DNA of 64,000 bases, taken from Euglena gracilis (Eukaryota). The notes under the pieces are model-generated. The model saw only the letters and a program-made list of their open reading frames with translations. It ran no database searches and was not told where the DNA came from. Position 1 is the stretch's first letter. Each line of letters begins with the position of its first letter. The translations under genes were made by a program, and so were the position numbers. The stretch covers positions 17,328,589 to 17,392,588 of the forward strand of contig CP154954.1 of the NCBI GenBank assembly GCA_039621445.1, in the 5' to 3' direction. This document shows positions 1 through 64,000 of the stretch, one piece after another.

Positions 1-91
1 AGGGGGGTGTTATGACCACCCCCCCCGGTCACAGGTTGCAGGAACCCGGTCATACGACTAGGGGGGGGGGGGGTAATTATAGTTACAATTA

Positions 92-523
92 CTGTCCCCG
101 GAAAAAATAACAACCGGAAAAAATAACAACCCAAGCCTTTCAGGTTGTTATTTTTTCGGTTGTTATTTTCCAAATTTTTTCCTGTGTAAAGGCCCCGCCT
201 TCGCCATGGCTCTTTGGATACTTTCTCACTTGGCCTGGCTGAGAGGGTGGCGGGGCCAGTATGGATGAGCAAACCCCTTTGTTCCTTTCAGAATCGTCAT
301 GGAAAAGCATGTCCTTGCAGCAAAGCCTTCCGTGAACAAGAAACTAGTCGACCAAGAATTTGCGATTTTGACCTGTCAGATATTGACGTCGCTGACCTTA
401 TTTGATGACCTGGACCCAGTTTTTCGTGAATTCCATATTGACGTCCTTGTTGCTCTGAAGCCTTCCGGGTTGTTATTTTTCCGGTTGCTATTTTTTTCCG
501 GTTGTTATTTTTTCCGGGGACAG
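92..523. mobile_element. MITE with ~45-bp TIRs and TA TSD (Tc1/mariner-like)
   Basis: TA|CTGTCCCCGGAAAAAATAACAACCGG ... CCGGTTGTTATTTTTTCCGGGGACAG|TA. Confidence 0.8.
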
Positions 524-529
524 TATAAG

Positions 530-988
530 GATAATTATAATTAAAATGACATAAATTAAATTAAATTTATTTTATATTATATATTTATATTATGTAATAT
601 ATTCACATATTGTATATTATACTATATAATTATAATTATAAGTATAAGTATAATTATAATTATAATTATAATTATAATTATAATTATAATATAATAATTA
701 TAATTATAATTATAATTCTAATTATATTATCATAATTATAATTATTCTCGTTCTCGTTAATTATTTCTCTTCTCCTTCCCCTTCTCCTTCTCCTTTTCCT
801 TGTCCTTGTCCTTCTCCTTGTCCTTCTCCTTCCCCTTCCCCTTCTCCTTCTCCTTCTCCTTCGCCTTCTCCTTCTCCTTCTCCTTCTCCTTCCCCTTCCC
901 CTTCTCCTTCCCCTTATAATTCTCCTTCCCCTTCCCCTTCTCCTTCTTATAATTCTCCTTCTCCTTAATTATAATTCTCCTTCTCCTA
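530..988. repeat. Compound microsatellite: AT-rich (AATTAT)n then (CTTCTC)n
   Basis: Directly visible hexamer repeats at ~640-745 and ~765-985. Confidence 0.95.
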
Positions 989-990
989 TA

Positions 991-1400
991 CCCCCCCCCC
1001 CTGTCGTACGACCACCCCTCATTTATGCCCCCCCCCCGGTCACAGGTTGCAGGTCATGGGGGTGTTATGACCACCCCCCCCCCCGGTCACAGGTTGCAGG
1101 TTGCGAAAAATTTTAACCCCCAAAAATAAGTCCCCCCCCTGGCCGGTCCGAGCAAAAATCCATGAAATGGACCCCCCCAAAATAAGGTCCCCCCTGCCGG
1201 CGCGAAGCGCCGGATTTTTGAAAAATGGGACATTTTTGGGGGGTAAATCTGCCATTTTGGGACAGTCTTCACACACTTCTACGACCGCCCCCTCATCTAT
1301 GACCACCCCCCGGTCACAGGTTGCAGGTTATGGGGGTGTTATGACCACCCCCCCCCCCGGTCACAGGTTGCAGGAACCCGGTCATACGACTAGGGGGGGG
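991..1400. mobile_element. MITE with C-run/G-run ends and TA flanks; internal CCGGTCACAGGTTGCAGG repeats
   Basis: TA|C-run-TGTCGTACGACC ... GGTCATACGACTA-G-run|TA; related copies at 1-73 and ~62710-62805. Confidence 0.7.
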
Positions 1401-3695
1401 TAATAATAATAATAATAATAATTCCAAACAACCTAATATTTAAATTTAACATAACCCCCCCAAATATAAACCCCCCCAAATACAAACCCCCCCAAATATA
1501 AAACCCCCCCTGAGGACCTTGAAATCACGCCCAAATATAACCCCCCCCCCTCCGGCGCAAAGCGCCGGAAGGAAAAATTTTCGACAAAATATCTCCCAAA
1601 ATTGTCATTTTTGTCAGATTTGGGAACAATTTTTACCAAAAACATGTGAAAATTGCTCCTTCGCCCGAAAAATGAAGTTTTTGGACCCCCAAGGGTGGGC
1701 GTATTTGTTATTTTGGACCAAAAAAGTGTCTACTGGAACCCACCGGGAAATTGATTTTTCCGACCGAATATAAAACCCCCCCAAATATAAAACCCCCCCT
1801 CGGGGTCTTGAAATTTCCGCCCTATTTTTAAACCGGGGGGGTTTATATTTTGGGGGGGTTTAGTATTGTGAATTTTTAAGTTTTCATTATTTATAATCAT
1901 ATATGTAATTTATGGATGATACGATGGACAATATCTCTATTAATAGCAGCTTCTAACACAATAAATATAGTAGTATTTTCATAACAGGAATTTTTTGAAA
2001 GGTTGGAACCCATGGGTGTATTTTTTGGAGAGAGTAGTGTAGTAGAGTAGTAGCAAGTCCATGTCTTTGCCTCTGAACGGTGCGGTGTTGTGCCCACTGG
2101 CACGATGGACAGGAGCCTGTTGCCAGCAAGTGTGGTGAGATTCAGGGTTTTGACAACTCCGATGGTGCCCTGAACCCTCTGGACTGGGTTGGAAGGGCTT
2201 TATGCACGACGCTATGCCTGCATCATGTGCATCTTATGGCCACATCACATTGTCCGCGTGTAAACCCGACCCCCCACTTATACCCCCCCCCCCGGGCCCA
2301 ACCACTAAACCGTGATTTATAACCCCCCCCCCCCGGAAGGCATGAGAAGGCAAAGAGAACTGCCAAGGCGCATTGGACATCTCTTCCACGATATCGGGAG
2401 CAGTAAACGACACACCCAGGTCAATGGAGGCCATTGGAGCAGGTCTGGGAATGAAAGGAGGACGTGCAGCCAACTCTTAGGGGGTCCACAATACCTCCTC
2501 AGCCAGACACTAAACCGTGACCTCTAACCCCCCCCACTTATAACCCCCCTTCGGGGCCAACCACTAAACAGGATCTTATAACCCCCGAGGGGGTTAAAAG
2601 TGGGGGGGTTTATGCAGGCCAATGCTGTTAATTGTTTTCCTGCCCCCCACCCATGTGAATGAACCCCCTTGCCCAATGAAGGGGTGTCCGGACCATCATT
2701 GTCCCCTTTTATGGCAGCACAAATGTCCACACACCCAACGTCCGGACTGTGCGGATTGTCGCGTTTATGTTCATTGGGCTTTGTGGGGCCTTGCCTGTTT
2801 AGCTGATGCCCATGGCAGCATGCGTGTATGTGTGTGGTTGTAGCTGCTGTCGGGCGTTGCAATGGTCCACCTTCAAGCAAATGCATGCCATTTGTTTTTA
2901 ATGGAATCCATCCAGCCACCCATCCGCTCACAGTGGACGTGTGCGGTATGATGCTCATGCAGCCATCCATTCTTTGCAATCTAAAGGGATCAGCCACCCT
3001 CTACCGCGTTGCCGTGCAGTCAAAGCTGATATGGCTCCCAAGTACTTCCTTTGAGCTAGTTGCAGATGTCCAGGGCATGCCTTTTGTTTTGACTTCTGAG
3101 GTTGGTCTGATTTGTGTGGCTATTTGCTAAATTGATAAGTTTGATGCTTGGTGAATTGAGCCAACAGTGTGCTTACCCCATGTGTGTCACTCTAAAGATG
3201 CACCCAGGGGCGGTCATTGACACCTTCTCAGTTTCTTGTACCTGCCGATCCAGGCAGGAGTTTCCGTGTTCCATGCATGCATTTCCTGCAGCTATTCTCA
3301 TACCTTCCAGACATACCCCTACCGCCCCTTGGGAAACGGTCTGCGGAAGTCAGCAAGTACAGAGACAGGTCCCCAAAAGGTCAGGTCAGAGGAGACAGTT
3401 TCCTGGGCAAAAAAAAGACATTTGACGGACCCCACCAGACACAAGAATCCAAATAGTGGATATTTACCAAAATGTGTCAGAATTCAATCCTGAAAACAAC
3501 GTTGGCATATTTTCAATTTGGAAAATATTTGGTTTTTTCAACTAAAACATTAAAAAAAAAATGAAAGGAGACAGACCAGCAGGTGCAAGGCTAGGAGACA
3601 TTTCTATGTGGACAGGTTAGCGGGTACGGGGAATTAGAAGACCGTTCCCCGGCAGGACAGTTTCCCAGGGGGGGGGGAGGTTGTTACTGCAGCAG

Positions 3696-4237
3696 ACCTG
3701 CCCTGGGGAGGATGGGCATGGGCAATGCCCCCAGGGACATGCCATCCAGCATTCAACTTCAAACAGCAGCTTCACCTGTAATGTGTGCAAAGCGGAGCTG
3801 CAGGCGTCACCGATGTATGGCTGCCGTCCGAGGCTTCTTTCAGCCGGCCCTTGTATGTGGGCCCAATGTTCTAAATATTCTAAAAAAAAATCTTAAATTC
3901 AGTTCTCATTCCCCAGAAATCAATAGTCATTATTGCCAGCATTTTTCTTCCTGAGGGATGGACTTGGCACTGCTTTGGAGGGGACCCCTCACCCATCCTG
4001 ACTGGAGGGGTGGTATGCTATGCGATGCTATGCGGCTAATCGGGAAGTAAGAGGGTCTGTGCCACAGTTGAACGAAGTGGGAGAGGAGGAGGGGAATTCC
4101 GGGTTCCAGTCCCCCTGGTCTGGCGGGGGTTGCCGGCTCCCCCACAGACGGGGGCCCCGAAGCCGGTGCTGCCACTACGCTGCGTGCGAGGCGTGCCACC
4201 GGATGACCACAGCTGCACATGACCCAACTGTTCCTTG
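3696..4237 (+). CDS. Gene A Zn-finger exons (3696-3825 and ~4148-4237)
   Basis: CPQGHAIQH..FTCNVCKAELQASPMYGC / CCHYAACEACHR; GT..CAG intron 3826-4147; one apparent 1-nt deletion in the second exon. Confidence 0.65.
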
Positions 4238-7200
4238 GGCCAGGGGCAGGGCTGTATGGGAATCCCCGCAAACCCATCAGGGGGTCGACCCCCCGACCCC
4301 CATCCGGGGGTACCGGGGGGGGGGGGAATTGGATGCCGAAAAAATTGATTGGGAAAAAATTGGCGTACAGGAATCCTGCCAAATTTTTCCAGGCCTTTTT
4401 TGAAAATCCTGCCTCAAAATTTTGAAGATCACCCTTTTTCCAGTCATCTTGCATACAAAACCTGCCAATTTTTTCCGAGCCGTTTTCAGGTTTGGCACCA
4501 ATTTTTTAGGCTTCCAATTTTTTCGGGTCTAATTTTATCTAGCTTCAATTCCCCCCCCCCCCCCGATAGGGGGGGGTCGGTCTTGGCATGCATAGTTCTT
4601 GCCCTTTCCGGGCACCGTCAAATATAGTGAGCGACCCTGACTGACTCCCCCACCGCAACGGAATGCATTGGTGTTCGGGAATCCCCGTCCCTCTCCTGCT
4701 GTTGGCTTTTGAGGACACGTCGTCGAAGGTCCGTTTTCAGGATCGGATGGGCTCGTCCTTACATGGTCCGACATGAGAAGGGCCCCACCCCTCCTTTGCT
4801 ACCACCCCCCATTTTCCTTCAGCGAATAACGAAGTCAGACAGTTCTTATGAGGACAGATCAGAAAGGAGAAGAGGACATTTTCCTCAGATCAGAGTAAAG
4901 AAGGTGAAATTTCCCAGGGTTCAATGGCCATGGATTCACTAAACTCTCAAGCCTAGTGTAGCTTCGCTTGGGCCAATGTATTTTTTGTGGATCGGTTTGT
5001 GCCTCTGAACACAAAAGTATTCCACCCCAGAATGCTACGCCAGAACTTCGGCAGTGATTTTTTTGGGGGAGTAGGGTCGCTGGATGGGTCGTGGGTGAAC
5101 GGCTCTTCAATAAAGTGGGGTTTTGGTGGGTTGCAGCTTCGGTATGCAAAGTTCCCCCTCGAGTCACCACGCAAATGAATGGCCCATGAATGGTCGCAGA
5201 GTGGTGAATGAATGGCCCACCAAATGAATGGTCGCCTTTACTTTCAATTTACCCATGTTAGCAGGTACACAGACAGAGGACAGTGTCTGGGGGGGGGGGG
5301 TCGTCTGGAGAATATTTTCCTGGAGGGGGTTGGGGGAATAGCACCAATGGCGTAAGTTGCCGCCCACATTTCACCCCATGGCTGGTGGGGGTCCAGGCTG
5401 ACCTCCGCATCCTGTCCGTGCGGAAGGGGCGATGCAGGCCACGGCTGTTGAGGGCGGCCATTCCACCCTGGCCATCAAGGGGACGTTCTCCGCCACCGGG
5501 CGCAACTCCCTCAAGCCCAGGGCTCGGCAGTGGTTCCGTGCAGAACCTTGTCGCATAAGTTGTGTTCGAAGGGGCTAACCCATCTGCTCAAACCCTCGCG
5601 TCGGTCTGTGCGCAGGACACGAGAACATTCTGATTTGTTTCGGCCCCGCTAATGAGGCGACAGCAGGGTGGTGGCTGCGACCGGGGAAGTATTGTTCCAG
5701 TGTCCATTTGGGTAATTTGGGTGACGGCAAAAATGTGAAATGTGAAAATGTGGGGGTGCCGGCATTACAACGAAATCATGGCACATTTGGCCTCAAACCA
5801 GAGCGCTGTCGGGTTCTTCCGCTTTGGGAACGGGCTCCAAATACGATGCCGACTCCTGCGAGCGCTTCGGCTGGAGGGCCTAGACCCCTGCGGCCCACTG
5901 GCGCTGGGCGTTTACCCCGCCGACACCCCCGCAGCCCTATTGGATGCCCATGGCTGACAGCCGCCGGCATCCAATGCGGCGGCCATGTGTGACCTTGGGT
6001 GCTGCCCCGCACCCCCCCCCTTCGCCCACCGACCACCCCTAAACAACGACCCCCCCCCCGTCGGGGGTTGCAGGTCGGGGGTGTGAAAGACCCTCCCCCT
6101 GGTGGGCGGTGTAGGCGGCTTTGAAATTTGGGCCCTGGCCGTCCCTGGTCGGGGGTTGTAGGAAACAGGTCTGTGAGCAAAGGGGGGGGGGAGTGGGTGC
6201 TCGCCATTGTCATTTTGTTTGCGTGTGCTGGGGCTCATGGCCAGGGCGGTATTGGAACACTGGCCGACCCCCGCCCCCGCCCCCGTCCTGGTGGGTATGG
6301 GGGGTCCGACCCCCCACAAGGCATTCCTACATTCCTGGGGTCGACATATGCAAAATCAAAGTTTCCTTCGGCAAATTCATTTTCGCAGGGTGCAACGGTG
6401 GGTGAGGGGGCGGTTGACCCACCCCCTTCACCGCCCAGGTGGAGTGGGTTGGGCGTCCAAACCACACCAGGCTTTCCCACAGCCCTGCCGATGGTTTGGA
6501 TTTGTTGCAGTCGAGACCTGTCCTTGTTGCGCAACTTTTTTTTCTGCCAAAAAAGAAAACTGTACTCCTGTTTGCCGCAGTTTGTCCCTCTCATGGGCGT
6601 GCTGGCCATGCCCACAACCATTACGTCGGAGGGGAGGGCCTGCCCGACAGCATTGGCCTGGTGTGCACCGGCGACACGTGCCAGCTGTTCAGCTCCTCCC
6701 GGGGCCTCACCCATGGTGTCTGGTGGACGGAGTTTGTGCAATCGGGTCTCATTTGCGAATGGCTGATGTCTTTGCCATGTCTTCGAAGGTTGTGTCCCCC
6801 CCAATGCCGCTGCCCGACAAAGGAATGCTTTGAAAACCAGCCTCCCCCCCCCCCCAAAGCACCCGAGATTACTGACAGACGGCGATGTTACATCCCTGAC
6901 GGTATGCACCATCTCTTGGGCCCAAGTTTTGGTGTTGCCGGGGGGGGGGGTAGGGTTCTTGCCAGCCAGCTTTTCAATTTCCAGCCCCCAGCTTTCTTCG
7001 CCCCAGCTGCACGGAGCCATTTTCTTTCTTTCGGGTTTAGGCATTATGGACCCTTGTTTGCCGTCAGCTTGTTGACGTCACCCACCTGGGGGGACGGGGG
7101 TTGCACCCTGTGGGCAGGGAGGGGGGGAAATATGCACCGTGAAGGTTTTGCGGTTTTTTGCAGTTTTCACGTTTTGGCTTTTTTGCAGTTTCTTGCAGGG

Positions 7201-10200
7201 TTTTTTTGCAGTGTTTGTGAAAAAAGTGTGGGATACGTCCCGATCGGCGCGGTGCTGCGCCAGGGGTTTGCCTGGCCGCCCGGCCGGGGGGGGCGACTCC
7301 GGCCCCAACGAGCCATTCGGGGACAGCGGCAGTGGCCCGGCGTTGGGGGACACGCTGGAGGTCGCGGTGGAGGACGGCATGGTCACCTTCGCCGTCAATG
7401 GCCAGCCGCACGGGGCGGTGGCCATGCATTCACTTAACCAGGGAGTTTCTTAAGCCCGGCCCCACCCAACCCGGGAGGGGGGTCCAGCCAGCCAGCACCT
7501 TTTTTCTAACCAGCAGCTCCCGGCTGGGCTGCGAACTCCCCCCCCCCCGGGGTTGAATGGAAATTCAGCTTTCGCAGCCTGGCAAAGCCGGGCTGGGTGG
7601 AGAAGATTTCGGCGCAAAGTGCCGACGGTTTTGAACATGGGGGTCAAAGTCGGCCGAAAATGGCCAGTTTTGCTACTTTTTGGGGTTTTTTCACCTAAAA
7701 TTGTGGGCCAAAAAGTACAACCCAGCTGCGTTTGGACTTTTTGCCTGTTATTGGGTCCCAGCCTGGTCCAGCCTGGCAGCTGGTTTCGAACCACCTCCTA
7801 TTGGATATTTTTACCCCTTTTTCGGGTCCCCCCTCCCCCTAAAAGTGGGTTAGAGGGTTTTGATCTTGGGAGGCAACTAAGTGAATATTTCGCCGCGGCA
7901 GCGGTGGAGCAAGACAGCACGCTGCGGTTCGGGGTGTCGCTGTGTGGCGCCGGCCAGCGGGTGAGGCGCACTGCCGTGCCTGGAGGCGGGTCTGTTTCAG
8001 CCAGACCGTCAAAATTGTGTTTTTCTTGTCATGAAAAATGATGTTTTTTCCTTGTCATGAAAAGTGATGTTTTCTTTCTTGTTATGGAAAAATTCACCCC
8101 TGAGGATTTTATCGAGTAACCCGTGGAATTCCTTATTTTCTTCAATGGTTACCCTCAACATTGTCTTTCCTTGGTGCAAGGTTTCCTGCCAAAGGACTCC
8201 TCAAATCGTAGTGTAGCTTTCCCTCCGAATTCCTGAGAAGTGCATGACTGTGATAAAATGGCCATCATTTTTGTACTGCATTTGCACCTCTCTAGTTGCC
8301 CCCCCCCCATGTTTCACCTGGGATGTGGCAGCATTCTCCCCGGAATGCTGCCACCGTTTTGGAAGAATGCAGGGTGGTGCAGGCGATCGTTGGTGGTTGC
8401 AGAGACCCTGCCAGCTCCGGCCCACTGAGTGTTCCACAGGAGGATCATCCGGCCAGTCATTTTCTCCACCAATTTGATTTGCTTCCGTAAATTTTTGGAG
8501 TTGCGTTCTTTCTTCGGCCGGGGGGGGGGGGGGCGCCACGGTTTAAGTCCAATCAGCTTGCTCCCTTTTCTCAGTCCGCAGCCCAGACGAGAATTTGTTG
8601 GTCGAACAAAGTTTTAGGCAACCAACCACTTTCCTGGTGATTCTTGTCCAGGGTGGTTTTCCTTTGGGAAGAGCACTCTGAGTGGTGGTCAAATTTCATA
8701 AATAACCAATCATGGCTGTGAAATACTATCCATTTTTTGAGATTTATACATTTTGAAAAAGATCACCAGATTTTTTGACCATTTTTGGTGGATTTCGAGT
8801 TGCTTTTCTGCCAGAAAATTTTGTACAAGTCAAAGTTTTCAAGGAAGAATAATTGCCATCATTTTGCATGAAATGTCGTTTTTCAAAATTAGAATTCCTT
8901 GTAACTTTCCATTATTTTTTGCCAACCAAAATTTTTGTCCGCACCGTTGCTCAGCCCAGATTGTCCAAATGAAAAGAATCTGTGCAAAAAATTAATTGAA
9001 AACAGGGTTAAGAATCAGCAAAAATGGTTGTCTTTGGCCTGAAATTTGGCTGAGGCTTCCCAACCAGTGGCATTGGATTTTCCGTTGGTTTCCATCTTGA
9101 CCCCCCAGCCCCCCCCCCCCAGGGTTTCAGCTCATTGGACCTCCTCAAGGGGCGACCCCGCTCTTCTTTTCTCTTTGCGTTTTCTTCCGTCTCTCATTTC
9201 AGTGGTCGGAGGATCTTCCGGTGCACGACCCCCGTGGAAATTCCTCCTTTTCGTTGCTCCTCCCTCCTTTCTCGTTGGAAGTTTCCCTACCAAAGGCCGC
9301 CTCAATCGTAGTGATCTTTTCCCCCGGTTCTGTCTCTGATAGAACACTGCCCGTTTTGTTCCGCATTGCACCTCTGGGCCCCCCCCCCCCCAGTTTTGTG
9401 GCCATTCTCCCCTCTTCTCCCCTTGCGCGTGCGGTTCCCGGACGATCCCTTGGGTGCCTTTCTCGGCCCACTGCAGCCCAACTGGTGTTTTTGTTTCCTC
9501 CTTCCGGCCGTCATTATCTCCCGCCTTCCGTATGGTCTTCGTTTTCTTTCTTTCGGGGGGGGGGGGGCGTAACGTTTTAATCAGCTTGCACCCTTTTCTT
9601 TTTGTGTTCCCCGCCCGGACGAGAAGTGTGGTATGGTATTTCAAAGTTTTAGGCTCACCCTTACTTTCCTGGTGATCTTGTCAGGTTTTCCTTTGGGAAG
9701 AGCACTCTGGTCTTTCTTTTTTTTCATACCTTCTTTTTTTTTTTTTTTTTGAGTTTCCTTTTTTGGGGTGGTTTCGATTTTTTTTTTTGCCAGAAAGTTT
9801 TGTCAAAGTTTTTTAAGGAAGATAATCCATCATTATTGCATGTTTTTGGTGGAATTCTTTTGTAATTTTCCATTTTTTTGCCAACCATTTTTTTTTTTCA
9901 GCAATTGTTGCTCAGTTCAGATTGTCCAATGAAAAGAATCTTGCAAAAAGGGTTGAACGGGGTTTAAGAATTCAGTGAGTCCATCTTGTCCTTTGGCTGC
10001 CTTTTTGTTGGTGATTTTTTCCGTTGGTTTCCAACCGGCCCCCAGCCAGGCCCCCCCCCCCCCCCTAGGGTTCAGCTCACTGGACCTCCTCAAGGGGCGA
10101 CCCCGCTCTTCTTTTCTCTTTGCTTTTTCTTCCTCTTTTTTCATTGGTTGGATCTTCCGGTGCAACACCGGAGTGCAGCGCTTGGGATGACGACGGGGAT

Positions 10201-13200
10201 CCCCCATCGGGTGCATCCACTCGCCCCTCCCTCAGCCCCAGGAATTCTTCGAATGCTTATTGAAATACTTCACACAGACAGCTCACTGCGCCGCCCCACG
10301 GGCTCCAACCCGGGATGCGGGGTCCCCCTGGCCACTTACAAGCACGCCATCCATGGCCAAAGAAACCTCAGCAGAGGGAAAAGTGCCACTCAGGGCCGTT
10401 TGTATTTGACCCCAGTTCCAATGCTCCCACCCAAACAATGTGTCGACATGACGTAATAACAAAACGTTAACAAGAAAACCTGCAAATAGCAACACTTCCA
10501 TGTCTTTCCATGTTGTTCCATGTCGAAAGCCTGCTTCCATGCCTTTTGGCTGGTTTGCCATCATTCTGTCACAGGGCATAATAACAGCCAACGTTATTTC
10601 CCTCCCTCCCCATTTTAAGCTGGATTTAAAGCCTCAACAACCAAAATCCCCAGATTTTTTCGGTCACGTTTCTATCTCCGTCCTTTTTCAAATTTTGTAA
10701 TTTTCATTCTGACATTTTATCTTTCCAAAGGGATTTTTTCTTCCAGAGTTAGAAAGTTTTAGACATTATGTTCCGGCTCCTTGCCATCATTTGTCTTCTT
10801 GTGTCGATGGTAAGTCGAGAAGTTTTTCCGCTGCCGGATTGTTTTTTCTTTTGAAGGGTCCCTCCCACTTGCCACGTGAGGGTCCATCCGTCCATAACCA
10901 CCCAGCACCCTCAACCCCAAGCTGAATTTCGACAAAAAATCCAGGTTCAGGTATGCCAACCTTTGGGTGGACAAAAGTGGTCCACTTACCCCTTGCTGGC
11001 TTTTCTTATTTTTTTTTTAGCCCTGGTTTTGAGCATCGTGTTTTGGGCCAACCAGTCCCGCATCACCTCCCCCCCCCCTTGTGGGGGTCCTGTGACAAAA
11101 CGGGAGGGTGTCGGCCACTACCCATCGCACCTTTGCCTTTTTTACATTTCGGTGTCGGACCAGATGCTCTGCAGCCACTGATGGCTGGGATTATTGCACC
11201 ATTGCGGGCCACCGGATACTTATGCGCAGAGCCGAAACAATTCAAGAAGTGATGAACACATGTGCATCCATGATTTCGATTCAAATGGCAGACTCTCAAT
11301 AAAGTGCCCCATTTCGGTTTCTCAAAATTGCCCCAAAGATTTCATTGCCCAAGAAATGCCAGAAGTAAAAGTTTTTGACCTTTTTTGTGGGATCCAGGTA
11401 CCTTCCAACTTTTTTTTTGGACCCTTTATCGACCACCTCCCCAGTCGGAGGACAGAGGTTACTGGGCGTACGACATAGGGGGGGGGGTACCATGGAGATG
11501 TGCATGTGGAGTCGATGGCCACGCGGCCAGCAGATGCGGTCCGGCTGGTACCCCTCGCATCCAAGCAGGGCACCGTGAAGCGCTACAACGCAGCAGACGA
11601 CGCGTATTTCGTGGAGTTCGACAGCTGCGGGTCCCATTGGGTGCCCCGCTCCTGCTTCAACGTGAGCCTCGTGTGAAGCCGCATGGATTCACCCTATTCT
11701 GGAAACCGTCGTCTGCATTTCGATGTGGAGGCATTTGAATCCCTCTCGTGCCCTAATGGATTGTCCCACTCCCGAGCGATGCAACCTGGTAGGTTTGGAT
11801 CGGCCTTTCCTGGGGGAGGGGTGGGTGGCAGGCATGTGCGTTGCCAAGGCAGACCCGTCTTTTTTTGGTGCCCAAAGGGAGCCAGGGAAGTTCTGCACGG
11901 TAGTTCCTTTCTCTGTGGCTTTGGACGTGCACTTTTAAATGGTTTCCAATTCGTTCAGTTGTCCAAAGCTGCCGCTTCGGGTTCAGTTGGTGCGCTATCA
12001 TCCTCCTTGCCACTTCAGTGCTGAGAATGGAAAGTACACGCGCTGGCACGTCGGAGCCCAGGAACTTGGACCTTGCCTGTCGAATTGTTCCTGTCCAATT
12101 GACCGACAAAAGTGGGTATTACAATAATTTCGCGTGGCTGCTTTTTTGAAGGAAAGGCGTCATTCTGCCTGCCCCCTCCCCCCACTGGGAAGTTATTTCC
12201 CCCAGACTCTCGCTCGTATCCACCAATTTAGCTTCACAAGAGGTGCCCCTGCTGCAATCGCATTTGGGATTCCTCGGAAATTTGCTTTTATTGGGGAAAT
12301 GGTTTTCAAAAAAATTTGGTGGACTTTTTTTGAAAGTTCATTTTTAATTGGATTTTTGACTAAAAAGTGAAATAGAAAAAAATCTGCCACTTGCAAGTTG
12401 CTCTTTGTGGACTACTCACCAAATTGGCCTCAATGAACGTTCCCTTCCCTGCTTGGCGTCAATTTGATTGAAGCCATTTTCCCAAGAAATGAAAACCCCC
12501 TTGTCCCAACTGAGCAAAAATGAATTACAAGAAATAAAATATCTCATATCCTGAGTTATTTGAGGAGGCTTTGGACTCCATAGCCGACTGACAGTCATCC
12601 CATGTACCCCCCCCCCATTTGGCTATGTCCAGACTCCCTCAGACCCCCCATTAGCCAATTAGTTGGAAGGGACAATTGGCACGAGGGCCCCTACCCCCTA
12701 ATTCTTTACCTGTGAAAAATTGGCATTGGTATTTTTTGTGTGCATAGTTGGATTCGTCATGACTTTTTCTTATCTGGCAAAAAAATCAAATTTTTTCGAA
12801 ACATAATTTTTAAAGGTTTGTGAGCCCTTTTGGCACCGTCTGCCCTTGCCCTTGCCAAAATTGGCCCATCTTCTCCCGGAGGCCAATCAGCAAATTGGGG
12901 TGGGGGTCCAACAGGGGGTTGAGGGCAGGGTTCGATATAAGGAGGGCGTACAAGGTTTAGGTGGGGGGGTGCCCCCCACCCCCCCCCCCTCCTGGCCCGC
13001 AAGGGGTCCGGACCCCCCAGCTGTCTTTACATCAAACCCTGGTTGAGGGTACAAAAGGTTCAAAGCCATGCCTTCTTGCCCAACATTTTTTGATATTTTT
13101 GAGGTTGTTGACGGATTGGGACAATTAGGCTCCTCTGGAAAGAAGAGACACACCGCCATTTTCGGTACGAAACACCGACATTTTTGGGACCCCAAACACC

Positions 13201-16200
13201 TCCGCCCTCTGGGTTTCAACAAATTCCTGTGCCCTGCCCAGTTGTCTGCCTTGGGGGACAGGTCCCTGCCCCCAACCGCGTCGTGAGGGGAAAAACGTGG
13301 CAGTGGGGCGACGATGATGGGGGAGCTGGCAACGTGGGCGTCGTGACCACACCGTTGCTTCGGGGGTTTCCACCTCGCCCCCCCCCCAACGGGAGTGATT
13401 GATTGACTGCTTTTTTCCCCCATAAAATTGGGAATCCTCCTCCCAAGGGGTTGGTCAGCAACGGTGTGGCCGTGACGGAGGTGGACTTCAATGGCCCGGA
13501 ATGCGTCTGTGTCACGTGGCCGATCGGACCCAGCAAGCACAGCTCTACCCTCTGAGCTCCAACCATCTCTCCGACCCCCCCCCCCCGTCTTCGTAGACTA
13601 GACGGGGGTCCACGGCCGGCAAGGGCCGACCAGGTGCGACAAGGGCTGACTGTGACATAAAAGAATCCCATAGGTGGCTGTTTTTTGGCCATTTTTTTGT
13701 CCACCAATGACCATTTCCCCCCCACTTTTATCCACTTTTGCCTCAAGGAAGATGCAAGTCAAGAGGAGGAGAAGGAAGTTACCAAAAGTTAGCAGAAGCA
13801 GCCTCAAGCTGGCAGAAGTGGCTAAAAATTTGGCAGAAACAGCAAGTGGGCAAAAATTAGACGAAAGTCACCAAAAGCTGCAAAGAAGCCCAAAAGTCCA
13901 AAAGCACAAGCATTGACCAACAATGACCAAAAAGCAGTAGAAGCAGCCTAAAATAAGCAAAAGTGGGCAAAGAAAGCCAAACGTGACCAAAAATTTACCA
14001 CAAATCAAAAGCAGCCAAAATTGGCCAAAAAAGCAACCCGGAACACGGTGTATAAAAAGCAACCAAATGTGGTTTATAGCAGCCTAATTGGGGGGCGGGA
14101 ATGCCAAAAGCAGCCAAAAGTGGGCAATACCAACCCCTCCGCCTACCCCAAAATGCTGCCCCCTGGTATCGTGTTTGCTTTTTGCCTGGACTCTTTACCA
14201 ATTCCTTGATTCACAACTTTGGGGGAAGGGACACAGGCAGCCTGAGGGAGAAAGCCTAGTCCTGAGGAGCGGCGGCGCGGATTGTGAGTGCGACGGTACT
14301 ACACTCTGCGGCAGCAAGCCTGTTACGGGGAAGCGTCAGTTTGAACCGCCAGGGTGAGAGGGCTAAAATATGCGCCAGCAAGCCTGGTTACGCGGTGCAA
14401 TTTGCCCACAAAAAAAATTGACTACACAGTAGTTTAAAAGACCCATAAAAACAGTAAAAAAAAATTTGTTCAGTTTGCGCTTCATGTTCGAAAATTTTGG
14501 GAGGTTTTAAGCTTCGAAACAAAAGAAGCGAAAAATCACTGGGGCGCGGGGGCTAAAATATGCGGCAGCAAGCATGGTCCTGGGGTTGTCAGTGTGGATC
14601 GAGAGATCGAGGGGGTAAAAATTTTCGGCAGCAAGCCTCGTAGATCGAGAGGGCGAGGGGGCACAATTTGGGACAGCAAGCCTGGTCCTGGCGAGCAGCG
14701 GCGCGGATCGAGAGGGTGAGGGGGCTAAAATTTGCGGCAGCAATCCCGGTCTTCAGGAACATCGGCGTACATCGCGAGGTCGAGGGACCAAAAATTTGCC
14801 GCAGCATGTATGTGCCTGGGGAGCGACGGCATGGATGGCGAGGGCAAGGGGTTTTATGAGCTGTTGTTGGGCCCGACACATTTGAGGAGATGGAAGGGGA
14901 AAAATTGAAATGATGGTTATTTTCCCATGGTTACAGCCGGGAATGGGTTGGTCAAATCGCTACCAGAGGTCTCCAAATGTAGAACGTACTAAACTCAAGA
15001 AATTCTAAAGCCGAACCACTCTCTTGTCGATATTTCTCTGTTCGAGCTCGCACAGTGCTCGGAAAAGTTGTTCACGTCTTTAGTACAGATGACCGCGACT
15101 GGGAACGCGGCGGGATAATACTAATTGGACCTTGTTTGGTTTCTTTGATCGTTGAGCTGCCAAAGGTATGCAACACCCGTGATGTTTTTAAATGCTGCTT
15201 GTCTTCAGAGGAATGGACAAGTTTGTGGTCAGGAAATCAGTGTCGTTGTCAGTGGTGGACAATTTGAAAGAGGCTGTGAGGGCAGCACCACGAAGAAGAA
15301 GCGAAAGATCTCGGGATCCCCGTGGGGCTCATTGAAGGCAGAAGAAAAAGCCACAATGGCAGAGTTCTATGCCAACAACGGTGTGCTTCTCGCCCCTCTG
15401 TACTTTACTCTTGGCTTTAACTTAGGCTGGGCACGCACAAAATTACGGTTTGGTGTCAACTGTCCCCCCCGGACCACCTTGTATGGGTGGGTTGACAAGT
15501 ACGCCCATGGAATGGAGGTCGGCCACATCGGCCGGCCCACCTGTTTGACCCCCCAAGAGGAAGAGTATGTGCTGCAGGCCATGGCGGACCTTGAAAAGGA
15601 AGGAGCCACTGTGGACCGTGAAGTTCTGGCAGTCCTTGCAACAGAAGCAGCGCAAGTCCTCCGAGGAATCACGTTGGATTTGGGGCAGGGTTGGGCACAA
15701 AGCTTCAGGTTCAATTTTTTTTCAAATTCTGAAATCACAGCGGGTGTCATGTAGGAGGAGGCACAAATTGCCCCCCCCCCTTCCTTCCTCTTCTTTTTGA
15801 TTAAACCTGCATTTTCACAGGACTCGAAGCTCCCAATGGGTGAACCACACATGAAGCCTCTGCTGGTGCAGTGGATGTCGGCGTGGTTGGAGGAAGACAA
15901 TTTGGAGAAGTTGATCAGAAGAAGTTGGGATGTTGTGACGCGGCAACTGGAACCAGGAGAGTGCCCCACAGGTGTGCATCACTCTAGTGGACACGGCCCC
16001 TCCCCCGCCCCTGCAGATGGACAGGAAGCTGCAGAAGATTCAGACGATTCCAGTTTGTCTGACGGTTCACTTCAGCAGGTGGCAGACGTTCTATGTTTAA
16101 AATGGAGCCAAATTATTCTGCTTTCAGGAAGTTTCTGACGAGTCGGATTACGGCATTGGAGGTGACCTGGACAGCGATTGGGCTGTACAGGATTTCGCTG

Positions 16201-19200
16201 CTGCGGAGGACCGTGATGTTGCTGAGGATGCGGCGCTGGGTGTTGCAAATGATTCGGCTGCGGTGTGTGCTGACTTCCCCCCAATGGACGTATCAGACAC
16301 CTATGCACATGTAATCAGGTTTTTTTTTGTTGTGGGGGGGACCTGCCGCAGTCTTAAAAAAAAACCCTCAATGTCATCCTCCCTGTGCACGTACTTTTCC
16401 TCTGTGCCTGCCCCTGTGCTGCACAGGACTGCGATGCTGTGGAGGAGAATGTGGGCTGTGGTGGTTGTCACGCAGACGCGGCGCTGGGTGCGGCTGAAGA
16501 TTTGGCTGCGGTGTGTGTCCTTTCCGGAAAGCATTTTTCCCCACCCGGTGGAACAAACATCCTCCCCCCTCCCCACCCCATGATGGCAACATTCCGGCAG
16601 TGATCAGTCCCACTTTGCCTTGGTCTATTGTGATCCCCAGCCCCGTGTTGCGTAGGACAACGGGGCAGTGGAGGCGACTGTGGGTGTTCAAGCTGAACCT
16701 CATGGTGACCATGGGCCCCCTGCGGCTGAACAACCTGCCGAGGCGAGCGCGGCAACAGATCGCCACACAGGCATTCATACCCGGGAGTCTTCGGGGGGGG
16801 GTCCCGCGGCACCCTGGGTGGGTGGGGGGCAGGCAACTGACCAACCCCCCGGGGGGTGGGTGACTGGTTTTTTCAGAGTGACTGACTGGTTTTTGGCCCC
16901 AGGGTTCGATATAAGGAGGCCGTGCACGGTGGGGGGGGTCCCCCCATCCCCCCCCCTGCAAGGGGGGTCAGGACCGACCCTGGGGGGGGGGCAGGGTTTT
17001 TTAGTCGTGGACCCCCGGGGGGCGGGTCCGTCACCTGACCCTCCCCGGGGGGGGTCCCGCGCCGGAGGTGGGTGGGTGGGGGGGGACCCCCCCACCCCCC
17101 CCCCCCCCGGGGGCGTAAAAAAAAGCCCGAACCCCCCAGGGGCGGTGGGGGGACCCCCCCACCATCTTAAAAAACCTGACCCCCCCAAAAGGGTCATTTT
17201 TTTCGTCCGGCGCTGCGCGCCAAAATTTTTTGTCATTTCTGGCACGTTTTTGCCCAAAAACGGCACTTTTGGTCGTTTTTTTTGCTTTTCATTGCATTGC
17301 ATAGGTTTTTAGTTATTCGTTGTTGCGATTTTTCGGTCGTTTTCGGGGAAACGTTTGTACCCCCCGCCTTCAAGGTGGGGGGGGGCAGGTGGGGGGGCCC
17401 GTCCTGGTCTGAAATAAAACAAAATAGAAAAATGTCTGCGTTTGAGTTTTACTCCGCCTTGCTTTGGGTTTGCGGCCACGGAATTGAAGCTGCTGAACCT
17501 GGGAACGTCCTCAGGGTCCCGTTTCTCAATTTCTCTGTGGAAAAGGATCCTGCCCTTGTCCATCGACACGTGTTGCCATACGCGACACTTTGCGATTGAG
17601 ACTTTTGAATTTTCAACAGATGCACCTGTCCGCACCTGTTTCGCATTTCCTCCGATTCATCTGTTGCGGGTCTTGGGGGCATGTTCAGGAATCCCCACCT
17701 CCGCCTCCCTTTTTTTTTGACGGGTTGGCGTTTTCCCCCAGGCGTTTTCCCCAGGAAAGTGTTCAAAAAGATGCGCATTTTTGGATCGATTTTCAAAGAA
17801 AAATCTGTGGTTTTGACCGATTTCGGCCCCCCCCCTGAGTTTCGAGGTAGGGGGGGGGTGGCGATCACCCCCCCTCCATCCTTCACTGGGCGACTCTCGG
17901 AACAACGGCAGTAAAAAAAATTGTCTCCCTTACCATCGGGGCAGGTAAGGAAAATTACATACCCCCTGACGGGAGGCAGCGGGGGGACTCATGACGAAAC
18001 ACATACCAAAAAAACAACCGTCGACAAAAGTCTGTTCGAGCGGAGCCGGCCGTCGGCATTTTATTGGACGAGAAATTACTTCTCGACATTCATGCCAGCC
18101 GAGATTCGGAGCGGGGAGGTAACTGGCATATTCTGAATGAGTGTTTCGGGAGTGTAAGAAATTAATGCAGTCGCCAACTCAAGTTTCCCGCAAGCAATTG
18201 CCGCGAAACGAGCTAGTGGAGGGAGGGCTAAAAAGAAACGCATGGTTCTGTAGACCAACATAACCATGGCATTGATTGTCAGTGGGGATGTACTCAAAGC
18301 AAATTGAACGATTGGTGCTATCGAAATTTGTCCCAATTAAATAAATTAAAACAGGGGTGGGAACCAGGGAGTGCGGCCCAACAACGTTTGGTGTATTGTT
18401 TCAAGGGGGCTGTGCCAGGCAGGGGGGGTTTCAAAATTTAGGTGAGGCATGCCAAAATGTTGTTGCCTTTGTGAGGAAAACCAAAAAAAAACGTCCCCTT
18501 GGTTGACCAAGCCCTGTCAGGTGAAAGGGTGGGTTCCTCTTGTAGCAAGCCTGGTCCAGGGGATCGTCGGCGTGGACCGCGTGGGGGAGGAGGCTGAGAT
18601 TTGTGGCAGCAAGTCTGGTCCTGGGGAGCGCATGGATTCTCGCTGATGCGGATCGCAAGTGCGGGAGTTGTTGGGCCCAGATATAATGAGGAGATGGAGG
18701 TAGGGTTTAGGAGAGGTTAAAATGATGAGGTTGGTTCATGGTTACAAAACTTGGGATTTTGGACGTCTGGGAATGGGTTGGAAGACTGGCATGTTTTGAA
18801 TGAAGTCTGAAGGTTGTATGAAACTGATGCAGGCGCCCAAGTACTTCAGGTTTCCCACACGAATCAATACGGGTTTGAGAGTCAGGAGACATGGTGCCTT
18901 CGCACGGGAAACCAAAAAGAAGAAGAAAAAGATCAACGTCCCGTCATTCTTGTCTAGTCGTTCATCAAGCCCTGTTAAATGAAGGGTGGGTTCATCTTGC
19001 AGCAAGCCTGGTCCTGGGAGGGTCGGGCGTGGATTGTGAAGACGAGGATGCTGAAATTTGCTGTGCAGGTCTGGTCCAGCGGAGCGGCGGCGTGGATCGC
19101 GCGGGCAAGGAGTTTTATGAGTTTATGTGTGAGGAGATGGGGATGAGGTCGGGTTTAGGAAATGTTAAAATGTTTTATTTCAAAGCTGAACTGGGATTAT

Positions 19201-22200
19201 GGATGTCCAGGGACTTTCGGGGGCCGGGTTGGACAAATGGCCAACCGGCATGTTATGAATGACAGTCTCGGGAGGGTATGAAAATGACGCAAATTACATA
19301 AATCAAATCTGTTGTGAAACGAGCTGGTGGGGAGAGGGAGGAGAGAATTAAAAAAAAAATCATGCTTCTGTGGGCGCAAAGAACAATTTGTGTGGGGCCG
19401 ACATAACCACAACATTGTTATTTTTTTTCCAGTAAGCTCAAAAAAAACCCCAGGTGGGAACCAGGGAGTTGGGCCCGTCAAAATTTGGTGTTTTCAGGTG
19501 ACAGGCAGACGGGTTTGAGGGTTTAGGTGAAGAATGACTTAATTGAATCAAATTTTGAGCCAGTTGAAACAGGACGGACGGAGCCAGGGTGGTGAAAATT
19601 GACGAACCCCAGGGGGTTTGCACACACAGCAAAGCACTCTGAAATTCCCCTCCCTCTGGTGGGGTGGTGCTTACCTGGTCGTTGACCGGAAAAAAAAATT
19701 CGGGAAAATGGCCTTTTCAGGTCTAAGCGCGCCGCCGGCGCTGGGAGTCATGCAAGTCCCCAAGCACTTTTGGTCTGAACCCTACCCCCCCCCCCCGGGG
19801 TGAGATCTGTGGGCCTTGGAGTGTGTGCCCAGGCAGGCATCCAAACCCCAAACCACCCTGCAAGTTGGCACCGCATTGAAATTCGGCCTAGAGGGGAATA
19901 GGGCCCTCAAAATTTGCTGCAGTTTGTGTTTTTGGGGGGTGTTTACCTGCCAGGAGTGCTTGGAATTTAAGGTGAGTAAATTAGGTACTGGAGATTCGCC
20001 TCAGAGCGGGTTGGAAAGGTCTGGAAACATAACTCTGTATGGGAAGAGGATAAAAGGAAAAAAGAAAAAAAAAAGCAGAGAGAAAAAGGCTTGGTATCAA
20101 CCGGCGTATACCTAAGCCTATTTGTTGAAAAGGTTGGTTTGTCCGGGTAAAAACCTGGCCCAGGGGAGCGGCGAACTGGTTCGCGAGGGCGAGGGGTGTC
20201 AAAGTTTTCGGCAGCAAGCCTTACCCCGGGGGAGCGGCGGAGTGGTTCGCGAGGGCGAGGGGTTCAAAGTTTTCGGCAGCAAGCCTAACCCCCGGGGGAG
20301 CGGCGGAGTGGTTCGCGAGGGCGAGCTCCCCCCCCCCAGTGTGGTGTCTGAGAGGAGTCCATCAGGCTTCTGGCTGGTCTCAATTGATACTGAAATCCTG
20401 GGGGGAAAAAAAAACAAATGCAGCTTGGTTGGAATGCCCATTCAAAAATTAGACAGCAAGCCAAAAAGCAGGGGAAAAAAAATTGCCATAAAGACCATTG
20501 TAGCCATTTTCGCCCCAATCCCAACGTAGGTGGTGTTCAACTTTTCGGCAGCAAACCTTACCCCAGGGCAGCGGCGCAGTGGCTCACGAGGGCGAGCCCC
20601 CCCCCCCCCCCCGCCGCCTAAAAGGTGGTGTCCGAGACGGTTCCTCCAGGCTGCTGCATTGTCTCGACTGGCACCAAAATACTGGAAAAAAAGATTGAGT
20701 TCGGTTGAAAGTTTGCGGCAGCAACAGAACCCGGGGTAGCGGCGGAGTTGCTCCTGAGGGCGAGCCCCCCCCCCCCAGAGGGTGATGTACGAGAGGGGTT
20801 CATCAGGCTGCTGGCTGGTCTCGACTGTTGAACCAAAAAATCGGCAAAAATGCAGCTTGGTTGGAATGCCCATCCAAAAATTAGACCGCAAGCCAAAAAA
20901 AAACTGCCATAAAACATCATAGGCGGTGTCCAAGTTTTCGGCAGCAAGCCTTACCCCAGGGCAGCGGCGCAGTGGCTCACGAGGGCGAGGGGTCCCCCCC
21001 CCCCACAGGAGGTGTACGAGAGGGTTCCATCACGCTGCTGGCTGGTCTAGACTGGTACCAAAATCTTGAAGGAAAAAAAATTGAGCTCGATTGAAAATTT
21101 GCGATAGAAACCTCACCTTGGGGCAGCGGCAGAGTGGTTCGTGAGGGCGGGCAAACCCCCCCCACAAGCGCGATGTACGAGAGGGGTCCATCAGGCTTTT
21201 GGCTGGTCCCACTCTGGAACCCAAATTATGGGGGAAAAAATTAAGCTTGGTTGGAATGCCCATCCAGAAATTTGACAGCAGGCCAAAAAAAAAACTCTGA
21301 CATAAAACAACGTTTCAGTCATTATGACCAGACCAGCTGACAACATGGGCGGTGTCAAAGTTTTCGGCAGCAAGAATTACCCCGGGGGAGCGGCGGAGTG
21401 GTTCGCGAGGGCGAGGGGTGTCAAAATTTTCGGCAGCAAGCCTTACCCCGGGGGAGCGGCAGAGTGGTTCGCGAGGGCGAGGGGTGCCAAAGTTTTCGGC
21501 AGCAAGCCTTACCCCAGGGGAGCGGCGGAGTGGTTCACGAGGGCGAGGGGTGTCAAAGTTTTCGGCAGCAAGCCTTACCCCGGGGGAGCGGCGGAGTGGT
21601 TCGCGAGGGCGAGGGGTGTCAAAGTTTTTGGCAGCAAGCCTTACCCCGGGGGAGCGGCGGAGAGGTTCACCAGGGCGAGCCCCCCCCCCCAGATTGTGGT
21701 GTCTGAGAGGAGTCCATCAGGCTTCTGGCTGGTCTGAATTGATACTGAAATCCTGGGGGAGAAAAGAAAAACAAATGCAGCTTGGTTGGAATGCCCATTC
21801 AAAAATTAGACAGCAAGCCAAAAAGGGAAAAAAAAATTGCCATAGAAACCATTGTAGCCATCTTCGCCCCAATCCCAACGTAGGTGGTGTTCAACTTTTC
21901 GGCAGCAAACCTTACCCCAGGGCAGCGGCGCAGTGGTTCACAAGGGCAAGCCCCCCCCCCCCTAAAGGGTGGTGTCCGAGACGGTTCCACCAGGCTGCTG
22001 ACTTGCCTCGACTGGCACCAAAATACTGGAAAAAAAAGATTGAGTTCGGTTGAAAGTTTGCGGCAGCAACCTAACCCGGGGTAGCGGCGGAGTTGCTCCT
22101 GAGGGCGAGCCCCTCCCCCCCCCTCCCCAGAGGGTGATGTACGAGAGGGGTTCATCAGGCTGCTGGCTGGTCTAGACTCTTGAACCAAAAAATCTTGGCA

Positions 22201-25200
22201 AAAGTGCAACTTGGTTGTAATGCCTATCCAAAAATTTGACAGCAAGCCAGAAAGACAAAACAAATTTGCCATAAAACATCATAGGGGGTGTCCAAGTTTC
22301 CCGCAGCAAGCCTTAGCCCCAGGGCAGCGGCGCAGTAATCCACGAGGGCGAGGGGGGTCCCCCCCCCCCCACAGAAGGTGTCCCAGAGGGTTCCATCACG
22401 CTGCTGGCTGGCCTAGACTGGTGCCGAAATCCTGGGGGGAAAAAAAATTGAGCTCGGTTGAAAATTTGCGGCAGCAACCTCACCTTGGGGCAGCGGCAGA
22501 GTGGTTCGTGAGGGACAGCCTCCTCCCAAGAGAGTGATGTAGGAGAGGGGTCCATAAGGCTTCTGGCTGGTCCCCACTTTGGAACCCAAATTACAAAAAA
22601 AAAACGGCTTGGTCGGAATGTCCATCCAGAAATTCAACAACAAACCAAAAAAAAAACAACCATAAAACCATAAACCATAAACCATAAAACAGCATCTGGG
22701 GGAGCGGCGGAGTGGTTCGCGAGGGCGAGGGGTGTCAAAGTTTTCGGCAGCAAGCCTTACCCCGGGGGAGCGGCGGAGTGGTTCGCGAGGGCGAGGGGTG
22801 TCAGAGTTTTCGGCAGCAAGCCTTACACCGGGGGAGCGGCGGAGAGGTTCATGAGGGCGAGGGGTGTCAAAGTTTTCGGCAGCAAGCCTTACCCCGGGCG
22901 AGCGGCGGAGTGGTTCATGAGGGCGAGGGGTGTCAAAGTTTTCGGCAGCAAGCCTTACCCCGGGGGAGCGGCGGAGTGGTTCGCGAGGGCGAGGAGTGTC
23001 AAAGTTTTCGGCAGCAAGCCTTACCCCGGGGGAGCGGCGGAGTGGTTTGCGAGGGCGAGGGGCGTCAAAGTTTTTGACAGCAAGCCTTACCCCGGGGGAG
23101 CGGCGGAGTGGTTCGCGAGGGCGAGGGGTGTCAAAATTTTCGGCAGCAAGCCTTACCCCGGGGGAGGCGGAGTGGTTCGCGAGGGCGAGGGGTGTCAAAG
23201 TTTTCGGCAGCAAGCCTTACCCCGGGGGAGCGGCGGAGTGGTTCGCGAGGGCGAGCTCCCCCCCAGAGTGTGGTGTCTGAGAGGAGTCCATCAGGCTTCT
23301 GGCTGGTCTGAATTGATACTGAAATCCTGGGGGAAAAAAAAACAAATGCAGCTTGGTTGGAATGCCCATTCAAAAACTAGACAGCAAGCCAAAAAAAAAA
23401 ACTGCCATAAAAACCATTGTAGCCATCTTCGCCCCAATCCCAACATAGGCGGTGTTCAACTTTTCGGCAGCAAACCTTACCCCAGGGCAGCGGCGCAGTG
23501 GTTCACAAGGGCGAGCCCCCCCCCCCTAAAGGGTGGTGTCCAAGACCATTCAACCAGGCTGCTGACTTGCCTCGACTGGCACCAAAATACTGGAAAAAAA
23601 AGATTGAGTTCGGTTGAAAGTTTGCGGCAGCAACCTAACCCGGGGTAGCGGCGGAGTTGCTCCTGAGGGCGAGCCCCTCCCCCCCCCCAGAGGGTGATGT
23701 ACGAGAGGGGTTCATCAGGCTGCTGGCTGGTCTCGACTGTTGAACCAAAAAATCGGCAAAAATGCAGCTTGGTTGGAATGCCCATCCAAAAATTAGACAG
23801 CAAGCCAAAAAAACAAAAACTGCCATAAAACATCATAGGGGGTGTCCAAGTTTTCGGCAGCAAGCCTTACCCCAGGGCAGCGGCGCAGTGGTTCACGAGG
23901 GCGAGGGGTCCCCCCCCCACAGGAGGAGTCCGACAGGGTTCCATCACGCTGCTGGCTGGTCTAGACTGGTGCCGAAATCCTGGGGGAAAAAATTGAGCTC
24001 GGTTGGAGATTTGTGGCAGCAACCTCACCTTGGGGCAGCGGCAGAGTGGTTCGTGACGGACAGCCTCCTCCTAAGAGAGTGATGTACGAGAGGGGTCCAT
24101 CAGGCTTCTGGCTGGTCCCCACTCTAGAACCCAAATTATAAAAATAAAAAAAAATCAGCTTGGTTGGAATGCCCATCCAGAAAATTGACAGCAAGCCAAA
24201 AAAAAACCATAAAACCATAAACCATAAAAATAAAAACCACAAAACAGCGTCCGGGGGAGCGGCGGAGTGGTTCGCGAGGGCGAGGGGTGTCAAAGTTTTC
24301 GGCAGCAAGCCTTACCCCATGGGAGCGGCGGAGTGGTTCGCGAGGGCGAGGGGTGTCAAAGTTTTCGGCAGCAAGCCTTACCCCGGGGAGCGGCGGAGTG
24401 GTTCGCGAGGGCGAGGGGTGTCAAAGTTTTCGGCAGCAAGCCTTACCCCGGGGGAGTGGCGGAGTGGTTCGCGAGGGCGAGGGGTGTCAAAGTTTTCGGC
24501 AGCAAGCCTAACCCCGGGGGAGCGGCGGAGTGGTTCGCGAGGGCGAGGGGTGTCAAAGTTTTCGGCAGCAAGCCTTACCCCGGGGGAGCGGCGGAGTGGT
24601 TCGCGAGGGCGAGGGGTGTCAAAGTTTTCGGCAGCAAGCCTTACCCCGGGGAGCGGCGGAGTGGTTCGCGAGGGCGAGGGGTGTCAAAGTTTTCGGCAGC
24701 AAGCCTTACCCCGGGGAGCGCCGGAGTGGTTCGCGAGGGCGAGGGGTGTCAAAGTTTTCGGCAGCAAGCCTAACCCCGGGGGAGTGGCGCAGTGGTTCGC
24801 GAGGGACAGCGGTGTTCAAGTCGCTGTTGGTCCAGGGATGTTGAGAAAAAGTCAGGTCGAGGACGTTGAGGCGTAAGATGGTTGCTATAACAGAATTTGA
24901 CAGTTACAAAACCTTGGAATTTGTATGTCCAGAGCAAGGTTGCCAATTGCTGTCTGCAAAATATGTGTGTCACAAGGGTTTTGTCGTGATGCCGTTGCAC
25001 AAATGCCTCATTGTACCTTTATCTTTTTCTGCGGTGGTGGATGCGGAAAATGAAATTCAACAATACTCGATTGTCGAATTATATTACCAAATTTCTGTCA
25101 TTCGCAATCAAAAAGAAATTTATACTACAGAAAAATCATCATACAATTCTGAATCTGTGCTCACTTCATCAAGCCAGCCTGCACAATTCATCCAGCAAAA

Positions 25201-28164
25201 TTTTGTGGAAGCCAGAAATTGCCTTTGGTACCAACTGTGTGAAGGCAGGTAGGGGGCACTGGAAAAATTACAGGACGTCCCATTCGTAGCCCTGTCAGGC
25301 ATAAAAGCTAGTTCAATCCCAGGACCCAGGGTTGGAATTAATACACCTTGGAGGAGTTAAATACAAAAAAACTGTTTTAAACCTGTTTCAAACAGTTTCC
25401 AACCATTCAGATCGCGAAAGACAGCCTGATTCCTAACTCCTGTGTCCTGGCGCTTTATGTTCATCCTTTTCAGCACAATGCCTGGTGGAAGACCGACAGA
25501 TGGTGTTTGGCATTACTTCGTGAACCATCAATTGTGCGATGGGCGCACTCGTGCTACTTTTAGATATGGTCCCCCTCGTCCAACGGATGTGGAGCCAAGC
25601 ACAACAGTGCAGGGGATTGCTACGTGCTGGGTTTACAGAAGAAGTATCACCTGATTGTGTCATCTGACGTTATGGGAAAGACATTGACTGCATCAATGTT
25701 CAGCCAGATGCAGATGGCGTTAAAGAAAGTTCAAGAGAAATTGGTGAAAACTATGTGTTGGATTTGTATTGTCAAGCTCCCCATGACAAAGGTTTGCCAA
25801 ACAATTCTGCCAGTGAATGTTCATTTTTCTTTTCTACAGTTGTCTGAAGGACAAGATGAGTCATGGATTGATGCGATGACAAGAGAATCAAGATGAGATG
25901 GAAGGATTGATAATCCGGACCTGAGCATGTCCCTGCTAAACTGCTCCAATTGGTTATCGTTGCGGAGACAACTTGTGTATTTTCTGCTTCTTGTTGCTTG
26001 AAGGTTTTTGTTTTTCTTGTTTGCAATGAAATGCCTCACGTTGGGCCCAAACTGGCCACCGCGTCTGGCCCAAAACATGGGCAGCACATCTGGCCGGGTT
26101 TGGGCCAGATAGATGTGCTGGCCAGTTTTGGGCCAGACGCGGTGGCCAGTTATACTGGCAGTTTTGGGCTACAAGTCGTGGCCAGTTTTGGGCCATGGGT
26201 CGTGGCTTTGGGTCAGGTCGTGGCCAGTTTGGCTTTTTGTGGTGGCCCAGGCAAATGAAAGCGTGAAAAGAAAAAAATGTGCTATGCAGACCCGTTTTCC
26301 AAAGTAGAATTCCTGCTTTTTGTCCTTTTGGCCTCCCCCTTCCCTTCGACTGGAACCGGGAATTTTGTTTTTGGTCCCATGCACTTCATGATAATTTTTG
26401 ACGGTTGGCTGTGCTGCGTGGACGTCGCAAGGGCCAAAGACACGTTCCTTCTCGTGTATCAAAGACTAACATTCTGCAATTTGAATGCGTGTCATTCAAG
26501 ACGAATGCCGGCGGTTTTATACGGCGCAGGGGCTCGACTGTTTTTTACTGAATTAAACGACCTGTTTAAAACGACCCGTTTTAAAACAACCAACCCTGGC
26601 AGGACCCTACTTGCCACCTTACAAAGTACCTCCAAGCGTTCCAGCTTTTCACAGCAGCTGTGTTAACTGCTCGTTGGTGTGGAGCGGCCCCCATTCCCAC
26701 TGAGCTTTTTGTATGTGTCAAAGACGACATGACTGTGGGAGGAGATTGCACATGACCTGGTGTGTTTTCTGGCGAGACTTTTGGCATATGGATGTGTGTA
26801 GAGGGGTTAAAATGGATGCATGTGTGAGGATGAAATTGTAGGGTGCCTGTTCGTTACAAGAAGACAATGCACATACGAGGAAAACAAGGCCCAGCCATTC
26901 CGAGGGCCAGAATCAGCAGACAATTAGAGGGTTGGGAGTTGGGGGCCTGGGTTGTGGGTTGAGGGTTGGGAGTTGCGGCTCGGGTCCCAAAATAAAAGGG
27001 GGGGAAAAAAGACAGAGAAAAGAAGACCACTTAGGTGGGGAGGGTCCACCTCTTCCCAGAATTTTGGCCCGGTTCGCCGCGCCGTCGGCACGTTGACCCC
27101 CTCCCGCCACGGGGAGGCTGGGCACCGCTGGGGTCCCGGTGGGAGGGGGGTGCCTGCTAGGGGCAGGCACCCCTAATTATGATGGATTTGTGCAAGGTTG
27201 ACGGCTTGTTTTTCTTTGAAACAAAAAAAACATGTTTTTTTACATAAAAAAAACCGTCTTGGAGGGTTTAGGTGAAAAAAATTTTTGAACGTTCAATGCC
27301 TTCTTTCAAAAAAGTGCAACCGTCTCGCCGCCCGGGCGGCAAAAAGAAAACAACACACACGCACACACAACATTGGGAAATAATACCCCCCCCCGGGGTG
27401 CTATTAGTTTTTTTTTTTGCCCGAAGTCCCGGCCCGAGGGGTGGGTATTATTTTTCCAAAATTTTCGAAATTTTTCGAAGTCCCGTGAAACCCAAAATAG
27501 CACCCAAAACCCCCTTTGGGGTCATTTTTTGCACTTTCTTCTGAAATTTACCATTTTTTGGAGGTCAGATGAGCCAGAAAAATCCATTTTTTTCATAATT
27601 TGTTGTCAGAAATTGTGATTTTTACCTACATTTTCAGGTCAAAAATCCAGGCCTTCGGCCCGAATCCAGGGGGGGGGGGGTATTATTTCGGCGGCCGAAG
27701 TCGGACCCCAAGGGGGGGGGGTATTATTTGGGGGGGTACTATTTGGGGGGGGTTTAACAGGTTTTTTTTAAAGTCCGGCCGAGCCCCCCCCCCCCCCCCG
27801 GGGGTGATCCCCCCAGGACTGAAAATTTTTGAAAAAGTGCTATTTTTGTAATTTTTCTGTTTGTGGCCGGCGCTAACTTCGCTTCGGGCCCAGGATCTCG
27901 CCCCCCCCGAGAAAAAATTGTTTCTACACCGATGTGAGCTACCCCTTCGGGCTCCACTGTCCCGAAGCAACCCCTCCGCCTCTGGCGGTGCTTCCTGAAC
28001 TAGCGGAGGCCCGGAAACGGCCCGCCACGCACAACCAAGGCGGCAGTGAATCGGGACCATGTCATGATGTCCAAGGAATGCCCCTTGCACAACCAAGAAC
28101 CAATGCAGCACGTCGGAGCTGCAACGACGCCCCCGAGGAGCCGCAGGGCGTGAAAGACAGCTGA
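3696..28164 (+). CDS. Gene A: multi-exon protein with ZZ/C1-like Zn finger, SPRY-like, Mib SH3-like repeat and MIB/HERC2 domains (Mind bomb/HERC2-type modules, possibly ubiquitin-ligase related); span includes introns
   Basis: Exons listed separately; several junctions restore the frame. The 5' end is not defined and the last two exons are tentative. Confidence 0.65.
5360..7975 (+). CDS. Gene A SPRY-like exons (~5360-5514, ~5780-5985, 6581-~6708, ~7236-7419, 7897-~7975)
   Basis: MQATAVEGGHSTLAIKGTFSATGRNSLK; LMGVLA..YVGGEGLPDSIGL; GDTLEVAVEDGMVTFAVNGQPHGAV|AAVEQDSTLRFGVSLCGAGQRVR matches the SPRY pattern GD.i.v....g.l.F..NG...G....l...vSl; several 1-nt frameshifts. Confidence 0.65.
7420..7896 (+). 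other. Nonconventional intron = MITE 7423-7891 plus one 8-bp TSD
   Basis: TIR core ATTCACTTA/TAAGTGAAT; flanks GCGGTGGC (7415-7422) and GCCGCGGC (7892-7899); removal gives in-frame HGAVAAVEQD. Confidence 0.7.
11175..11661 (+). CDS. Gene A Mib/SH3-like repeat exons (11175-11253, 11514-11661)
   Basis: IAGHRILMRRAETIQEVM|MATRPADAVRLVPLASKQGTVKRYNAADDAYFVEFDSCGSHWVPRSCFN; intervening intron GAACACATG...CATGTGGAGTC has paired ends; GTGAG donor at 11662. Confidence 0.65.
13259..13527 (+). CDS. Gene A MIB/HERC2 domain exons (13259-13344, 13459-13527)
   Basis: RVVRGKTWQWGDDDGGAGNVGVV|NGVAVTEVDFNGPECVCVTWPIG matches the MIB_HERC2 motif RVvRGpdWkWgdqDGG.G..GtV...V.W..G; 114-nt intron GACCAC...TTGGTCAG restores the frame. 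Confidence 0.8.
14260..14880 (+). repeat. Degenerate copies of the GGCAGCAAGCCT satellite family (also ~18540-18660 and ~18995-19110)
   Basis: Recurring GAGGG(C/T)GAGGGG..AAAATTT.CGGCAGCAAGCCT motif shared with the 20-25 kb array. Confidence 0.7.
15290..15950 (+). mobile_element. Internally deleted pogo/Fot1-like (Tc5/CENP-B type) transposase relic
   Basis: HTH PRTTLYGW, then GRPTCLTPQEEEYVLQAMADLEKEGATVDREVLAVLATE..LGQGWAQSFR (CENP-B-type HTH); C-terminal-like LVQWMSAWLEEDNLEKLIRRSW; no DDE core seen; 45-nt GT-AG intron 15381-15425. Confidence 0.75.
20155..24806. repeat. 66-bp satellite with ~1.35-1.57 kb higher-order repeats
   Basis: Monomer GGGGAGCGGCGGAGTGGTTCGCGAGGGCGAGGGGTGTCAAAGTTTTCGGCAGCAAGCCTTACCCCG; four pure arrays separated by three copies of a ~1-kb block. 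Confidence 0.95.
25478..25895 (+). mobile_element. Degenerate BED-zinc-finger (hAT-like) transposase relic
   Basis: MPGGRPTDGVWHYFVNHQLCDGRTRATFRYG resembles the BED N-terminus (VW.yF...a.CxyC with the cysteines lost); ATG preceded by TTTTCAG; rest fragmentary. Confidence 0.4.
26040..26250. repeat. Minisatellite of GTGGCCAGTTTTGGGCCA-type units
   Basis: Repeated TGGCCAGTTT(T)GG motif; first unit inverted; resembles subterminal repeats. Confidence 0.8.
27089..28164 (+). CDS. Candidate last exons of gene A (~27089-27128 and ~27931-28164)
   Basis: (G)TLTPSRHGEAGHR + DVSYPFG... would complete the MIB/HERC2 W..G....YR.G..G..DL motif; splice ends are not clean. Confidence 0.4.
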
Positions 28165-28390
28165 AACCGGAATCACCGGCCCACCCGTCATCAACACCCA
28201 GACCTTAAACGGCACCGAGCCCTGCCACCTCCCCATTGCCTGCCCAACCACTCTAACTCACGTGGCCGAAGAACTCTGGAAGCTGATCAACAGCGGCCTC
28301 ACCTCGCGCCTTAAACTATTCTCTAAGCTCGCCCCTTTTACCTTCCCTCCCTTCACCAACGTGCACAGACTGTTGCCTCTGTACATAGCC

Positions 28391-31300
28391 TTACTCCCCT
28401 GAACCCTTCAAATCCAGTAGGCTGTGCCACTGGTCGGTGGATTCGGTTCGCCCCACCACCGTTCTCACCCTGTCCTATTTGTTTTGTCTTGTGTGGTGCT
28501 TGTGTGGTGCGTGTGTGGTGCTTCCACACTGAACCATCCACAAATGCCGACCTCCTCCAGAGGCTCTCACTCTCCCTACTCAAACTAAATACAAACCCCA
28601 TTTCACCGCAAACTGTGCAAACGACAACACACACACGCCAAGGAAGGCAGCACAAGAACCACCCGAGACAAACACGCCAATGAAGGCGACAAGAGCCACA
28701 CACCCCTCCCCCGAAGCACCGTACCCCCCTATTTGACCACACCCACAGGCCAACGGACCCCCCAAATGTTCAAATAAGGGGTCAAAAATTCCTTTAGAAA
28801 AAGGGCAAAAAAAATTTCCTCAAACCCAAATGCTCAATTAAGTGGCGGGTCAAATAAAGGGGGGTGGTATATTGAAGGTGAGCCTCGCTCATTTTCCACT
28901 CGCAGCAGTAACGACACTAACACGCCAAAGAAGGCAACACCAGAACACACACGCCCCCTGGCACTTTATATATTGAAGGTGTGCCTCGCTCATTTTCCAC
29001 TAACCTCTCACCCAACCACCGAACACCTCTTTGTAAACCCCTCAGAAGAAAAACCGCTGACCCGTGAGCGCACAGGGAGTCACGAGGAGTTCTCCTTGTG
29101 GTGAGGGCCAAAAGAGCCATTTCCCTGGGCCCGGGGCAGTCTGGGCAGGGCTGCATAGAGGTAGAGGTAGAGGTCAAAGGCCTCTACCTCTATGTCAACC
29201 ACCTCTACCTCTACCTCTTTATGACCCTTTTTGAGGCCATTTTGGTACATTTTACAGACATAGAGGTGCCATAGAGGTAACACCCCATCTGCTCGGAAAA
29301 TGGCGATTTTGCTTGAAAACACATGCAAAACGGCGAGGGGATGAGAAACAATATGTGGGTTGGTGATTTTGAAAGTTGTTGGCGCAGTTATGTGAGCACA
29401 TTGAGCAATTCTGAAAACCTTTCATGTAACGTGACCCCCCCCCTATATGGCACCCCCCTGGGAGCGTTTTGACCCCCCTAGCGACTATTGGGGGGGGGTG
29501 ACAATTAGGGGGGGGTTACTCAATTCACCCCACATTTCCATGGGTCCATGGGTAACCCCCCTAATTGTCGCCCCCCCAATGGGGGGGGCGACTATTAGGG
29601 GGGGGTGACAAATAGGGGGGGTCACGTTATTTCTCCTTTGCTTGCAAAAAAATTCCTTTATTAAGTCGGTGACCCCCCCCCACCGGACTCAGGGCAAAGC
29701 CGGTGGCCCGCTACGATGGACTCAGGGGTGACAAAGCCGGTGAGGGGGGGGTCACCGGCTTTGTCCTGAGTCCGGTGACCCCCCCCCAATTTTTAAAAAT
29801 GAATGGATGAATCTTGTGGGGATGTGCGGGACAACCAATTAAAAGCCAGAAAAGACCACCATGCACTAAAACGCCAGTAGGACCACAAGATTGCCAGGCA
29901 CAGCATGAGGACAGAGAGAGCCCGGAACAAAAAAACCTGGTACAAGCGTCAAGCATACGTAATGGTATTAGTAGGTTCCAGGAAGGAAAAAAATGGAGGC
30001 AGACAGTTGGTGTGATCCTCATTGCTTACGCTCCGTGTTCAAAACACGGGCGGGCATGGGGGGCATCTCCCTGCTGTCACAACGAGGACAACACCAACTG
30101 TTGCGAGGGGGGGGGCATGGCACTGCCAGCGCAATCAAGGTGCCAAAATTCGTGGCATGAGTCGCAGTCCATTGGGCGCAGCAAACCGCGTTTGCCCAAC
30201 GTCAGCAATGGCAGACGCACCCTGGGTCTGGCAGACCGAGGAGTACCGAAAGACACTGTTGAGTGCCTGTCCTCTGCCAACTCCATCCTCGAAGGAACTC
30301 TCCCAACGCAAACATGGGCCGCGGATGTATCACTCTTGAACGAAGCCCAAAGCCCTCACATTCAACAGAAGTGGTGGGGTGAATGCTTTGCGAAAACAAC
30401 GACAAACGGTTTTATCCTCCAACCTTCACGGTCAAGACGCCGTCCGGTTCGCAAGCCAACAGCGGCCCCACGCAATGGCCTGGGCTTCTGTCACACCATC
30501 CTCTGGACTGAAAACATTGGTTGCTTCTGCCGAATTCAAAGGATTTCTAAAGTGGTCACTAGGAGCACCAGTTTGCCCTCCAACGGGATCAACGTGCCCA
30601 CGCTGCACCAAGCCAATGGACAACCTGGGTAATCACCTTGTATGCTGCAGCTCAAATGGTATCACGCGGCGACATGTGGTTTTTGCCGACCCCCCCCCCT
30701 GGGGTCCGGGCCAAAAAAACAGCCAGTCGCTCTGAAAAAAACCAGTCACCCACCCCCTCGGGGGGGGGGGGTCGGCCAGTGACTACGTGATTGTATGGCC
30801 ATGAATATGAATGCGAAACCTTTGAAATTCCTCCCAACTGTAGTGTCTGGGCTTATTTGCAACATTTCTGGAGTTTATACCACCTCCTGATACAACACCC
30901 CCCAGAGGGGGGTCTGGCCAACATCTTTTTTCCAAAAATTGAAAACCTGACTTTCATCTCAGCTCACAGCGCCGGAGGAAACCCCCCCCTGGGGGGGTCC
31001 TAGCAGGTGGCTTTTTTGTGTCCTGCCGGCTGTCAGCACAGCTGCGATGACTTTCTTTCCACTCGACCCCGGAGGGGAGGGTCTGCAGCCTGGTTGGGAA
31101 CCGGCCGGGGAAAAAAAGTGCTGGCTGGTCGGACCCCCTGGGGTGTTGTTGGGTCCCGGCTTCGGTAATTCCCTGTGTCAAACCCATCATTTACCAGTTT
31201 TCATTTAAGGCATGGATTGGTCACAAAAAAACTTGTGTCGGAACCGCAAAGCCCAGAGCATGCCCTCAACGGTGGCCTCCAACACCCCCAAGCTTCCCTC

Positions 31301-34300
31301 CAGCTTGTGCCAGCTGTTGTGAGCAGGGCGGTCCACACAACGCATGCAAGTCACACTCCACAATAGCAGTGGGCTGAGCAACAAAAATACCTTGCAACAC
31401 CTACCCTCAATTGTCTGGGAGGGCCAAGGGGGGGGGGCTTTTGGGTGTCGATTTTAGGTGCAAAAAAATATGTTGCTTCACACCAAAAATCAAAACCTCT
31501 TCCCTAAATTTGTTTTTGCATGATTATGTCATCCATGGCACCATCTTTTACAAGTCATTGTAAACAGAAATGATGACTCATTATCCTCCCCAGAGCCCCC
31601 TCCATTTCAATGATTTTGTGTGCGGGCTACCTCCTCCACCAAACCACTCCGTATCTCATTGTCGCACATTGTATCACGCAACCCGTTCCATGCGATATTT
31701 TGCAGCTTTTCATGGCACCCATTCGCGTTTGGGTCGAATGGGTGCCCCCGGAGGGGAGCTTTGCTTGGACTTGGGATGAAGAGCAGCAAAATATCGCATG
31801 GAACGGGTTGCGTGATACAATGTGCGACAGCCCGCACATGAAATCGGTAAAATGGAGGGGGCTCTGGGGAGGCTCCTCGGGTGACCAGCCTCCGAAGAGG
31901 CTCCCCATGCGGCCCCCCTGGGGGCGCTCTGCAGTGGCAATGCGCTCCAGCAGGTGGCGGTTCTCCTCCGCCAGCGCCCCGGAGTTCAGCCGCTCCAGGG
32001 CCGCGAGGCGGTGGTCGAGGTCCGCCTCCAGCATAGCGTGGAGGCGGTGCTCCAGGTGGTGGATCCACCGCACACCGCTTTGCTCCCTTGGCGACCAAGC
32101 ACCAACCTCCCGGGCCGGGTTCAATATCTACATAAGCATAAGAATATAATAATATATATAGAATAATATTATAAGATTGTATTATTTCTTTTATATTTAT
32201 ACATAAGAATATATAAATTCTTATATGTTATAAATTATGTATAAGAATGTAGGCAGGAGGGTTCGACCCCCCTGCAGATTGGACCCCCCTGCAGTCCTGC
32301 AGGGAATTGGGAGGACACCCCCAACTCCTGAACAGTGGCGCGGTCAGGGTGACCGAAATTCAGCCCGGAGCGAAGCACTGGGCCGAAAAAGTTTGCCCCC
32401 CAAAATCGGCCAAATCTGCCATTTGGGGCACTTTTGGGGCAAAAGAATTGCTTAAAATACCAAAAAATTTTCTGTGGAAAGTGCCGGCAGAAAAAAAAAG
32501 ACCTTTTGGGGGAGGGGTCGGGTATCCCTCCTGGGGTCGGACCTGGCAGGTGGGGCACGTGGGCAAGCACCTCTGGTCATCCATGCCCCTAGGCCCAGCA
32601 TCGCCCAGCATCGCCCAGCATCGCCCAGCATCGCCCAGCATCGCCTTTGGAGCCCTTCAAGGTGTACCTTTTATGCCTGCTGCTTTTGCCGCTCTCGCCC
32701 ACTTTTGGCTACTTTTAGCTATCTTTGGTTGCTTTTTGACCACTGTGACTGCTTTTTGAACACTTTTGCCCACATTTGCTGCCTTTTGACCAATTTTGAC
32801 TGCTTCTTGACCACTTTTACCGCTTTTTGCCCTCTTTTGCCCCTTTCCCACCCCTTTTCCTGCTTTTTTGCTCCCTTTTGCCTGCTTTTTGCCCTCTTTT
32901 GACCACTTTTGCCTGCTTTTTGACCACTTTTGACAACTTTTGCTGCTTTTTGGCCACTTTTGCCCACTTTGGCCATTGTTGCTGCTTTTTGATCGCTTTT
33001 GCTACTTTTTGACCACTTTTGTTGCTGTTTGACCACCTTTGCCCACTTTTGCCTGCTTCTTGACCATTTTTGCTGCTTTCTAACCACTTTTGCCCCACTT
33101 TTGTCTGCTTTTGACCACTTTTTGACCACTTTTGCTGCTTTTTGCCAGCACAAGATGTGGTGTGCAGGCCTGTGAGATGGCAACATCGAGTGCAAGTTGC
33201 AAGCCCTCTTGCCGGTCAGACAAACGGAGACCAAAACAGTTGTTGTGCTGGAGGGTGGAGGGTGGCACCCCTGCAACAGCAACGGGGTGTCGACCCAACA
33301 CCCCGCCCAGACCAGGCTGGATCTGCGGCGAGTGTAAGTGTTCAGAGGTTATACCAACAACAATCAAGGAAGGACACAGCAAAATGGCGTTGTTCAGCAT
33401 CTGCACCTTGTCCACCATCTGCATCTTGTCCAGCATCTGCACCTTGTCCAGCATCGGCATGTTGTCCACCATCTACATCTTGTCCAGCATTGGCATCTTC
33501 TCAGTATCTGCAACATTGTCTGGTGTCTGCATCCACTTCATCTTGTCCAGTATCTGCTTCTTGTCCAGCATCTGCATCTTGTCCAGCATCTGCATGTTGT
33601 CCAGCATTTGCATCTTGTCCAGCATCTGCACCTTGTACAGCGTCGGCACCTTGTCCAGCATCGGCATCTTATCAGTATCTGCATCTTGTCCACCATCTGC
33701 ATGTTGTCCAGTATCTGCATCTTGTCCAGCGTCGGCATCTTGTCTGGTATGTGCATCTTGTCCAACGCCTGTCCGGCATCTGCATCTTGTCCAGAGTCTG
33801 TTCCAGTATTCATCCAATGGCACCCAACCTATCCAAAATAACCATAAAAGCCCAAAAATGACCACAAAAACCCAAAATTGACCACAAAAAGCCCCCCAAA
33901 AGCAACCAAAATGACCCAAAATGCTTCAAATGACCAAAAAAAATGCCCAAAAACACCAAAAGATTGTGAAAAATGACCCAAAATCACCACAAAGGCACCA
34001 AATGGCCCAAAATGCCATAAAATGCGCTCACATTGACCTAAATTAGCCTAATATTTGCCAACACAGTGACAAATAACCCCCAAATTAGCAAAAATTGATC
34101 CATAATGGCCAAAATGGGTGTAAGACTGGAGAATTGTGGGGAAATTATCCCAGAAATAGGTTTAATTCTTCAAAATGTACAAAAAAATGCCAGCATCGCC
34201 CAGCATCGCCCTGCATCGCCCAGCATCGCCCAGCATCGGAACCCCACCTCTGGTCTCCAAAATTCCAGCATCGCCCAGCATCGCCCAGCATCATCAGAGG

Positions 34301-37300
34301 TGCTTGCACGTGGGGGGGGGGGGTCCGCAGGCCTTTTTTGAAGGTGCCTTAAAAAAAATCCTTAAACCTTAAACCGCCTCCAAATCCAGGAAGGAAAAAA
34401 AAATGGTTTCTGGCATCGCTGGATCATTGTCCATCCAACCAAAACTCCAAAAAATGCATTTTTGACTTTTTAAAATGCCTCAAAATTTGGGAAAAAAATT
34501 AGCCTGAAAAATAACAATCATGATCCCTGGTGGTCTGGACCCCTTCCGGTCCAGGAGGAACACCCTCCCCACTCTGACCCGTACACCGTCCATGTATCAA
34601 ATCCTGGGGTGAGGTTTGTTTTGAGATCTACAGAGCAACCCCCCCAGAAAACCTTCAAAAAACAACATTTTGTCCACGTTTGAGCCCTTTCTGCCAAAAG
34701 AATTTGTTGAGTCGTACCAATGTTTTTTTCAGCTCCCGATTGCACTGGGCTGGCCCAAACTTTATTCCAGCGGATCCTGGAGGGGGGGGGGGTCGGCAGT
34801 CTGGCTGGGAGCTGCTGATTGGGAAAAAAAGGTGCTGGGCTGACCCCACCCCTGTGGTCACCTCCGGATTAAGAAAACCCCTCGTTCTCGCTCTGGGGTA
34901 AAAAAAAGCCCAGAGAAAAAAATTGGAGGGCTTTTCAAAGACATGAAATTTTGGATATCCGTGGGACAAAAGCAGGAATTATGACTGTCAAATTGAATTG
35001 GAAATCAAATCAGGAGGTGCCAACACAAGAATATGAGTTTTCAGGTCCCAAACGGAATCACCTCCAAAATGGCACCATTTTGCCAAATGATGGAGAAAAC
35101 GGTGAAATTTTTGGGGGGGAAATGTAGTGCTAATTTTGGAGGCCAATATTGAAAATACGGGGGGGGGGGTGGCGGAATTTCCTTTTGCCAATTCGTTCAC
35201 CCCAATTTTGTGCGCCTCTGATTTCCTCCCTACAGAGGGGGCTCCGGGGGAACCCACTTCAGGGGGGTCAATTTTCGGACCAAACCCCGAAAGTCGTAAA
35301 ATCAGCCAGGTGAAACAAAAAGAAAACCCCCACGGGTGGTTTGCATTTGACCCCCGAAGGGGTGTTGGGCCCCGGGCTGTATGGGAAGGCCGGGTGGGGG
35401 GTGGTTGCCCCGCGCCAGGGGTGTTTTTAGGGCGGGGGGGGAGTGGGGGCCCCCCCCGCCCCCCCCCCCCGGGGGGGCCCGGGGGGGGGGGGGGGGTCCC
35501 GGGGGACCCAAAAAAAATGGCCGAAAATCGCGAAAAGTGACAAAAATAGCACTTTTTCAAGAATTTTCGGCACCTTCGGTGCCGAAAAGTATATATCCCA
35601 CCCCCCTCGGGGGGACCCGGACCCCCCCAGGGGGGGGGGGGGGCCCGGCCGGACCCCACCCCCCCCCCCCCCCCCCGGGGGGCAACGACGAAAAAAAACC
35701 CCTTCCCCCCCACCCACAGGGTTGCGTGGATTCCCGTACAGCCAGGGGTTTCTTAAGACCGGGGGGCCGCCCGCTGGGGGGGTCCCAGGGGACCCACAAA
35801 AAATGGCCGAAAAATCGCGAAAAGTGCTAAAAATAGCATTTTTCGGCGCCTTCTGCACCGAAAAGTATATCCCACCCCCTCCGGGGGACCCCCCCCCCCA
35901 GGGGGGCTCGGCCGGACCCACCCACCCTACCCCCCCCCGGGGTCCACGACTAAAAAAAACCCCTGCATACAGCCCTGGTCAGGCCTCCGGGCAAACCGCG
36001 GAGCAAAAGTATGGTCCGTTGCCGGGAGACCCGCTCCTCCTGCTGCACCTCCGTCAACATCCGTCCCACCCAGGGAATGTCTCAAGCCCCCCCCCCAGAG
36101 GGGAGGAACCCAGCCGGCTGGAAGGTCCTGGTCAGAAAAAAGGTGCTGGCTGGACCGCCCTAGGGGGGCGGGGGATCTGCCTGGGCTGGACCTGGAGGGA
36201 ACCCCAAAAACCATCAAGAAAGCCTAAATCCAGCTGGGTTGGATCCTTTTCAGCCACATTTTGAGGATTCAAAAAACAACCAAACCTGGACATGTTTGGC
36301 CATTTCGGACCCCTTTTTTTCAAAATTTTCGGTTTTTTTTTCTTCGTCCAGCCTGGCTTTAGCAGCTGCGAAAACTTTACTACTGCTTGAACCTGGTGGT
36401 CCGCAGCGCGGCTGGGAGGTGCTGCCTGGAAAAAAAAAGCTTGCTGGCTGGATCCCCGGGGGGGGGGGGGGGGGGGGGGCGAGATGGGGGGTCCAGCCTG
36501 AGAGATTCCCTGGCCCCACCTCCTCCTGGATTGGCCACGGGGCTTTGTTGTGACAAAAGGGTCGTCTAACGCTTCCCCAAAAAGTTTTTGGTGCTTTGCA
36601 CCGGAACCAAAATCAACTTTCAGTAACCTTGGAAACCAAGGCCCCGCATCAATTTGACCAGAGATCAATTTGAAAAAAAAATGAAGATTTCCATTCATCG
36701 GGACCAAACACCAATAGGAGCCATTTTTTCCATTCCACTCAACAAAGTCCCAAATCCAATGAAATGATGCTCCCAATGGTTGATGAGGCTTTGTTCTGGA
36801 GTCTCTGACGGAAAAAATCCACTGGAGTGCAAGAAAACACAACATTGAAAATCATTTGAGGGACAACAAACCAGAATTCTTTTTAACAACCCGACAGGGG
36901 AGATTGTGCTATGAGGTGCCTGGACATTCACAGATGGGTATGTATTATTGAAAATAATAACAATAATAATAATAATAATCGGCCGTCCTTTCCATACTTT
37001 CTTACCGACCCCCCCCCCAGGGGGAGGGGGGTCACTCCACTCTTTGAAAAACCTTTTTGGGGGAAACCAGTCAGTCACTACCCCCGGGGTCGGCCATGGA
37101 ATCCAAAGGAAATTTGACCAAGAACATGAAAAAAAAGACAAAAAATTCCGGCATCTTCGGCGCCGGATCACTTCAGTGGTTTTTTGCCGACCCCCCCCCC
37201 CGCCCCGGGGGGGAGGGGGGAGGGGGTCCGGGCCAAAGACCAGTCAGTCACTCTGAAGAAACCAGTCACCCCCGGGGTGGGGGGGTCGGCCAGTGACTGA

Positions 37301-40300
37301 GTGATTGTATGGTCCTTTCTGTCGCATGACGGAAATCCCCAAAAATTGGAGAGGAGAGATCACACAGGGAAGAATTCACTCAACACCAATTTACAAAAAT
37401 AAATTGGGTTGTGACCGTTGCATTTGCATTGCGAACACAATCCTGTCCTTGCAAAGAAGATATTTTCTTGAGATCCCATCATACACCAAGCCCCTCACCC
37501 CTCCCCAGGTCAACAACTTTTCCAAAATCTGTTGCACTATGGATATTTCCCACACAGGGGTTCATGCCCACGATGCAAAGTATGGAAAGGCCCCGCAGCA
37601 TGCAAAAAATCATCTGCTGTGACCATGGCCACATCGTGCGTGTCCGCCTTCGGCCCAGAACAGGCCATTTCTGTATGAAACTTCATATCAACTTCCAGCA
37701 AAAAAAAAGTCCAAAAAGAGTCCAGCTGATGGATTGAGGAACAGCCCGGTCCTGATATTGCCAGCAGCCCCACATGTGCAGCAGCCAGCCAACCCGCTGG
37801 CAGTGTGAAATCCTCATGTGTATGCACGAGGGCACAAGGCTGATACACACCCCGGCTCCAGGGGTCAACCTCTACAAGGGCGTGTTTCCAGGGCTGCCTT
37901 GGGCAATTGCAATTGGACTTGACAGTTGGCTGTTGCAATCGACCGGTGCAAAACTGGACCCCGACATTTGGGCACCTCGGGAGCAGATTTTTGCTGAAGG
38001 ACCTGGGGGGTCCACCGTCTAGACACTAGAGAAAAAAGCCACTGGCTTGGTCCAGGGGGCTCCCAACTGGATAAAAATTTCGGCCCTGCACGCCACGGTG
38101 GAAATGAGGTTTTACAACTGTTTTGGCTGATTTCGTTCCCAAAAAAAAATACCAAACATGGCCAAAAACGAGCATTGTGGCAGGCATCAGGGCCCTCAAA
38201 AAAATTCGGCACTTCATGCTGGTCACTGGCAGGCTATTGCTCAAAGACCGGGGGGGGGAGGTGCACTGGCTCGCCAGTTTGCGTGATAATGGATAAAAGG
38301 GACCAGCTTGACCCCCTCCCCAGAGCAGAACGGGAAGGCCTGGTGGGGGGGGTGGTCGACCCCCCCCCACCCGGGAGTTGGGGGGGTGGGTCGCCCCCCC
38401 CCCCCACCCGCCACAGCATTTTCATCAATTTCGGCCAACGGGGACGTTGCCCGGGGGAAATTTTTGAATTTTTTTTTGAAAAACGAACCCAAAATACAAG
38501 ATTTTTTTTATGGAAAACCACATTTTTCACAAAAAAAATCTCAAAATTTTCAGGTTGAAAATTGGTAGTTTTTAGGAGGGGGTTAAAAAAAAACAAAGCT
38601 CAAAAAAATGAACAAAATTTTGGCACAATCCAATTTTACTGAGATTTTTTCTCTTGGAATTTTTTTTGATTTTCAATGGCTTTTTTTGCATCAAAAACCG
38701 CTCACAAGGTTGGGTTTTGTTTTTGTATTTTTGGGGGGTCCCAAAATCGGCCCAAATTTTTTGGGGGGGTACCCAAAAATCAAAATTTTGGGTCTCCATT
38801 GGCGATGAGAGAAAACCATGGGAAACAATGGTCAACATCCGCAAAGTCACAAAGGGGCTGTCGCTCAGAGTTGTCCTGAACACTCCCCGTCTGCTTGAAA
38901 CACACTTTCTGGCGGTTTTTTTTTCCATAGTCAGACCTTCCCCCAGTTAGTCCAGTTAGGTTAGTTGGTACAGTTTTGGATCCTGAAATTTTTTTGGGGC
39001 CACAAGGCAGGCCTTTCAAAATGCCCCAAAACGCAAATTTTCTGTTCAAGACATGTAAAAACCCCCCAAACTGAAAATAATAGTCTCGATTCCAACGATC
39101 ACGCCTTATCAGAATCCACAATTTTGTTGTACTATCCCCCCCGGTGTATAAACACCGGCCTTGTATAAGCACTGCCCCCCCCCGGTGTGCTTCTATCCTT
39201 TTGGACGTGTTGGACAGGAATCCTGCTGTGCACGCGGGGGTCGGTGGTTCGATTCCGGCTGCAAAGGCCGCACCCCCCGGCGGGGAGGGGGGGTTGGGGT
39301 GGGTCCGGCCGGACCCCCCCCCCGGGGGCCCAGAGGGGGGGGGGGTGAGATATACTTTTTGGCGCCGCAGGCGCAGAAAATTTTTAAAAAATGGCTTTTC
39401 TTGGCCAAAATCAGCCTTTTTTTAGGTGGTTAAGGGTTAAGGGTTAAATTTTTCAAAGAGGGGGTCCCAAAAATACAAATTTTTGGTGTTTTTGGGGGGG
39501 TACCCAAAAAACAAAATTTTGGGGGGGGGACCCAAAACCCAAAACCCAACCTTGCCGCTCAAAATCAAAATTTTGAGAAAATGTTGATATTTTGGAAGGT
39601 GTGAAAAAAATGGGGTTTTGAGGGGACCGCGTGTATGGGTCCCAAAATGGGTCCAAAAAAACCCCCAAGTGCAGAAGGCGCCGGGAAGAGGTGGTGGGGG
39701 GGGTCGACCCCCCCCCACCCACCATGCAGGGGGTGGGGGGGGTCGACCCCCCCACCCACCACCCTGGCCGCGAGGCCGTTTCCCGTTCTGCCCTGCCCCT
39801 CCCCCCCGGGGGGGTTGTATGGGAAGAGGAATGAAGGGGGGAGTCAGACCATTGACCCCCACCACCTGCCTCAATACAAACAGGCTTCCCAAAAAAAATA
39901 CAAAAAAACACAAAAAAATGCAAGTAGCATGTGGAGAGGACTTGGAGAGGAGCTTTCAGCTCCATCAGGAAATTTTTTCATTTGCATAAAAATAAGCATT
40001 TTGTTGACCAAAAAATGCAAAAAAAAATGGCAAAGAATTGACAAAATTTTGATCTCATGGGAAATCAGGGCCAAAACGAGGAATTTTTCAAAGTGGAAAT
40101 TTTTTCCAGCAAAAATCCAAAAATCGCCAGAAAAAAACGCATTAAGCCACCTGAGGCTATGCGCAGTTTGGATATTTATTTGAAGTCGGAATGATTTCCC
40201 AGCAGAAGTTGCCAAATTTTGTCAAAATTTTAAAATTGGCAAAATTTGGCAAATCTGCAACAAAAAAAACAAAAAGCACCTGGGCCCTTATGAACCGTTC

Positions 40301-43300
40301 AAGGAATGGCCGGAACTCATTTCGTCTTTCAGGTTCATGCGGAAAAATTGCAGAAAGGGAGGAAACTGTGGGGAAATTGCGGGAAACTCGCGGGAAAATT
40401 GCCGAATATTGCAGAAAATTGTGGAAAATCGCGGAAACGGCGGGAAAATTGCGCACATCAATTTCCCCCTGCAAATGTCCCCATGTATTTAGGGACATAA
40501 AAGCATCTGATAGGGTGGGGTGAGAAATATTTTTGCCACTGTGTGTTTAAAAATCACTCTCAAACAAGATCCAATTAAGGCGTCGCTTAGCGACTCCTGG
40601 AGAGAAGTTCCAGCTCGAGGCTGGAAATTTTGCTCAAGCCAGCCCTGTGTGGGAGGCCAAGATGGCCAGCTTGACTGATGCCCACCGCACAACGTTGAAT
40701 CCTTCTTGGTTGATAGCACGAATCAAAAACAGGTCATTGCTGTCATTCATGACCCCCCCCCCCCGACCCATGAAACTTAGACCGCAAAAGACAATTTTGC
40801 TGAAAATCCCGTCTGGGAGAACTGATTGAAAAAAAAATCACAGTAAATGCTGAAATATGAAAAAAAATCTATTGGCAGGTACGCCACAGGCTGTGTGCAG
40901 TGGGAAGAAATGCAACATGGACCCCCAAAGCAAAAAAAAATTGAATGAAATTCTGGCTTTTGGAAGAAGTTCCAGAGACTTATGAGGCAGCCTCCAACTA
41001 AAGGGACCCCCCCCGGGGGGCCTTTAATTGGATCAGGGGGAGGCAATTTTTTTTGTGTTATTGAAGGAATAGGGTTAGGGGTACGACTTAGGGTTAGGGT
41101 GAGGCCTAATTTACAGATTAGTGTACAAGTTAGGCCGAATTTGTAAACCTGACCTCACTCCATCAGTAACGCAAAAAAAAATTGCCGCCCCCCTGATCCA
41201 ACTAAAAGCCCCCCCGGGGGGTCCCTTTGGAGGCTGCCACTTATGACTAGGTGCATTACTGCTCCAGAGCAGACCACCAGCGGGAAGAAGTTATAGCTAA
41301 CCTTAAAATTTTCCGCCTCCCGGCCAGGAACCTTTCGCCACCCAATCCCGCGACTTTTCCATACATTTTTGCAACTTGACCTGGTTTACTTTGGCATTGA
41401 TCCCCGTCATTTTCGCCACATCTGGCCGTCACTCCCGGGACCCTTGGCAGTTGAAAATGGGGCACACCTTAAAGGCACTGGTGCTGCAATTCATGGGGGG
41501 GGGACCCACTTCGGTTCTCCAAAAATGGTCAAAAATCGCGAAAATGCTAAAAATAGCACCCCTTTCAAAAATTTTCGGCGCCTTTGTGGCCGACAAGCAC
41601 ATCCCACCTCCCTCCCCCTGGGGGGGGGGGGGCTGGGCCAGACCCACCCTACCCCGCCGGCGGTCCAAGACTGTAATAATAACCCTGGCATTCAGCAAAT
41701 TGTGGTCACTCTCAACTAAGGTTGGACGACTGTTCGTTCAACCTCGTGAACGAATAAAACCGATTAATCTCCCCTATCCGACGAATAGTCGACTATTTTC
41801 ACCCTTCGAGTTTTCTCTGCTCCATTCCACTCTGTAAATAATACAACAAAAATGGTGAATAGATATATTTGTTAAATTATATACCAGGTCGTATAACATT
41901 CATCGTTTACATTAAAACCTATTTTCTGGGCCCGACGCCTGTCTTGTTTGATTTTAGACACCTGTCCAAAATGATGGATCTATACCTATACCTATTTTAC
42001 CTATTTTATTATAATACTACACCTAACGCCCGTTTCTTTCGCACTCCACACCGTATTTATTTGCACTTTTGGTCAATATTTTGCACCTTATCTCAAAAAT
42101 GTTTGCACCTGTTAAAAATTTGTTCGCACGTTATCTCAAAAATGTTTGCCACTTTATCTCAAAAATATTTGCCTACGTTCCGAAAATTTTTGCACACGGA
42201 TCGGGTGTTTTGCACTTTTGCCCTTAAGTCCGCGTCTTAGGTGCAGGGACTCAGGACAGGCTTTGCATCTAAGACATCTAATGAGGTCTGTGTCTTGAGA
42301 CGGAGACCATCCAAAGTGCTGCGTCTTGAATAATGATTTTGTTGGAACCCCCCAAAATCGACCAAAATGGGTCAGAAAGCGTTTGATTTTATTACCCATT
42401 TTACTATATTCATTAACTAAGAATTATTTCATACAAAAATCGACTGCCACTGGGGTGAAAGGGTGCATGCCCCTAGCAGGCACAACCCCGGGGGGGGGGG
42501 TCCGGGGGGCCCAGAAAATTTTCATTGAAAATGGTCTTTTTCGGGCCCCCGGCGCCTTTGGCACCAGACCCCCCAAAAACCCGACCCCCCCCCCCCCCCG
42601 GCGGGGGGGGTGCGGGGGGGGGGCGGTTGGGGGCCCGCCCCTCCGTGGGGTTGGCTCCCGCCTGTAGGAAAAAAAAGCCTGCCCCCCACAAAGTGTCCCC
42701 CCCCCCCGGCCACTTTGAGGGGGAGTGAGGGTATATGTGCACTTTTCTTTTCTTTTTGAGGACTGTCTTGAAACCCATTTATTTGGAACGGCGCCCATGC
42801 TAGAACCTGTTAATGTCAGTCGATTTGCAAGACAGGCGCCGGGCCCTGGAAATAGGGTTTAAGTTTTTTATTTAATAATTTTCATACATTAATGAAAATA
42901 GAATACCATACATTATTATTAGGACCAATTCTATGGTCTTTTTTATTACATATGAATTGTTAAGTTTTGTTACATATATATACATAGATATATTTATATA
43001 TTTATAAAATACACACACATATATGGGGGAGCACACGGCTGGCCGACGGCTGGCCGACGGCGTGACGGAAGCCGAGTCATTTGTTCATCTGAATGAGGGT
43101 AGCAAATGCCTAATTTGGTGTGCCAATTTGGAAATTTGAGAGGCAAATTCCTAATTTAGTGTGCCAACTCCTAATTTTGAGGTGCAAATTCCTGATTTTA
43201 CGTCAAAATTCCTAATTTTGAGTGGCAAATGCCTCATTTCGGATGTAAAAACACTGAAATTTGAGTGGTAAGCGCTATTTTGGGTTGGCAAATGCCTGAT

Positions 43301-45362
43301 TTTAGGTGTAAAATCCAATTTTCAGTGGAAAATTGGGTGGCATGAGTGGAAATGCACATCTCGGGGTGAAAATCAGTTGCAGCGGCTAATGCCTAAAGCA
43401 ACATGCTTCATGTTGGGTTCAGGTGCCAAATCTTAATTTCGGATGTTCATTTTGAATTATCTTTCAAATTCTACAAGAGGGGCTACCTTGGGCAAGGCAA
43501 TTTTTAGTCACTTGAAACCAATTCACACAAAATTTGAGCCTTTTGTCAGTTCGTTGAAAATGGGACACCAGTTGAGCAATTTTTAGTTATTCAAATACCT
43601 AATTTGCAGACGAAAATCCTTCACAGTGACTATAGAATGACCCAAAAATAGGCCGAAATGGTCAGAATTGGCCAAAAAGAGTCCAAAATTAGCAAACTTG
43701 ACAAAAGTTAGCGAAAAATGACTTAAAATGGGCAAAAATGCAGCCTCTACTAATGATGAACATGACCTTGAAGGGAGATTGACGGCGAAATTGCTTCTTC
43801 ATTGCAAGGCTGTGGCTCGGGACATTTTCCTGTGAGTCACACGGCTGGCCGACGGCTGGCCGACGGCGTGCTCCCCCTATGTAATATTTTTTTGGCAACC
43901 TCCAACTAAAAGGCCCCCCCAGGGGGCCCTTTTAGTTGGAGGTTGCCATAGGCTGCATAGGCTGCATGTATATATATATATATATTATATATATTATATA
44001 TATTAATATATATAAGTGAAGTAATGATCGATTAAAATAGATTATCTTATCAAATAATATATTTTATGTGTATCAATACCTTTGTATTAGTGGGTCTAAA
44101 TCTATTAATCTACTATTATACTTATTTCTATTTATAGATATTTACTTCTATTATATCTGTACAACCTCTATAAAACTATTATATCTGTACCAACTTCTAT
44201 AAAATATTAATCGATACAATAATTATGTACCAGCTAATCCTATAGGTATTGATACAGTGGACCTAATCCAATACATGCTTTATTTGGGCTTCGGGTAGAG
44301 GTTTTAGAGGTAATATATAAAAGGTAAATCTGACATGTGTAGCAATTATAATATATATATATATATGTAATATTGTTAAAATTAAAACATCTTCAAAAAA
44401 CAAGAACTAAAAAAAACTTTTAAAAAAAAAATATTAAAAAATCCCTTGTGGCAGCCATTTTTTTGCATGTAATTTGGCTTCTGTGCACCCAAGAATGACC
44501 CCTGAATGTTGTGCACCAGTCCAATTTTGTAAGAGGCAAATTTGTTCACGACTATTCTTTTTGGGCATGAACAATTAATCCTGTTCAGGGGTCCCGAACG
44601 AATAATCGATCAATCATCAAAACATTGACCTGGGTATGGTACGGCAACTTCCTGCAACTGTAGTCAGCCCTGCTTCACTTCATTCATTTCAGTTTACCAG
44701 TCATTGATTTCGATGCTTGAGCCCTGGAAAGGTCGTTGTTGGCCGGCCCTTCGGCCTGAGGGCGGGCATTCCTTAGTCAAAAAAACCCTGACCCATAATT
44801 GGATTTGGAAAAGTCCAGCCCCCGGAAAGACAGGAAAGCCAGCGGCACCGAAACGCCGCTTTCAGAAAGTGGTGGCGAACGCCGGTTCTGTCGTGAACCC
44901 GGCGTTCCGTCCCAGACACCGGCTTCACGACAGAACCACGCCTCCCTTCTTGATATAGAGGTTCCATTGCGTCAAAAAAAAGCTGCCGCATTGGATTAAA
45001 ATGCTGATGGTGTTTTCCCAGGCATGCAAAAGATGTAACACAAGGGATACTTCTATTTTGGGGCCCTCAGACAGCAAAAAAAAAAAATCATTGGATTGCC
45101 TAAAATCAATGGATTTGCCAAAACTCCCAAAAATTCTGGCGCCTTTGTCGGTTTTTGGCCCATCTGGAGCCAAAACCAGTCAGTCACGCCAAAAAAAAGG
45201 CAGTCAGTCACCCTGGGTCGGAACTTGAAACAAGCCTGTCCTTCACAACATCACTGCCTTGGTTGATGACAATGGTCACCTGATGTGCGTTGGACCCGTC
45301 CTCCACAGGCGAAAAGCTGACTCCCAGCCCAATGAAGTTGGACGTAAATCCAAAGTTGTCAC
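28391..45362 (-). CDS. Gene B: multi-exon protein of unknown function with a coiled-coil segment; span includes introns
   Basis: In-frame chain 37683-37623, 36548-36516, 36065-35981, 35366-35353, 34592-34541, 32116-31870 reads KFHTEMACSGPKADTHDVAMDKAPWPIQEEVGRMLTEVQQEERVSRQRTILLLRGLPGGLTPLRVDGVRVRVGRVFLLDRKGAREVGAWSPREQSGVRWIHHLEHRLHAMLEADLDHRLAALERL. Other exons at 45362-45242, ~41390-41242, ~40715-40575, ~31345-31215, ~29141-29074 and 28474-28391 (stop); their linkage is inferred. Confidence 0.65.
29429..29627. mobile_element. Small MITE with TA TSD
   Basis: TA|ACGTGACCCCCCC ... GGGGGGGTCACGT|TA; same end at ~54325. Confidence 0.75.
30050..30678 (+). mobile_element. Fragment of a CRE-like (restriction-endonuclease-type) non-LTR retrotransposon, post-RT region with Zn knuckle
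   Basis: AVRFASQQRPHAMAWASVTPSSGLKTLVASAEFKGFLKWSLGAPVCPPTGSTCPRCTKPMDNLGNHLVCCSSNGITRRH; frameshifted; truncated by a MITE. Confidence 0.75.
31586..31869 (-). other. Nonconventional intron formed by a long fold-back
   Basis: CCC-CAGAGCCCCC...GGGGGCTCTG-GGGAG; arms ~31585-31708 and ~31783-31872; removal continues the frame SPEEP|DNESSFL. Confidence 0.65.
31870..32116 (-). CDS. Gene B coiled-coil exon
   Basis: Very high GC3; LEHRLHAMLEADLDHRLAALERLNSGALAEENRHLLERIATAE. Confidence 0.85.
32564..34306. mobile_element. 1.74-kb non-autonomous DNA transposon (hAT/P-like, perfect 8-bp TSD) filled with minisatellites
   Basis: CACGTGGG|CAAGCACCTCTG ... CAGAGGTGCTTG|CACGTGGG; contains (CAGCATCGCC)n, GACCACTTTTG-type and 18-bp CAGCATCTGCATCTTGTC repeats. 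Confidence 0.85.
35367..35980 (-). other. Nonconventional intron = MITE 35372-35977 plus one 8-bp TSD, with a nested MITE at 35743-35965
   Basis: Outer TIR C(A/C)GGGCTGTA(T/C)GGGAA, flanks GTTGGGCC/GTCAGGCC; inner CAGGGGTT..AACCCCTG with flanks CGTACAGC/CATACAGC. Confidence 0.75.
36066..36515 (-). other. Nonconventional intron = MITE 36071-36512 plus one 8-bp TSD
   Basis: TIR CAGGGAAT(G/C)TCTCA; flanks GTCCCACC/GCCCCACC; removal gives IQEEVG|RMLTEVQQEER. Confidence 0.85.
40986..41238. mobile_element. GG-ended MITE with perfect 8-bp TSD (Merlin-like ends), within a probable gene B exon
   Basis: ACTTATGA|GGCAGCCTCCAA ... TTGGAGGCTGCC|ACTTATGA; ~70-bp TIRs; short TTAGGG-like tract inside. Confidence 0.8.
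41916..42858. mobile_element. TTAA-flanked non-autonomous element (Kolobok/piggyBac-like)
   Basis: TTAA|AACCTATTTTCTGGGCCCGACGCCTGTCTTG ... CAAGACAGGCGCCGGGCCCTGGAAATAGGGT|TTAA. Confidence 0.7.
43025..43877. mobile_element. Non-autonomous element with GGGGGAGCAC TIR and TAT flanks (PIF/Harbinger-like)
   Basis: TAT|GGGGGAGCAC ... GTGCTCCCCC|TAT; direct subterminal repeat CACACGGCTGGCCGACGGCTGGCCGACGGCGTG at both ends; internal ~21-bp CAAATTCCTAATTT repeats. Confidence 0.65.
45242..45362 (-). CDS. Minus-strand exon (probably gene B)
   Basis: CAG acceptor, GDNFGFTSNFIGLGVSFSPVEDGSNAHQVTIVINQGSDVVK, then GGA-CAG nonconventional donor. Confidence 0.65.
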
Positions 45363-48300
45363 CTGCTACGAAAAATGGGTTCCCTGTTGCCAGGGCTTGG
45401 GATGAAAATCAAATAAACCGCCATCACTAGCAGACAAAAAAGCACCTCAGTCTCCCAAGTTGTTCAAATGTTCAAATCAAACCCTGTTTGTCACCCACAA
45501 TGAAAACACACCACTTGTCGAAGGTGCATCACCACTGATCCCACACCATGTGTTGCATTTTCAGCAGGACTGGGCTACCATGGTGTTTGGGTTTGCATTT
45601 GGGGGGGGGGGGGCTTAATTAATTTGAGGAACAAAAAAGTACAGTGTCACCCAATCTCTCACAGCACAACCTAAAATTGACCAAAAATTGGCTGGTGGAG
45701 GGAGGTGGAAGTGGAATTACCATTCTGAAGCTGCTTTTTTTTAACCTACCACAGGGGAGCCCCTTCGGGATTTCGGCCTAGCTCAGGAACTTTCCTCAGA
45801 AAACAGGCCATTTTCCTTGAAAACGGGCCTTTTTGAGCCTTCCAGCGCCAAAGGCACCGGAGTGCCAAGTGTCCTACCCTACCAGGCACCCCCCCCCCCC
45901 GGGGTGGGGTCGGCACCCGACTTGAGAGGGCATGGTAGGATAACCGAAAGGGGGGTCTGCAAAAGACAACAGACGGGGGGGGTTGGGGTCACAGGGGGGC
46001 TCGCGGGCGGGGGGGAACAGGTTTTATATCATGGGGGTTGGGGACGCGGGGGACGCGGGGGCACCACCATTCTGGGTACCGTGATCTGGCTCATTGTGGG
46101 AAGTTGGTGATGGATTTTTTGGTGGTCACCAGTGATTAGTCGCCAGCGAATGGTCGCCAGCAACTGTTGGTGACAACAAATTGACCCCCAAATGTGGGTT
46201 TTCAAAGGCATTTGGGTGGGTCGAGCCATTTTCCTCCATGAAACGCATGGTCCTCAATGGTCGGCAGTAACATCTAAATGGGAAGAAATTTTCATCTATA
46301 TTGGCATTGCACACAACCATCCATCTTCCTTGAAGAAGTGTTCCCAACTCCGGGACTCCTCCAGACCCCCAATTAGCCCATTGGAGGCCGCTCGGGGGGG
46401 GTCCGACCCCCCCCTCCCCCCCACCCTGCGCAGCCGCCCGCGCGGCCGCTCGCCCCCCCCCCCTGGACCCCCCCCTCCCCACTGTGCCTAGCATAGCCAA
46501 GAAAAAAAATTTTGTGAAAAAATCGCGAGTTTTTTGAGGCCCAAAAATGACCAAAAGTGACCATTTTCGGACATAAAATGGAAAATTTGGGGGCCGCGCG
46601 TTCTGCGCGCGGCCAAAAAAAGCATTTTTTTTGGGTCAAAAATGCCCAAAAATGGCAAAAAATGACCACTTTTTGGACTCGAAAATCCCCAATTTCAGGA
46701 CGCGTCCTGCCTGCGCGGCCGCCCTAGGACCCCCCTCCCCCCCCCCTCCCCCCCGCCACATCTTCCAATCAGACGAACCCAGATCATCTGTACCGCTCAC
46801 CCCCCCCCCTCAGTCCCCCCCCCTCCCCGCTTTGCCTGGCCTCCATTAGGGGTGGGGGGACAACTGGGTGGGGGAGGGAGTTTTTTCCAGCGAATTTTAA
46901 AATTTTTGAAACGGACGTTTTTGGAGGTTTCCTGAGCCCTTCGCGACCTTGCAGAAATTGGCCAGTCAAAAAGGTCTAAAAATCCCTGTGTGGTTAAGTT
47001 CGGACCTCGACAGGGGGGTTCTGCTGTAGGGTTCTGCTGTTCCCGGTGCCTGGGCTTCCCAACAAAACTTTGTTAGTCCAGACCCCGGACCCCTCAAACT
47101 CGCGGTCAGGTTGAGTTCGCAACTTGACAGGGGGTCCCGCAGGACCCCCACCCCCTGTGCCTGGGCTCCATGGGGGGGGTCGCTCTCCCAACGCCCCGTT
47201 TTTGGCCTGAAACCCATGAACTTTGGGTTGTTTTAAGCCCATGTACCCCCTCCCTGGATTTTGGACAAAGCCCGTGGACCCCTACACAGGACTCAGGACA
47301 AAGCCCGTGTACCCCCCACCAATTTTGATATAGGGTCAAAAACAGCGAAAAAAACCGAAAACTTTTCTGTTGCCCAAAACGGATCTCTTAACATTTCAGG
47401 AATAACTGTAAGTTCCCGTAAATTGCAGGTGCTTAATTTGTAAATCATAAATTATGCGAAATTTGCAATGCTCATATTGGCCGTCCATTACATGCAACTC
47501 TCATAAAGAGTCAGTACTTTTCAAAACCTGGTCAAATAGAGAGGGGGTGAGGGTAACAAATTGTCCTCCACAAGCGATTAACCATTTTTCGATCAACCAT
47601 CCTACCTTTTTCTCCCGCAGAACTTGCCACAAAATCTTTTGTGGTTTGCTTGACTGCGACATTCCTATGAAGTGATTTTTTGTCATTTTTGGAAGCCCGA
47701 ATTGGGTTCAGACTGGAGACGGGGGTCGTCTGAGGGGCGTCGCAGAAGGGGTGTCTCTTTGGAGGTTCGGATGGGGTAAGAATGGCTTTTGATGAGGGGT
47801 GGGGGTGGGTTTGAAAAACTTGCCCCAATGACAAGGCCACACATGACCTTATTCTCGAAATAATCGTCACCTCAGTGGTGTTGAGGTTGTGCTGGGACCA
47901 CAACCACCCTGGAGACTGCGAAGTTTTGGATGTGAGACGAATGAATCGTCGATGTACTTTTGCTCCTCCGCCAAAGTTCCAGCCATGAATGAGCCGCATG
48001 CCATCATCATCCAATTCATCAAAAGGTGGCGACAGCGAAAGAGAAGCGGAATGCGAAGAACTTGAAACAAGAATGAATGCAAAGGAAACCAAAAAGCACA
48101 AGCACATCACTGCTCCTGTGGGAAAAAAATTGATGAACATGAGCGGATAGGACTGTTTTAACCAGACCGTGTCCAGTACAGGGATATGTCTGTATGAATA
48201 TGAATGATGAACATGTGGTGATGAAAAATTTGAACGGGCGTCGCGGAACACAAGTAAGCAACACCAAAATGCGGACCAGGTATTCCTAATTCATGGTTGT

Positions 48301-49119
48301 CACGTAGAACCCCACTGAGTCCGCAAGGGACGACGTGGAATGTACATTTCAAATGTGCGCCGGAGCACCATGTACATGAGCGTTGCACGCGGGTTATATA
48401 TTTCGCACTTGGCCTTCTGCCACTTGGCACTCAGAAGAAAGATTTTGGAATCAAAAAAGGTTGTCTGCCGACTCGAACCGAGCGTGCCGAACCGTGATTT
48501 CAGGCGACTTGCTGGACAGTGTGACCTTGACAAGGAGTGGACGGCAATTGTTTTGTGAAACTGAATGAGGAATTTCGACTTTGCAGTCTCGACATCACAC
48601 ATCTGGGTCAGATTGCTCCTCAGATCGCCTCCCTCTGGGTTAAATAAACCTTAACAGGCTTTTGATTGATACCCCTGACGATATGACTTGGTGAGGACAG
48701 TGGGCTTTTTTTTTGGTGCCGACCCCGGGGCAGCAAAGCATAGCACCCCTGCCGACCGTCCCCGGGGGGTGGGTTTCGGGGGTGGGTTGGGCAGCCACCC
48801 CTGTCCAGCGACCACTCCCATTTTCTTTACCCTTTTGGAAAGGGTAAAGAACCACTCGACCTTGGGTACCCTGGCAGGCACCCTTTAGCACCCCCACCCC
48901 CCCCCCTCACCCACCACCCCGGCTGTTTGGCCGATTCCCGTTCTGCCCTGCCCCCCCCCCCCCGGGGGGGGGCGCAGACAAAATACGTGAAATCTGTGAA
49001 AATGCTGTGGTGGGTGGGTGGGTGGGGGGGGGTCGCCCCACCTCCAGTGGGGGGGGGGTCAACCACTCACCCCACCAGGCCTTCCCATTCTGCCCTGCCG
49101 GGAGGCGGTTAAAAATGCA

Positions 49120-51717
49120 CTGTTTCTGGTGCCCGACATTACCCGCCCCCCAAACAACCTGTCGGGGCTGCTCCTGGCAGTGGGAATGACTTGGCGATCA
49201 GGGCACTTTTTGTCTAGGATTCTTGGAACAAAGAGAGAAAAGGGATTTTTTTTTTGGTTGGTTCCAGCCGCTCTCATTCCCGTCAAACTCCGGACCGACA
49301 CAACCAAACCAACACAAAAATGGATGTTGGGGAGGTGCAAATTTCTACACATATTTCGTGGATATTCCCCTTTACTCAGCCTGAGAAAGAGAGATATCCA
49401 CAAAATATCTACAATAGTGAATTAGGGGTCCGATCGCCTGCCCTGTATTTCGCTGGGATGCATCACGCAAGGAAAACGCACAAGTTTTTGGTTTTTTAGG
49501 GGGTCTCCCACATTCTGATGCGAAAACTGTGCCAGAACGCCGGTTTGGGCGTGAAGCCGTGGCTCAGAACGCCGGTTTGGGCCGCCCGAACCGGCGTTCT
49601 GGACACATTTGTTGAAACCGTGGATTTGGGGCTCTGGCTTCACACCCAAACCAGCGTTCAAGGAATCAGGGCCAATTTCGCCCTAAATACCCATTTTTGG
49701 GGCATTTTTGAGCTCCCCCCCCCCCGGCCCCCCCCCCTGGGGGGGTCCTCAAGGAATCCCCTGGCGGGGCAATCATCCGGGTAATCCAGGAGGGATGTGT
49801 CCCACTCTTACCGTGCTCCCCCACAGGCCTCAACCCTGCTGCCCTCCCCACGATGATGCACCCCATCAGCCCCCTGCGCTTCATGCTGGGCGTGATGACC
49901 GTCGGTCCCCTCTCCTTCATGGGCCTCGTCTGCGGGCTGTACAACGCCGAGGAGGCGTACCACACCCCGGCCTGGCGCCAGAGCCGCCGCGTCGTGCACA
50001 GGGCAGGGTCCCCCCTCTCGTGTATCCCCAGTGCCGTGCTCAGCAGAACTTTGAGGCTCGTGGCAGCCAGGGTTTATCTATATCTATATCTACATACCCT
50101 CACCCCCCCCTCAAAGTGGCCACCCTCCAAACACCGTGGGATCCCAAAATTTTCTCTTTTTTCTTTTGTTGGACTTTGCCAAATTCCGACGATCGCGAGC
50201 GCATCTCTGGCTGTGTTAATTGTTCAGGTGCAAACTCACCCCTCAATCGCTTATCATCAGACGACTGGTGATCACCACCAAATTCAGCCATGCTGCACAG
50301 TACTCCACCCCCCCCCTTTATCCCCTTTATTGTTCCATCGACCTGCCCCCGGGAGGCCTATCGGACAATAAGGGGGGGGGGCAAAAAGACCGTACACCCC
50401 CCCCCCCCTTTATTGTCCCCCCCCTTTATTGTCCCTGGGCCCCGGCCGACGGGGGTTTTTTTTGGCCCGGCCAATGAAATTCCTTTGGTACCCCTTTATT
50501 GTCCCCCCCCCTTTATTGTGCGGTCGGGCCTCCTGGGGGCAGGTCGGTGGGACAGTAAAAGGGGCGGGGGTCGCAGTTGGACGGGCCAAAAAACCCCCCG
50601 TCGGACGGGGCCTAGGGACAAGAAGGGGGGGGGGGATTAAGGGGGGGGGGGTGGTATTTCCTGTCACAGGCAAAAGCCTAATTTGACCCGGACCCGGAAC
50701 GGAAGGTCGTCGATTTGAAGAGAAAACTTTCTGGGGGTGGTTCGGGACGCGGGGGGGGGGGGGGAGGGACGCGGGGGGGGGGGGGACTGTGGCCCAACCA
50801 CCCCCACACATTTTCTTGGGCATCACCCAAATTTGTATGGATTTTTCCTTTGGTCAACCAAAAAATGTGCCCGGCCAAAATCCGGGACGCGGGGGGGACG
50901 CGGGGGGAACACCCCCTCTGTATGGTTCATTCCAAGGTTGGTTTTTTTTAATCTCTGGAGCATTCATTTTTTTTGCTTTTTTTTGGGTTAAAAACGTGTT
51001 CAGCCCGCCAAATGCCTGCCCTGAAATTTGTGGTCATGAACACGTTTTCCATTAGGGCATCTGTGGCAATGACACGTTTTCCATTTAGGCATCTGTGGCA
51101 ATTAAAAAAAAATCGCTGTCATGAAAATGTGGCGAGAGGTTGAGAGGCCGGGTGGTCCTCAAGGGGGGCACTCTACAACACAAGAAACGGCCAGAGGTTG
51201 CCTTTGAGCAATACAACAGGGAGTGTTAGACGTCATGGAAGACAACATGCTTCACACAAAAAAGAGCCATATTTTGGTGGCCGCCGCAAATCTTGGCATG
51301 AGAATGGTATGCCAAACTGCAGCCGTCACACACCACTTTCCTCAGCTCCACACAATTTGGATTTTTGGGAAGAAGAAGGAAGAAGAGGAGGGGCAGTGGG
51401 ACTCTGGCGGCAAGCCATCGAGGAAGCGGAGACCACCGCCAGGATCCGCACCAATGAAACCCACCTGGCAGCCGCCCCCATCGCTATGTGCAGGGTGTTA
51501 AGTGAGCTGTGGTTTTGCGGGGGGGGGGGACTGAGGGGGGGGGGTTAGGGACATTAAAAAAAACTTGGTGAATGTTGTGACCAATTCTTCAAAAAAAGCT
51601 CGCAAAAACGCCTTTCTTCGTCGCAAAAAAATTCTGGCACTTTCTTCCACTTTCTTTTCTTTTTTTGCGCAGGGGGAGAGGGGCATAGACCCCTCATTTA
51701 ATACCCTGGCCATGTGA
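49120..51717 (+). CDS. Gene C: putative membrane protein (exons ~49120-49195, 49769-49780, 49827-50000, ~51391-51487, stop at 51715-51717)
   Basis: LSGLLLAVGMTW|RNHPG|LNPAALPTMMHPISPLRFMLGVMTVGPLSFMGLVCGLYNAEEAYHTPAWRQSRRVVHR..WRQAIEEAETTARIRTNETHLAAAPIAM*; strong GC3 bias; hydrophobic segments. Confidence 0.6.
51488..51713 (+). other. Probable nonconventional intron = MITE 51491-51708 plus one 8-bp TSD
   Basis: TIR CAGGGTGTTAAGTGAG/CTCATTTAATACCCTG; flanks GCTATGTG/GCCATGTG. Confidence 0.65.
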
Positions 51718-52044
51718 GGCAGGCATGGCCCCCATCCAAGGTATCTCCACAGCTGTGCTGGGATTCTCTCAATCCAAGCTCCAAGCTTTTGTTTGTGCTT
51801 AAATTGTCCAGACATTGTCTTCTTCGATGGCTTTCAGTGATTTGGTACCAGCGTTTACCAAATTATCCTGTTATTGTTTTTATCCTGTTATTTAAATGCA
51901 TACAGGGGGCAGGTGGCAACCTCGAGCATTGTTTGCTTGTTTATTAAATGTCTACAGCAATTTCCTGCCCCCGCCCCCACGTCCAGCTATTGCTTTCAAA
52001 AACAGCCCAGTTGTGTATGTATGTATGTATGTATGCATGTATGT

Positions 52045-52582
52045 ACCCCCCCCCCTTATTGTCCCACCGACCTCCCCCCGGGGGGCCCGACCAGGCAATT
52101 GCTTAAGCACTGACCAACCCCCCCCCCCCGGGGGGGGTGGGTGACTGGTTTTTTCAAAGTGACTGACTGGTTTTTGGCCCGGACCCCTCCCCCCCCCCCG
52201 AAGGGGTCGGCCAGGAGTGGGCAAAGTGGCTTGAGTGACCCCGGCGCCGAAGGCGCCGGGAAAATTTTTTGGGCCTAAAATGGCCAAAAGTGACTGGAAA
52301 GTGGCCGTTTTTCTGAGTGGCCGACCCCCCCCCCCCCCCAGGGGGGGGGGGACTGGCTTGTTTTTTGAAAATGAGTGACTGACTGGTTTTTAAAAAAGTG
52401 GAGTGACCCCCTTCCCCCCCCCCCCCCCGGGGGTCGGTAAGCAATTGTATAGGCCCGACCGGACAATATGGGGGGGGACATATGTGGGGGTACCAAAGGA
52501 ATTTCATTGGCCGAGCCAAAAAAAACCCCCTGTCGGCCGGGGCCGAGGGACAATATGGGGGGGGGGGGACAATATGGGGGGG
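52045..52582. mobile_element. C-run/G-run-ended MITE inserted in a (TATG)n microsatellite
   Basis: (TATG)n TA|C-run-TTATTGTCC ... GGACAATAT-G-run|TA (TATG)n; related sequence at ~50300-50640. Confidence 0.65.
52092..52451. mobile_element. hAT-like MITE, 360 bp, perfect 8-bp TSD
   Basis: GGCCCGAC|CAGGCAATTGCTTA ... TAAGCAATTGTATA|GGCCCGAC. Confidence 0.9.
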
Positions 52583-53199
52583 TATGCATGTATGTATGTA
52601 TGTATGTATGTATGTATGTATGTATGTATGTATGTATGCATGTATGTATGTAATTGTGCAAGTGCAAACTCGTGGTGCCAATCTTAAGCCAATCCCGGTT
52701 CCAGCCAGCCAGCCAGTTCCTTTTTCTTGCTTTTTTTCCCGACCAGCAGCCCCCAGCCTGGTTGCGGGCCCTGGCTGTTGTCCACATGTCCCCCCCATTG
52801 GCGCAGGCTGATGAAATGGGCGGGTACCAAAGCTGGAATGGCACTTTTCTCAGCAATGAATGAAGGCAGCCGCTTCCCAAATTATAAACCTTTTGGGGAA
52901 TTTGGACCAAAAGATCGTTGGTCTGGGCCCCGGGCGGATGATTGGCTATGACGATCCCGGAGGTCGTACCGACCATGGTCGGCCCGACCTATGGTCGGCC
53001 CGACCTTGCCGTTATCGACCACTGGAGGTCGGGCCGACCAGGTCTGCCCGACCTCCAATCAACCGCATTACCCCCCCCCTTTTTTGAAATTTAAGCCCCC
53101 CCTCAAATTTTTATTCTCTTAATTTGGCTGAAAATGCATAAAAACACATTGGAATGACCTCCAAACCGGCAAAAAAACGTCCCATTTTTGAAAAATTCG

Positions 53200-53550
53200 A
53201 TTAGAGTTAGCGTCAGGGATACAGTTATGGTTAGGGTTTAGGGTTAGGGTTAGGGATACGGTTAGGGTCAGGGTTAGAGTTAGGGTTAGGGATACGGTTA
53301 GGGTTAGGGTCAGGGCTAGGGTTAGAGTTCGGGTTAGGGGTAGAGTTAGGGTTAGGGCTAGGGTTAGAGTTAGGGTTAGGGATACGGTTAGGGCTGGGGA
53401 TTAGGGTTAGGGTTAGGGATACGGTTAGGGTTAGGGTCAGGGTTAGAGTTAGGGTTAGGGATACGGTTAGGGTTAGGGTCAGGGCTAGGGTTAGATTCAG
53501 TGATACGGTTAGGGCTGGGGATTAGGGTTAGGGTTAGGGATACAGTTAGG
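53200..53550 (+). repeat. Interstitial telomere-like (TTAGGG)n array with variant units
   Basis: TTAGGG interspersed with TCAGGG, CTAGGG, TTAGAG and ATACGG, mostly in hexamer phase. Confidence 0.95.
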
Positions 53551-54000
53551 TTATTTTGGGTGGGGGGTGTAGGCCGACTAAGTTAGCACAAAGGGAGTTT
53601 GTTGGGGGGCGCGTTTTGGCCATCCTTGCCTTGCACACACAAAAGGATTTTGTTAGGATGCGCGTTTTGCCCACCCTTGCCTTGCACACACAAGGGGATA
53701 TTGTTATTTTGGGCGGGGGGGGGGTCCGGGGGGGGCGGCAGCCCCCCCCCGGAGGAGGCCGTAGGCCGACTAAGTTAGCACAAAGGGAGTTTGTTGGGGG
53801 GCGCGTTTTGGCCATCCTTGCCTTGCACACACAAAAGGATTTTGTTAGGATGCGCGTTTTGTCCACCCCTGCCTTGCACACACAAGGGGATATTGTTATT
53901 TTGGGCGGGGGGGGTCCGGGGGGGGGGGGGGGGGGGGGGCGGCAGCAGCCCCCCTCCTCCGGCAGCCCCCCCCGGAGGAGGCCGCAGGCCGACTAAGTTC
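53550..54000. repeat. Tandem duplication of a ~190-230 bp unit inside the fold-back element
   Basis: AGGCCGACTAAGTT recurs at ~53571, ~53763 and ~53986. Confidence 0.85.
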
Positions 54001-55496
54001 ATTAGGGTCTCTTTCTTTAACATAGGACGTTTTGTTGCCAGTTTCAAGCTCATTCTAATGTTTTTCCATGCATTTTGAGTCAAATTTTACTGAATACTGC
54101 TTCAAGTTTCCGGGGGGGGGGGGGCTTAAAAATCAAAAAGGGGGGGGGTAATGCGGATGATTGGAGGTCGGGCCGACCAGGTCGGCCCGACCTCCAATGG
54201 TCGATAGGCCATAGCCAACGGTCGGCCCGACCTAGGTCAGCCCGACCATGGTCGGTACGACCTCCGGGATCGTCGTAGCCAATCATCCGCACGGAGCCGT
54301 TGGTCTGTGATCATCCATCATTTTAACGTGACCCCCCCCCTTATTGGCCAGAGCCTCATTTCAAAAGGAAAATGCCTTATGACGGGGGTTTTTCGGGGGT
54401 TCGCGACTTTGAAGGCCGGTCCCAGGTGGCCAATTTGGCAATTTGACAACCCTGCCCCTAATTGGCCAGAAGGCGGGATCCAGTCCAGGGGGTTTCTTAA
54501 GCCGGAGGGGACCCAGCCAGCCAGCACCTTTTTTCCAGCCAGCAACTCCCAGCCGGGCTGCGGACCCCGGGGCGGGGCGGTCCACTGAAATCAGGGATCC
54601 TCACACGTCCTGAAAGGGAAAATTCACAGAGGATCACGGAAACGGACGGAAGGCCATTTTCACGGAAATCACGGAAATCCACGGATGAGGCGGAGGGTTT
54701 GGGAAAAATTTTGGGCTCTTTTTTTGAATGTGCTTTGTTTGTGCAGATACATTTTTCTTTATCTTGATTATTCTTTGATTCTTTGCACTTTTTTTTTGTG
54801 GGGAAGAGGAAAATTTTTTTAACACTGCCATCCAGCCCCCCCCCCCCCCCCGAGGGGCAGATTGCTATCAATGCATTGAATGCATTTTGGGTTCCTGTTG
54901 TGTGTACCAGCACCTGGAGCATTCCAAGGATCCCAGCCCCCCAGGACTGGCACCTTAGTTGCAGGTGCAGTCACTGACTTGTATCGTGTCGACTCGTATT
55001 TTTTGTGGCGTTGTGGGAAAAGCAATGCCACACCAGGGCGTAGACTGGTGGGGAGTATTTTCTCTGCATTTTCTATGTTCTGGGGTGGTGTGCTATGTGA
55101 TCTTTCTCTTGAACATTTTTTTAATGCAGGAGAATGTTTCTGATGAGGAATTTCTTTAAGTTTCGGGTGTGTTTTTCTTGCAATCACCAAACCGCCTTTT
55201 TTTTGCTTTTTTGGGGTGGAAGTTGAGCAAAAAGTTGCAGTAAATTCTTTCACGCTTTCTTTGGAAGAAACTCATGGGGATTTGCTGTGGAGACATCTCG
55301 CATTTAAATGTTTTGGTCGGTGTGAGCAAATGCGCACATGGATTATACAATCACTTAGTCACTGCCCCCCCTGACTGGTTTTTGGCCCGGACCCCATCCC
55401 CCCAGCCGAAGGCGCCAGAATTTTTTTTGGCTTTTTTCCATGTTTTTGGTCAAATTTCCTTTGGATTCCAAAGTGGCCGACCCCCTGTGGGGGTGC

Positions 55497-56458
55497 CAGA
55501 CGGTAGACTGGGGGGGGGGGTCCTGGGTGGTCGGCCTACTAGTCGGCCGACCACCCAACTGGTGGGCCGACTAGGCCTGGGCGGCAGCTAGCCGGCGAGA
55601 CGGGGGTGGGGGGGGGTAGTGGGTGGTCGGCGGATTAGTCGGCCGACCACCCACTCTAATGTAGTTACGGGCCAGTCTCGCCGACTTTTAAGCCCCCCCT
55701 GAGAAAAAACTTTTGTCCAAATCACCTCAACACCAGTCAAAACCCACCCAAATGGCTCCAGAACCCCCCAATCGGGGGTGAATATGCAAAAAAAAATTTG
55801 GGGGAAAATGTCCATTTTGGGCCACTTTTGGCAAAAGAACACCTCTCCCCGTTGTGCGGGGGGGGGGGGGGGCCCCCCCCCCCCCCCCGCCTATGCCAAA
55901 GTGAGCCACAAAAAGACTTAGCCCCCGAGTATGATGCCAACACAGAAGAGATTTTGTTATCTGAGGCTCGGATGGGGGTGGAGGGGGGAGTTTTCAGCCT
56001 GTCGTGATGCAGAATGCTTGCATTTCTAAAGGATTTTCATGTAACCCCTGTTTCGTCATTGGTTTTTACCCCTCCGGACCCCATCAAGGGCCCACCGACC
56101 CCCCACCGACCAAAGATTTCCATCTGAGGGTGTTCCTGTTGGTGTAAGGCACTTATTTGGACCCAGGACCGTTTCCGGGTGGTTTGGACCCGCCACAGAC
56201 CATTTTTATGACCACCGACTAGCCACCGACTAGTTTGCATACAATTTTCTTCATAAAAAGTCGGCGAGACTTTTATGAAGTCTCGTAAAAGTCGTAACTA
56301 ACTACATTAGAGTGGGTGGTCGGCCGACTAATCCGCCGACCACCCACTACCCCCCCCCCCCGCCCCCCCCCGCCCCCCCCCCCCCGTCTCGCCGACTAGC
56401 TGCCGACCAGGCCTAGTCGGCCGACCACCCAGGACCCCCCCCCCCAGTCTACCGCCTA
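55497..56458. mobile_element. Fold-back element with ~170-190 bp TIRs rich in GTCGGCCGAC palindromes
   Basis: CAGACGGTAGACTG..GTCCTGGGTGGTCGGCC vs GGCCGACCACCCAGGAC..CAGTCTACCGCCTA; no TSD recognised. Confidence 0.7.
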
Positions 56459-56951
56459 GAGCCCGACCCCCCCCCCCCTAGGGGGCAGGGCCTGGCTGGT
56501 TCCCCCCCCCCAAAGTGATTGACTGGTTTTTCTAAGATTGGGGACAGGGGGGGGAGGACCCCCCCTCCCCCCGGGGGGGCCGGTGAAAAATTGTATGATA
56601 TGGACCTCTGCACAAATTTGTGTCATATTGGGTATACGCATTCGGTCCATTAAAAGCGGCAGTGTTCCAGAAAGGTTTGTTTTTATGTCGCAATCATTGT
56701 CTACCCCCCTTGGATTGCCCGTCCAAACTCGGGGGGGATCTGGCACGGGGGGTGCCCTGTCCTTGACCAAAATGGCTAACTTGGGGGGGGGTGTAAACTT
56801 TTTCTCAGGGCCGGAAGGCCAATTTGGGGGGGGGTAAATTTTTTCTTGACCATTTTTGTATGGTTATTTTCCGAATTTTTCCGAATGCCCAATTTGGCCC
56901 GGGTATTTTACAAAACCCAAAAATCAGCCTTGTGCTTAGTCGGGTGCCAAC

Positions 56952-57313
56952 CAGGCAATTGCTTAAGCACTGACCGACCCCACCCCCCGGGGGGGGGGGG
57001 GGTGACTGGTTTTTTCAGAGTGAGTGACTGGTTTTTGGCCCGGACCCCCTCCCCCCCCCCGGGGGGGGGTCGGCCAGGAGTGGGCAAAAGTGGCTTGAGT
57101 GACCCCGGCGCCGAAGGCGCCGGGAAAATTTTTTTGGCCTAAAATGGCCCAGAGTGACTGGAAAGTGGCCGTTTTTCTGAGTGGCCGACCCCCCCCCGGG
57201 GGGGGGTAGTGACTGGCTGGTTTTTTGAAAATGAGTGACTGACTGGTTTTTAAAAAAGTGGAGTGACCCCCCCTCCCCCCCCCCCCCCCCCGGGGGCGGT
57301 AAGCAATTGTATG
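56952..57313. mobile_element. hAT-like MITE, second copy of the 52092-52451 family, perfect 8-bp TSD
   Basis: GTGCCAAC|CAGGCAATTGCTTA ... TAAGCAATTGTATG|GTGCCAAC. Confidence 0.9.
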
Positions 57314-58527
57314 GTGCCAACCCCACGGGGGGGGGGGGGCTGCTAGGGGCAGGCACCCCATAGCACCCGATCCGACCCCCCCCCCGGGGGGGGGCAGGGT
57401 TTTGGGAGGTGCCTGCCCGTGGCAGGAACCCCCTCCGACCCCGGCGCAGAAGGCGCCAGGGGCCTGGAAAAGGCCATTTTCAATGAAAATTTTCTCGGTC
57501 CCCCCGGACCCCTACCCCCCGGGGGGGGTGTGCCTGCTAGGGGCAGGCACCCCACAGCACCCACCCCCCTCCCCCCCCCCCCCGGTCGGTAAGCACAAGC
57601 ATGACCCAAATGCCCAATCTTGGGGGGGGGGAGGACAATCTGGAGGGGGGGGGGTGATCTGCAATGTTACTGCAGATCACATCGTCCAAATGATAGGATT
57701 TCGTTCGGTGTCAAACCGGGGATGTAACCCCCCAAATAACTTGGCTTAATGTTTCATAATCCGATGATCAAGGAATTATCCAGTGATCGTACAAATGGAA
57801 TTTTTCAATGTGCAATTGATTCCATTTCCTCTCAAATGAAAACATCATCCCAAGGGCTCTGATGACACTTTCAACGTTTTGGATCATTTATGGACCATGT
57901 CCTCCCGCTTCAAGCGCCCCAGAAATCTGGGGATGGGGCAAAGAATTTTTTTAAAGGTTTGTGGCCCAGGGGGGGGTTGGGCTGAGTGGGCACCCTGCCG
58001 GAGGCGGGGTTTTGTTCTATTTTTTGGCGCAAAGTGCAAAAATAATTTTTGGACTCCAAAAACTGACCCCCCCCCCCCACAAAAGCGGGCCCCGAGCCCT
58101 CCCGGGGGGGGGGGGAGGGCTGACCCCCCCGGGTATGTCTTGGATGGTGGTCCGCCTCTGAATGTGTTTGGATTTTTTCCCGGTGGGCAAGCAACGACGA
58201 TGTCGTCGCCCTGAGCTGCACTGGCCTCCCTGGCTGCCATGGCCCATTGCCATGGCTGCCACCCCCATACCGGACATCGTTCTTTCCCCTCCACTTTACA
58301 CCCCCTCACGCACCCTTCTGGCGTAGCTCTTGCCGGGGGACGTTCCGTGCAGAGGTGTACTCTCCATCCAGCCCTGCTCTGTGGACTTCTTGACATAAAG
58401 TGTGTTTGTGTGTGTGTGCGTCTGTGCATTGCTTTTAAGACGACATACCCTCCCAGGTCAATGAGCTGGGGGGGAATATATTTGATGAAAATACATCTCT
58501 TTTGCATCCTTGCAGTCAACTGCACAA

Positions 58528-59020
58528 GGGCACCGTACTGCACCGGGGGATCCAGTCAGCCACAGCCTTCACCCCTCTTCGGGCAACTGGACAGCGACGG
58601 ATTGCTTGCTTTCGGGGGTGCAGGGCCAAAAATGGGTCAAAAATGGGCGAAAATGGGTCAGAAAAGGGCTGGCCAGGTCAAATTTGGGGTCAAAAAAATC
58701 GACTTTTTGCATAATTGGCAGTTTTTGGGGGACATTTTTGCAGAGCATTTTTTCAATTTTTTGGCACCCGGTTCGACCCTGGCCGGCCGGCTCCTGGGCC
58801 CCGGGGGGGGGGGGGGCAGCAGCCTTTTTCCAGCCAGCCCAAATTTTCCAGCCTCTGAGCTGGATCCCCCAGGGTCATTAAAAAAACGCCCTGTGCTTTA
58901 CGAGACCACCTGGCCACCTGCCATGTGGCTTGTTTGGGACCATCAGGGACTGGGTTTGATATTTATCAACACGAGCATATCATTCTTCATCCATCACACC
59001 TTGCCGTTTTGGACATCTCA
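58528..59020 (+). CDS. Candidate exons (~58528-58617, 58899-~59020) joined over nonconventional intron 58618-58898; possibly gene D
   Basis: Intron GTG-CAGGGC...GCCCTG-TGCTT; one join reads GNWTATDCLLSG|YETTWPPAMWLVWDHQGLGLIFINTSISFF; frame not certain. Confidence 0.4.
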
Positions 59021-61049
59021 GGCCCAGATCTGAACATTTCCTCATTGATTTTGATGTGGGATCAGTGCAAAAGCTTGCTTAGCAGTCTGCCCTCCCAATC
59101 CCTTGTAATGCCTGAATTCGATGAAGAAAACCGTGTGAAGGGTTTGTGCAGCTGCGTGTTTGTGTGCACATCCATGTGTGTTCACTGAATAGGTTTGCCA
59201 CACCACAAAAATGAAAGCGTGGCATTTTCTATGTGAGGGTGGATTTGACAGCAGCAGTCCAACGACAGCCCTGTGGGAGGCTGACAACCTCTCTTTCAGC
59301 ATAAAGTGCCCAAGTGTATGTATGTGTCTGGGAGGCAGGGCTTGGTCCTGCCCCCCAATCATCCTGGGCATGGCCCACCCCACTGGTAGTTTCTCATTTC
59401 CACTCACCAGGCAGACTGCCGCACATCGATGCTTCTCCATCCATCTGCCATAAGAAGGGAATGCATTGTAGTTCAGGCAAGGATTTGTCGGCAAGGATTG
59501 CCACAAATTTGTGCCACAAATACCGGGGAGGGGGGGAATTGGAGGCCGAAAAAATTGATTGGGAAAAACCTGGCCCTTTTTTGAAAATCCTGCCTCAAAA
59601 ATTTCAAAATCACCCCTTTTCCAGTCATCTTGCAAACAAAACCTGCCAATTTTTTCCGGGCCGTTTTCAGGTTTGCCACCAATTTTTTCGGTTTCCAATT
59701 TTGTCAGCTCTAATTTTATCTAGCTTCAATTTTTTCCCTCCCCGGTAATCACAAATAATCACAAACCAGCACGAAGTTGGGGATTTTCAAAATCATGAAT
59801 ATTCACAAATAATCATGAATAATCTTGAATAATCACAAATGACCATGAACACTAAAATTAAGGAATTTCAGTTTTCATTGGTCAAGAATTTGGGGGGAAA
59901 ATATTGCCAAAAACTCCCAAAATGGAACAAAACGTCACTCAGAAGAATGAAACAAAAAAGGTTTCCAAGACATTGAAATCTGTTTAGGTCAGGCGATTTC
60001 CAAGAAGGCGCCCGTTTTTGGACCAGAAACCACTTTTTTTTGGCAATGTCTCCGTCCAGACGGTCGGTCGGTCGAGATGCCCACAAAATTTCTGTAGACA
60101 AAGGTGAGGTTTATTTTTCTTGCGGGGGTCCGGGGGGGGGCACTGGAACAGTTTCATACGTCGCGCAATTGGCCCACAAAATAAGTATGTAGACAAAGAT
60201 GAGGGTTTTTTTTTCTTGCCGGGGGGGGGGGCGGGAGCCCCCCCCCCCCCCCCCCCCGGGCACTCAAACGGTTTCATACGTCGCGTGATTTGCCCAGAAA
60301 CCAATGCTTCGGAAAAGGTATACGGTGGGTAACCAACTGTGCATAGTATGGGTAAAGGAATGGGGTGGGTGGGATATATGGGGGCATGGGGGGGGGATGG
60401 GGTGTGGCAGGGTAGAACGGGAATCGGCCGAACAGCCAGGGTTGTGGGTAGGGGGTCGACCACCCCCCCACCCCCTGCATCCCAAAACCCCATTTTTTCA
60501 CACCTTTCAAAAATTCAACATTTTCTCAAAATTTTGTTTTTGGGAGGTTTTTGAAGCAAAAAAAAAATGACATTGGAAGTCCAAAAAAATTTCAAACAGG
60601 AAAAATGTCAGTAAAATTTGATTGTACCAAAATTTGGTCCATTTTTCTTGACCTTCGACAGGGGGGGGGAGGGAATGCGCTGCGCATTTTTCCGCATTTT
60701 TTTGCGCATTTTTGTCCAGAAATGCGCATTTTTTGCGCATTTTTTACATATTTCCCCCCATTTTTGCATATTTTCCATTTTTTGTGCATTTTTTGTGCAT
60801 TTTTCACCCAATCTTGCACATTTTCCATTTTTGCGCATTTTTTGCCCAATTTTGCACATTTTCCACCCAAATAACATGCTCACCGAATTTTGCCCACGTT
60901 CAACTGACCCATTTCTGTAACCAACGAACCCATTTTCGCACTTTTTTTCCCACCCAAGGGACCCGCCTCAAGAGAAACAAGCCTTGGGTGATGAGGTGTG
61001 GGTACTCATCCAATGACGATGAGGATACTACCTACCCCCACCCCCCCCC

Positions 61050-61320
61050 GGGAAACTGTCATGCCCAAGAACCTGTCAGGGTCCCGCCCGGGAAACTGTC
61101 AGGGTCCCCGGTACCGGCCAACCTGTCAGTATAGGAAGTTGTCAGGGTCCCCGGTACCGGCCAACCTGTCAGGGTCATTTTTCATTGACTTTCCCTTGAA
61201 ATGCCCTGTCAGGGTCCCGCCCGGGAATCTGTCAGGGTCCCTGATACTGGCCAACCTGTCAGTATAGGAAGTTGTCAGGGTCCTCGGTACTGGCCAACCT
61301 GTCAGCTGACAGTTTCCCGG
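61050..61320. repeat. Minisatellite of (A)CCTGTCAGGGTCCC-type units
   Basis: Repeated CTGTCAGGGTCC / TACCGGCCAACCTGTCAG. Confidence 0.85.
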
Positions 61321-62861
61321 GGGGGGGGGGGTAGGTAGGGGTTTCAGAGACCCCACATTGACACGTAACCAAGGCGGGAATCCCACTCCCCTGGTCACAA
61401 GTAAGGGGCACCATGGCTGACATTGTTGGTTATGGTGAACGGAGAGTGACGCCTTGGTCATATATTTTTTGGCCAAAATGCCTTCATTTCAGCTCTTTTT
61501 GGTGATTTTGGTTTAATTTTGGGTTTACTGTTGGAAATTTTTCCAAGTCCTTTTTCCCTTAGGAATGTCACAAACTCAGCGCATTTTTTGCGCATTTTTT
61601 TGCGCATTTTTTCCGAGGGCCGTCCAGCGCATCCCCCCCTCCCCCCCTTTCGTTTTTTTTTCATCCCCCTTTTGAAAACTACAATTTTTTAACCCTGAAA
61701 TTTTTGAGATTTTTTTTCTGAAAAAAATTTTTCTTCCCATCAAAAAATCATGTGGTTTGGGTTCATTTTTCAAAAAACATTCAAAAAAAATTTCAAAAAA
61801 ATTTCTGGCCAAAATCCCCGTTTCCCCAAAAATGCTGTGGGGGGTAAACCCCCCCACCTCCCAGGTGGGGGGGGGGTCGACCCTCCACCAGGCCTTCCCG
61901 TTCTGCCCTGGGGTGTGGGGCATGGGGGCCCCATTTTGTGCCATGACTCATAGATGATTTCCAATTTATGAATGATAAGTGCTGGTGAATGAAAGGTCAA
62001 GGTAATCGGGACAAATGCAAGCTGATGAAATCTGGCCTCCTGCAGTTTGTGCAACAATGGCCATGAGGATATGTGTTTTTCAAATTTGCCAAAATTTGCC
62101 AAAATTCACCAATTTTACTGAATTTTGGCAATCTCTTGGCCTTTTTGGGGTTTTTTTGCCAATTTCTGCTGGGAAGTAATCCCATCCCGACTTGGGAAAA
62201 TTTCGCAGATTTGGACCAGATTTTTACCTGCAATCGCAAGTCAAGGCCAGGGCCCGAGAAAAAAATTCGCAGTTTCAGTCATTTTGTGAAATGGGTGTAT
62301 ATTTTGAGCTGTCATTCACACTTTTTCAACAAAAAGCCCCCCAAAAACATGACTTTTGCAATTTAGGGAACAAATATAGAATTTGGTGGCTGAAAACCCC
62401 GAAAATGAAAAAATTAACAACAGTTTTGCTCCGCCATTTTTAAGGTTTTTTTCCCTCAAGTGCAGATTTGTTCCCTGAGGTTCAGTCATGGCCTGGGCCA
62501 ATGATGGCCCTGAATATCTCTTTTTTGGGGGGCACGAACCGCCGGATTTTTTTCCTTGCAGTCAGGGTTTTCCCCCCTTGTCGAAGCACCCACATTACAA
62601 ACATATCACTCCCCTCCACTTCATCTTCACCCCGTCTCTTCCGGTGCTTTGACCTCCCCTGGGGGGGGGGGTCGGGCCGAGTGCCCCCCTCTTCTCTACC
62701 GCCAAGGTTCCGGTCACAGGTTGCAGGTCATGGGGGTGTTACGACCACTCCCCCGGTCACAGGTTGCAGGAACCCGGTCGTACAACAAGGGGGGGGGGGG
62801 GGGGTATGGCTTGGATGGAAAAAGGGGGGTGGGCCTGCTCTTACTGTGCTCACCCCCACAG

Positions 62862-63024
62862 ACCGCCCTCCCCACGATGATGCACCCCATCAGCCCCCTG
62901 CGCTTCATGCTGGGCGTGATGACCGTCGGCCCCCTCTCCTTCGTGGGCCTCGTCTGCGGGCTGTACAACGCCGAGGAGGCGTACCACACCCCGGCCTGGC
63001 GCCAGAGCCGCCGCGTCGTGCACA
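62862..63024 (+). CDS. Gene D exon, paralog of gene C exon 49827-50000
   Basis: CCCCACAG acceptor; ALPTMMHPISPLRFMLGVMTVGPLSFVGLVCGLYNAEEAYHTPAWRQSRRVVHR; near-identical to the gene C exon. Confidence 0.8.
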
Positions 63025-64000
63025 GGGCAGGGGCCCCCTCTAATGGCATGGTCCATCTCGTTGTTGTTTTTTTTTTGCAAGCAGACATCGAGCCAGACTT
63101 TTTTTCAGTCGGGTGCCTACCCCACATGGGGAGGTGGGTGCTAGGGGCAGGCACCCCATAGCACCCCTGCCAACCCCCCCCCCCCCAGGGGGCCGGGTTT
63201 TGGGCAAGCATCCGACCCTGGGTCCCCCGGGCTGCCCCACCCCCCCCCGGGTGCGCCTGCCAGGGGCAGGCACCCTATAGCCCCCACCCCCCCCCTCCCC
63301 CGGTCGGTAAAAAAAAAGCTGCACCAGCCAATTTTTTTGTGTTTCTTGTCTTCCCCTCCCATTGACGTTCAGGTCAAGGGTGATGGACGTTTTTTTGTTG
63401 ATTTACACCTGCGCCTTCCTTGCAGGACCTCTTCGGGCCTTGAAAGGGTCCAAAGTCTTGGCTTTGGGTCTCCCAATCATACATCTCTTTGAGGTTTTGC
63501 AGACCCCCTGGGGGGGCTGCTGTAGCCAGCCCCGATTCTGGTCCAGCCCAGCTGCAGCCCCCCCCCCCCCCCGGGGGGATGCTCCTTGCCCTGCTAGCCA
63601 GCCCCTTTTTGGAGGGTCCAGCCCAAAAATTTGCAGCGCAAAGCGCCGGAAAAAGGTGTTCAAAAATGGCAAAAATGGTGTTTTGGGGCATTTTGGGGGG
63701 GGTTGCATGTGCTCATTTTTTTTTCAATATTGTGTTTTGCAGGTATTTTTTTAGGCCATTGTCCGATTTTGGCCTAGCCTGGCCCACCTCAGGTCCAGCC
63801 GGGGTCCAACCTCCCCCCCTCTCGCTGGGGGGGCTGGCCAGCCCAAATTTCTAGCCCTGGCTCAGCAACCCCCGGGTCGTTAAAGAGATGCATGCTCCCA
63901 AACTTCTTTTTTTGGGTGATTCTGAACACCGAGAAAGATTGAACCGCTTGTTGTATGGCCACCCATGTTGAACGATCACCCCCTGGTCGTTCGCTGTGGG

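Follow-up and report, generated by a model that had tools for sequence, protein, structure and literature searches.

Nonconventional introns of Euglena gracilis are probably MITEs that leave the message together with one 8-bp target copy

Euglenid nonconventional introns are described in the main texts of Milanowski et al. 2014 (PMC3935182), the Mob DNA 2024 review (PMC11282704) and Nomura et al. 2025 (PMC12501133) as lacking GT-AG and forming a stem between their ends in which CAG occupies +4..+6 and CTG -8..-6, with 3-nt and 5(-6)-nt spacers, a downstream exon that starts with a purine, and borders that are 'slidable' from junction repeats. A MITE-like origin has been proposed; in the 2024 review the stem appears under the label 'TIR' and the repeats under 'TSD-like' (PMC11282704), and Nomura et al. 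2025 state that the origin 'remains unclear' (PMC12501133). Knock-in tests with random spacers gave the code N3-CDG...CH'G-N5-6|R, in which the 3/5 spacing is needed for splicing and random spacers are functional, so junction repeats are not needed (PMC12501133). The 3+5 spacer rule, the idea of a MITE origin and the 'TSD-like' repeats are thus already published. In the main texts searched (supplements and figures may bear on it), we found no statement that 3+5 equals one 8-bp, hAT-type TSD, and these texts differ from the present description in giving no 8-bp length, no scarless 3+5 = TSD geometry and no hAT-like ends.

Introner elements of Micromonas and Aureococcus (Huff et al. 2016, via PMC11282704) are likewise DNA transposons with TIRs and TSDs that turn into introns when they insert, their TSD helping to set the limits of the removed piece. 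They use the spliceosome and GT/GC-AG sites, with one splice site in the element and the other in a 3-nt TSD (PMC11282704), whereas in the present system canonical sites are absent, cut positions are counted from an RNA stem, and a TSD of 8 bp is divided 3+5. The introns of Amoebophrya and Fritillaria borealis, also non-GT-AG in mass and with inverted ends and junction repeats, have been interpreted as MITE insertions whose effects are neutralised in RNA, but their TSDs are 3-5 nt or TAC-linked and an altered spliceosome is credited with their removal (PMC11282704). Elements of the hAT type, Ac/Ds among them, have 8-bp TSDs, short TIRs, a 5' end of C/TAGGG... and many non-autonomous derivatives (PMC3260210, PMC3942097). 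The likeness to hAT shown here is confined to the TSD and the ends. Giroux is said to have described, in 1994, Ds acting as an intron in maize. Splicing of Ds is imprecise, proceeds through cryptic canonical sites and is not scarless, unlike the removal considered here. We consider it probable that nonconventional introns are MITEs and that splicing removes the element with one 8-bp TSD copy, leaving no scar.

MITEs with 8-bp duplications in the window

The window is the whole 64-kb stretch of E. gracilis DNA that was analysed (Table 1). MITEs with CAG...CTG-type ends and 8-bp TSDs are real in it. Among the 106 CAG..CTG TIR pairs of the window, 5 have 8-bp flanks that are at least 7/8 identical and the remaining 101 all have 5/8 or less; as a control, 30 block shuffles gave one such pair in total. 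No excess of matching flanks was found for these pairs at T = 7 or T = 9-12, where T is the duplication length.

Table 1. Coordinates of introns, elements and related features in the window
Feature	Position	Strand	Details
Gene 1 intron 1	2167-2998	+	P0001 mapping
Gene 1 intron 2	3068-3710	+	P0001 mapping; also GT-AG
Gene 1 intron 3	3826-4164	+	P0001 mapping
Gene 1 intron 4	4238-4703	+	P0001 mapping
Gene 1 intron 5	4733-5414	+	P0001 mapping
Gene 1 intron 6	5514-5862	+	P0001 mapping; 4+4
Gene 1 intron 7	5946-6615	+	P0001 mapping
Gene 1 intron 8	6697-7306	+	P0001 mapping
Site 1 (gene 1 intron 9), in SPRY-like exon	7420-7896	+	477 nt; transcript-derived protein P0001
Gene 1 intron 10	7966-8384	+	P0001 mapping
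Gene 1 intron 11	8436-10163	+	P0001 mapping
Gene 1 intron 12	10192-10333	+	P0001 mapping
Gene 1 intron 13	10388-11176	+	act-CAGGGCCG ... GCTCTG-cagcc; TSD GTGCCACT / CAGCCACT, 6/8
Gene 1 intron 14	11254-11513	+	P0001 mapping
Gene 1 intron 15	11671-12022	+	P0001 mapping
Gene 1 intron 16	12056-13273	+	P0001 mapping
CAGGG-ended MITE, 116 bp	12926-13041		perfect TSD GTTGAGGG; nested in gene 1 intron 16
Gene 1 intron 17	13345-13473	+	MITE 13348-13468 plus 3+5 nt; TSD GTCGTGAC / GCCGTGAC, 7/8
Site 2, composite MITE	35367-35980	-	MITE 35372-35977; internal tandem duplication
Site 3	36066-36515	-	MITE 36071-36512; TIR and TSD
1475-bp element, CAGRGCAGAACGGGAA ends	38321-39795		perfect TSD CCCCTCCC
Gene 2 exon 1	49827-50000	+	ATG at 49853
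Gene 2 intron 1	50001-51411	+	1411 nt; ggg-CAGGGTCC ... GACTCTG-gcggc
Site 4, nonconventional intron of gene 2	51488-51713	+	MITE 51491-51708, 3 nt before and 5 nt after
Gene 2 intron 3, in 3' UTR	51756-54941	+	ends CTGGGAT...ATCCCAG (swapped CTG/CAG type)
MITE copy A (CAGGCAATTGCTTA... family)	52092-52451		perfect TSD GGCCCGAC; nested in gene 2 intron 3
MITE copy B	56952-57313		91% identical to copy A; different perfect TSD GTGCCAAC
1503-bp element, same family as 38321-39795	60408-61910		perfect TSD GGGTGTGG

The original prediction had placed elements with CA-starting TIRs and 8-bp repeats (6-7/8 identical) within exons at sites 1 to 4, and an element is present at each. This description of the ends held for sites 2, 3 and 4; at site 1, the TIRs agree only from the 6th base (ATTCACTTA). 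On direct reading, the Y|R...Y|R junctions also claimed are present at three of the sites (1, 2 and 4) and absent from site 3. At site 3, the TIRs CAGGGAATGTCTCAAG / CAGGGAATCTCTCAGG are 14/16 identical, the TSD copies GTCCCACC / GCCCCACC are 7/8 identical, and the ends match the published splicing code on either strand. Site 2 has the TIRs CCGGGCTGTATG / CAGGGCTGTATG and the TSD copies GTTGGGCC / GTCAGGCC (6/8 identical), and its CAG..CGG ends fail that code on both strands. No RNA joint for either site was among the 15 listed out of a set with 198 more, at low depth, and the exon proposed there, at 27 aa, is below usable length for a protein search. Sites 2 and 3 are good MITEs and candidate introns.

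For the description of the elements as hAT-like, only the 8-bp TSD and the CAGGG ends speak, and the transposase would by that likeness be of hAT type. P, Merlin, Novosib and Zisupton elements also make 8-bp duplications. That the MITEs come from such a non-hAT superfamily is a possible reading, though not the one we favour: no hAT transposase was seen in the 10 ORFs scanned among the 40 longest, and some families start with CACAC, CAAGC or CATAC instead of CAGGG, but the main families start with CAGGG or CAGAG, resembling the C/TAGGG of Ac/Ds (PMC3260210), and combine short TIRs with 8-bp TSDs as hAT elements do (PMC3942097). The system had also been called introner-like; bursts of near-identical intron copies were not seen within the 64 kb.

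A common register in twenty introns

Exons of gene 1 were mapped from amino acids 260-693 of P0001. In alignments, P0001 is 75-100% identical to the window's gene 1 exons and is therefore probably the product of a paralog, from which the gene 1 junctions derive; one window exon is 100% identical to eukprot EG_transcript_755. P0001 lacks introns 13 and 17 and site 1; the coordinates of the other 14 gene 1 introns are those of the junction chosen for the flank comparison. Intron 17 interrupts a MIB/HERC2-type exon (…GVVT|EVDF…), and its TIRs form 12 contiguous pairs from +4/-6. That site 1 interrupts an exon, as predicted, is seen in P0001, which reads HGAVAAVE (...NGQPHGAVAAVEQDST...) through the junction. 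Site 1 is thus a true intron by protein evidence, with weak inverted-repeat ends and outside the CAG/CTG register: its direct repeat GCGGTGGC / GCCGCGGC is 8 bp long and 6/8 identical, and its helix ATTCACTTA / TAAGTGAAT is set back from the intron ends by 8 and 10 nt. P0001 permits exon ends at 7419-7423, corresponding to registers 3+5 to 0+8, plus one step past the repeat. A 3+5 split is permitted by the mismatches in the TSDs of site 1, site 4 (T form) and gene 1 intron 17 alike, and the element plus 8 nt is removed at three sites of the window.

The register was scored in 20 introns of the two genes in the window, 17 placed by protein mapping and 3 by RNA, as a helix of at least 3 pairs starting at +4/-6, with the junction among those that the evidence allows. 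Such an end-pairing helix was found in 15/20 introns (decoy rate 0.105; binomial 2e-11); the runner-up registers were (4,4) with 12, (4,6) with 10 and (2,6) with 9. The five introns without it are introns 3, 5 and 6 (4+4) of gene 1, site 1 (8+10) and gene 2 intron 3 (2+5 or 3+6). In gene 1 intron 11 the helix has just 3 pairs and, by eye, a TIR CAC...GTG extends to the very intron ends.

In the 15 register-conforming introns, the 8-mer of 5 exon nt and 3 intron nt was compared with that of 5 intron nt and 3 exon nt, a comparison with controls that the original prediction had proposed genome-wide. Identity was 56/120, against a decoy mean of 2.51/8 (permutation p 0.0005). The identity fraction was 0.467 at T = 8 and 0.20-0.31 for the other lengths in T = 4-14, and matches averaged 7.0/15 within positions -4..+3 and 4.28/15 outside, so the excess is confined to -4..+3. 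Together with an exact 3/5 cut in gene 2 intron 1, the helix and the excess at T = 8 only support the predicted equality of the +4/-6 offset with one TSD, that is, the core geometry in which CAG +4 and CTG -6 are transposon ends and 3+5 nt are one 8-bp TSD. At least 6/8 of the duplication is retained in 3/15 introns and at least 5/8 in 5/15, so MITE ancestry of the other introns is something that we infer.

According to the mechanism that we propose, the genes of this nuclear DNA would be interrupted nearly only by nonconventional introns, the younger of which could still be recognised as MITEs, non-autonomous cut-and-paste transposons whose short inverted ends are mostly CAG....CTG. Insertion would duplicate 8 bp of target, the two element ends would pair in the pre-mRNA, and a putative nonconventional splicing activity would cut on both sides of the stem, 3 nt before its 5' arm and 5 nt after its 3' arm. 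Since 3 + 5 = 8, the excised piece would be the element with one copy of the duplication, and the mRNA would return to its exact pre-insertion sequence. Over time the duplication would decay, and the stem and spacing alone would persist. Most nonconventional introns would then have arisen from MITEs, and the 3+5 = TSD geometry may hold genome-wide.

A more restricted account, which we regard as unlikely, is that MITEs are real but a minority source: those whose ends mimic the N3-CAG...CTG-N5 code would merely be tolerated in exons, 3+5 = 8 would reflect selection on surviving insertions, and most nonconventional introns would have another origin, such as conventional introns or intron transposition at the RNA level. 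Flank identity at background in the other 10 of the 15 introns, the diversity of helix triplets (CAC/GTG, CAT/ATG, CGG/CCG, GGG/CCC, TGA/TCA) and the many window MITEs that sit within introns or unassigned DNA fit this account. However, identity at background is what decay of the duplication predicts for old insertions; the excess is found at a length of 8 nt alone and stops at the stem; and MITE and non-MITE introns have one register in common.

Removal of elements from gene 2 RNA

Reads joining 50000 to 51412 across gene 2 intron 1 numbered 362 in X5 and 1064 in X9, with one contig each in X1 and X2. This joint shares 0 nt ('both' = 0), and its cut position, exactly 3 nt upstream of CAG and 5 nt downstream of CTG, is exact because there is no junction repeat. 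A spliced-leader-like loose end was seen in RNA before 49826, ahead of exon 1.

Site 4 is removed from RNA as the element plus 8 nt. Its TIRs CAGGGTGTTAAGTGAG / CAGGGTATTAAATGAG are 14/16 identical, its TSD copies GCTATGTG (51483-51490) and GCCATGTG (51709-51716) are 7/8 identical, and the element ends are paired in the minimum-free-energy fold. Exactly 226 nt (the 218-nt element and 8 nt) are missing from RNA reads and contigs here, which confirms that an exon is interrupted; the two 226-nt joints sum to 203 reads in X5 and 556 in X9, plus contigs in X1 and X2. The joint 51485->51712 (slidable by 5; T form) has 85 reads in X5, 139 in X9 and one contig each in X1 and X2. The commoner RNA form, 51482->51709 (slidable by 2), has 118 reads in X5 and 417 in X9 and shows the C found in the right-hand copy of the TSD; if it is transcribed from the window locus, its junction must lie 6-8 nt ahead of CAG instead of 3. 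The frame is continuous after removal, as predicted, but almost trivially so because the stop codon TGA sits at the junction (GCT ATG TGA).

RNA reads at gene 2 are a mix from at least two expressed paralogs (49906 T>C, in 353/466 X5 reads; 49919 A>G), and a paralog of exon 1 lies at 62838-63038. Therefore, a paralog without the element in its DNA could yield an identical site 4 joint, the joined form being known from RNA only. That the 226-nt joints come from such further expressed copies, of which there are at least two, while the window copy stays unspliced there is in our view very unlikely, since the T form equals the window's own left TSD copy, both neighbouring introns are common to the window copy, an unspliced reading frame would continue into the element, and gene 1 introns 13 and 17 have the identical geometry. 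Short direct repeats beside 84.4% of all Euglena agilis introns, conventional ones included (PMC12501133), might suggest that junction repeats and end-pairing are selected or made by splicing (microhomology, border sliding) and are no transposition footprints, but this is scarcely credible given that synthetic introns are spliced at a non-native site even though their spacers are random (PMC12501133), that MITE copies A and B have different perfect 8-bp flanks, one of them inside another intron where its own splicing is unneeded, and that a perfect 8-bp TSD likewise flanks the MITE within gene 1 intron 16.

Downstream of site 4, gene 2 intron 3, which contains nested MITEs, has two junction variants, 51755|54942 (2+5) and 51754|54943 (3+6), as loose ends at 51754/51755 match the sequence from 54942/54943 onward.

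Inverted-repeat elements and their 8-bp duplications

We scanned the window for inverted ends of the form CAG...CTG that were at least 12/16 identical and 80-2500 bp apart. The 8-bp flanks of the 106 pairs obtained were identical at 0-5 of 8 positions in 101 pairs and at 7-8 of 8 in five, namely site 3 and site 4 (two of the four elements of the original prediction, which we number 1 to 4) and the pairs at 12926-13041, 38321-39795 and 60408-61910. In 30 block shuffles, with a mean of 36 pairs each, flanks of at least 7/8 were seen at one pair over all 30 shuffles. In addition, near-perfect flanks in the window were present at length 8 and absent at lengths 7 and 9-12. Two families have copies at different sites with their own target-site duplications (TSDs). 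The copies of a 360-bp family (52092-52451 and 56952-57313, 91% alike) carry differing perfect 8-bp duplications, GGCCCGAC and GTGCCAAC respectively, and the second family lies at 38321-39795 and 60408-61910. Since an excess of matching flanks is found together with family copies that bear distinct duplications, transposons making 8-bp TSDs are firmly present in the window.

All five of the best CAG-type elements have CAGGG or CAGAG on at least one arm, and other element families begin with CACAC, CAAGC or CATAC. The cited sections of the hAT literature describe TSDs of 8 bp and short terminal inverted repeats (TIRs) (PMC3942097) and Ac/Ds ends of the form C/TAGGG... (PMC3260210). The window elements resemble hAT MITEs (small non-autonomous transposons) in the 8-bp TSD, in their Ac/Ds-like short TIRs (10-25 bp) and in their multi-site families with own TSDs, which suggests that they may belong to hAT. 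No transposase domain was found in the 10 long ORFs of the window that were scanned. Introners of the Micromonas and Aureococcus kind fill introns of unrelated genes in many near-identical copies; within the 64 kb, sites 3 and 4 and gene 1 introns 13 and 17 each have an element that is single-copy.

All four elements of the original prediction were found in place. Each had been described as an element with CA-starting TIRs between 8-bp repeats; the repeats are present at all four sites, and the description of the TIRs fails at site 1 (8-bp repeat 6/8), where agreement begins only at the sixth base. Each had also been taken to interrupt an exon, and sites 1 and 4 are indeed proven introns, site 1 by protein P0001 and site 4 by RNA joints. 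Sites 2 and 3 had almost no RNA depth, with no supported joint among the 15 listed (198 further joints exist). The 27-aa exon predicted between these two sites is below the 40-aa minimum of the protein search, and a longer contiguous stretch used as reference includes a stop codon. Sites 2 and 3 are good MITEs and candidate introns. Taken together, the observation behind the original prediction is largely real.

Elements and introns of the window (window-relative positions; a+b, a nt before the stem and b nt after it)
Feature	Position	Strand	Description
Site 1 (gene 1 intron 9)	7420-7896	+	register exception, helix at 8+10
Site 2	35367-35980		composite element; ends CCGGGCTGTATG / CAGGGCTGTATG; flank match 6/8; CAG opposite CGG, outside the published splicing code
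Site 3	36066-36515		TIRs CAGGGAATGTCTCAAG / CAGGGAATCTCTCAGG; flanks GTCCCACC / GCCCCACC
Site 4 (gene 2 intron 2)	51488-51713	+	two RNA joints; TIRs CAGGGTGTTAAGTGAG / CAGGGTATTAAATGAG, identity 14/16; flanks GCTATGTG / GCCATGTG
Gene 1 intron 3		+	register exception, no +4/-6 helix
Gene 1 intron 5		+	register exception, sum 5, or 8 if the window paralog is one residue short
Gene 1 intron 6		+	register exception, CAGG/CCTG at 4+4, sum still 8
Gene 1 intron 13	10388-11176	+	flanks GTGCCACT / CAGCCACT
Gene 1 intron 17	13345-13473	+	121-bp MITE; 12 contiguous TIR pairs from +4/-6; flanks GTCGTGAC / GCCGTGAC
Gene 2 intron 1	50001-51411	+	joint 50000->51412, unambiguous; 362 reads in X5, 1064 in X9; one contig each in X1 and X2
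Gene 2 intron 3	51755/51756 to 54941/54942	+	3′ UTR; register exception, CTG...CAG swap, cut 2+5 or 3+6
Looser-scan candidate	13348-13468		CA-starting
Looser-scan candidate	32564-34306		CA-starting
Looser-scan candidate	56952-57313		CA-starting
Looser-scan candidate	63478-63894		CA-starting
Looser-scan candidate	40986-41238		detected ends begin GG

Borders, stem register and flanking repeats of 20 introns

All tests are based on one 64-kb window. An exon lying 5′ of site 1 matches P0001 (1232 aa, eukprot EG_transcript_755) with 100% identity, and RNA reads carry a spliced-leader-like tail ahead of 49826; the window DNA is nuclear and comes from Euglena gracilis or a very close relative. Residues 260-693 of P0001 align with 18 + strand exon pieces (2125-13531), here called gene 1, and for the 17 gaps between the pieces we listed all junction pairs that yield the protein. 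With the three introns of gene 2, a small gene that begins at trans-splice site 49826 and was mapped by RNA, the test set comprised 20 introns from the window. At site 1, P0001 reads HGAVAAVE across the junction, which pins the junction to repeat positions 5-8, so that registers from 3+5 to 0+8 are possible.

GT-AG borders were expected to be lacking, and for 19 of the 20 introns none of the allowed junctions was GT/GC-AG, in contrast to the introners of Micromonas and Aureococcus, in which the element or the TSD supplies a canonical splice site for the spliceosome. The intron at 3068-3710 is a 'hybrid': its borders are GT...AG, and a 7-bp CAGGGCA/TGCCCTG stem lies at +4/-6 in the same register. 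The register was counted as at least three contiguous Watson-Crick pairs at a given offset, with any allowed junction, for offsets 0-9 on each side. Offset (3,5), in which +4 pairs with -6, was found in 15/20 introns, while decoys that joined the 5′ end of one intron to the 3′ end of another had it at a rate of 0.105 (n = 380; binomial 2e-11). The runner-up offsets (4,4), (4,6) and (2,6), with 12, 10 and 9 introns, are slid or extended versions of (3,5), and the remaining cells held 0-7. In gene 1 intron 11, the +4/-6 helix has just 3 pairs, and by eye a TIR CAC...GTG extends to the very ends of the intron. Exact CAG/CTG end triplets (+4 to +6 and -8 to -6) occur in 6 of the 20 introns, CTG/CAG in one and CGG/CCG in one, and the remaining 7 of the 15 register-conforming introns have other complementary triplets. 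In 14 of these 15, the downstream exon begins with a purine. Thus, the window introns are like euglenid nonconventional introns in their borders, in the +4/-6 stem and in the downstream purine. Introns of that class are also excised as full-length circular RNA along a non-spliceosomal route; the RNA alignments here covered linear joints. Minimum-free-energy folds gave closing stems in all three introns folded; the whole-intron z-scores are only -1.6 to -2.4, and the folds serve to show stems, not as statistics.

Gene 1 introns 13 and 17 are textbook cases of an element plus its duplication. For the 15 register-conforming introns, we counted identical positions between the 8 nt preceding the stem and the 8 nt following it, and excluded the five without the helix (identities 4, 0, 3, 4 and 1; site 1 scores 6 at its originally predicted junction). 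The identities were 1, 3, 5, 2, 5, 2, 4, 2, 6, 4, 3, 2, 7, 3 and 7 (56/120), against a mean of 2.51/8 for decoy pairs, and the permutation p values were 0.0005 for the sum and 0.004 for the three cases of at least 6. When the length was varied from 2 to 14, identity was 0.467 at length 8 and 0.20-0.31 at the other lengths from 4 to 14; lengths 2 and 3 gave 0.40 and 0.42 over few positions. Matches per position averaged 7.0/15 within exon -5 to intron +3 and 4.28/15 outside. These results show, within the window, the predicted excess of 8-mer identity around +4/-6 with a duplication length of 8, and the proposed geometry, in which 3 + 5 nt make up one 8-bp TSD, holds on an independent intron set from the same window. 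A minority of the introns, the young insertions, accounts for the flank signal; 10 of the 15 are at background, which is expected if duplications decay. The repeat-free gene 2 intron 1 reads ggg-CAGGG...CTCTG-gcggc, an exact 3+5.

A possible origin of the 3/5 spacing

Since the 1990s, it has been an open question how euglenid nonconventional introns arose and by what mechanism they are excised. In the cited sections of the literature, a MITE origin is put forward by Milanowski et al. 2014 (PMC3935182), and a 2024 review (PMC11282704) treats the CAG/CTG stem as a TIR and the junction repeats as 'TSD-like'. Nomura et al. 2025 (PMC12501133) derive the code N3-CDG...CH'G-N5-6|R from knock-ins with random spacers, give 84.4% of E. 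agilis introns as 'slidable' through short repeats, and state that the origin 'remains unclear'. The main-text sections covered from published texts on euglenid nonconventional introns hold no statement that 3+5 is one 8-bp TSD and do not name hAT. The present idea is a refinement of a published hypothesis and not a new class; what it adds is that an experimentally defined spacer rule is tied to a transposon footprint.

In the proposed mechanism, which is the simplest reading, a non-autonomous DNA transposon would insert in an exon and duplicate 8 bp, its inverted ends would pair within the pre-mRNA, a nonconventional splicing activity would measure outward from the stem by 3 nt at the 5′ end and by 5 nt at the 3′ end, and the element would be excised with one duplication, which would bring back the original message. 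Introns could also spread as excised intron RNA; the spacers agree with the exon sequence next to each insertion and are not constant within a family, which argues for DNA transposition rather than such spread. In gene 1 intron 1 and gene 2 intron 3, the latter with ends of the site 3 family, paired CAG to CTG and CTG to CAG swaps at the two ends fit selection on pairing.

We tentatively advance a joint reading, which taken as a whole we hold to be somewhat short of probable. The 3/5 spacer rule would exist because its sum is the 8 bp by which a hAT-type transposase staggers its cuts; the second splicing system of Euglena would reverse hAT-MITE insertions at the RNA level across the genome, as an 'undo'; most of the nonconventional introns (~70%) and of the 'slidable' introns (~84%) would be a MITE plus TSD in varied decay; and the cutting activity would have co-evolved with the transposon family, or may derive from it. 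We infer that the geometry may be general beyond the window. If the 3/5 spacing is one 8-bp TSD, three facts that were described separately would share one explanation: the CAG/CTG stem, the lengths of the spacers needed for splicing and the repeats at the junctions through which most introns are 'slidable'. In addition, the idea points to a candidate transposon superfamily and turns the question of origin into a simple genome-wide count. It also predicts that exonic insertions are harmless upon landing, which, if true, would account for the very high intron density.

Transcripts of gene 2 and other features of the window

Contigs from the RNA contig sets X1 and X2 and the raw RNA runs X5 and X9 were aligned to 34400-52400. 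At site 4, the skip in both joints is 226 nt long, the length of the 218-nt element and 8 further nt. The T-form joint (51485->51712, slidable by 5), which has the T of the left duplication, is supported by 85 X5 reads, 139 X9 reads and contigs of both X1 and X2, and the originally predicted intron falls within its sliding range. The C-form joint (51482->51709, slidable by 2), which has the C of the right duplication, is supported by 118 X5 reads and 417 X9 reads, and would require a cut 6-8 nt before CAG if it came from the window locus. Further copies of gene 2 are expressed, with the read variants 49906 T>C and 49919 A>G, and an exon 1 paralog at 62838-63038 bears exactly these variant letters. 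We therefore read the C form as the probable product of a paralog, and some paralog may lack the site 4 element in its DNA. The paralog at 62838-63038 is 91.5% identical to gene 2 exon 1 (49805-50014) and has the same intron position; the common part is exon 1 and the first ~14-17 nt of intron 1, and the rest is unrelated. The interior of intron 1 has fully turned over between the paralogs. The comparison of gene 2 with the 62.8-kb copy gave no empty-site evidence.

The 3′ UTR intron of gene 2 has alternative junctions (51754-51755 / 54942-54943), whose mRNAs differ by 2 nt and are both abundant, with 80 and 92 loose-end reads for one junction and 139 such reads plus contigs for the other. The CAGGGCAGAACGGGAA family has two solo right ends just 5′ of gene 2, at 48935-48950 and 49082-49097 (-); a matching left end was not found. 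GT introns guessed after 7959 and at 51739 were ruled out by protein and reads. Outside the test set, one low-depth contig skips 96 nt at 37655-37750 (37654|37751), where the minus-strand ends by eye read aac-CGGGCTG...GGCCTG-ttctgg, 3+6 or 4+5 with a sum of 9.

EG_transcript_755 has MIB/HERC2 and ADP-ribosyltransferase-type domains (precomputed Pfam). Exons for P0001 residues 694-1232 were not found further downstream, where satellite arrays begin, and the window homolog may be a truncated paralog. In the exon at 47847-48116 (-), Pfam detects the start of an L-type (legume-like) lectin domain (PF03388), with an E of 3.4e-05 that falls just short of the curated cut-off. This exon is probably part of a weakly expressed minus-strand gene, which could reach toward sites 2 and 3; a protein search with this exon gave only P0004, an unspliced read-through product, and added no introns. 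The window DNA is GC-balanced and highly repetitive with many poly-G/C tracts, and gene finding by ORF listing was uninformative. The tracts at 35450-35496 and 46730-46754 draw many partly fitting RNA reads, and false long-range 'joints' arise between tracts that lie far apart. A 66-bp tandem unit forms large arrays at 20159-24823, in about three higher-order blocks of ~1.3-1.6 kb each.

Follow-up and report, generated by a model that had tools for sequence, protein, structure and literature searches.

A 442-bp MITE whose ends and 8-bp target-site duplication fit the nonconventional intron code of euglenids

Introner elements, reportedly described by Huff et al. in 2016 from Micromonas, Aureococcus and dinoflagellates, are said to be DNA transposons whose insertion creates an intron, with the duplication of the target site letting excision restore the reading frame. 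Introners use the ordinary spliceosome, with GT/GC-AG borders and duplications of 3 bp (or other lengths). Duplications of 8 bp are typical of MITEs of the hAT superfamily, whose termini open with pyrimidine-A-purine. A third closely related system is that of the nonconventional (NC) introns of euglenids, described earlier by Milanowski et al. in 2014 (PMC3935182) and 2016, which according to the text of Nomura et al. (PNAS 2025, PMC12501133) account for about 72% of the introns of Euglena agilis and follow the code 5'-N3-CDG...CH'G-N5-6/R (here and below, the slash marks the junction). The same text sets the spacer rule of Euglena NC introns by experiment (3 nt ahead of CAG, 5 nt past CTG and a purine opening the exon) and presents a CGG-CTG variant as demonstrably spliceable. 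A MITE origin of NC introns was hypothesised by Milanowski et al. in 2014 (PMC3935182) and in the review PMC11282704 (legend of its Fig. 3D), and a transposon origin is treated as a hypothesis in the available text of PMC12501133, PMC3935182, PMC11282704 and PMC11170887, none of which states there the length of the duplication.

In the window, that is, the whole 64-kb stretch of DNA analysed, an RNA contig defines a minus-strand gene at 37555-40725, both introns of which lack GT-AG borders. Contig record 9 (X2) joins positions 37654 to 37751 and 37881 to 40649 with zero mismatches, and for both of the resulting introns, A and B (Table 1), GT-AG is impossible at any slide-equivalent position, and both fit N3-CDG...CH'G-N5/R. 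An open frame of 102 codons runs through the spliced contig, exclusively on the minus strand. Two exons of this gene lie at 37555-37655 and 37752-37883. The host genome uses NC splicing, and the window is euglenid-like.

The element under study occupies 36071-36512. The preliminary description had presented it as a young MITE with terminal inverted repeats (TIRs) matching at 13/14 positions, a flanking target-site duplication (TSD) and dispersed relatives. Analysis of the sequence confirmed the complementarity between 36071-36084 and 36499-36512 as well as the TSD, which is 8 bp long and 7/8 identical, and the relatives were borne out by the counts of terminus and interior motif given below. 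The term "young" holds in a relative sense only, as TIR and duplication together show 2 mismatches in 22 pairs and three other elements of the window carry perfect 8/8 duplications. A repeat search lengthened the pair of TIRs to 27 nt (78%). TIRs, an 8-bp TSD, dispersed copies (within the window), small size and lack of a transposase are found together, and no Pfam family was detected in the three scanned ORFs overlapping the element. No empty-site copy of the insertion was found in the 64-kb window. The element is a real MITE, and its sequence fit to the published code predicts that it is competent as an NC intron.

Table 1. Coordinates of the 442-bp element, its predicted introns and related features (positions of the window; a slash marks the junction with the exon).
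Feature	Position	Strand	Basis or remark
MITE, non-autonomous, 442 bp, family terminus CAGGGRNTNTCTYARGCC	36071-36512	.	sequence, repeat search, terminus count
Left TIR CAGGGAATGTCTCA, starts CAG	36071-36084	+	complementary at 13/14 to 36499-36512
Right TIR TGAGAGATTCCCTG, final bases CTG	36499-36512	+	sequence
8-bp TSD, left copy GTCCCACC	36063-36070	.	sequence
8-bp TSD, right copy GCCCCACC	36513-36520	.	7/8 identical to left copy
Interior family motif AAAAAGGTGCTGGCTGG	36137-36153	+	8 matches vs 0.53 expected
Interior motif, second copy, diverged	36435-36451		direct-repeat search
Predicted NC intron, 450 nt: GGC-CAG...CTG-GGTGG, next exon base G	36066-36515	-	sequence vs published code
Equivalent predicted NC intron: ACC-CAG...CTG-GCCCC, next exon base A	36068-36517	+	sequence vs code; inference
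Neighbouring MITE, same family, 223 bp	35743-35965	.	8-bp duplication 35735-35742 / 35966-35973 (7/8)
CAG...CTG element, 1475 bp, perfect 8-bp duplication CCCCTCCC	38321-39795	.	nested in intron B
RNA-supported NC intron A, 96 nt: GAC-CGG...CTG-TTCTG/G	37656-37751	-	RNA contig and borders
RNA-supported NC intron B, 2767 nt: ACA-CAG...CTG-GAAAC/A	37884-40650	-	contig record 9; terminal inverted repeat 16/20
RNA-supported exon, last seen of gene 37555-40725	37555-37655	-	about 1 kb upstream of the 442-bp element in the direction of transcription

The NC code is matched exactly by the element on both strands. Removal of 36066-36515 (450 nt) from the minus strand joins ...GGTGG to GACGG... and keeps the frame proposed in the preliminary description, whose junction arithmetic was correct. 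The "3+5" excision postulated there was not ad hoc either: the minus-strand fit to the published code, with 3 + 5 equal to the 8 bp of the duplication, identifies it as the known NC spacer rule given in the text of PMC12501133, a rule obeyed by the two RNA-supported introns located 1-4 kb away. The predicted minus-strand intron opens with GG and closes with GG and is not GT/GC-AG at any slide-equivalent position; on that strand, AG is missing from the 3' inverted repeat, from the final 25 nt of the element and from the duplication. The duplex of the terminal 25 nt reached -31.6 kcal/mol versus -14.7 +/- 3.3 in shuffles, with 0/300 shuffles as good, and resembles that of intron B (-29.7 versus -11.3 +/- 3.0), whose inverted repeat has copies in the window only at its own two ends. 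For the whole intron, shuffles reached a minimum free energy (MFE) just as good (z 0.19), and in the MFE structure the C and G runs pair instead of the inverted repeats; since the sequence is so rich in G/C runs, the fold of the whole element is uninformative. When G:U pairs were admitted, a listing of every intron compatible with the code yielded 500 candidates in 3.8 kb and gave no discrimination.

Like euglenid NC introns, the element lacks GT-AG, shows CAG at +4 to +6 and CTG at -8 to -6, would leave a purine at the start of the exon, and has base-paired ends and short direct repeats at the junctions. It differs from the known ones in that its 8-bp duplication is still almost intact, in that it can be assigned to a repeat family, and in that its removal is a prediction.

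A scan of the window for CAG...CTG pairs at distances of 60-4000 bp that have a TIR of at least 13/14 and an adjoining 8-bp repeat of at least 7/8, detected 3 pairs, compared to 0 in 100 first-order Markov shuffles. Easing the TIR threshold to at least 12/14 raised the count to 5, again versus 0 in 100 shuffles, and looser thresholds gave 7 CAG...CTG elements with a duplication versus a mean of 0.45 in 20 shuffles. Six of the window's CAG...CTG elements with 8-bp duplications are clean (8/8 in three, 7/8 in the other three). In a terminus-free scan, CAG-starting inverted-repeat pairs with a duplication of 8 bp numbered 4, and the counts for lengths 2-7 and 9-11 were 0, 1, 1, 0, 0, 0 and 0, 0, 0, respectively. 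The CAG...CTG class pairs specifically with 8-bp duplications.

The exact 14-mer of the TIR (up to 3 mismatches) was not enriched by itself (5 versus 5.96 expected). The 18-nt family terminus was found 17 times versus 4.89 expected, a count reached in 0/100 shuffles, and the interior motif, allowing up to 3 mismatches, matched at 8 sites of the window (7488, 31112, 34826, 36137, 36435, 52709, 54517, and 63594) versus 0.53 expected. Four of the five dispersed sites of this motif proposed in the preliminary description were thereby recovered; the remaining one, near 58820, is just loosely similar. Within the window, the family copies are 65-87% alike, with partial copies at 7439-7773 and 54486-54566, and the family termini at 7439, 31175, 34883, and 54486 are solo, with no convincing partner terminus. 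The region 34900-37300 is crowded with MITE copies and G/C runs.

The reading that we favour, with a probability of roughly 0.7, is that 36071-36512 is a 442-bp MITE of the CAGGG...CCCTG class with 8-bp duplications, which arrived with a complete NC-intron signal and would be removable on either strand. CAGGG...CCCTG elements would duplicate 8 bp of their target upon insertion. NC splicing recognises a CAG preceded by 3 nt and a CTG trailed by 5 nt and then a purine, the two ends being paired with each other. The full signal would come with each new insertion because the element would give the CAG/CTG and the stem, and the 8-bp duplication the 3-nt and 5-nt spacers. Removal at the NC sites would eliminate 450 nt, namely the element together with a single copy of the duplication, and would restore the pre-insertion sequence whichever the strand. 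The element would then be a new example of a long-hypothesised kind, MITE-derived NC introns, and it is a candidate for an intron within coding exons. We infer that this copy is transcribed, from its position roughly 1 kb past the last exon observed and from 107 further, unplaced nucleotides of the contig, and also that it is excised from the RNA.

It is an even call whether the MITE simply inserted into DNA outside coding sequence, be it intergenic DNA, a UTR or some larger intron of the minus-strand gene, in which case the mature mRNA would be unaffected and any excision incidental. The element may as well lie beyond the end of the gene as inside a larger intron. This is compatible with the favoured reading, which asserts competence and not consequence. 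The density of MITE copies and G/C runs around the element agrees with it, as do the chance-level ORFs of the flanks and the sister element at 38321-39795, demonstrably nested in an intron. In addition, contig record 9 has 107 nt downstream of 37555 that were not seen placed as a piece within 34300-37554; they would fit a next exon past the element, which would then be merely nested in a large intron. On the other side stands a 97-nt unique segment between two intact MITEs, whose good codon-position GC gives a weak hint of an exon.

We consider it unlikely that the element is a bona fide intron between two coding exons of the minus-strand gene, so that the mature mRNA would carry the GAGGTGG/GACGGATG junction. 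That junction is exactly the one predicted by the NC code, and the known part of a minus-strand gene with NC introns stops 1 kb upstream. In the frame of the preliminary description, the GC content of the downstream flank is 0.81 at the third position versus 0.48 at the second; moreover, the stop codon that closes the downstream ORF sits within the neighbouring MITE 35743-35965, which would also be excisable in frame by the NC rule, hiding that stop. The continuity of the frame, however, is at the level of chance: it is open for 30 codons upstream and 40 downstream of the excision, whereas 68% of 3000 random positions of the window have a frame open for at least 32 codons on both sides, and the plus-strand frame across the same excision is far longer (213 + 45 codons). 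The "continuous helical-looking peptide" of the preliminary description therefore carries no weight, and ORF continuity was rejected as evidence of coding. The upstream flank shows no codon-position GC signal, and in 36516-36612 there is neither a start codon nor a clear acceptor. Codon-position GC was itself rejected as an exon detector because two real sets of exons disagree, with values at positions 1/2/3 of 0.71/0.45/0.56 for the validated exons and 0.47/0.52/0.48 for the lectin exon (0.68/0.48/0.81 for the downstream flank). Protein searches also speak against coding exons, as the flank and the neighbouring exons had no match in 5.8 or 1.84 billion sequences; the ORF at 37540-38025 matched no protein of near length and none among the 1.84 billion representatives, and the ORF of the downstream flank matched none among longer proteins. 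Exons amount to a few percent of such genomes, a prior that was counted against a position between coding exons.

Two raw RNA runs and two contig runs were compared with 34300-48800; the joint at 36066/36515 is likewise absent among the 15 joints listed for this region, beyond which there are 176 further ones. In the raw runs, sampled at 5-6%, X21 gave a depth of about 0.07 across 36236-36719 and X24 one of about 0.01; this thin coverage is uninformative and not negative, since the bin 37688-38171, which holds a proven exon, is equally empty (0.06-0.08). Nor is the contig over 36582-36732 a mark of an exon, as contigs of X1 and X2 also cover proven intron sequence (e.g., 38031-38167).

It is highly improbable that the element is an Introner like those of Micromonas or dinoflagellates, removed by the ordinary spliceosome at GT/GC-AG sites that the element or the duplication provides. 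A general likeness lies in the inverted repeats, the duplicated target site and a position resembling that of an intron, as summarised in the text of the review PMC11282704. However, the minus strand offers no AG in the places where it would be needed, the sole GT...AG pairing near the ends meets a stop codon 3-9 codons later, no pair preserves the frame, and both proven introns of the neighbouring gene are also non-GT-AG. Unlike Introners, the 442-bp element has no usable GT-AG, would depend on a different machinery and shows an 8-bp duplication; the dinoflagellate/Introner reading was dropped on account of the non-GT-AG introns and the Euglena code. Least credible of all is that the inverted repeat arose by chance in repetitive, G/C-rich DNA and is no mobile element, which would agree with the unenriched exact 14-mer and with a whole-element fold no better than shuffles, but not with the 5 pairs of TIR (at least 12/14) and 8-bp repeat (at least 7/8) versus none in the 100 shuffles, or with an 18-nt terminus and an interior motif common to dispersed copies.

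As in the MITE-origin hypothesis, the favoured reading involves a non-coding sequence with inverted repeats at its ends and TSD-like repeats at its junctions. It goes beyond that hypothesis in that the duplication can be measured here, its 8 bp matching the two code spacers added together (3 + 5), and in that several families share CAGGG...CCCTG ends. In the text of the literature searched, neither the equality of an 8-bp duplication with the 3 + 5 spacers nor the shared CAGGG...CCCTG ends is stated. Intact TIRs, the 8-bp duplication, the relatives and the base-for-base match to the code allow the MITE-origin hypothesis to be checked by counting: it predicts that, for each NC intron, the 8-mer ahead of CAG and the 8-mer past CTG are more alike than expected in precisely that register.

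The element also suggests where the spacer lengths of 3 and 5 come from. Tentatively, and with somewhat more doubt than belief, the asymmetric spacers could be a fossil of transposition, with NC introns descending from a superfamily that is hAT-like in duplication length and termini (8-bp duplications, CAG...CTG ends) and the NC machinery removing "element + one duplication" (3 + 5 = 8). If so, NC removal would be the RNA-level counterpart of precise excision, and it would be accounted for that most Euglena introns are "slidable" via direct repeats at their junctions. It would also hint at a transposon-derived or transposon-co-evolved factor as the NC splicing machinery, and the 442-bp element, the element at 35743-35965 and intron B (20-nt inverted repeat, decayed duplication) would represent three ages of one process. 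Were this true genome-wide, one class of DNA transposons would be tied to a whole splicing system; the single 442-bp copy, a candidate only, is of smaller practical value.

Regarding the affinity of the class, its members resemble hAT MITEs in the 8-bp duplication, in termini starting C-A-G and in being short non-coding derivatives; no hAT or other transposase domain was found in the 147 longest ORFs of the window. Merlin elements with 8-bp duplications have been reported in Euglena gracilis, with termini starting with a conserved 5'-GG according to the text of PMC8101967. The likeness to Merlin consists of an 8-bp duplication in a euglenid genome; unlike Merlin, the elements of the window begin with CA and have GG from the third base on.

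As for the rest of the window, the Pfam search on those 147 ORFs gave one Lectin_leg-like exon as its sole credible match, and the rows for Pox_T4_N, Bdbt-like_TPR, DUF and PLA2 were discarded as low-complexity or sub-threshold. A protein search with the lectin ORF retrieved a single match, a near-identical Logan protein of 234 aa. An Rfam scan of the window detected no RNA family, and one long tRNA-Gly call was obtained at 61824-61921.

The 442-bp MITE at 36071-36512 was recovered on direct reading of the sequence with the coordinates and strings that the preliminary description had assigned to it. Its terminal inverted repeats pair with each other at 13 of 14 positions, a repeat search lengthens the pairing to 27 nt (78%), and the two flanking direct repeats are identical at 7 of 8. 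The window was then scanned for CAG...CTG pairs, spaced 60-4000 bp apart, that combine an inverted repeat with an 8-bp direct repeat next to it. Loose thresholds (at least 11/14 and at least 6/8) returned 7 pairs, and 20 Markov-shuffled sequences averaged 0.45. None of 100 shuffles gave a pair at the stricter settings, for which the window showed 3 (at least 13/14 and at least 7/8) and 5 (at least 12/14 and at least 7/8). The observation is real and non-random.

Positions of the element, related copies and the introns of the neighbouring gene
Feature	Position	Strand	Sequence, borders or duplication	Basis
Left flank, 8-bp direct repeat	36063-36070		GTCCCACC	direct reading
Left terminal inverted repeat	36071-36084		CAGGGAATGTCTCA	direct reading
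Right terminal inverted repeat	36499-36512		TGAGAGATTCCCTG	direct reading
Right flank, 8-bp direct repeat	36513-36520		GCCCCACC	direct reading
Complete 223-bp sister element	35743-35965		7/8 duplication	
Partial family copies	7439-7773, 54486-54566			sequence similarity within the window
CAG...CTG elements	12926-13041, 35743-35965, 36071-36512, 38321-39795, 51491-51708, 60408-61910			
Intron A	37656-37751	minus	GAC-CGG...CTG-TTCTG|G	
Intron B	37884-40650	minus	ACA-CAG...CTG-GAAAC|A	

Within the window, the exact 14-mer of the element was not enriched by itself (5 versus 5.96 expected). Enrichment was found for the 18-nt terminus CAGGGRNTNTCTYARGCC (17 versus 4.89 expected, with 0 of 100 shuffles having as many) and for the interior motif (8 versus 0.53 expected). 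Four of the five dispersed sites at which this motif had been noticed were supported by motif matches, whereas the one near 58820 turned out to be only loosely similar.

The nonconventional (NC) intron code of Euglena has been genetically defined as 5'-N3-CDG...CH'G-N5-6|R, and that study describes a strict 5' spacer of 3 nt, a 3' spacer of 5 nt with 6 tolerated, a purine as the first exon base, and CGG-CTG as a variant that was tested and works (PMC12501133). Read on the minus strand, the element gives GGC-CAG...CTG-GGTGG and then G; the plus strand gives ACC-CAG...CTG-GCCCC and then A. Both readings satisfy every requirement tested. The "3+5" excision proposed in the preliminary description is therefore the known spacer rule (PMC12501133), and the proposed minus-strand junction, 36516|36065, is exactly the one that the code predicts; as a prediction it is correct, and so is the reasoning behind it. 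Pairing of the terminal 25 nt gives -31.6 kcal/mol versus -14.7 ± 3.3 in shuffles, none of 300 being as good. Folding all 470 nt together did no better than shuffles (z 0.19), with C and G runs paired instead of the ends, and given this composition it was counted as uninformative. A new arithmetic point is that 3 + 5 = 8, which equals the duplication length: if the element were cut out at the code sites, one copy of the duplication would go with it and the target would be restored. The element is a MITE that belongs to a euglenid class and, by construction, brings a complete NC-intron signal with it.

Six clean CAG...CTG elements, with at least four different inverted-repeat sequences, were found within the window. 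CAGGG starts 11 of their 12 ends; three of the elements have perfect (8/8) duplications and the other three match at 7/8. A further scan of the window for inverted-repeat pairs with any terminus and duplication lengths of 2-11 gave 4 CAG-starting pairs at length 8 and 0-1 at each of 2-7 and 9-11. Other pairs with perfect 8-bp duplications start with CAAGC (32564-34306, in which the tandem arrays 32761-33135 and 33390-33794 sit), GGCAG (40986-41238) and CCACC (55647-56319). The ~1.5-kb elements 38321-39795 and 60408-61910, with CAGRGYAGAACGGG ends and perfect 8-bp duplications, resemble each other (71-80% identity) only over the outermost 280-390 nt. A third terminus was seen at 48989-49097, and an ARAGORN tRNA-Gly(CCC) call (98 nt, 61824-61921) overlaps the end of the 60408-61910 element. 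Virtual excision of the 116-bp CAGGG...CCCTG element 12926-13041 (perfect 8/8 duplication, GTTGAGGG) leaves a minus-strand frame open for 182 + 56 codons, making it another candidate NC intron in a possible exon.

CAG/CTG near the ends, paired termini, junctional direct repeats and a possible MITE-like origin are described for NC introns in PMC3935182, PMC11282704, PMC12501133 and PMC11170887, and the discussion of PMC12501133 states that their "origins remain unclear". No statement on the duplication length, or on its relation to the spacers, was found in searches of open-access full texts, figures and supplements aside. This single locus would be a new case of the hypothesised MITE-derived kind, and its value is that it makes the 3 + 5 = 8 link explicit and testable. 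In their 8-bp duplications and in termini beginning with C-A-G, the elements of the window resemble hAT elements. They share the 8-bp duplication with the Merlin elements reported from E. gracilis, whose termini begin with 5'-GG instead of C-A-G (PMC8101967). No transposase was found among the 147 longest ORFs of the window. The spliceosomal Introner model does not fit, as no GT-AG pair would preserve the frame.

RNA-supported NC introns are present in the neighbouring minus-strand gene. Contig 9 of RNA run X2 (415 nt) corresponds to 37555-37654, 37751-37881 and 40649-40725 with zero mismatches, and therefore skips two segments, introns A and B, neither of which has GT-AG or AT-AC borders at any slide-equivalent position. 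Both introns follow the Euglena NC code. The joined exons are open throughout in only one of six frames (102 codons, minus strand). The termini of intron B form an inverted repeat (16/20) and a strong duplex, at -29.7 kcal/mol versus -11.3 ± 3.0 in shuffles, and the 38321-39795 element is nested within this intron. Its own two 8-mers agree at 3 of 8 positions, and its junction is compatible with 3 + 5 at one of four slide-equivalent positions, as might be expected of an old insertion. The three exons (37555-40725) are part of an orphan gene, with no homologues among 1.84 billion protein representatives; no Rfam families were found in the window. A further 107 nt of contig 9 downstream of 37555 had no placement anywhere shown in 34300-37554, which leans slightly towards a next exon beyond the element. 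Directly downstream of the last RNA-supported exon, ~190 nt are bracketed by the 9-nt direct repeat CCCTGTGTG (37554-37562 and 37360-37368, minus-strand reading), a repeat that could mark either a further insertion or the point where the following intron has its slidable border.

Raw RNA depth over 36236-36719 was ~0.07 and 0.01 in two runs sampled at 5-6%, and 0.06-0.08 in the same samples over a proven exon (37688-38171); because the latter is equally low, the blank at the element is uninformative. The 15 read joints listed, of 191, were all repeat artefacts, and a contig over 36582-36732 is no mark of an exon, since the contig runs extend over proven intron sequence too. The continuous peptide claimed across the junction (open for 30 codons upstream and 40 downstream) was dropped as an argument, as 68% of 3000 random positions have a frame that stays open for at least 32 codons in either direction, and the best spanning ORF at random positions has a median of 143 codons. 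Codon-position GC is suggestive in the downstream flank (0.68/0.48/0.81) and flat in the upstream one, on an uncalibrated scale on which two real exon sets disagree. Protein homology searches with the flank and neighbouring exons gave no match. In favour of coding exons, the downstream ORF terminates at a stop codon inside the 35743-35965 MITE, which the same rule would also remove. Together, the RNA, coding and homology results make the presence of this copy in a pre-mRNA somewhat probable, give at least occasional excision at the predicted sites a rough probability of 0.4-0.45, and leave it unlikely that it separates coding exons.

Most artefactual joints came from a high-copy repeat in which a AAAAATGGCCGAAAAATCGCG-like core is surrounded by long runs of G and C (35450-35700, 37000-37260, 38290-38470, 39270-39420 and 46730-46754), with contig depths of hundreds to thousands. 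At 44284-44315, ~32 nt showed a depth of thousands in RNA run X24 (5682 reads, one strand), flanked on either side by AT-rich loose ends and carrying a fixed G>A at 44293. Apparently this short piece exactly matches a segment of a highly abundant RNA that originates elsewhere and may be organellar.

Conventional and nonconventional introns side by side have been described for euglenids. Here, a Lectin_leg-like (ERGIC-53/VIP36-type) protein has its first exon at 47847-48116 (minus), with an ATG at 48107 and then a signal-peptide-like start. This exon is preceded by a "cacag|" acceptor (48116) and followed by a conventional GT donor (47846); with introns A and B nearby, both types therefore coexist. 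On the basis of this splicing system, the window was taken to be euglenid. At the 48116 end, 8 nt of the contig are unaligned and may represent the end of a spliced leader, and a near-identical 234-aa variant of the protein (P0001), with different ends, was found on a Logan contig.
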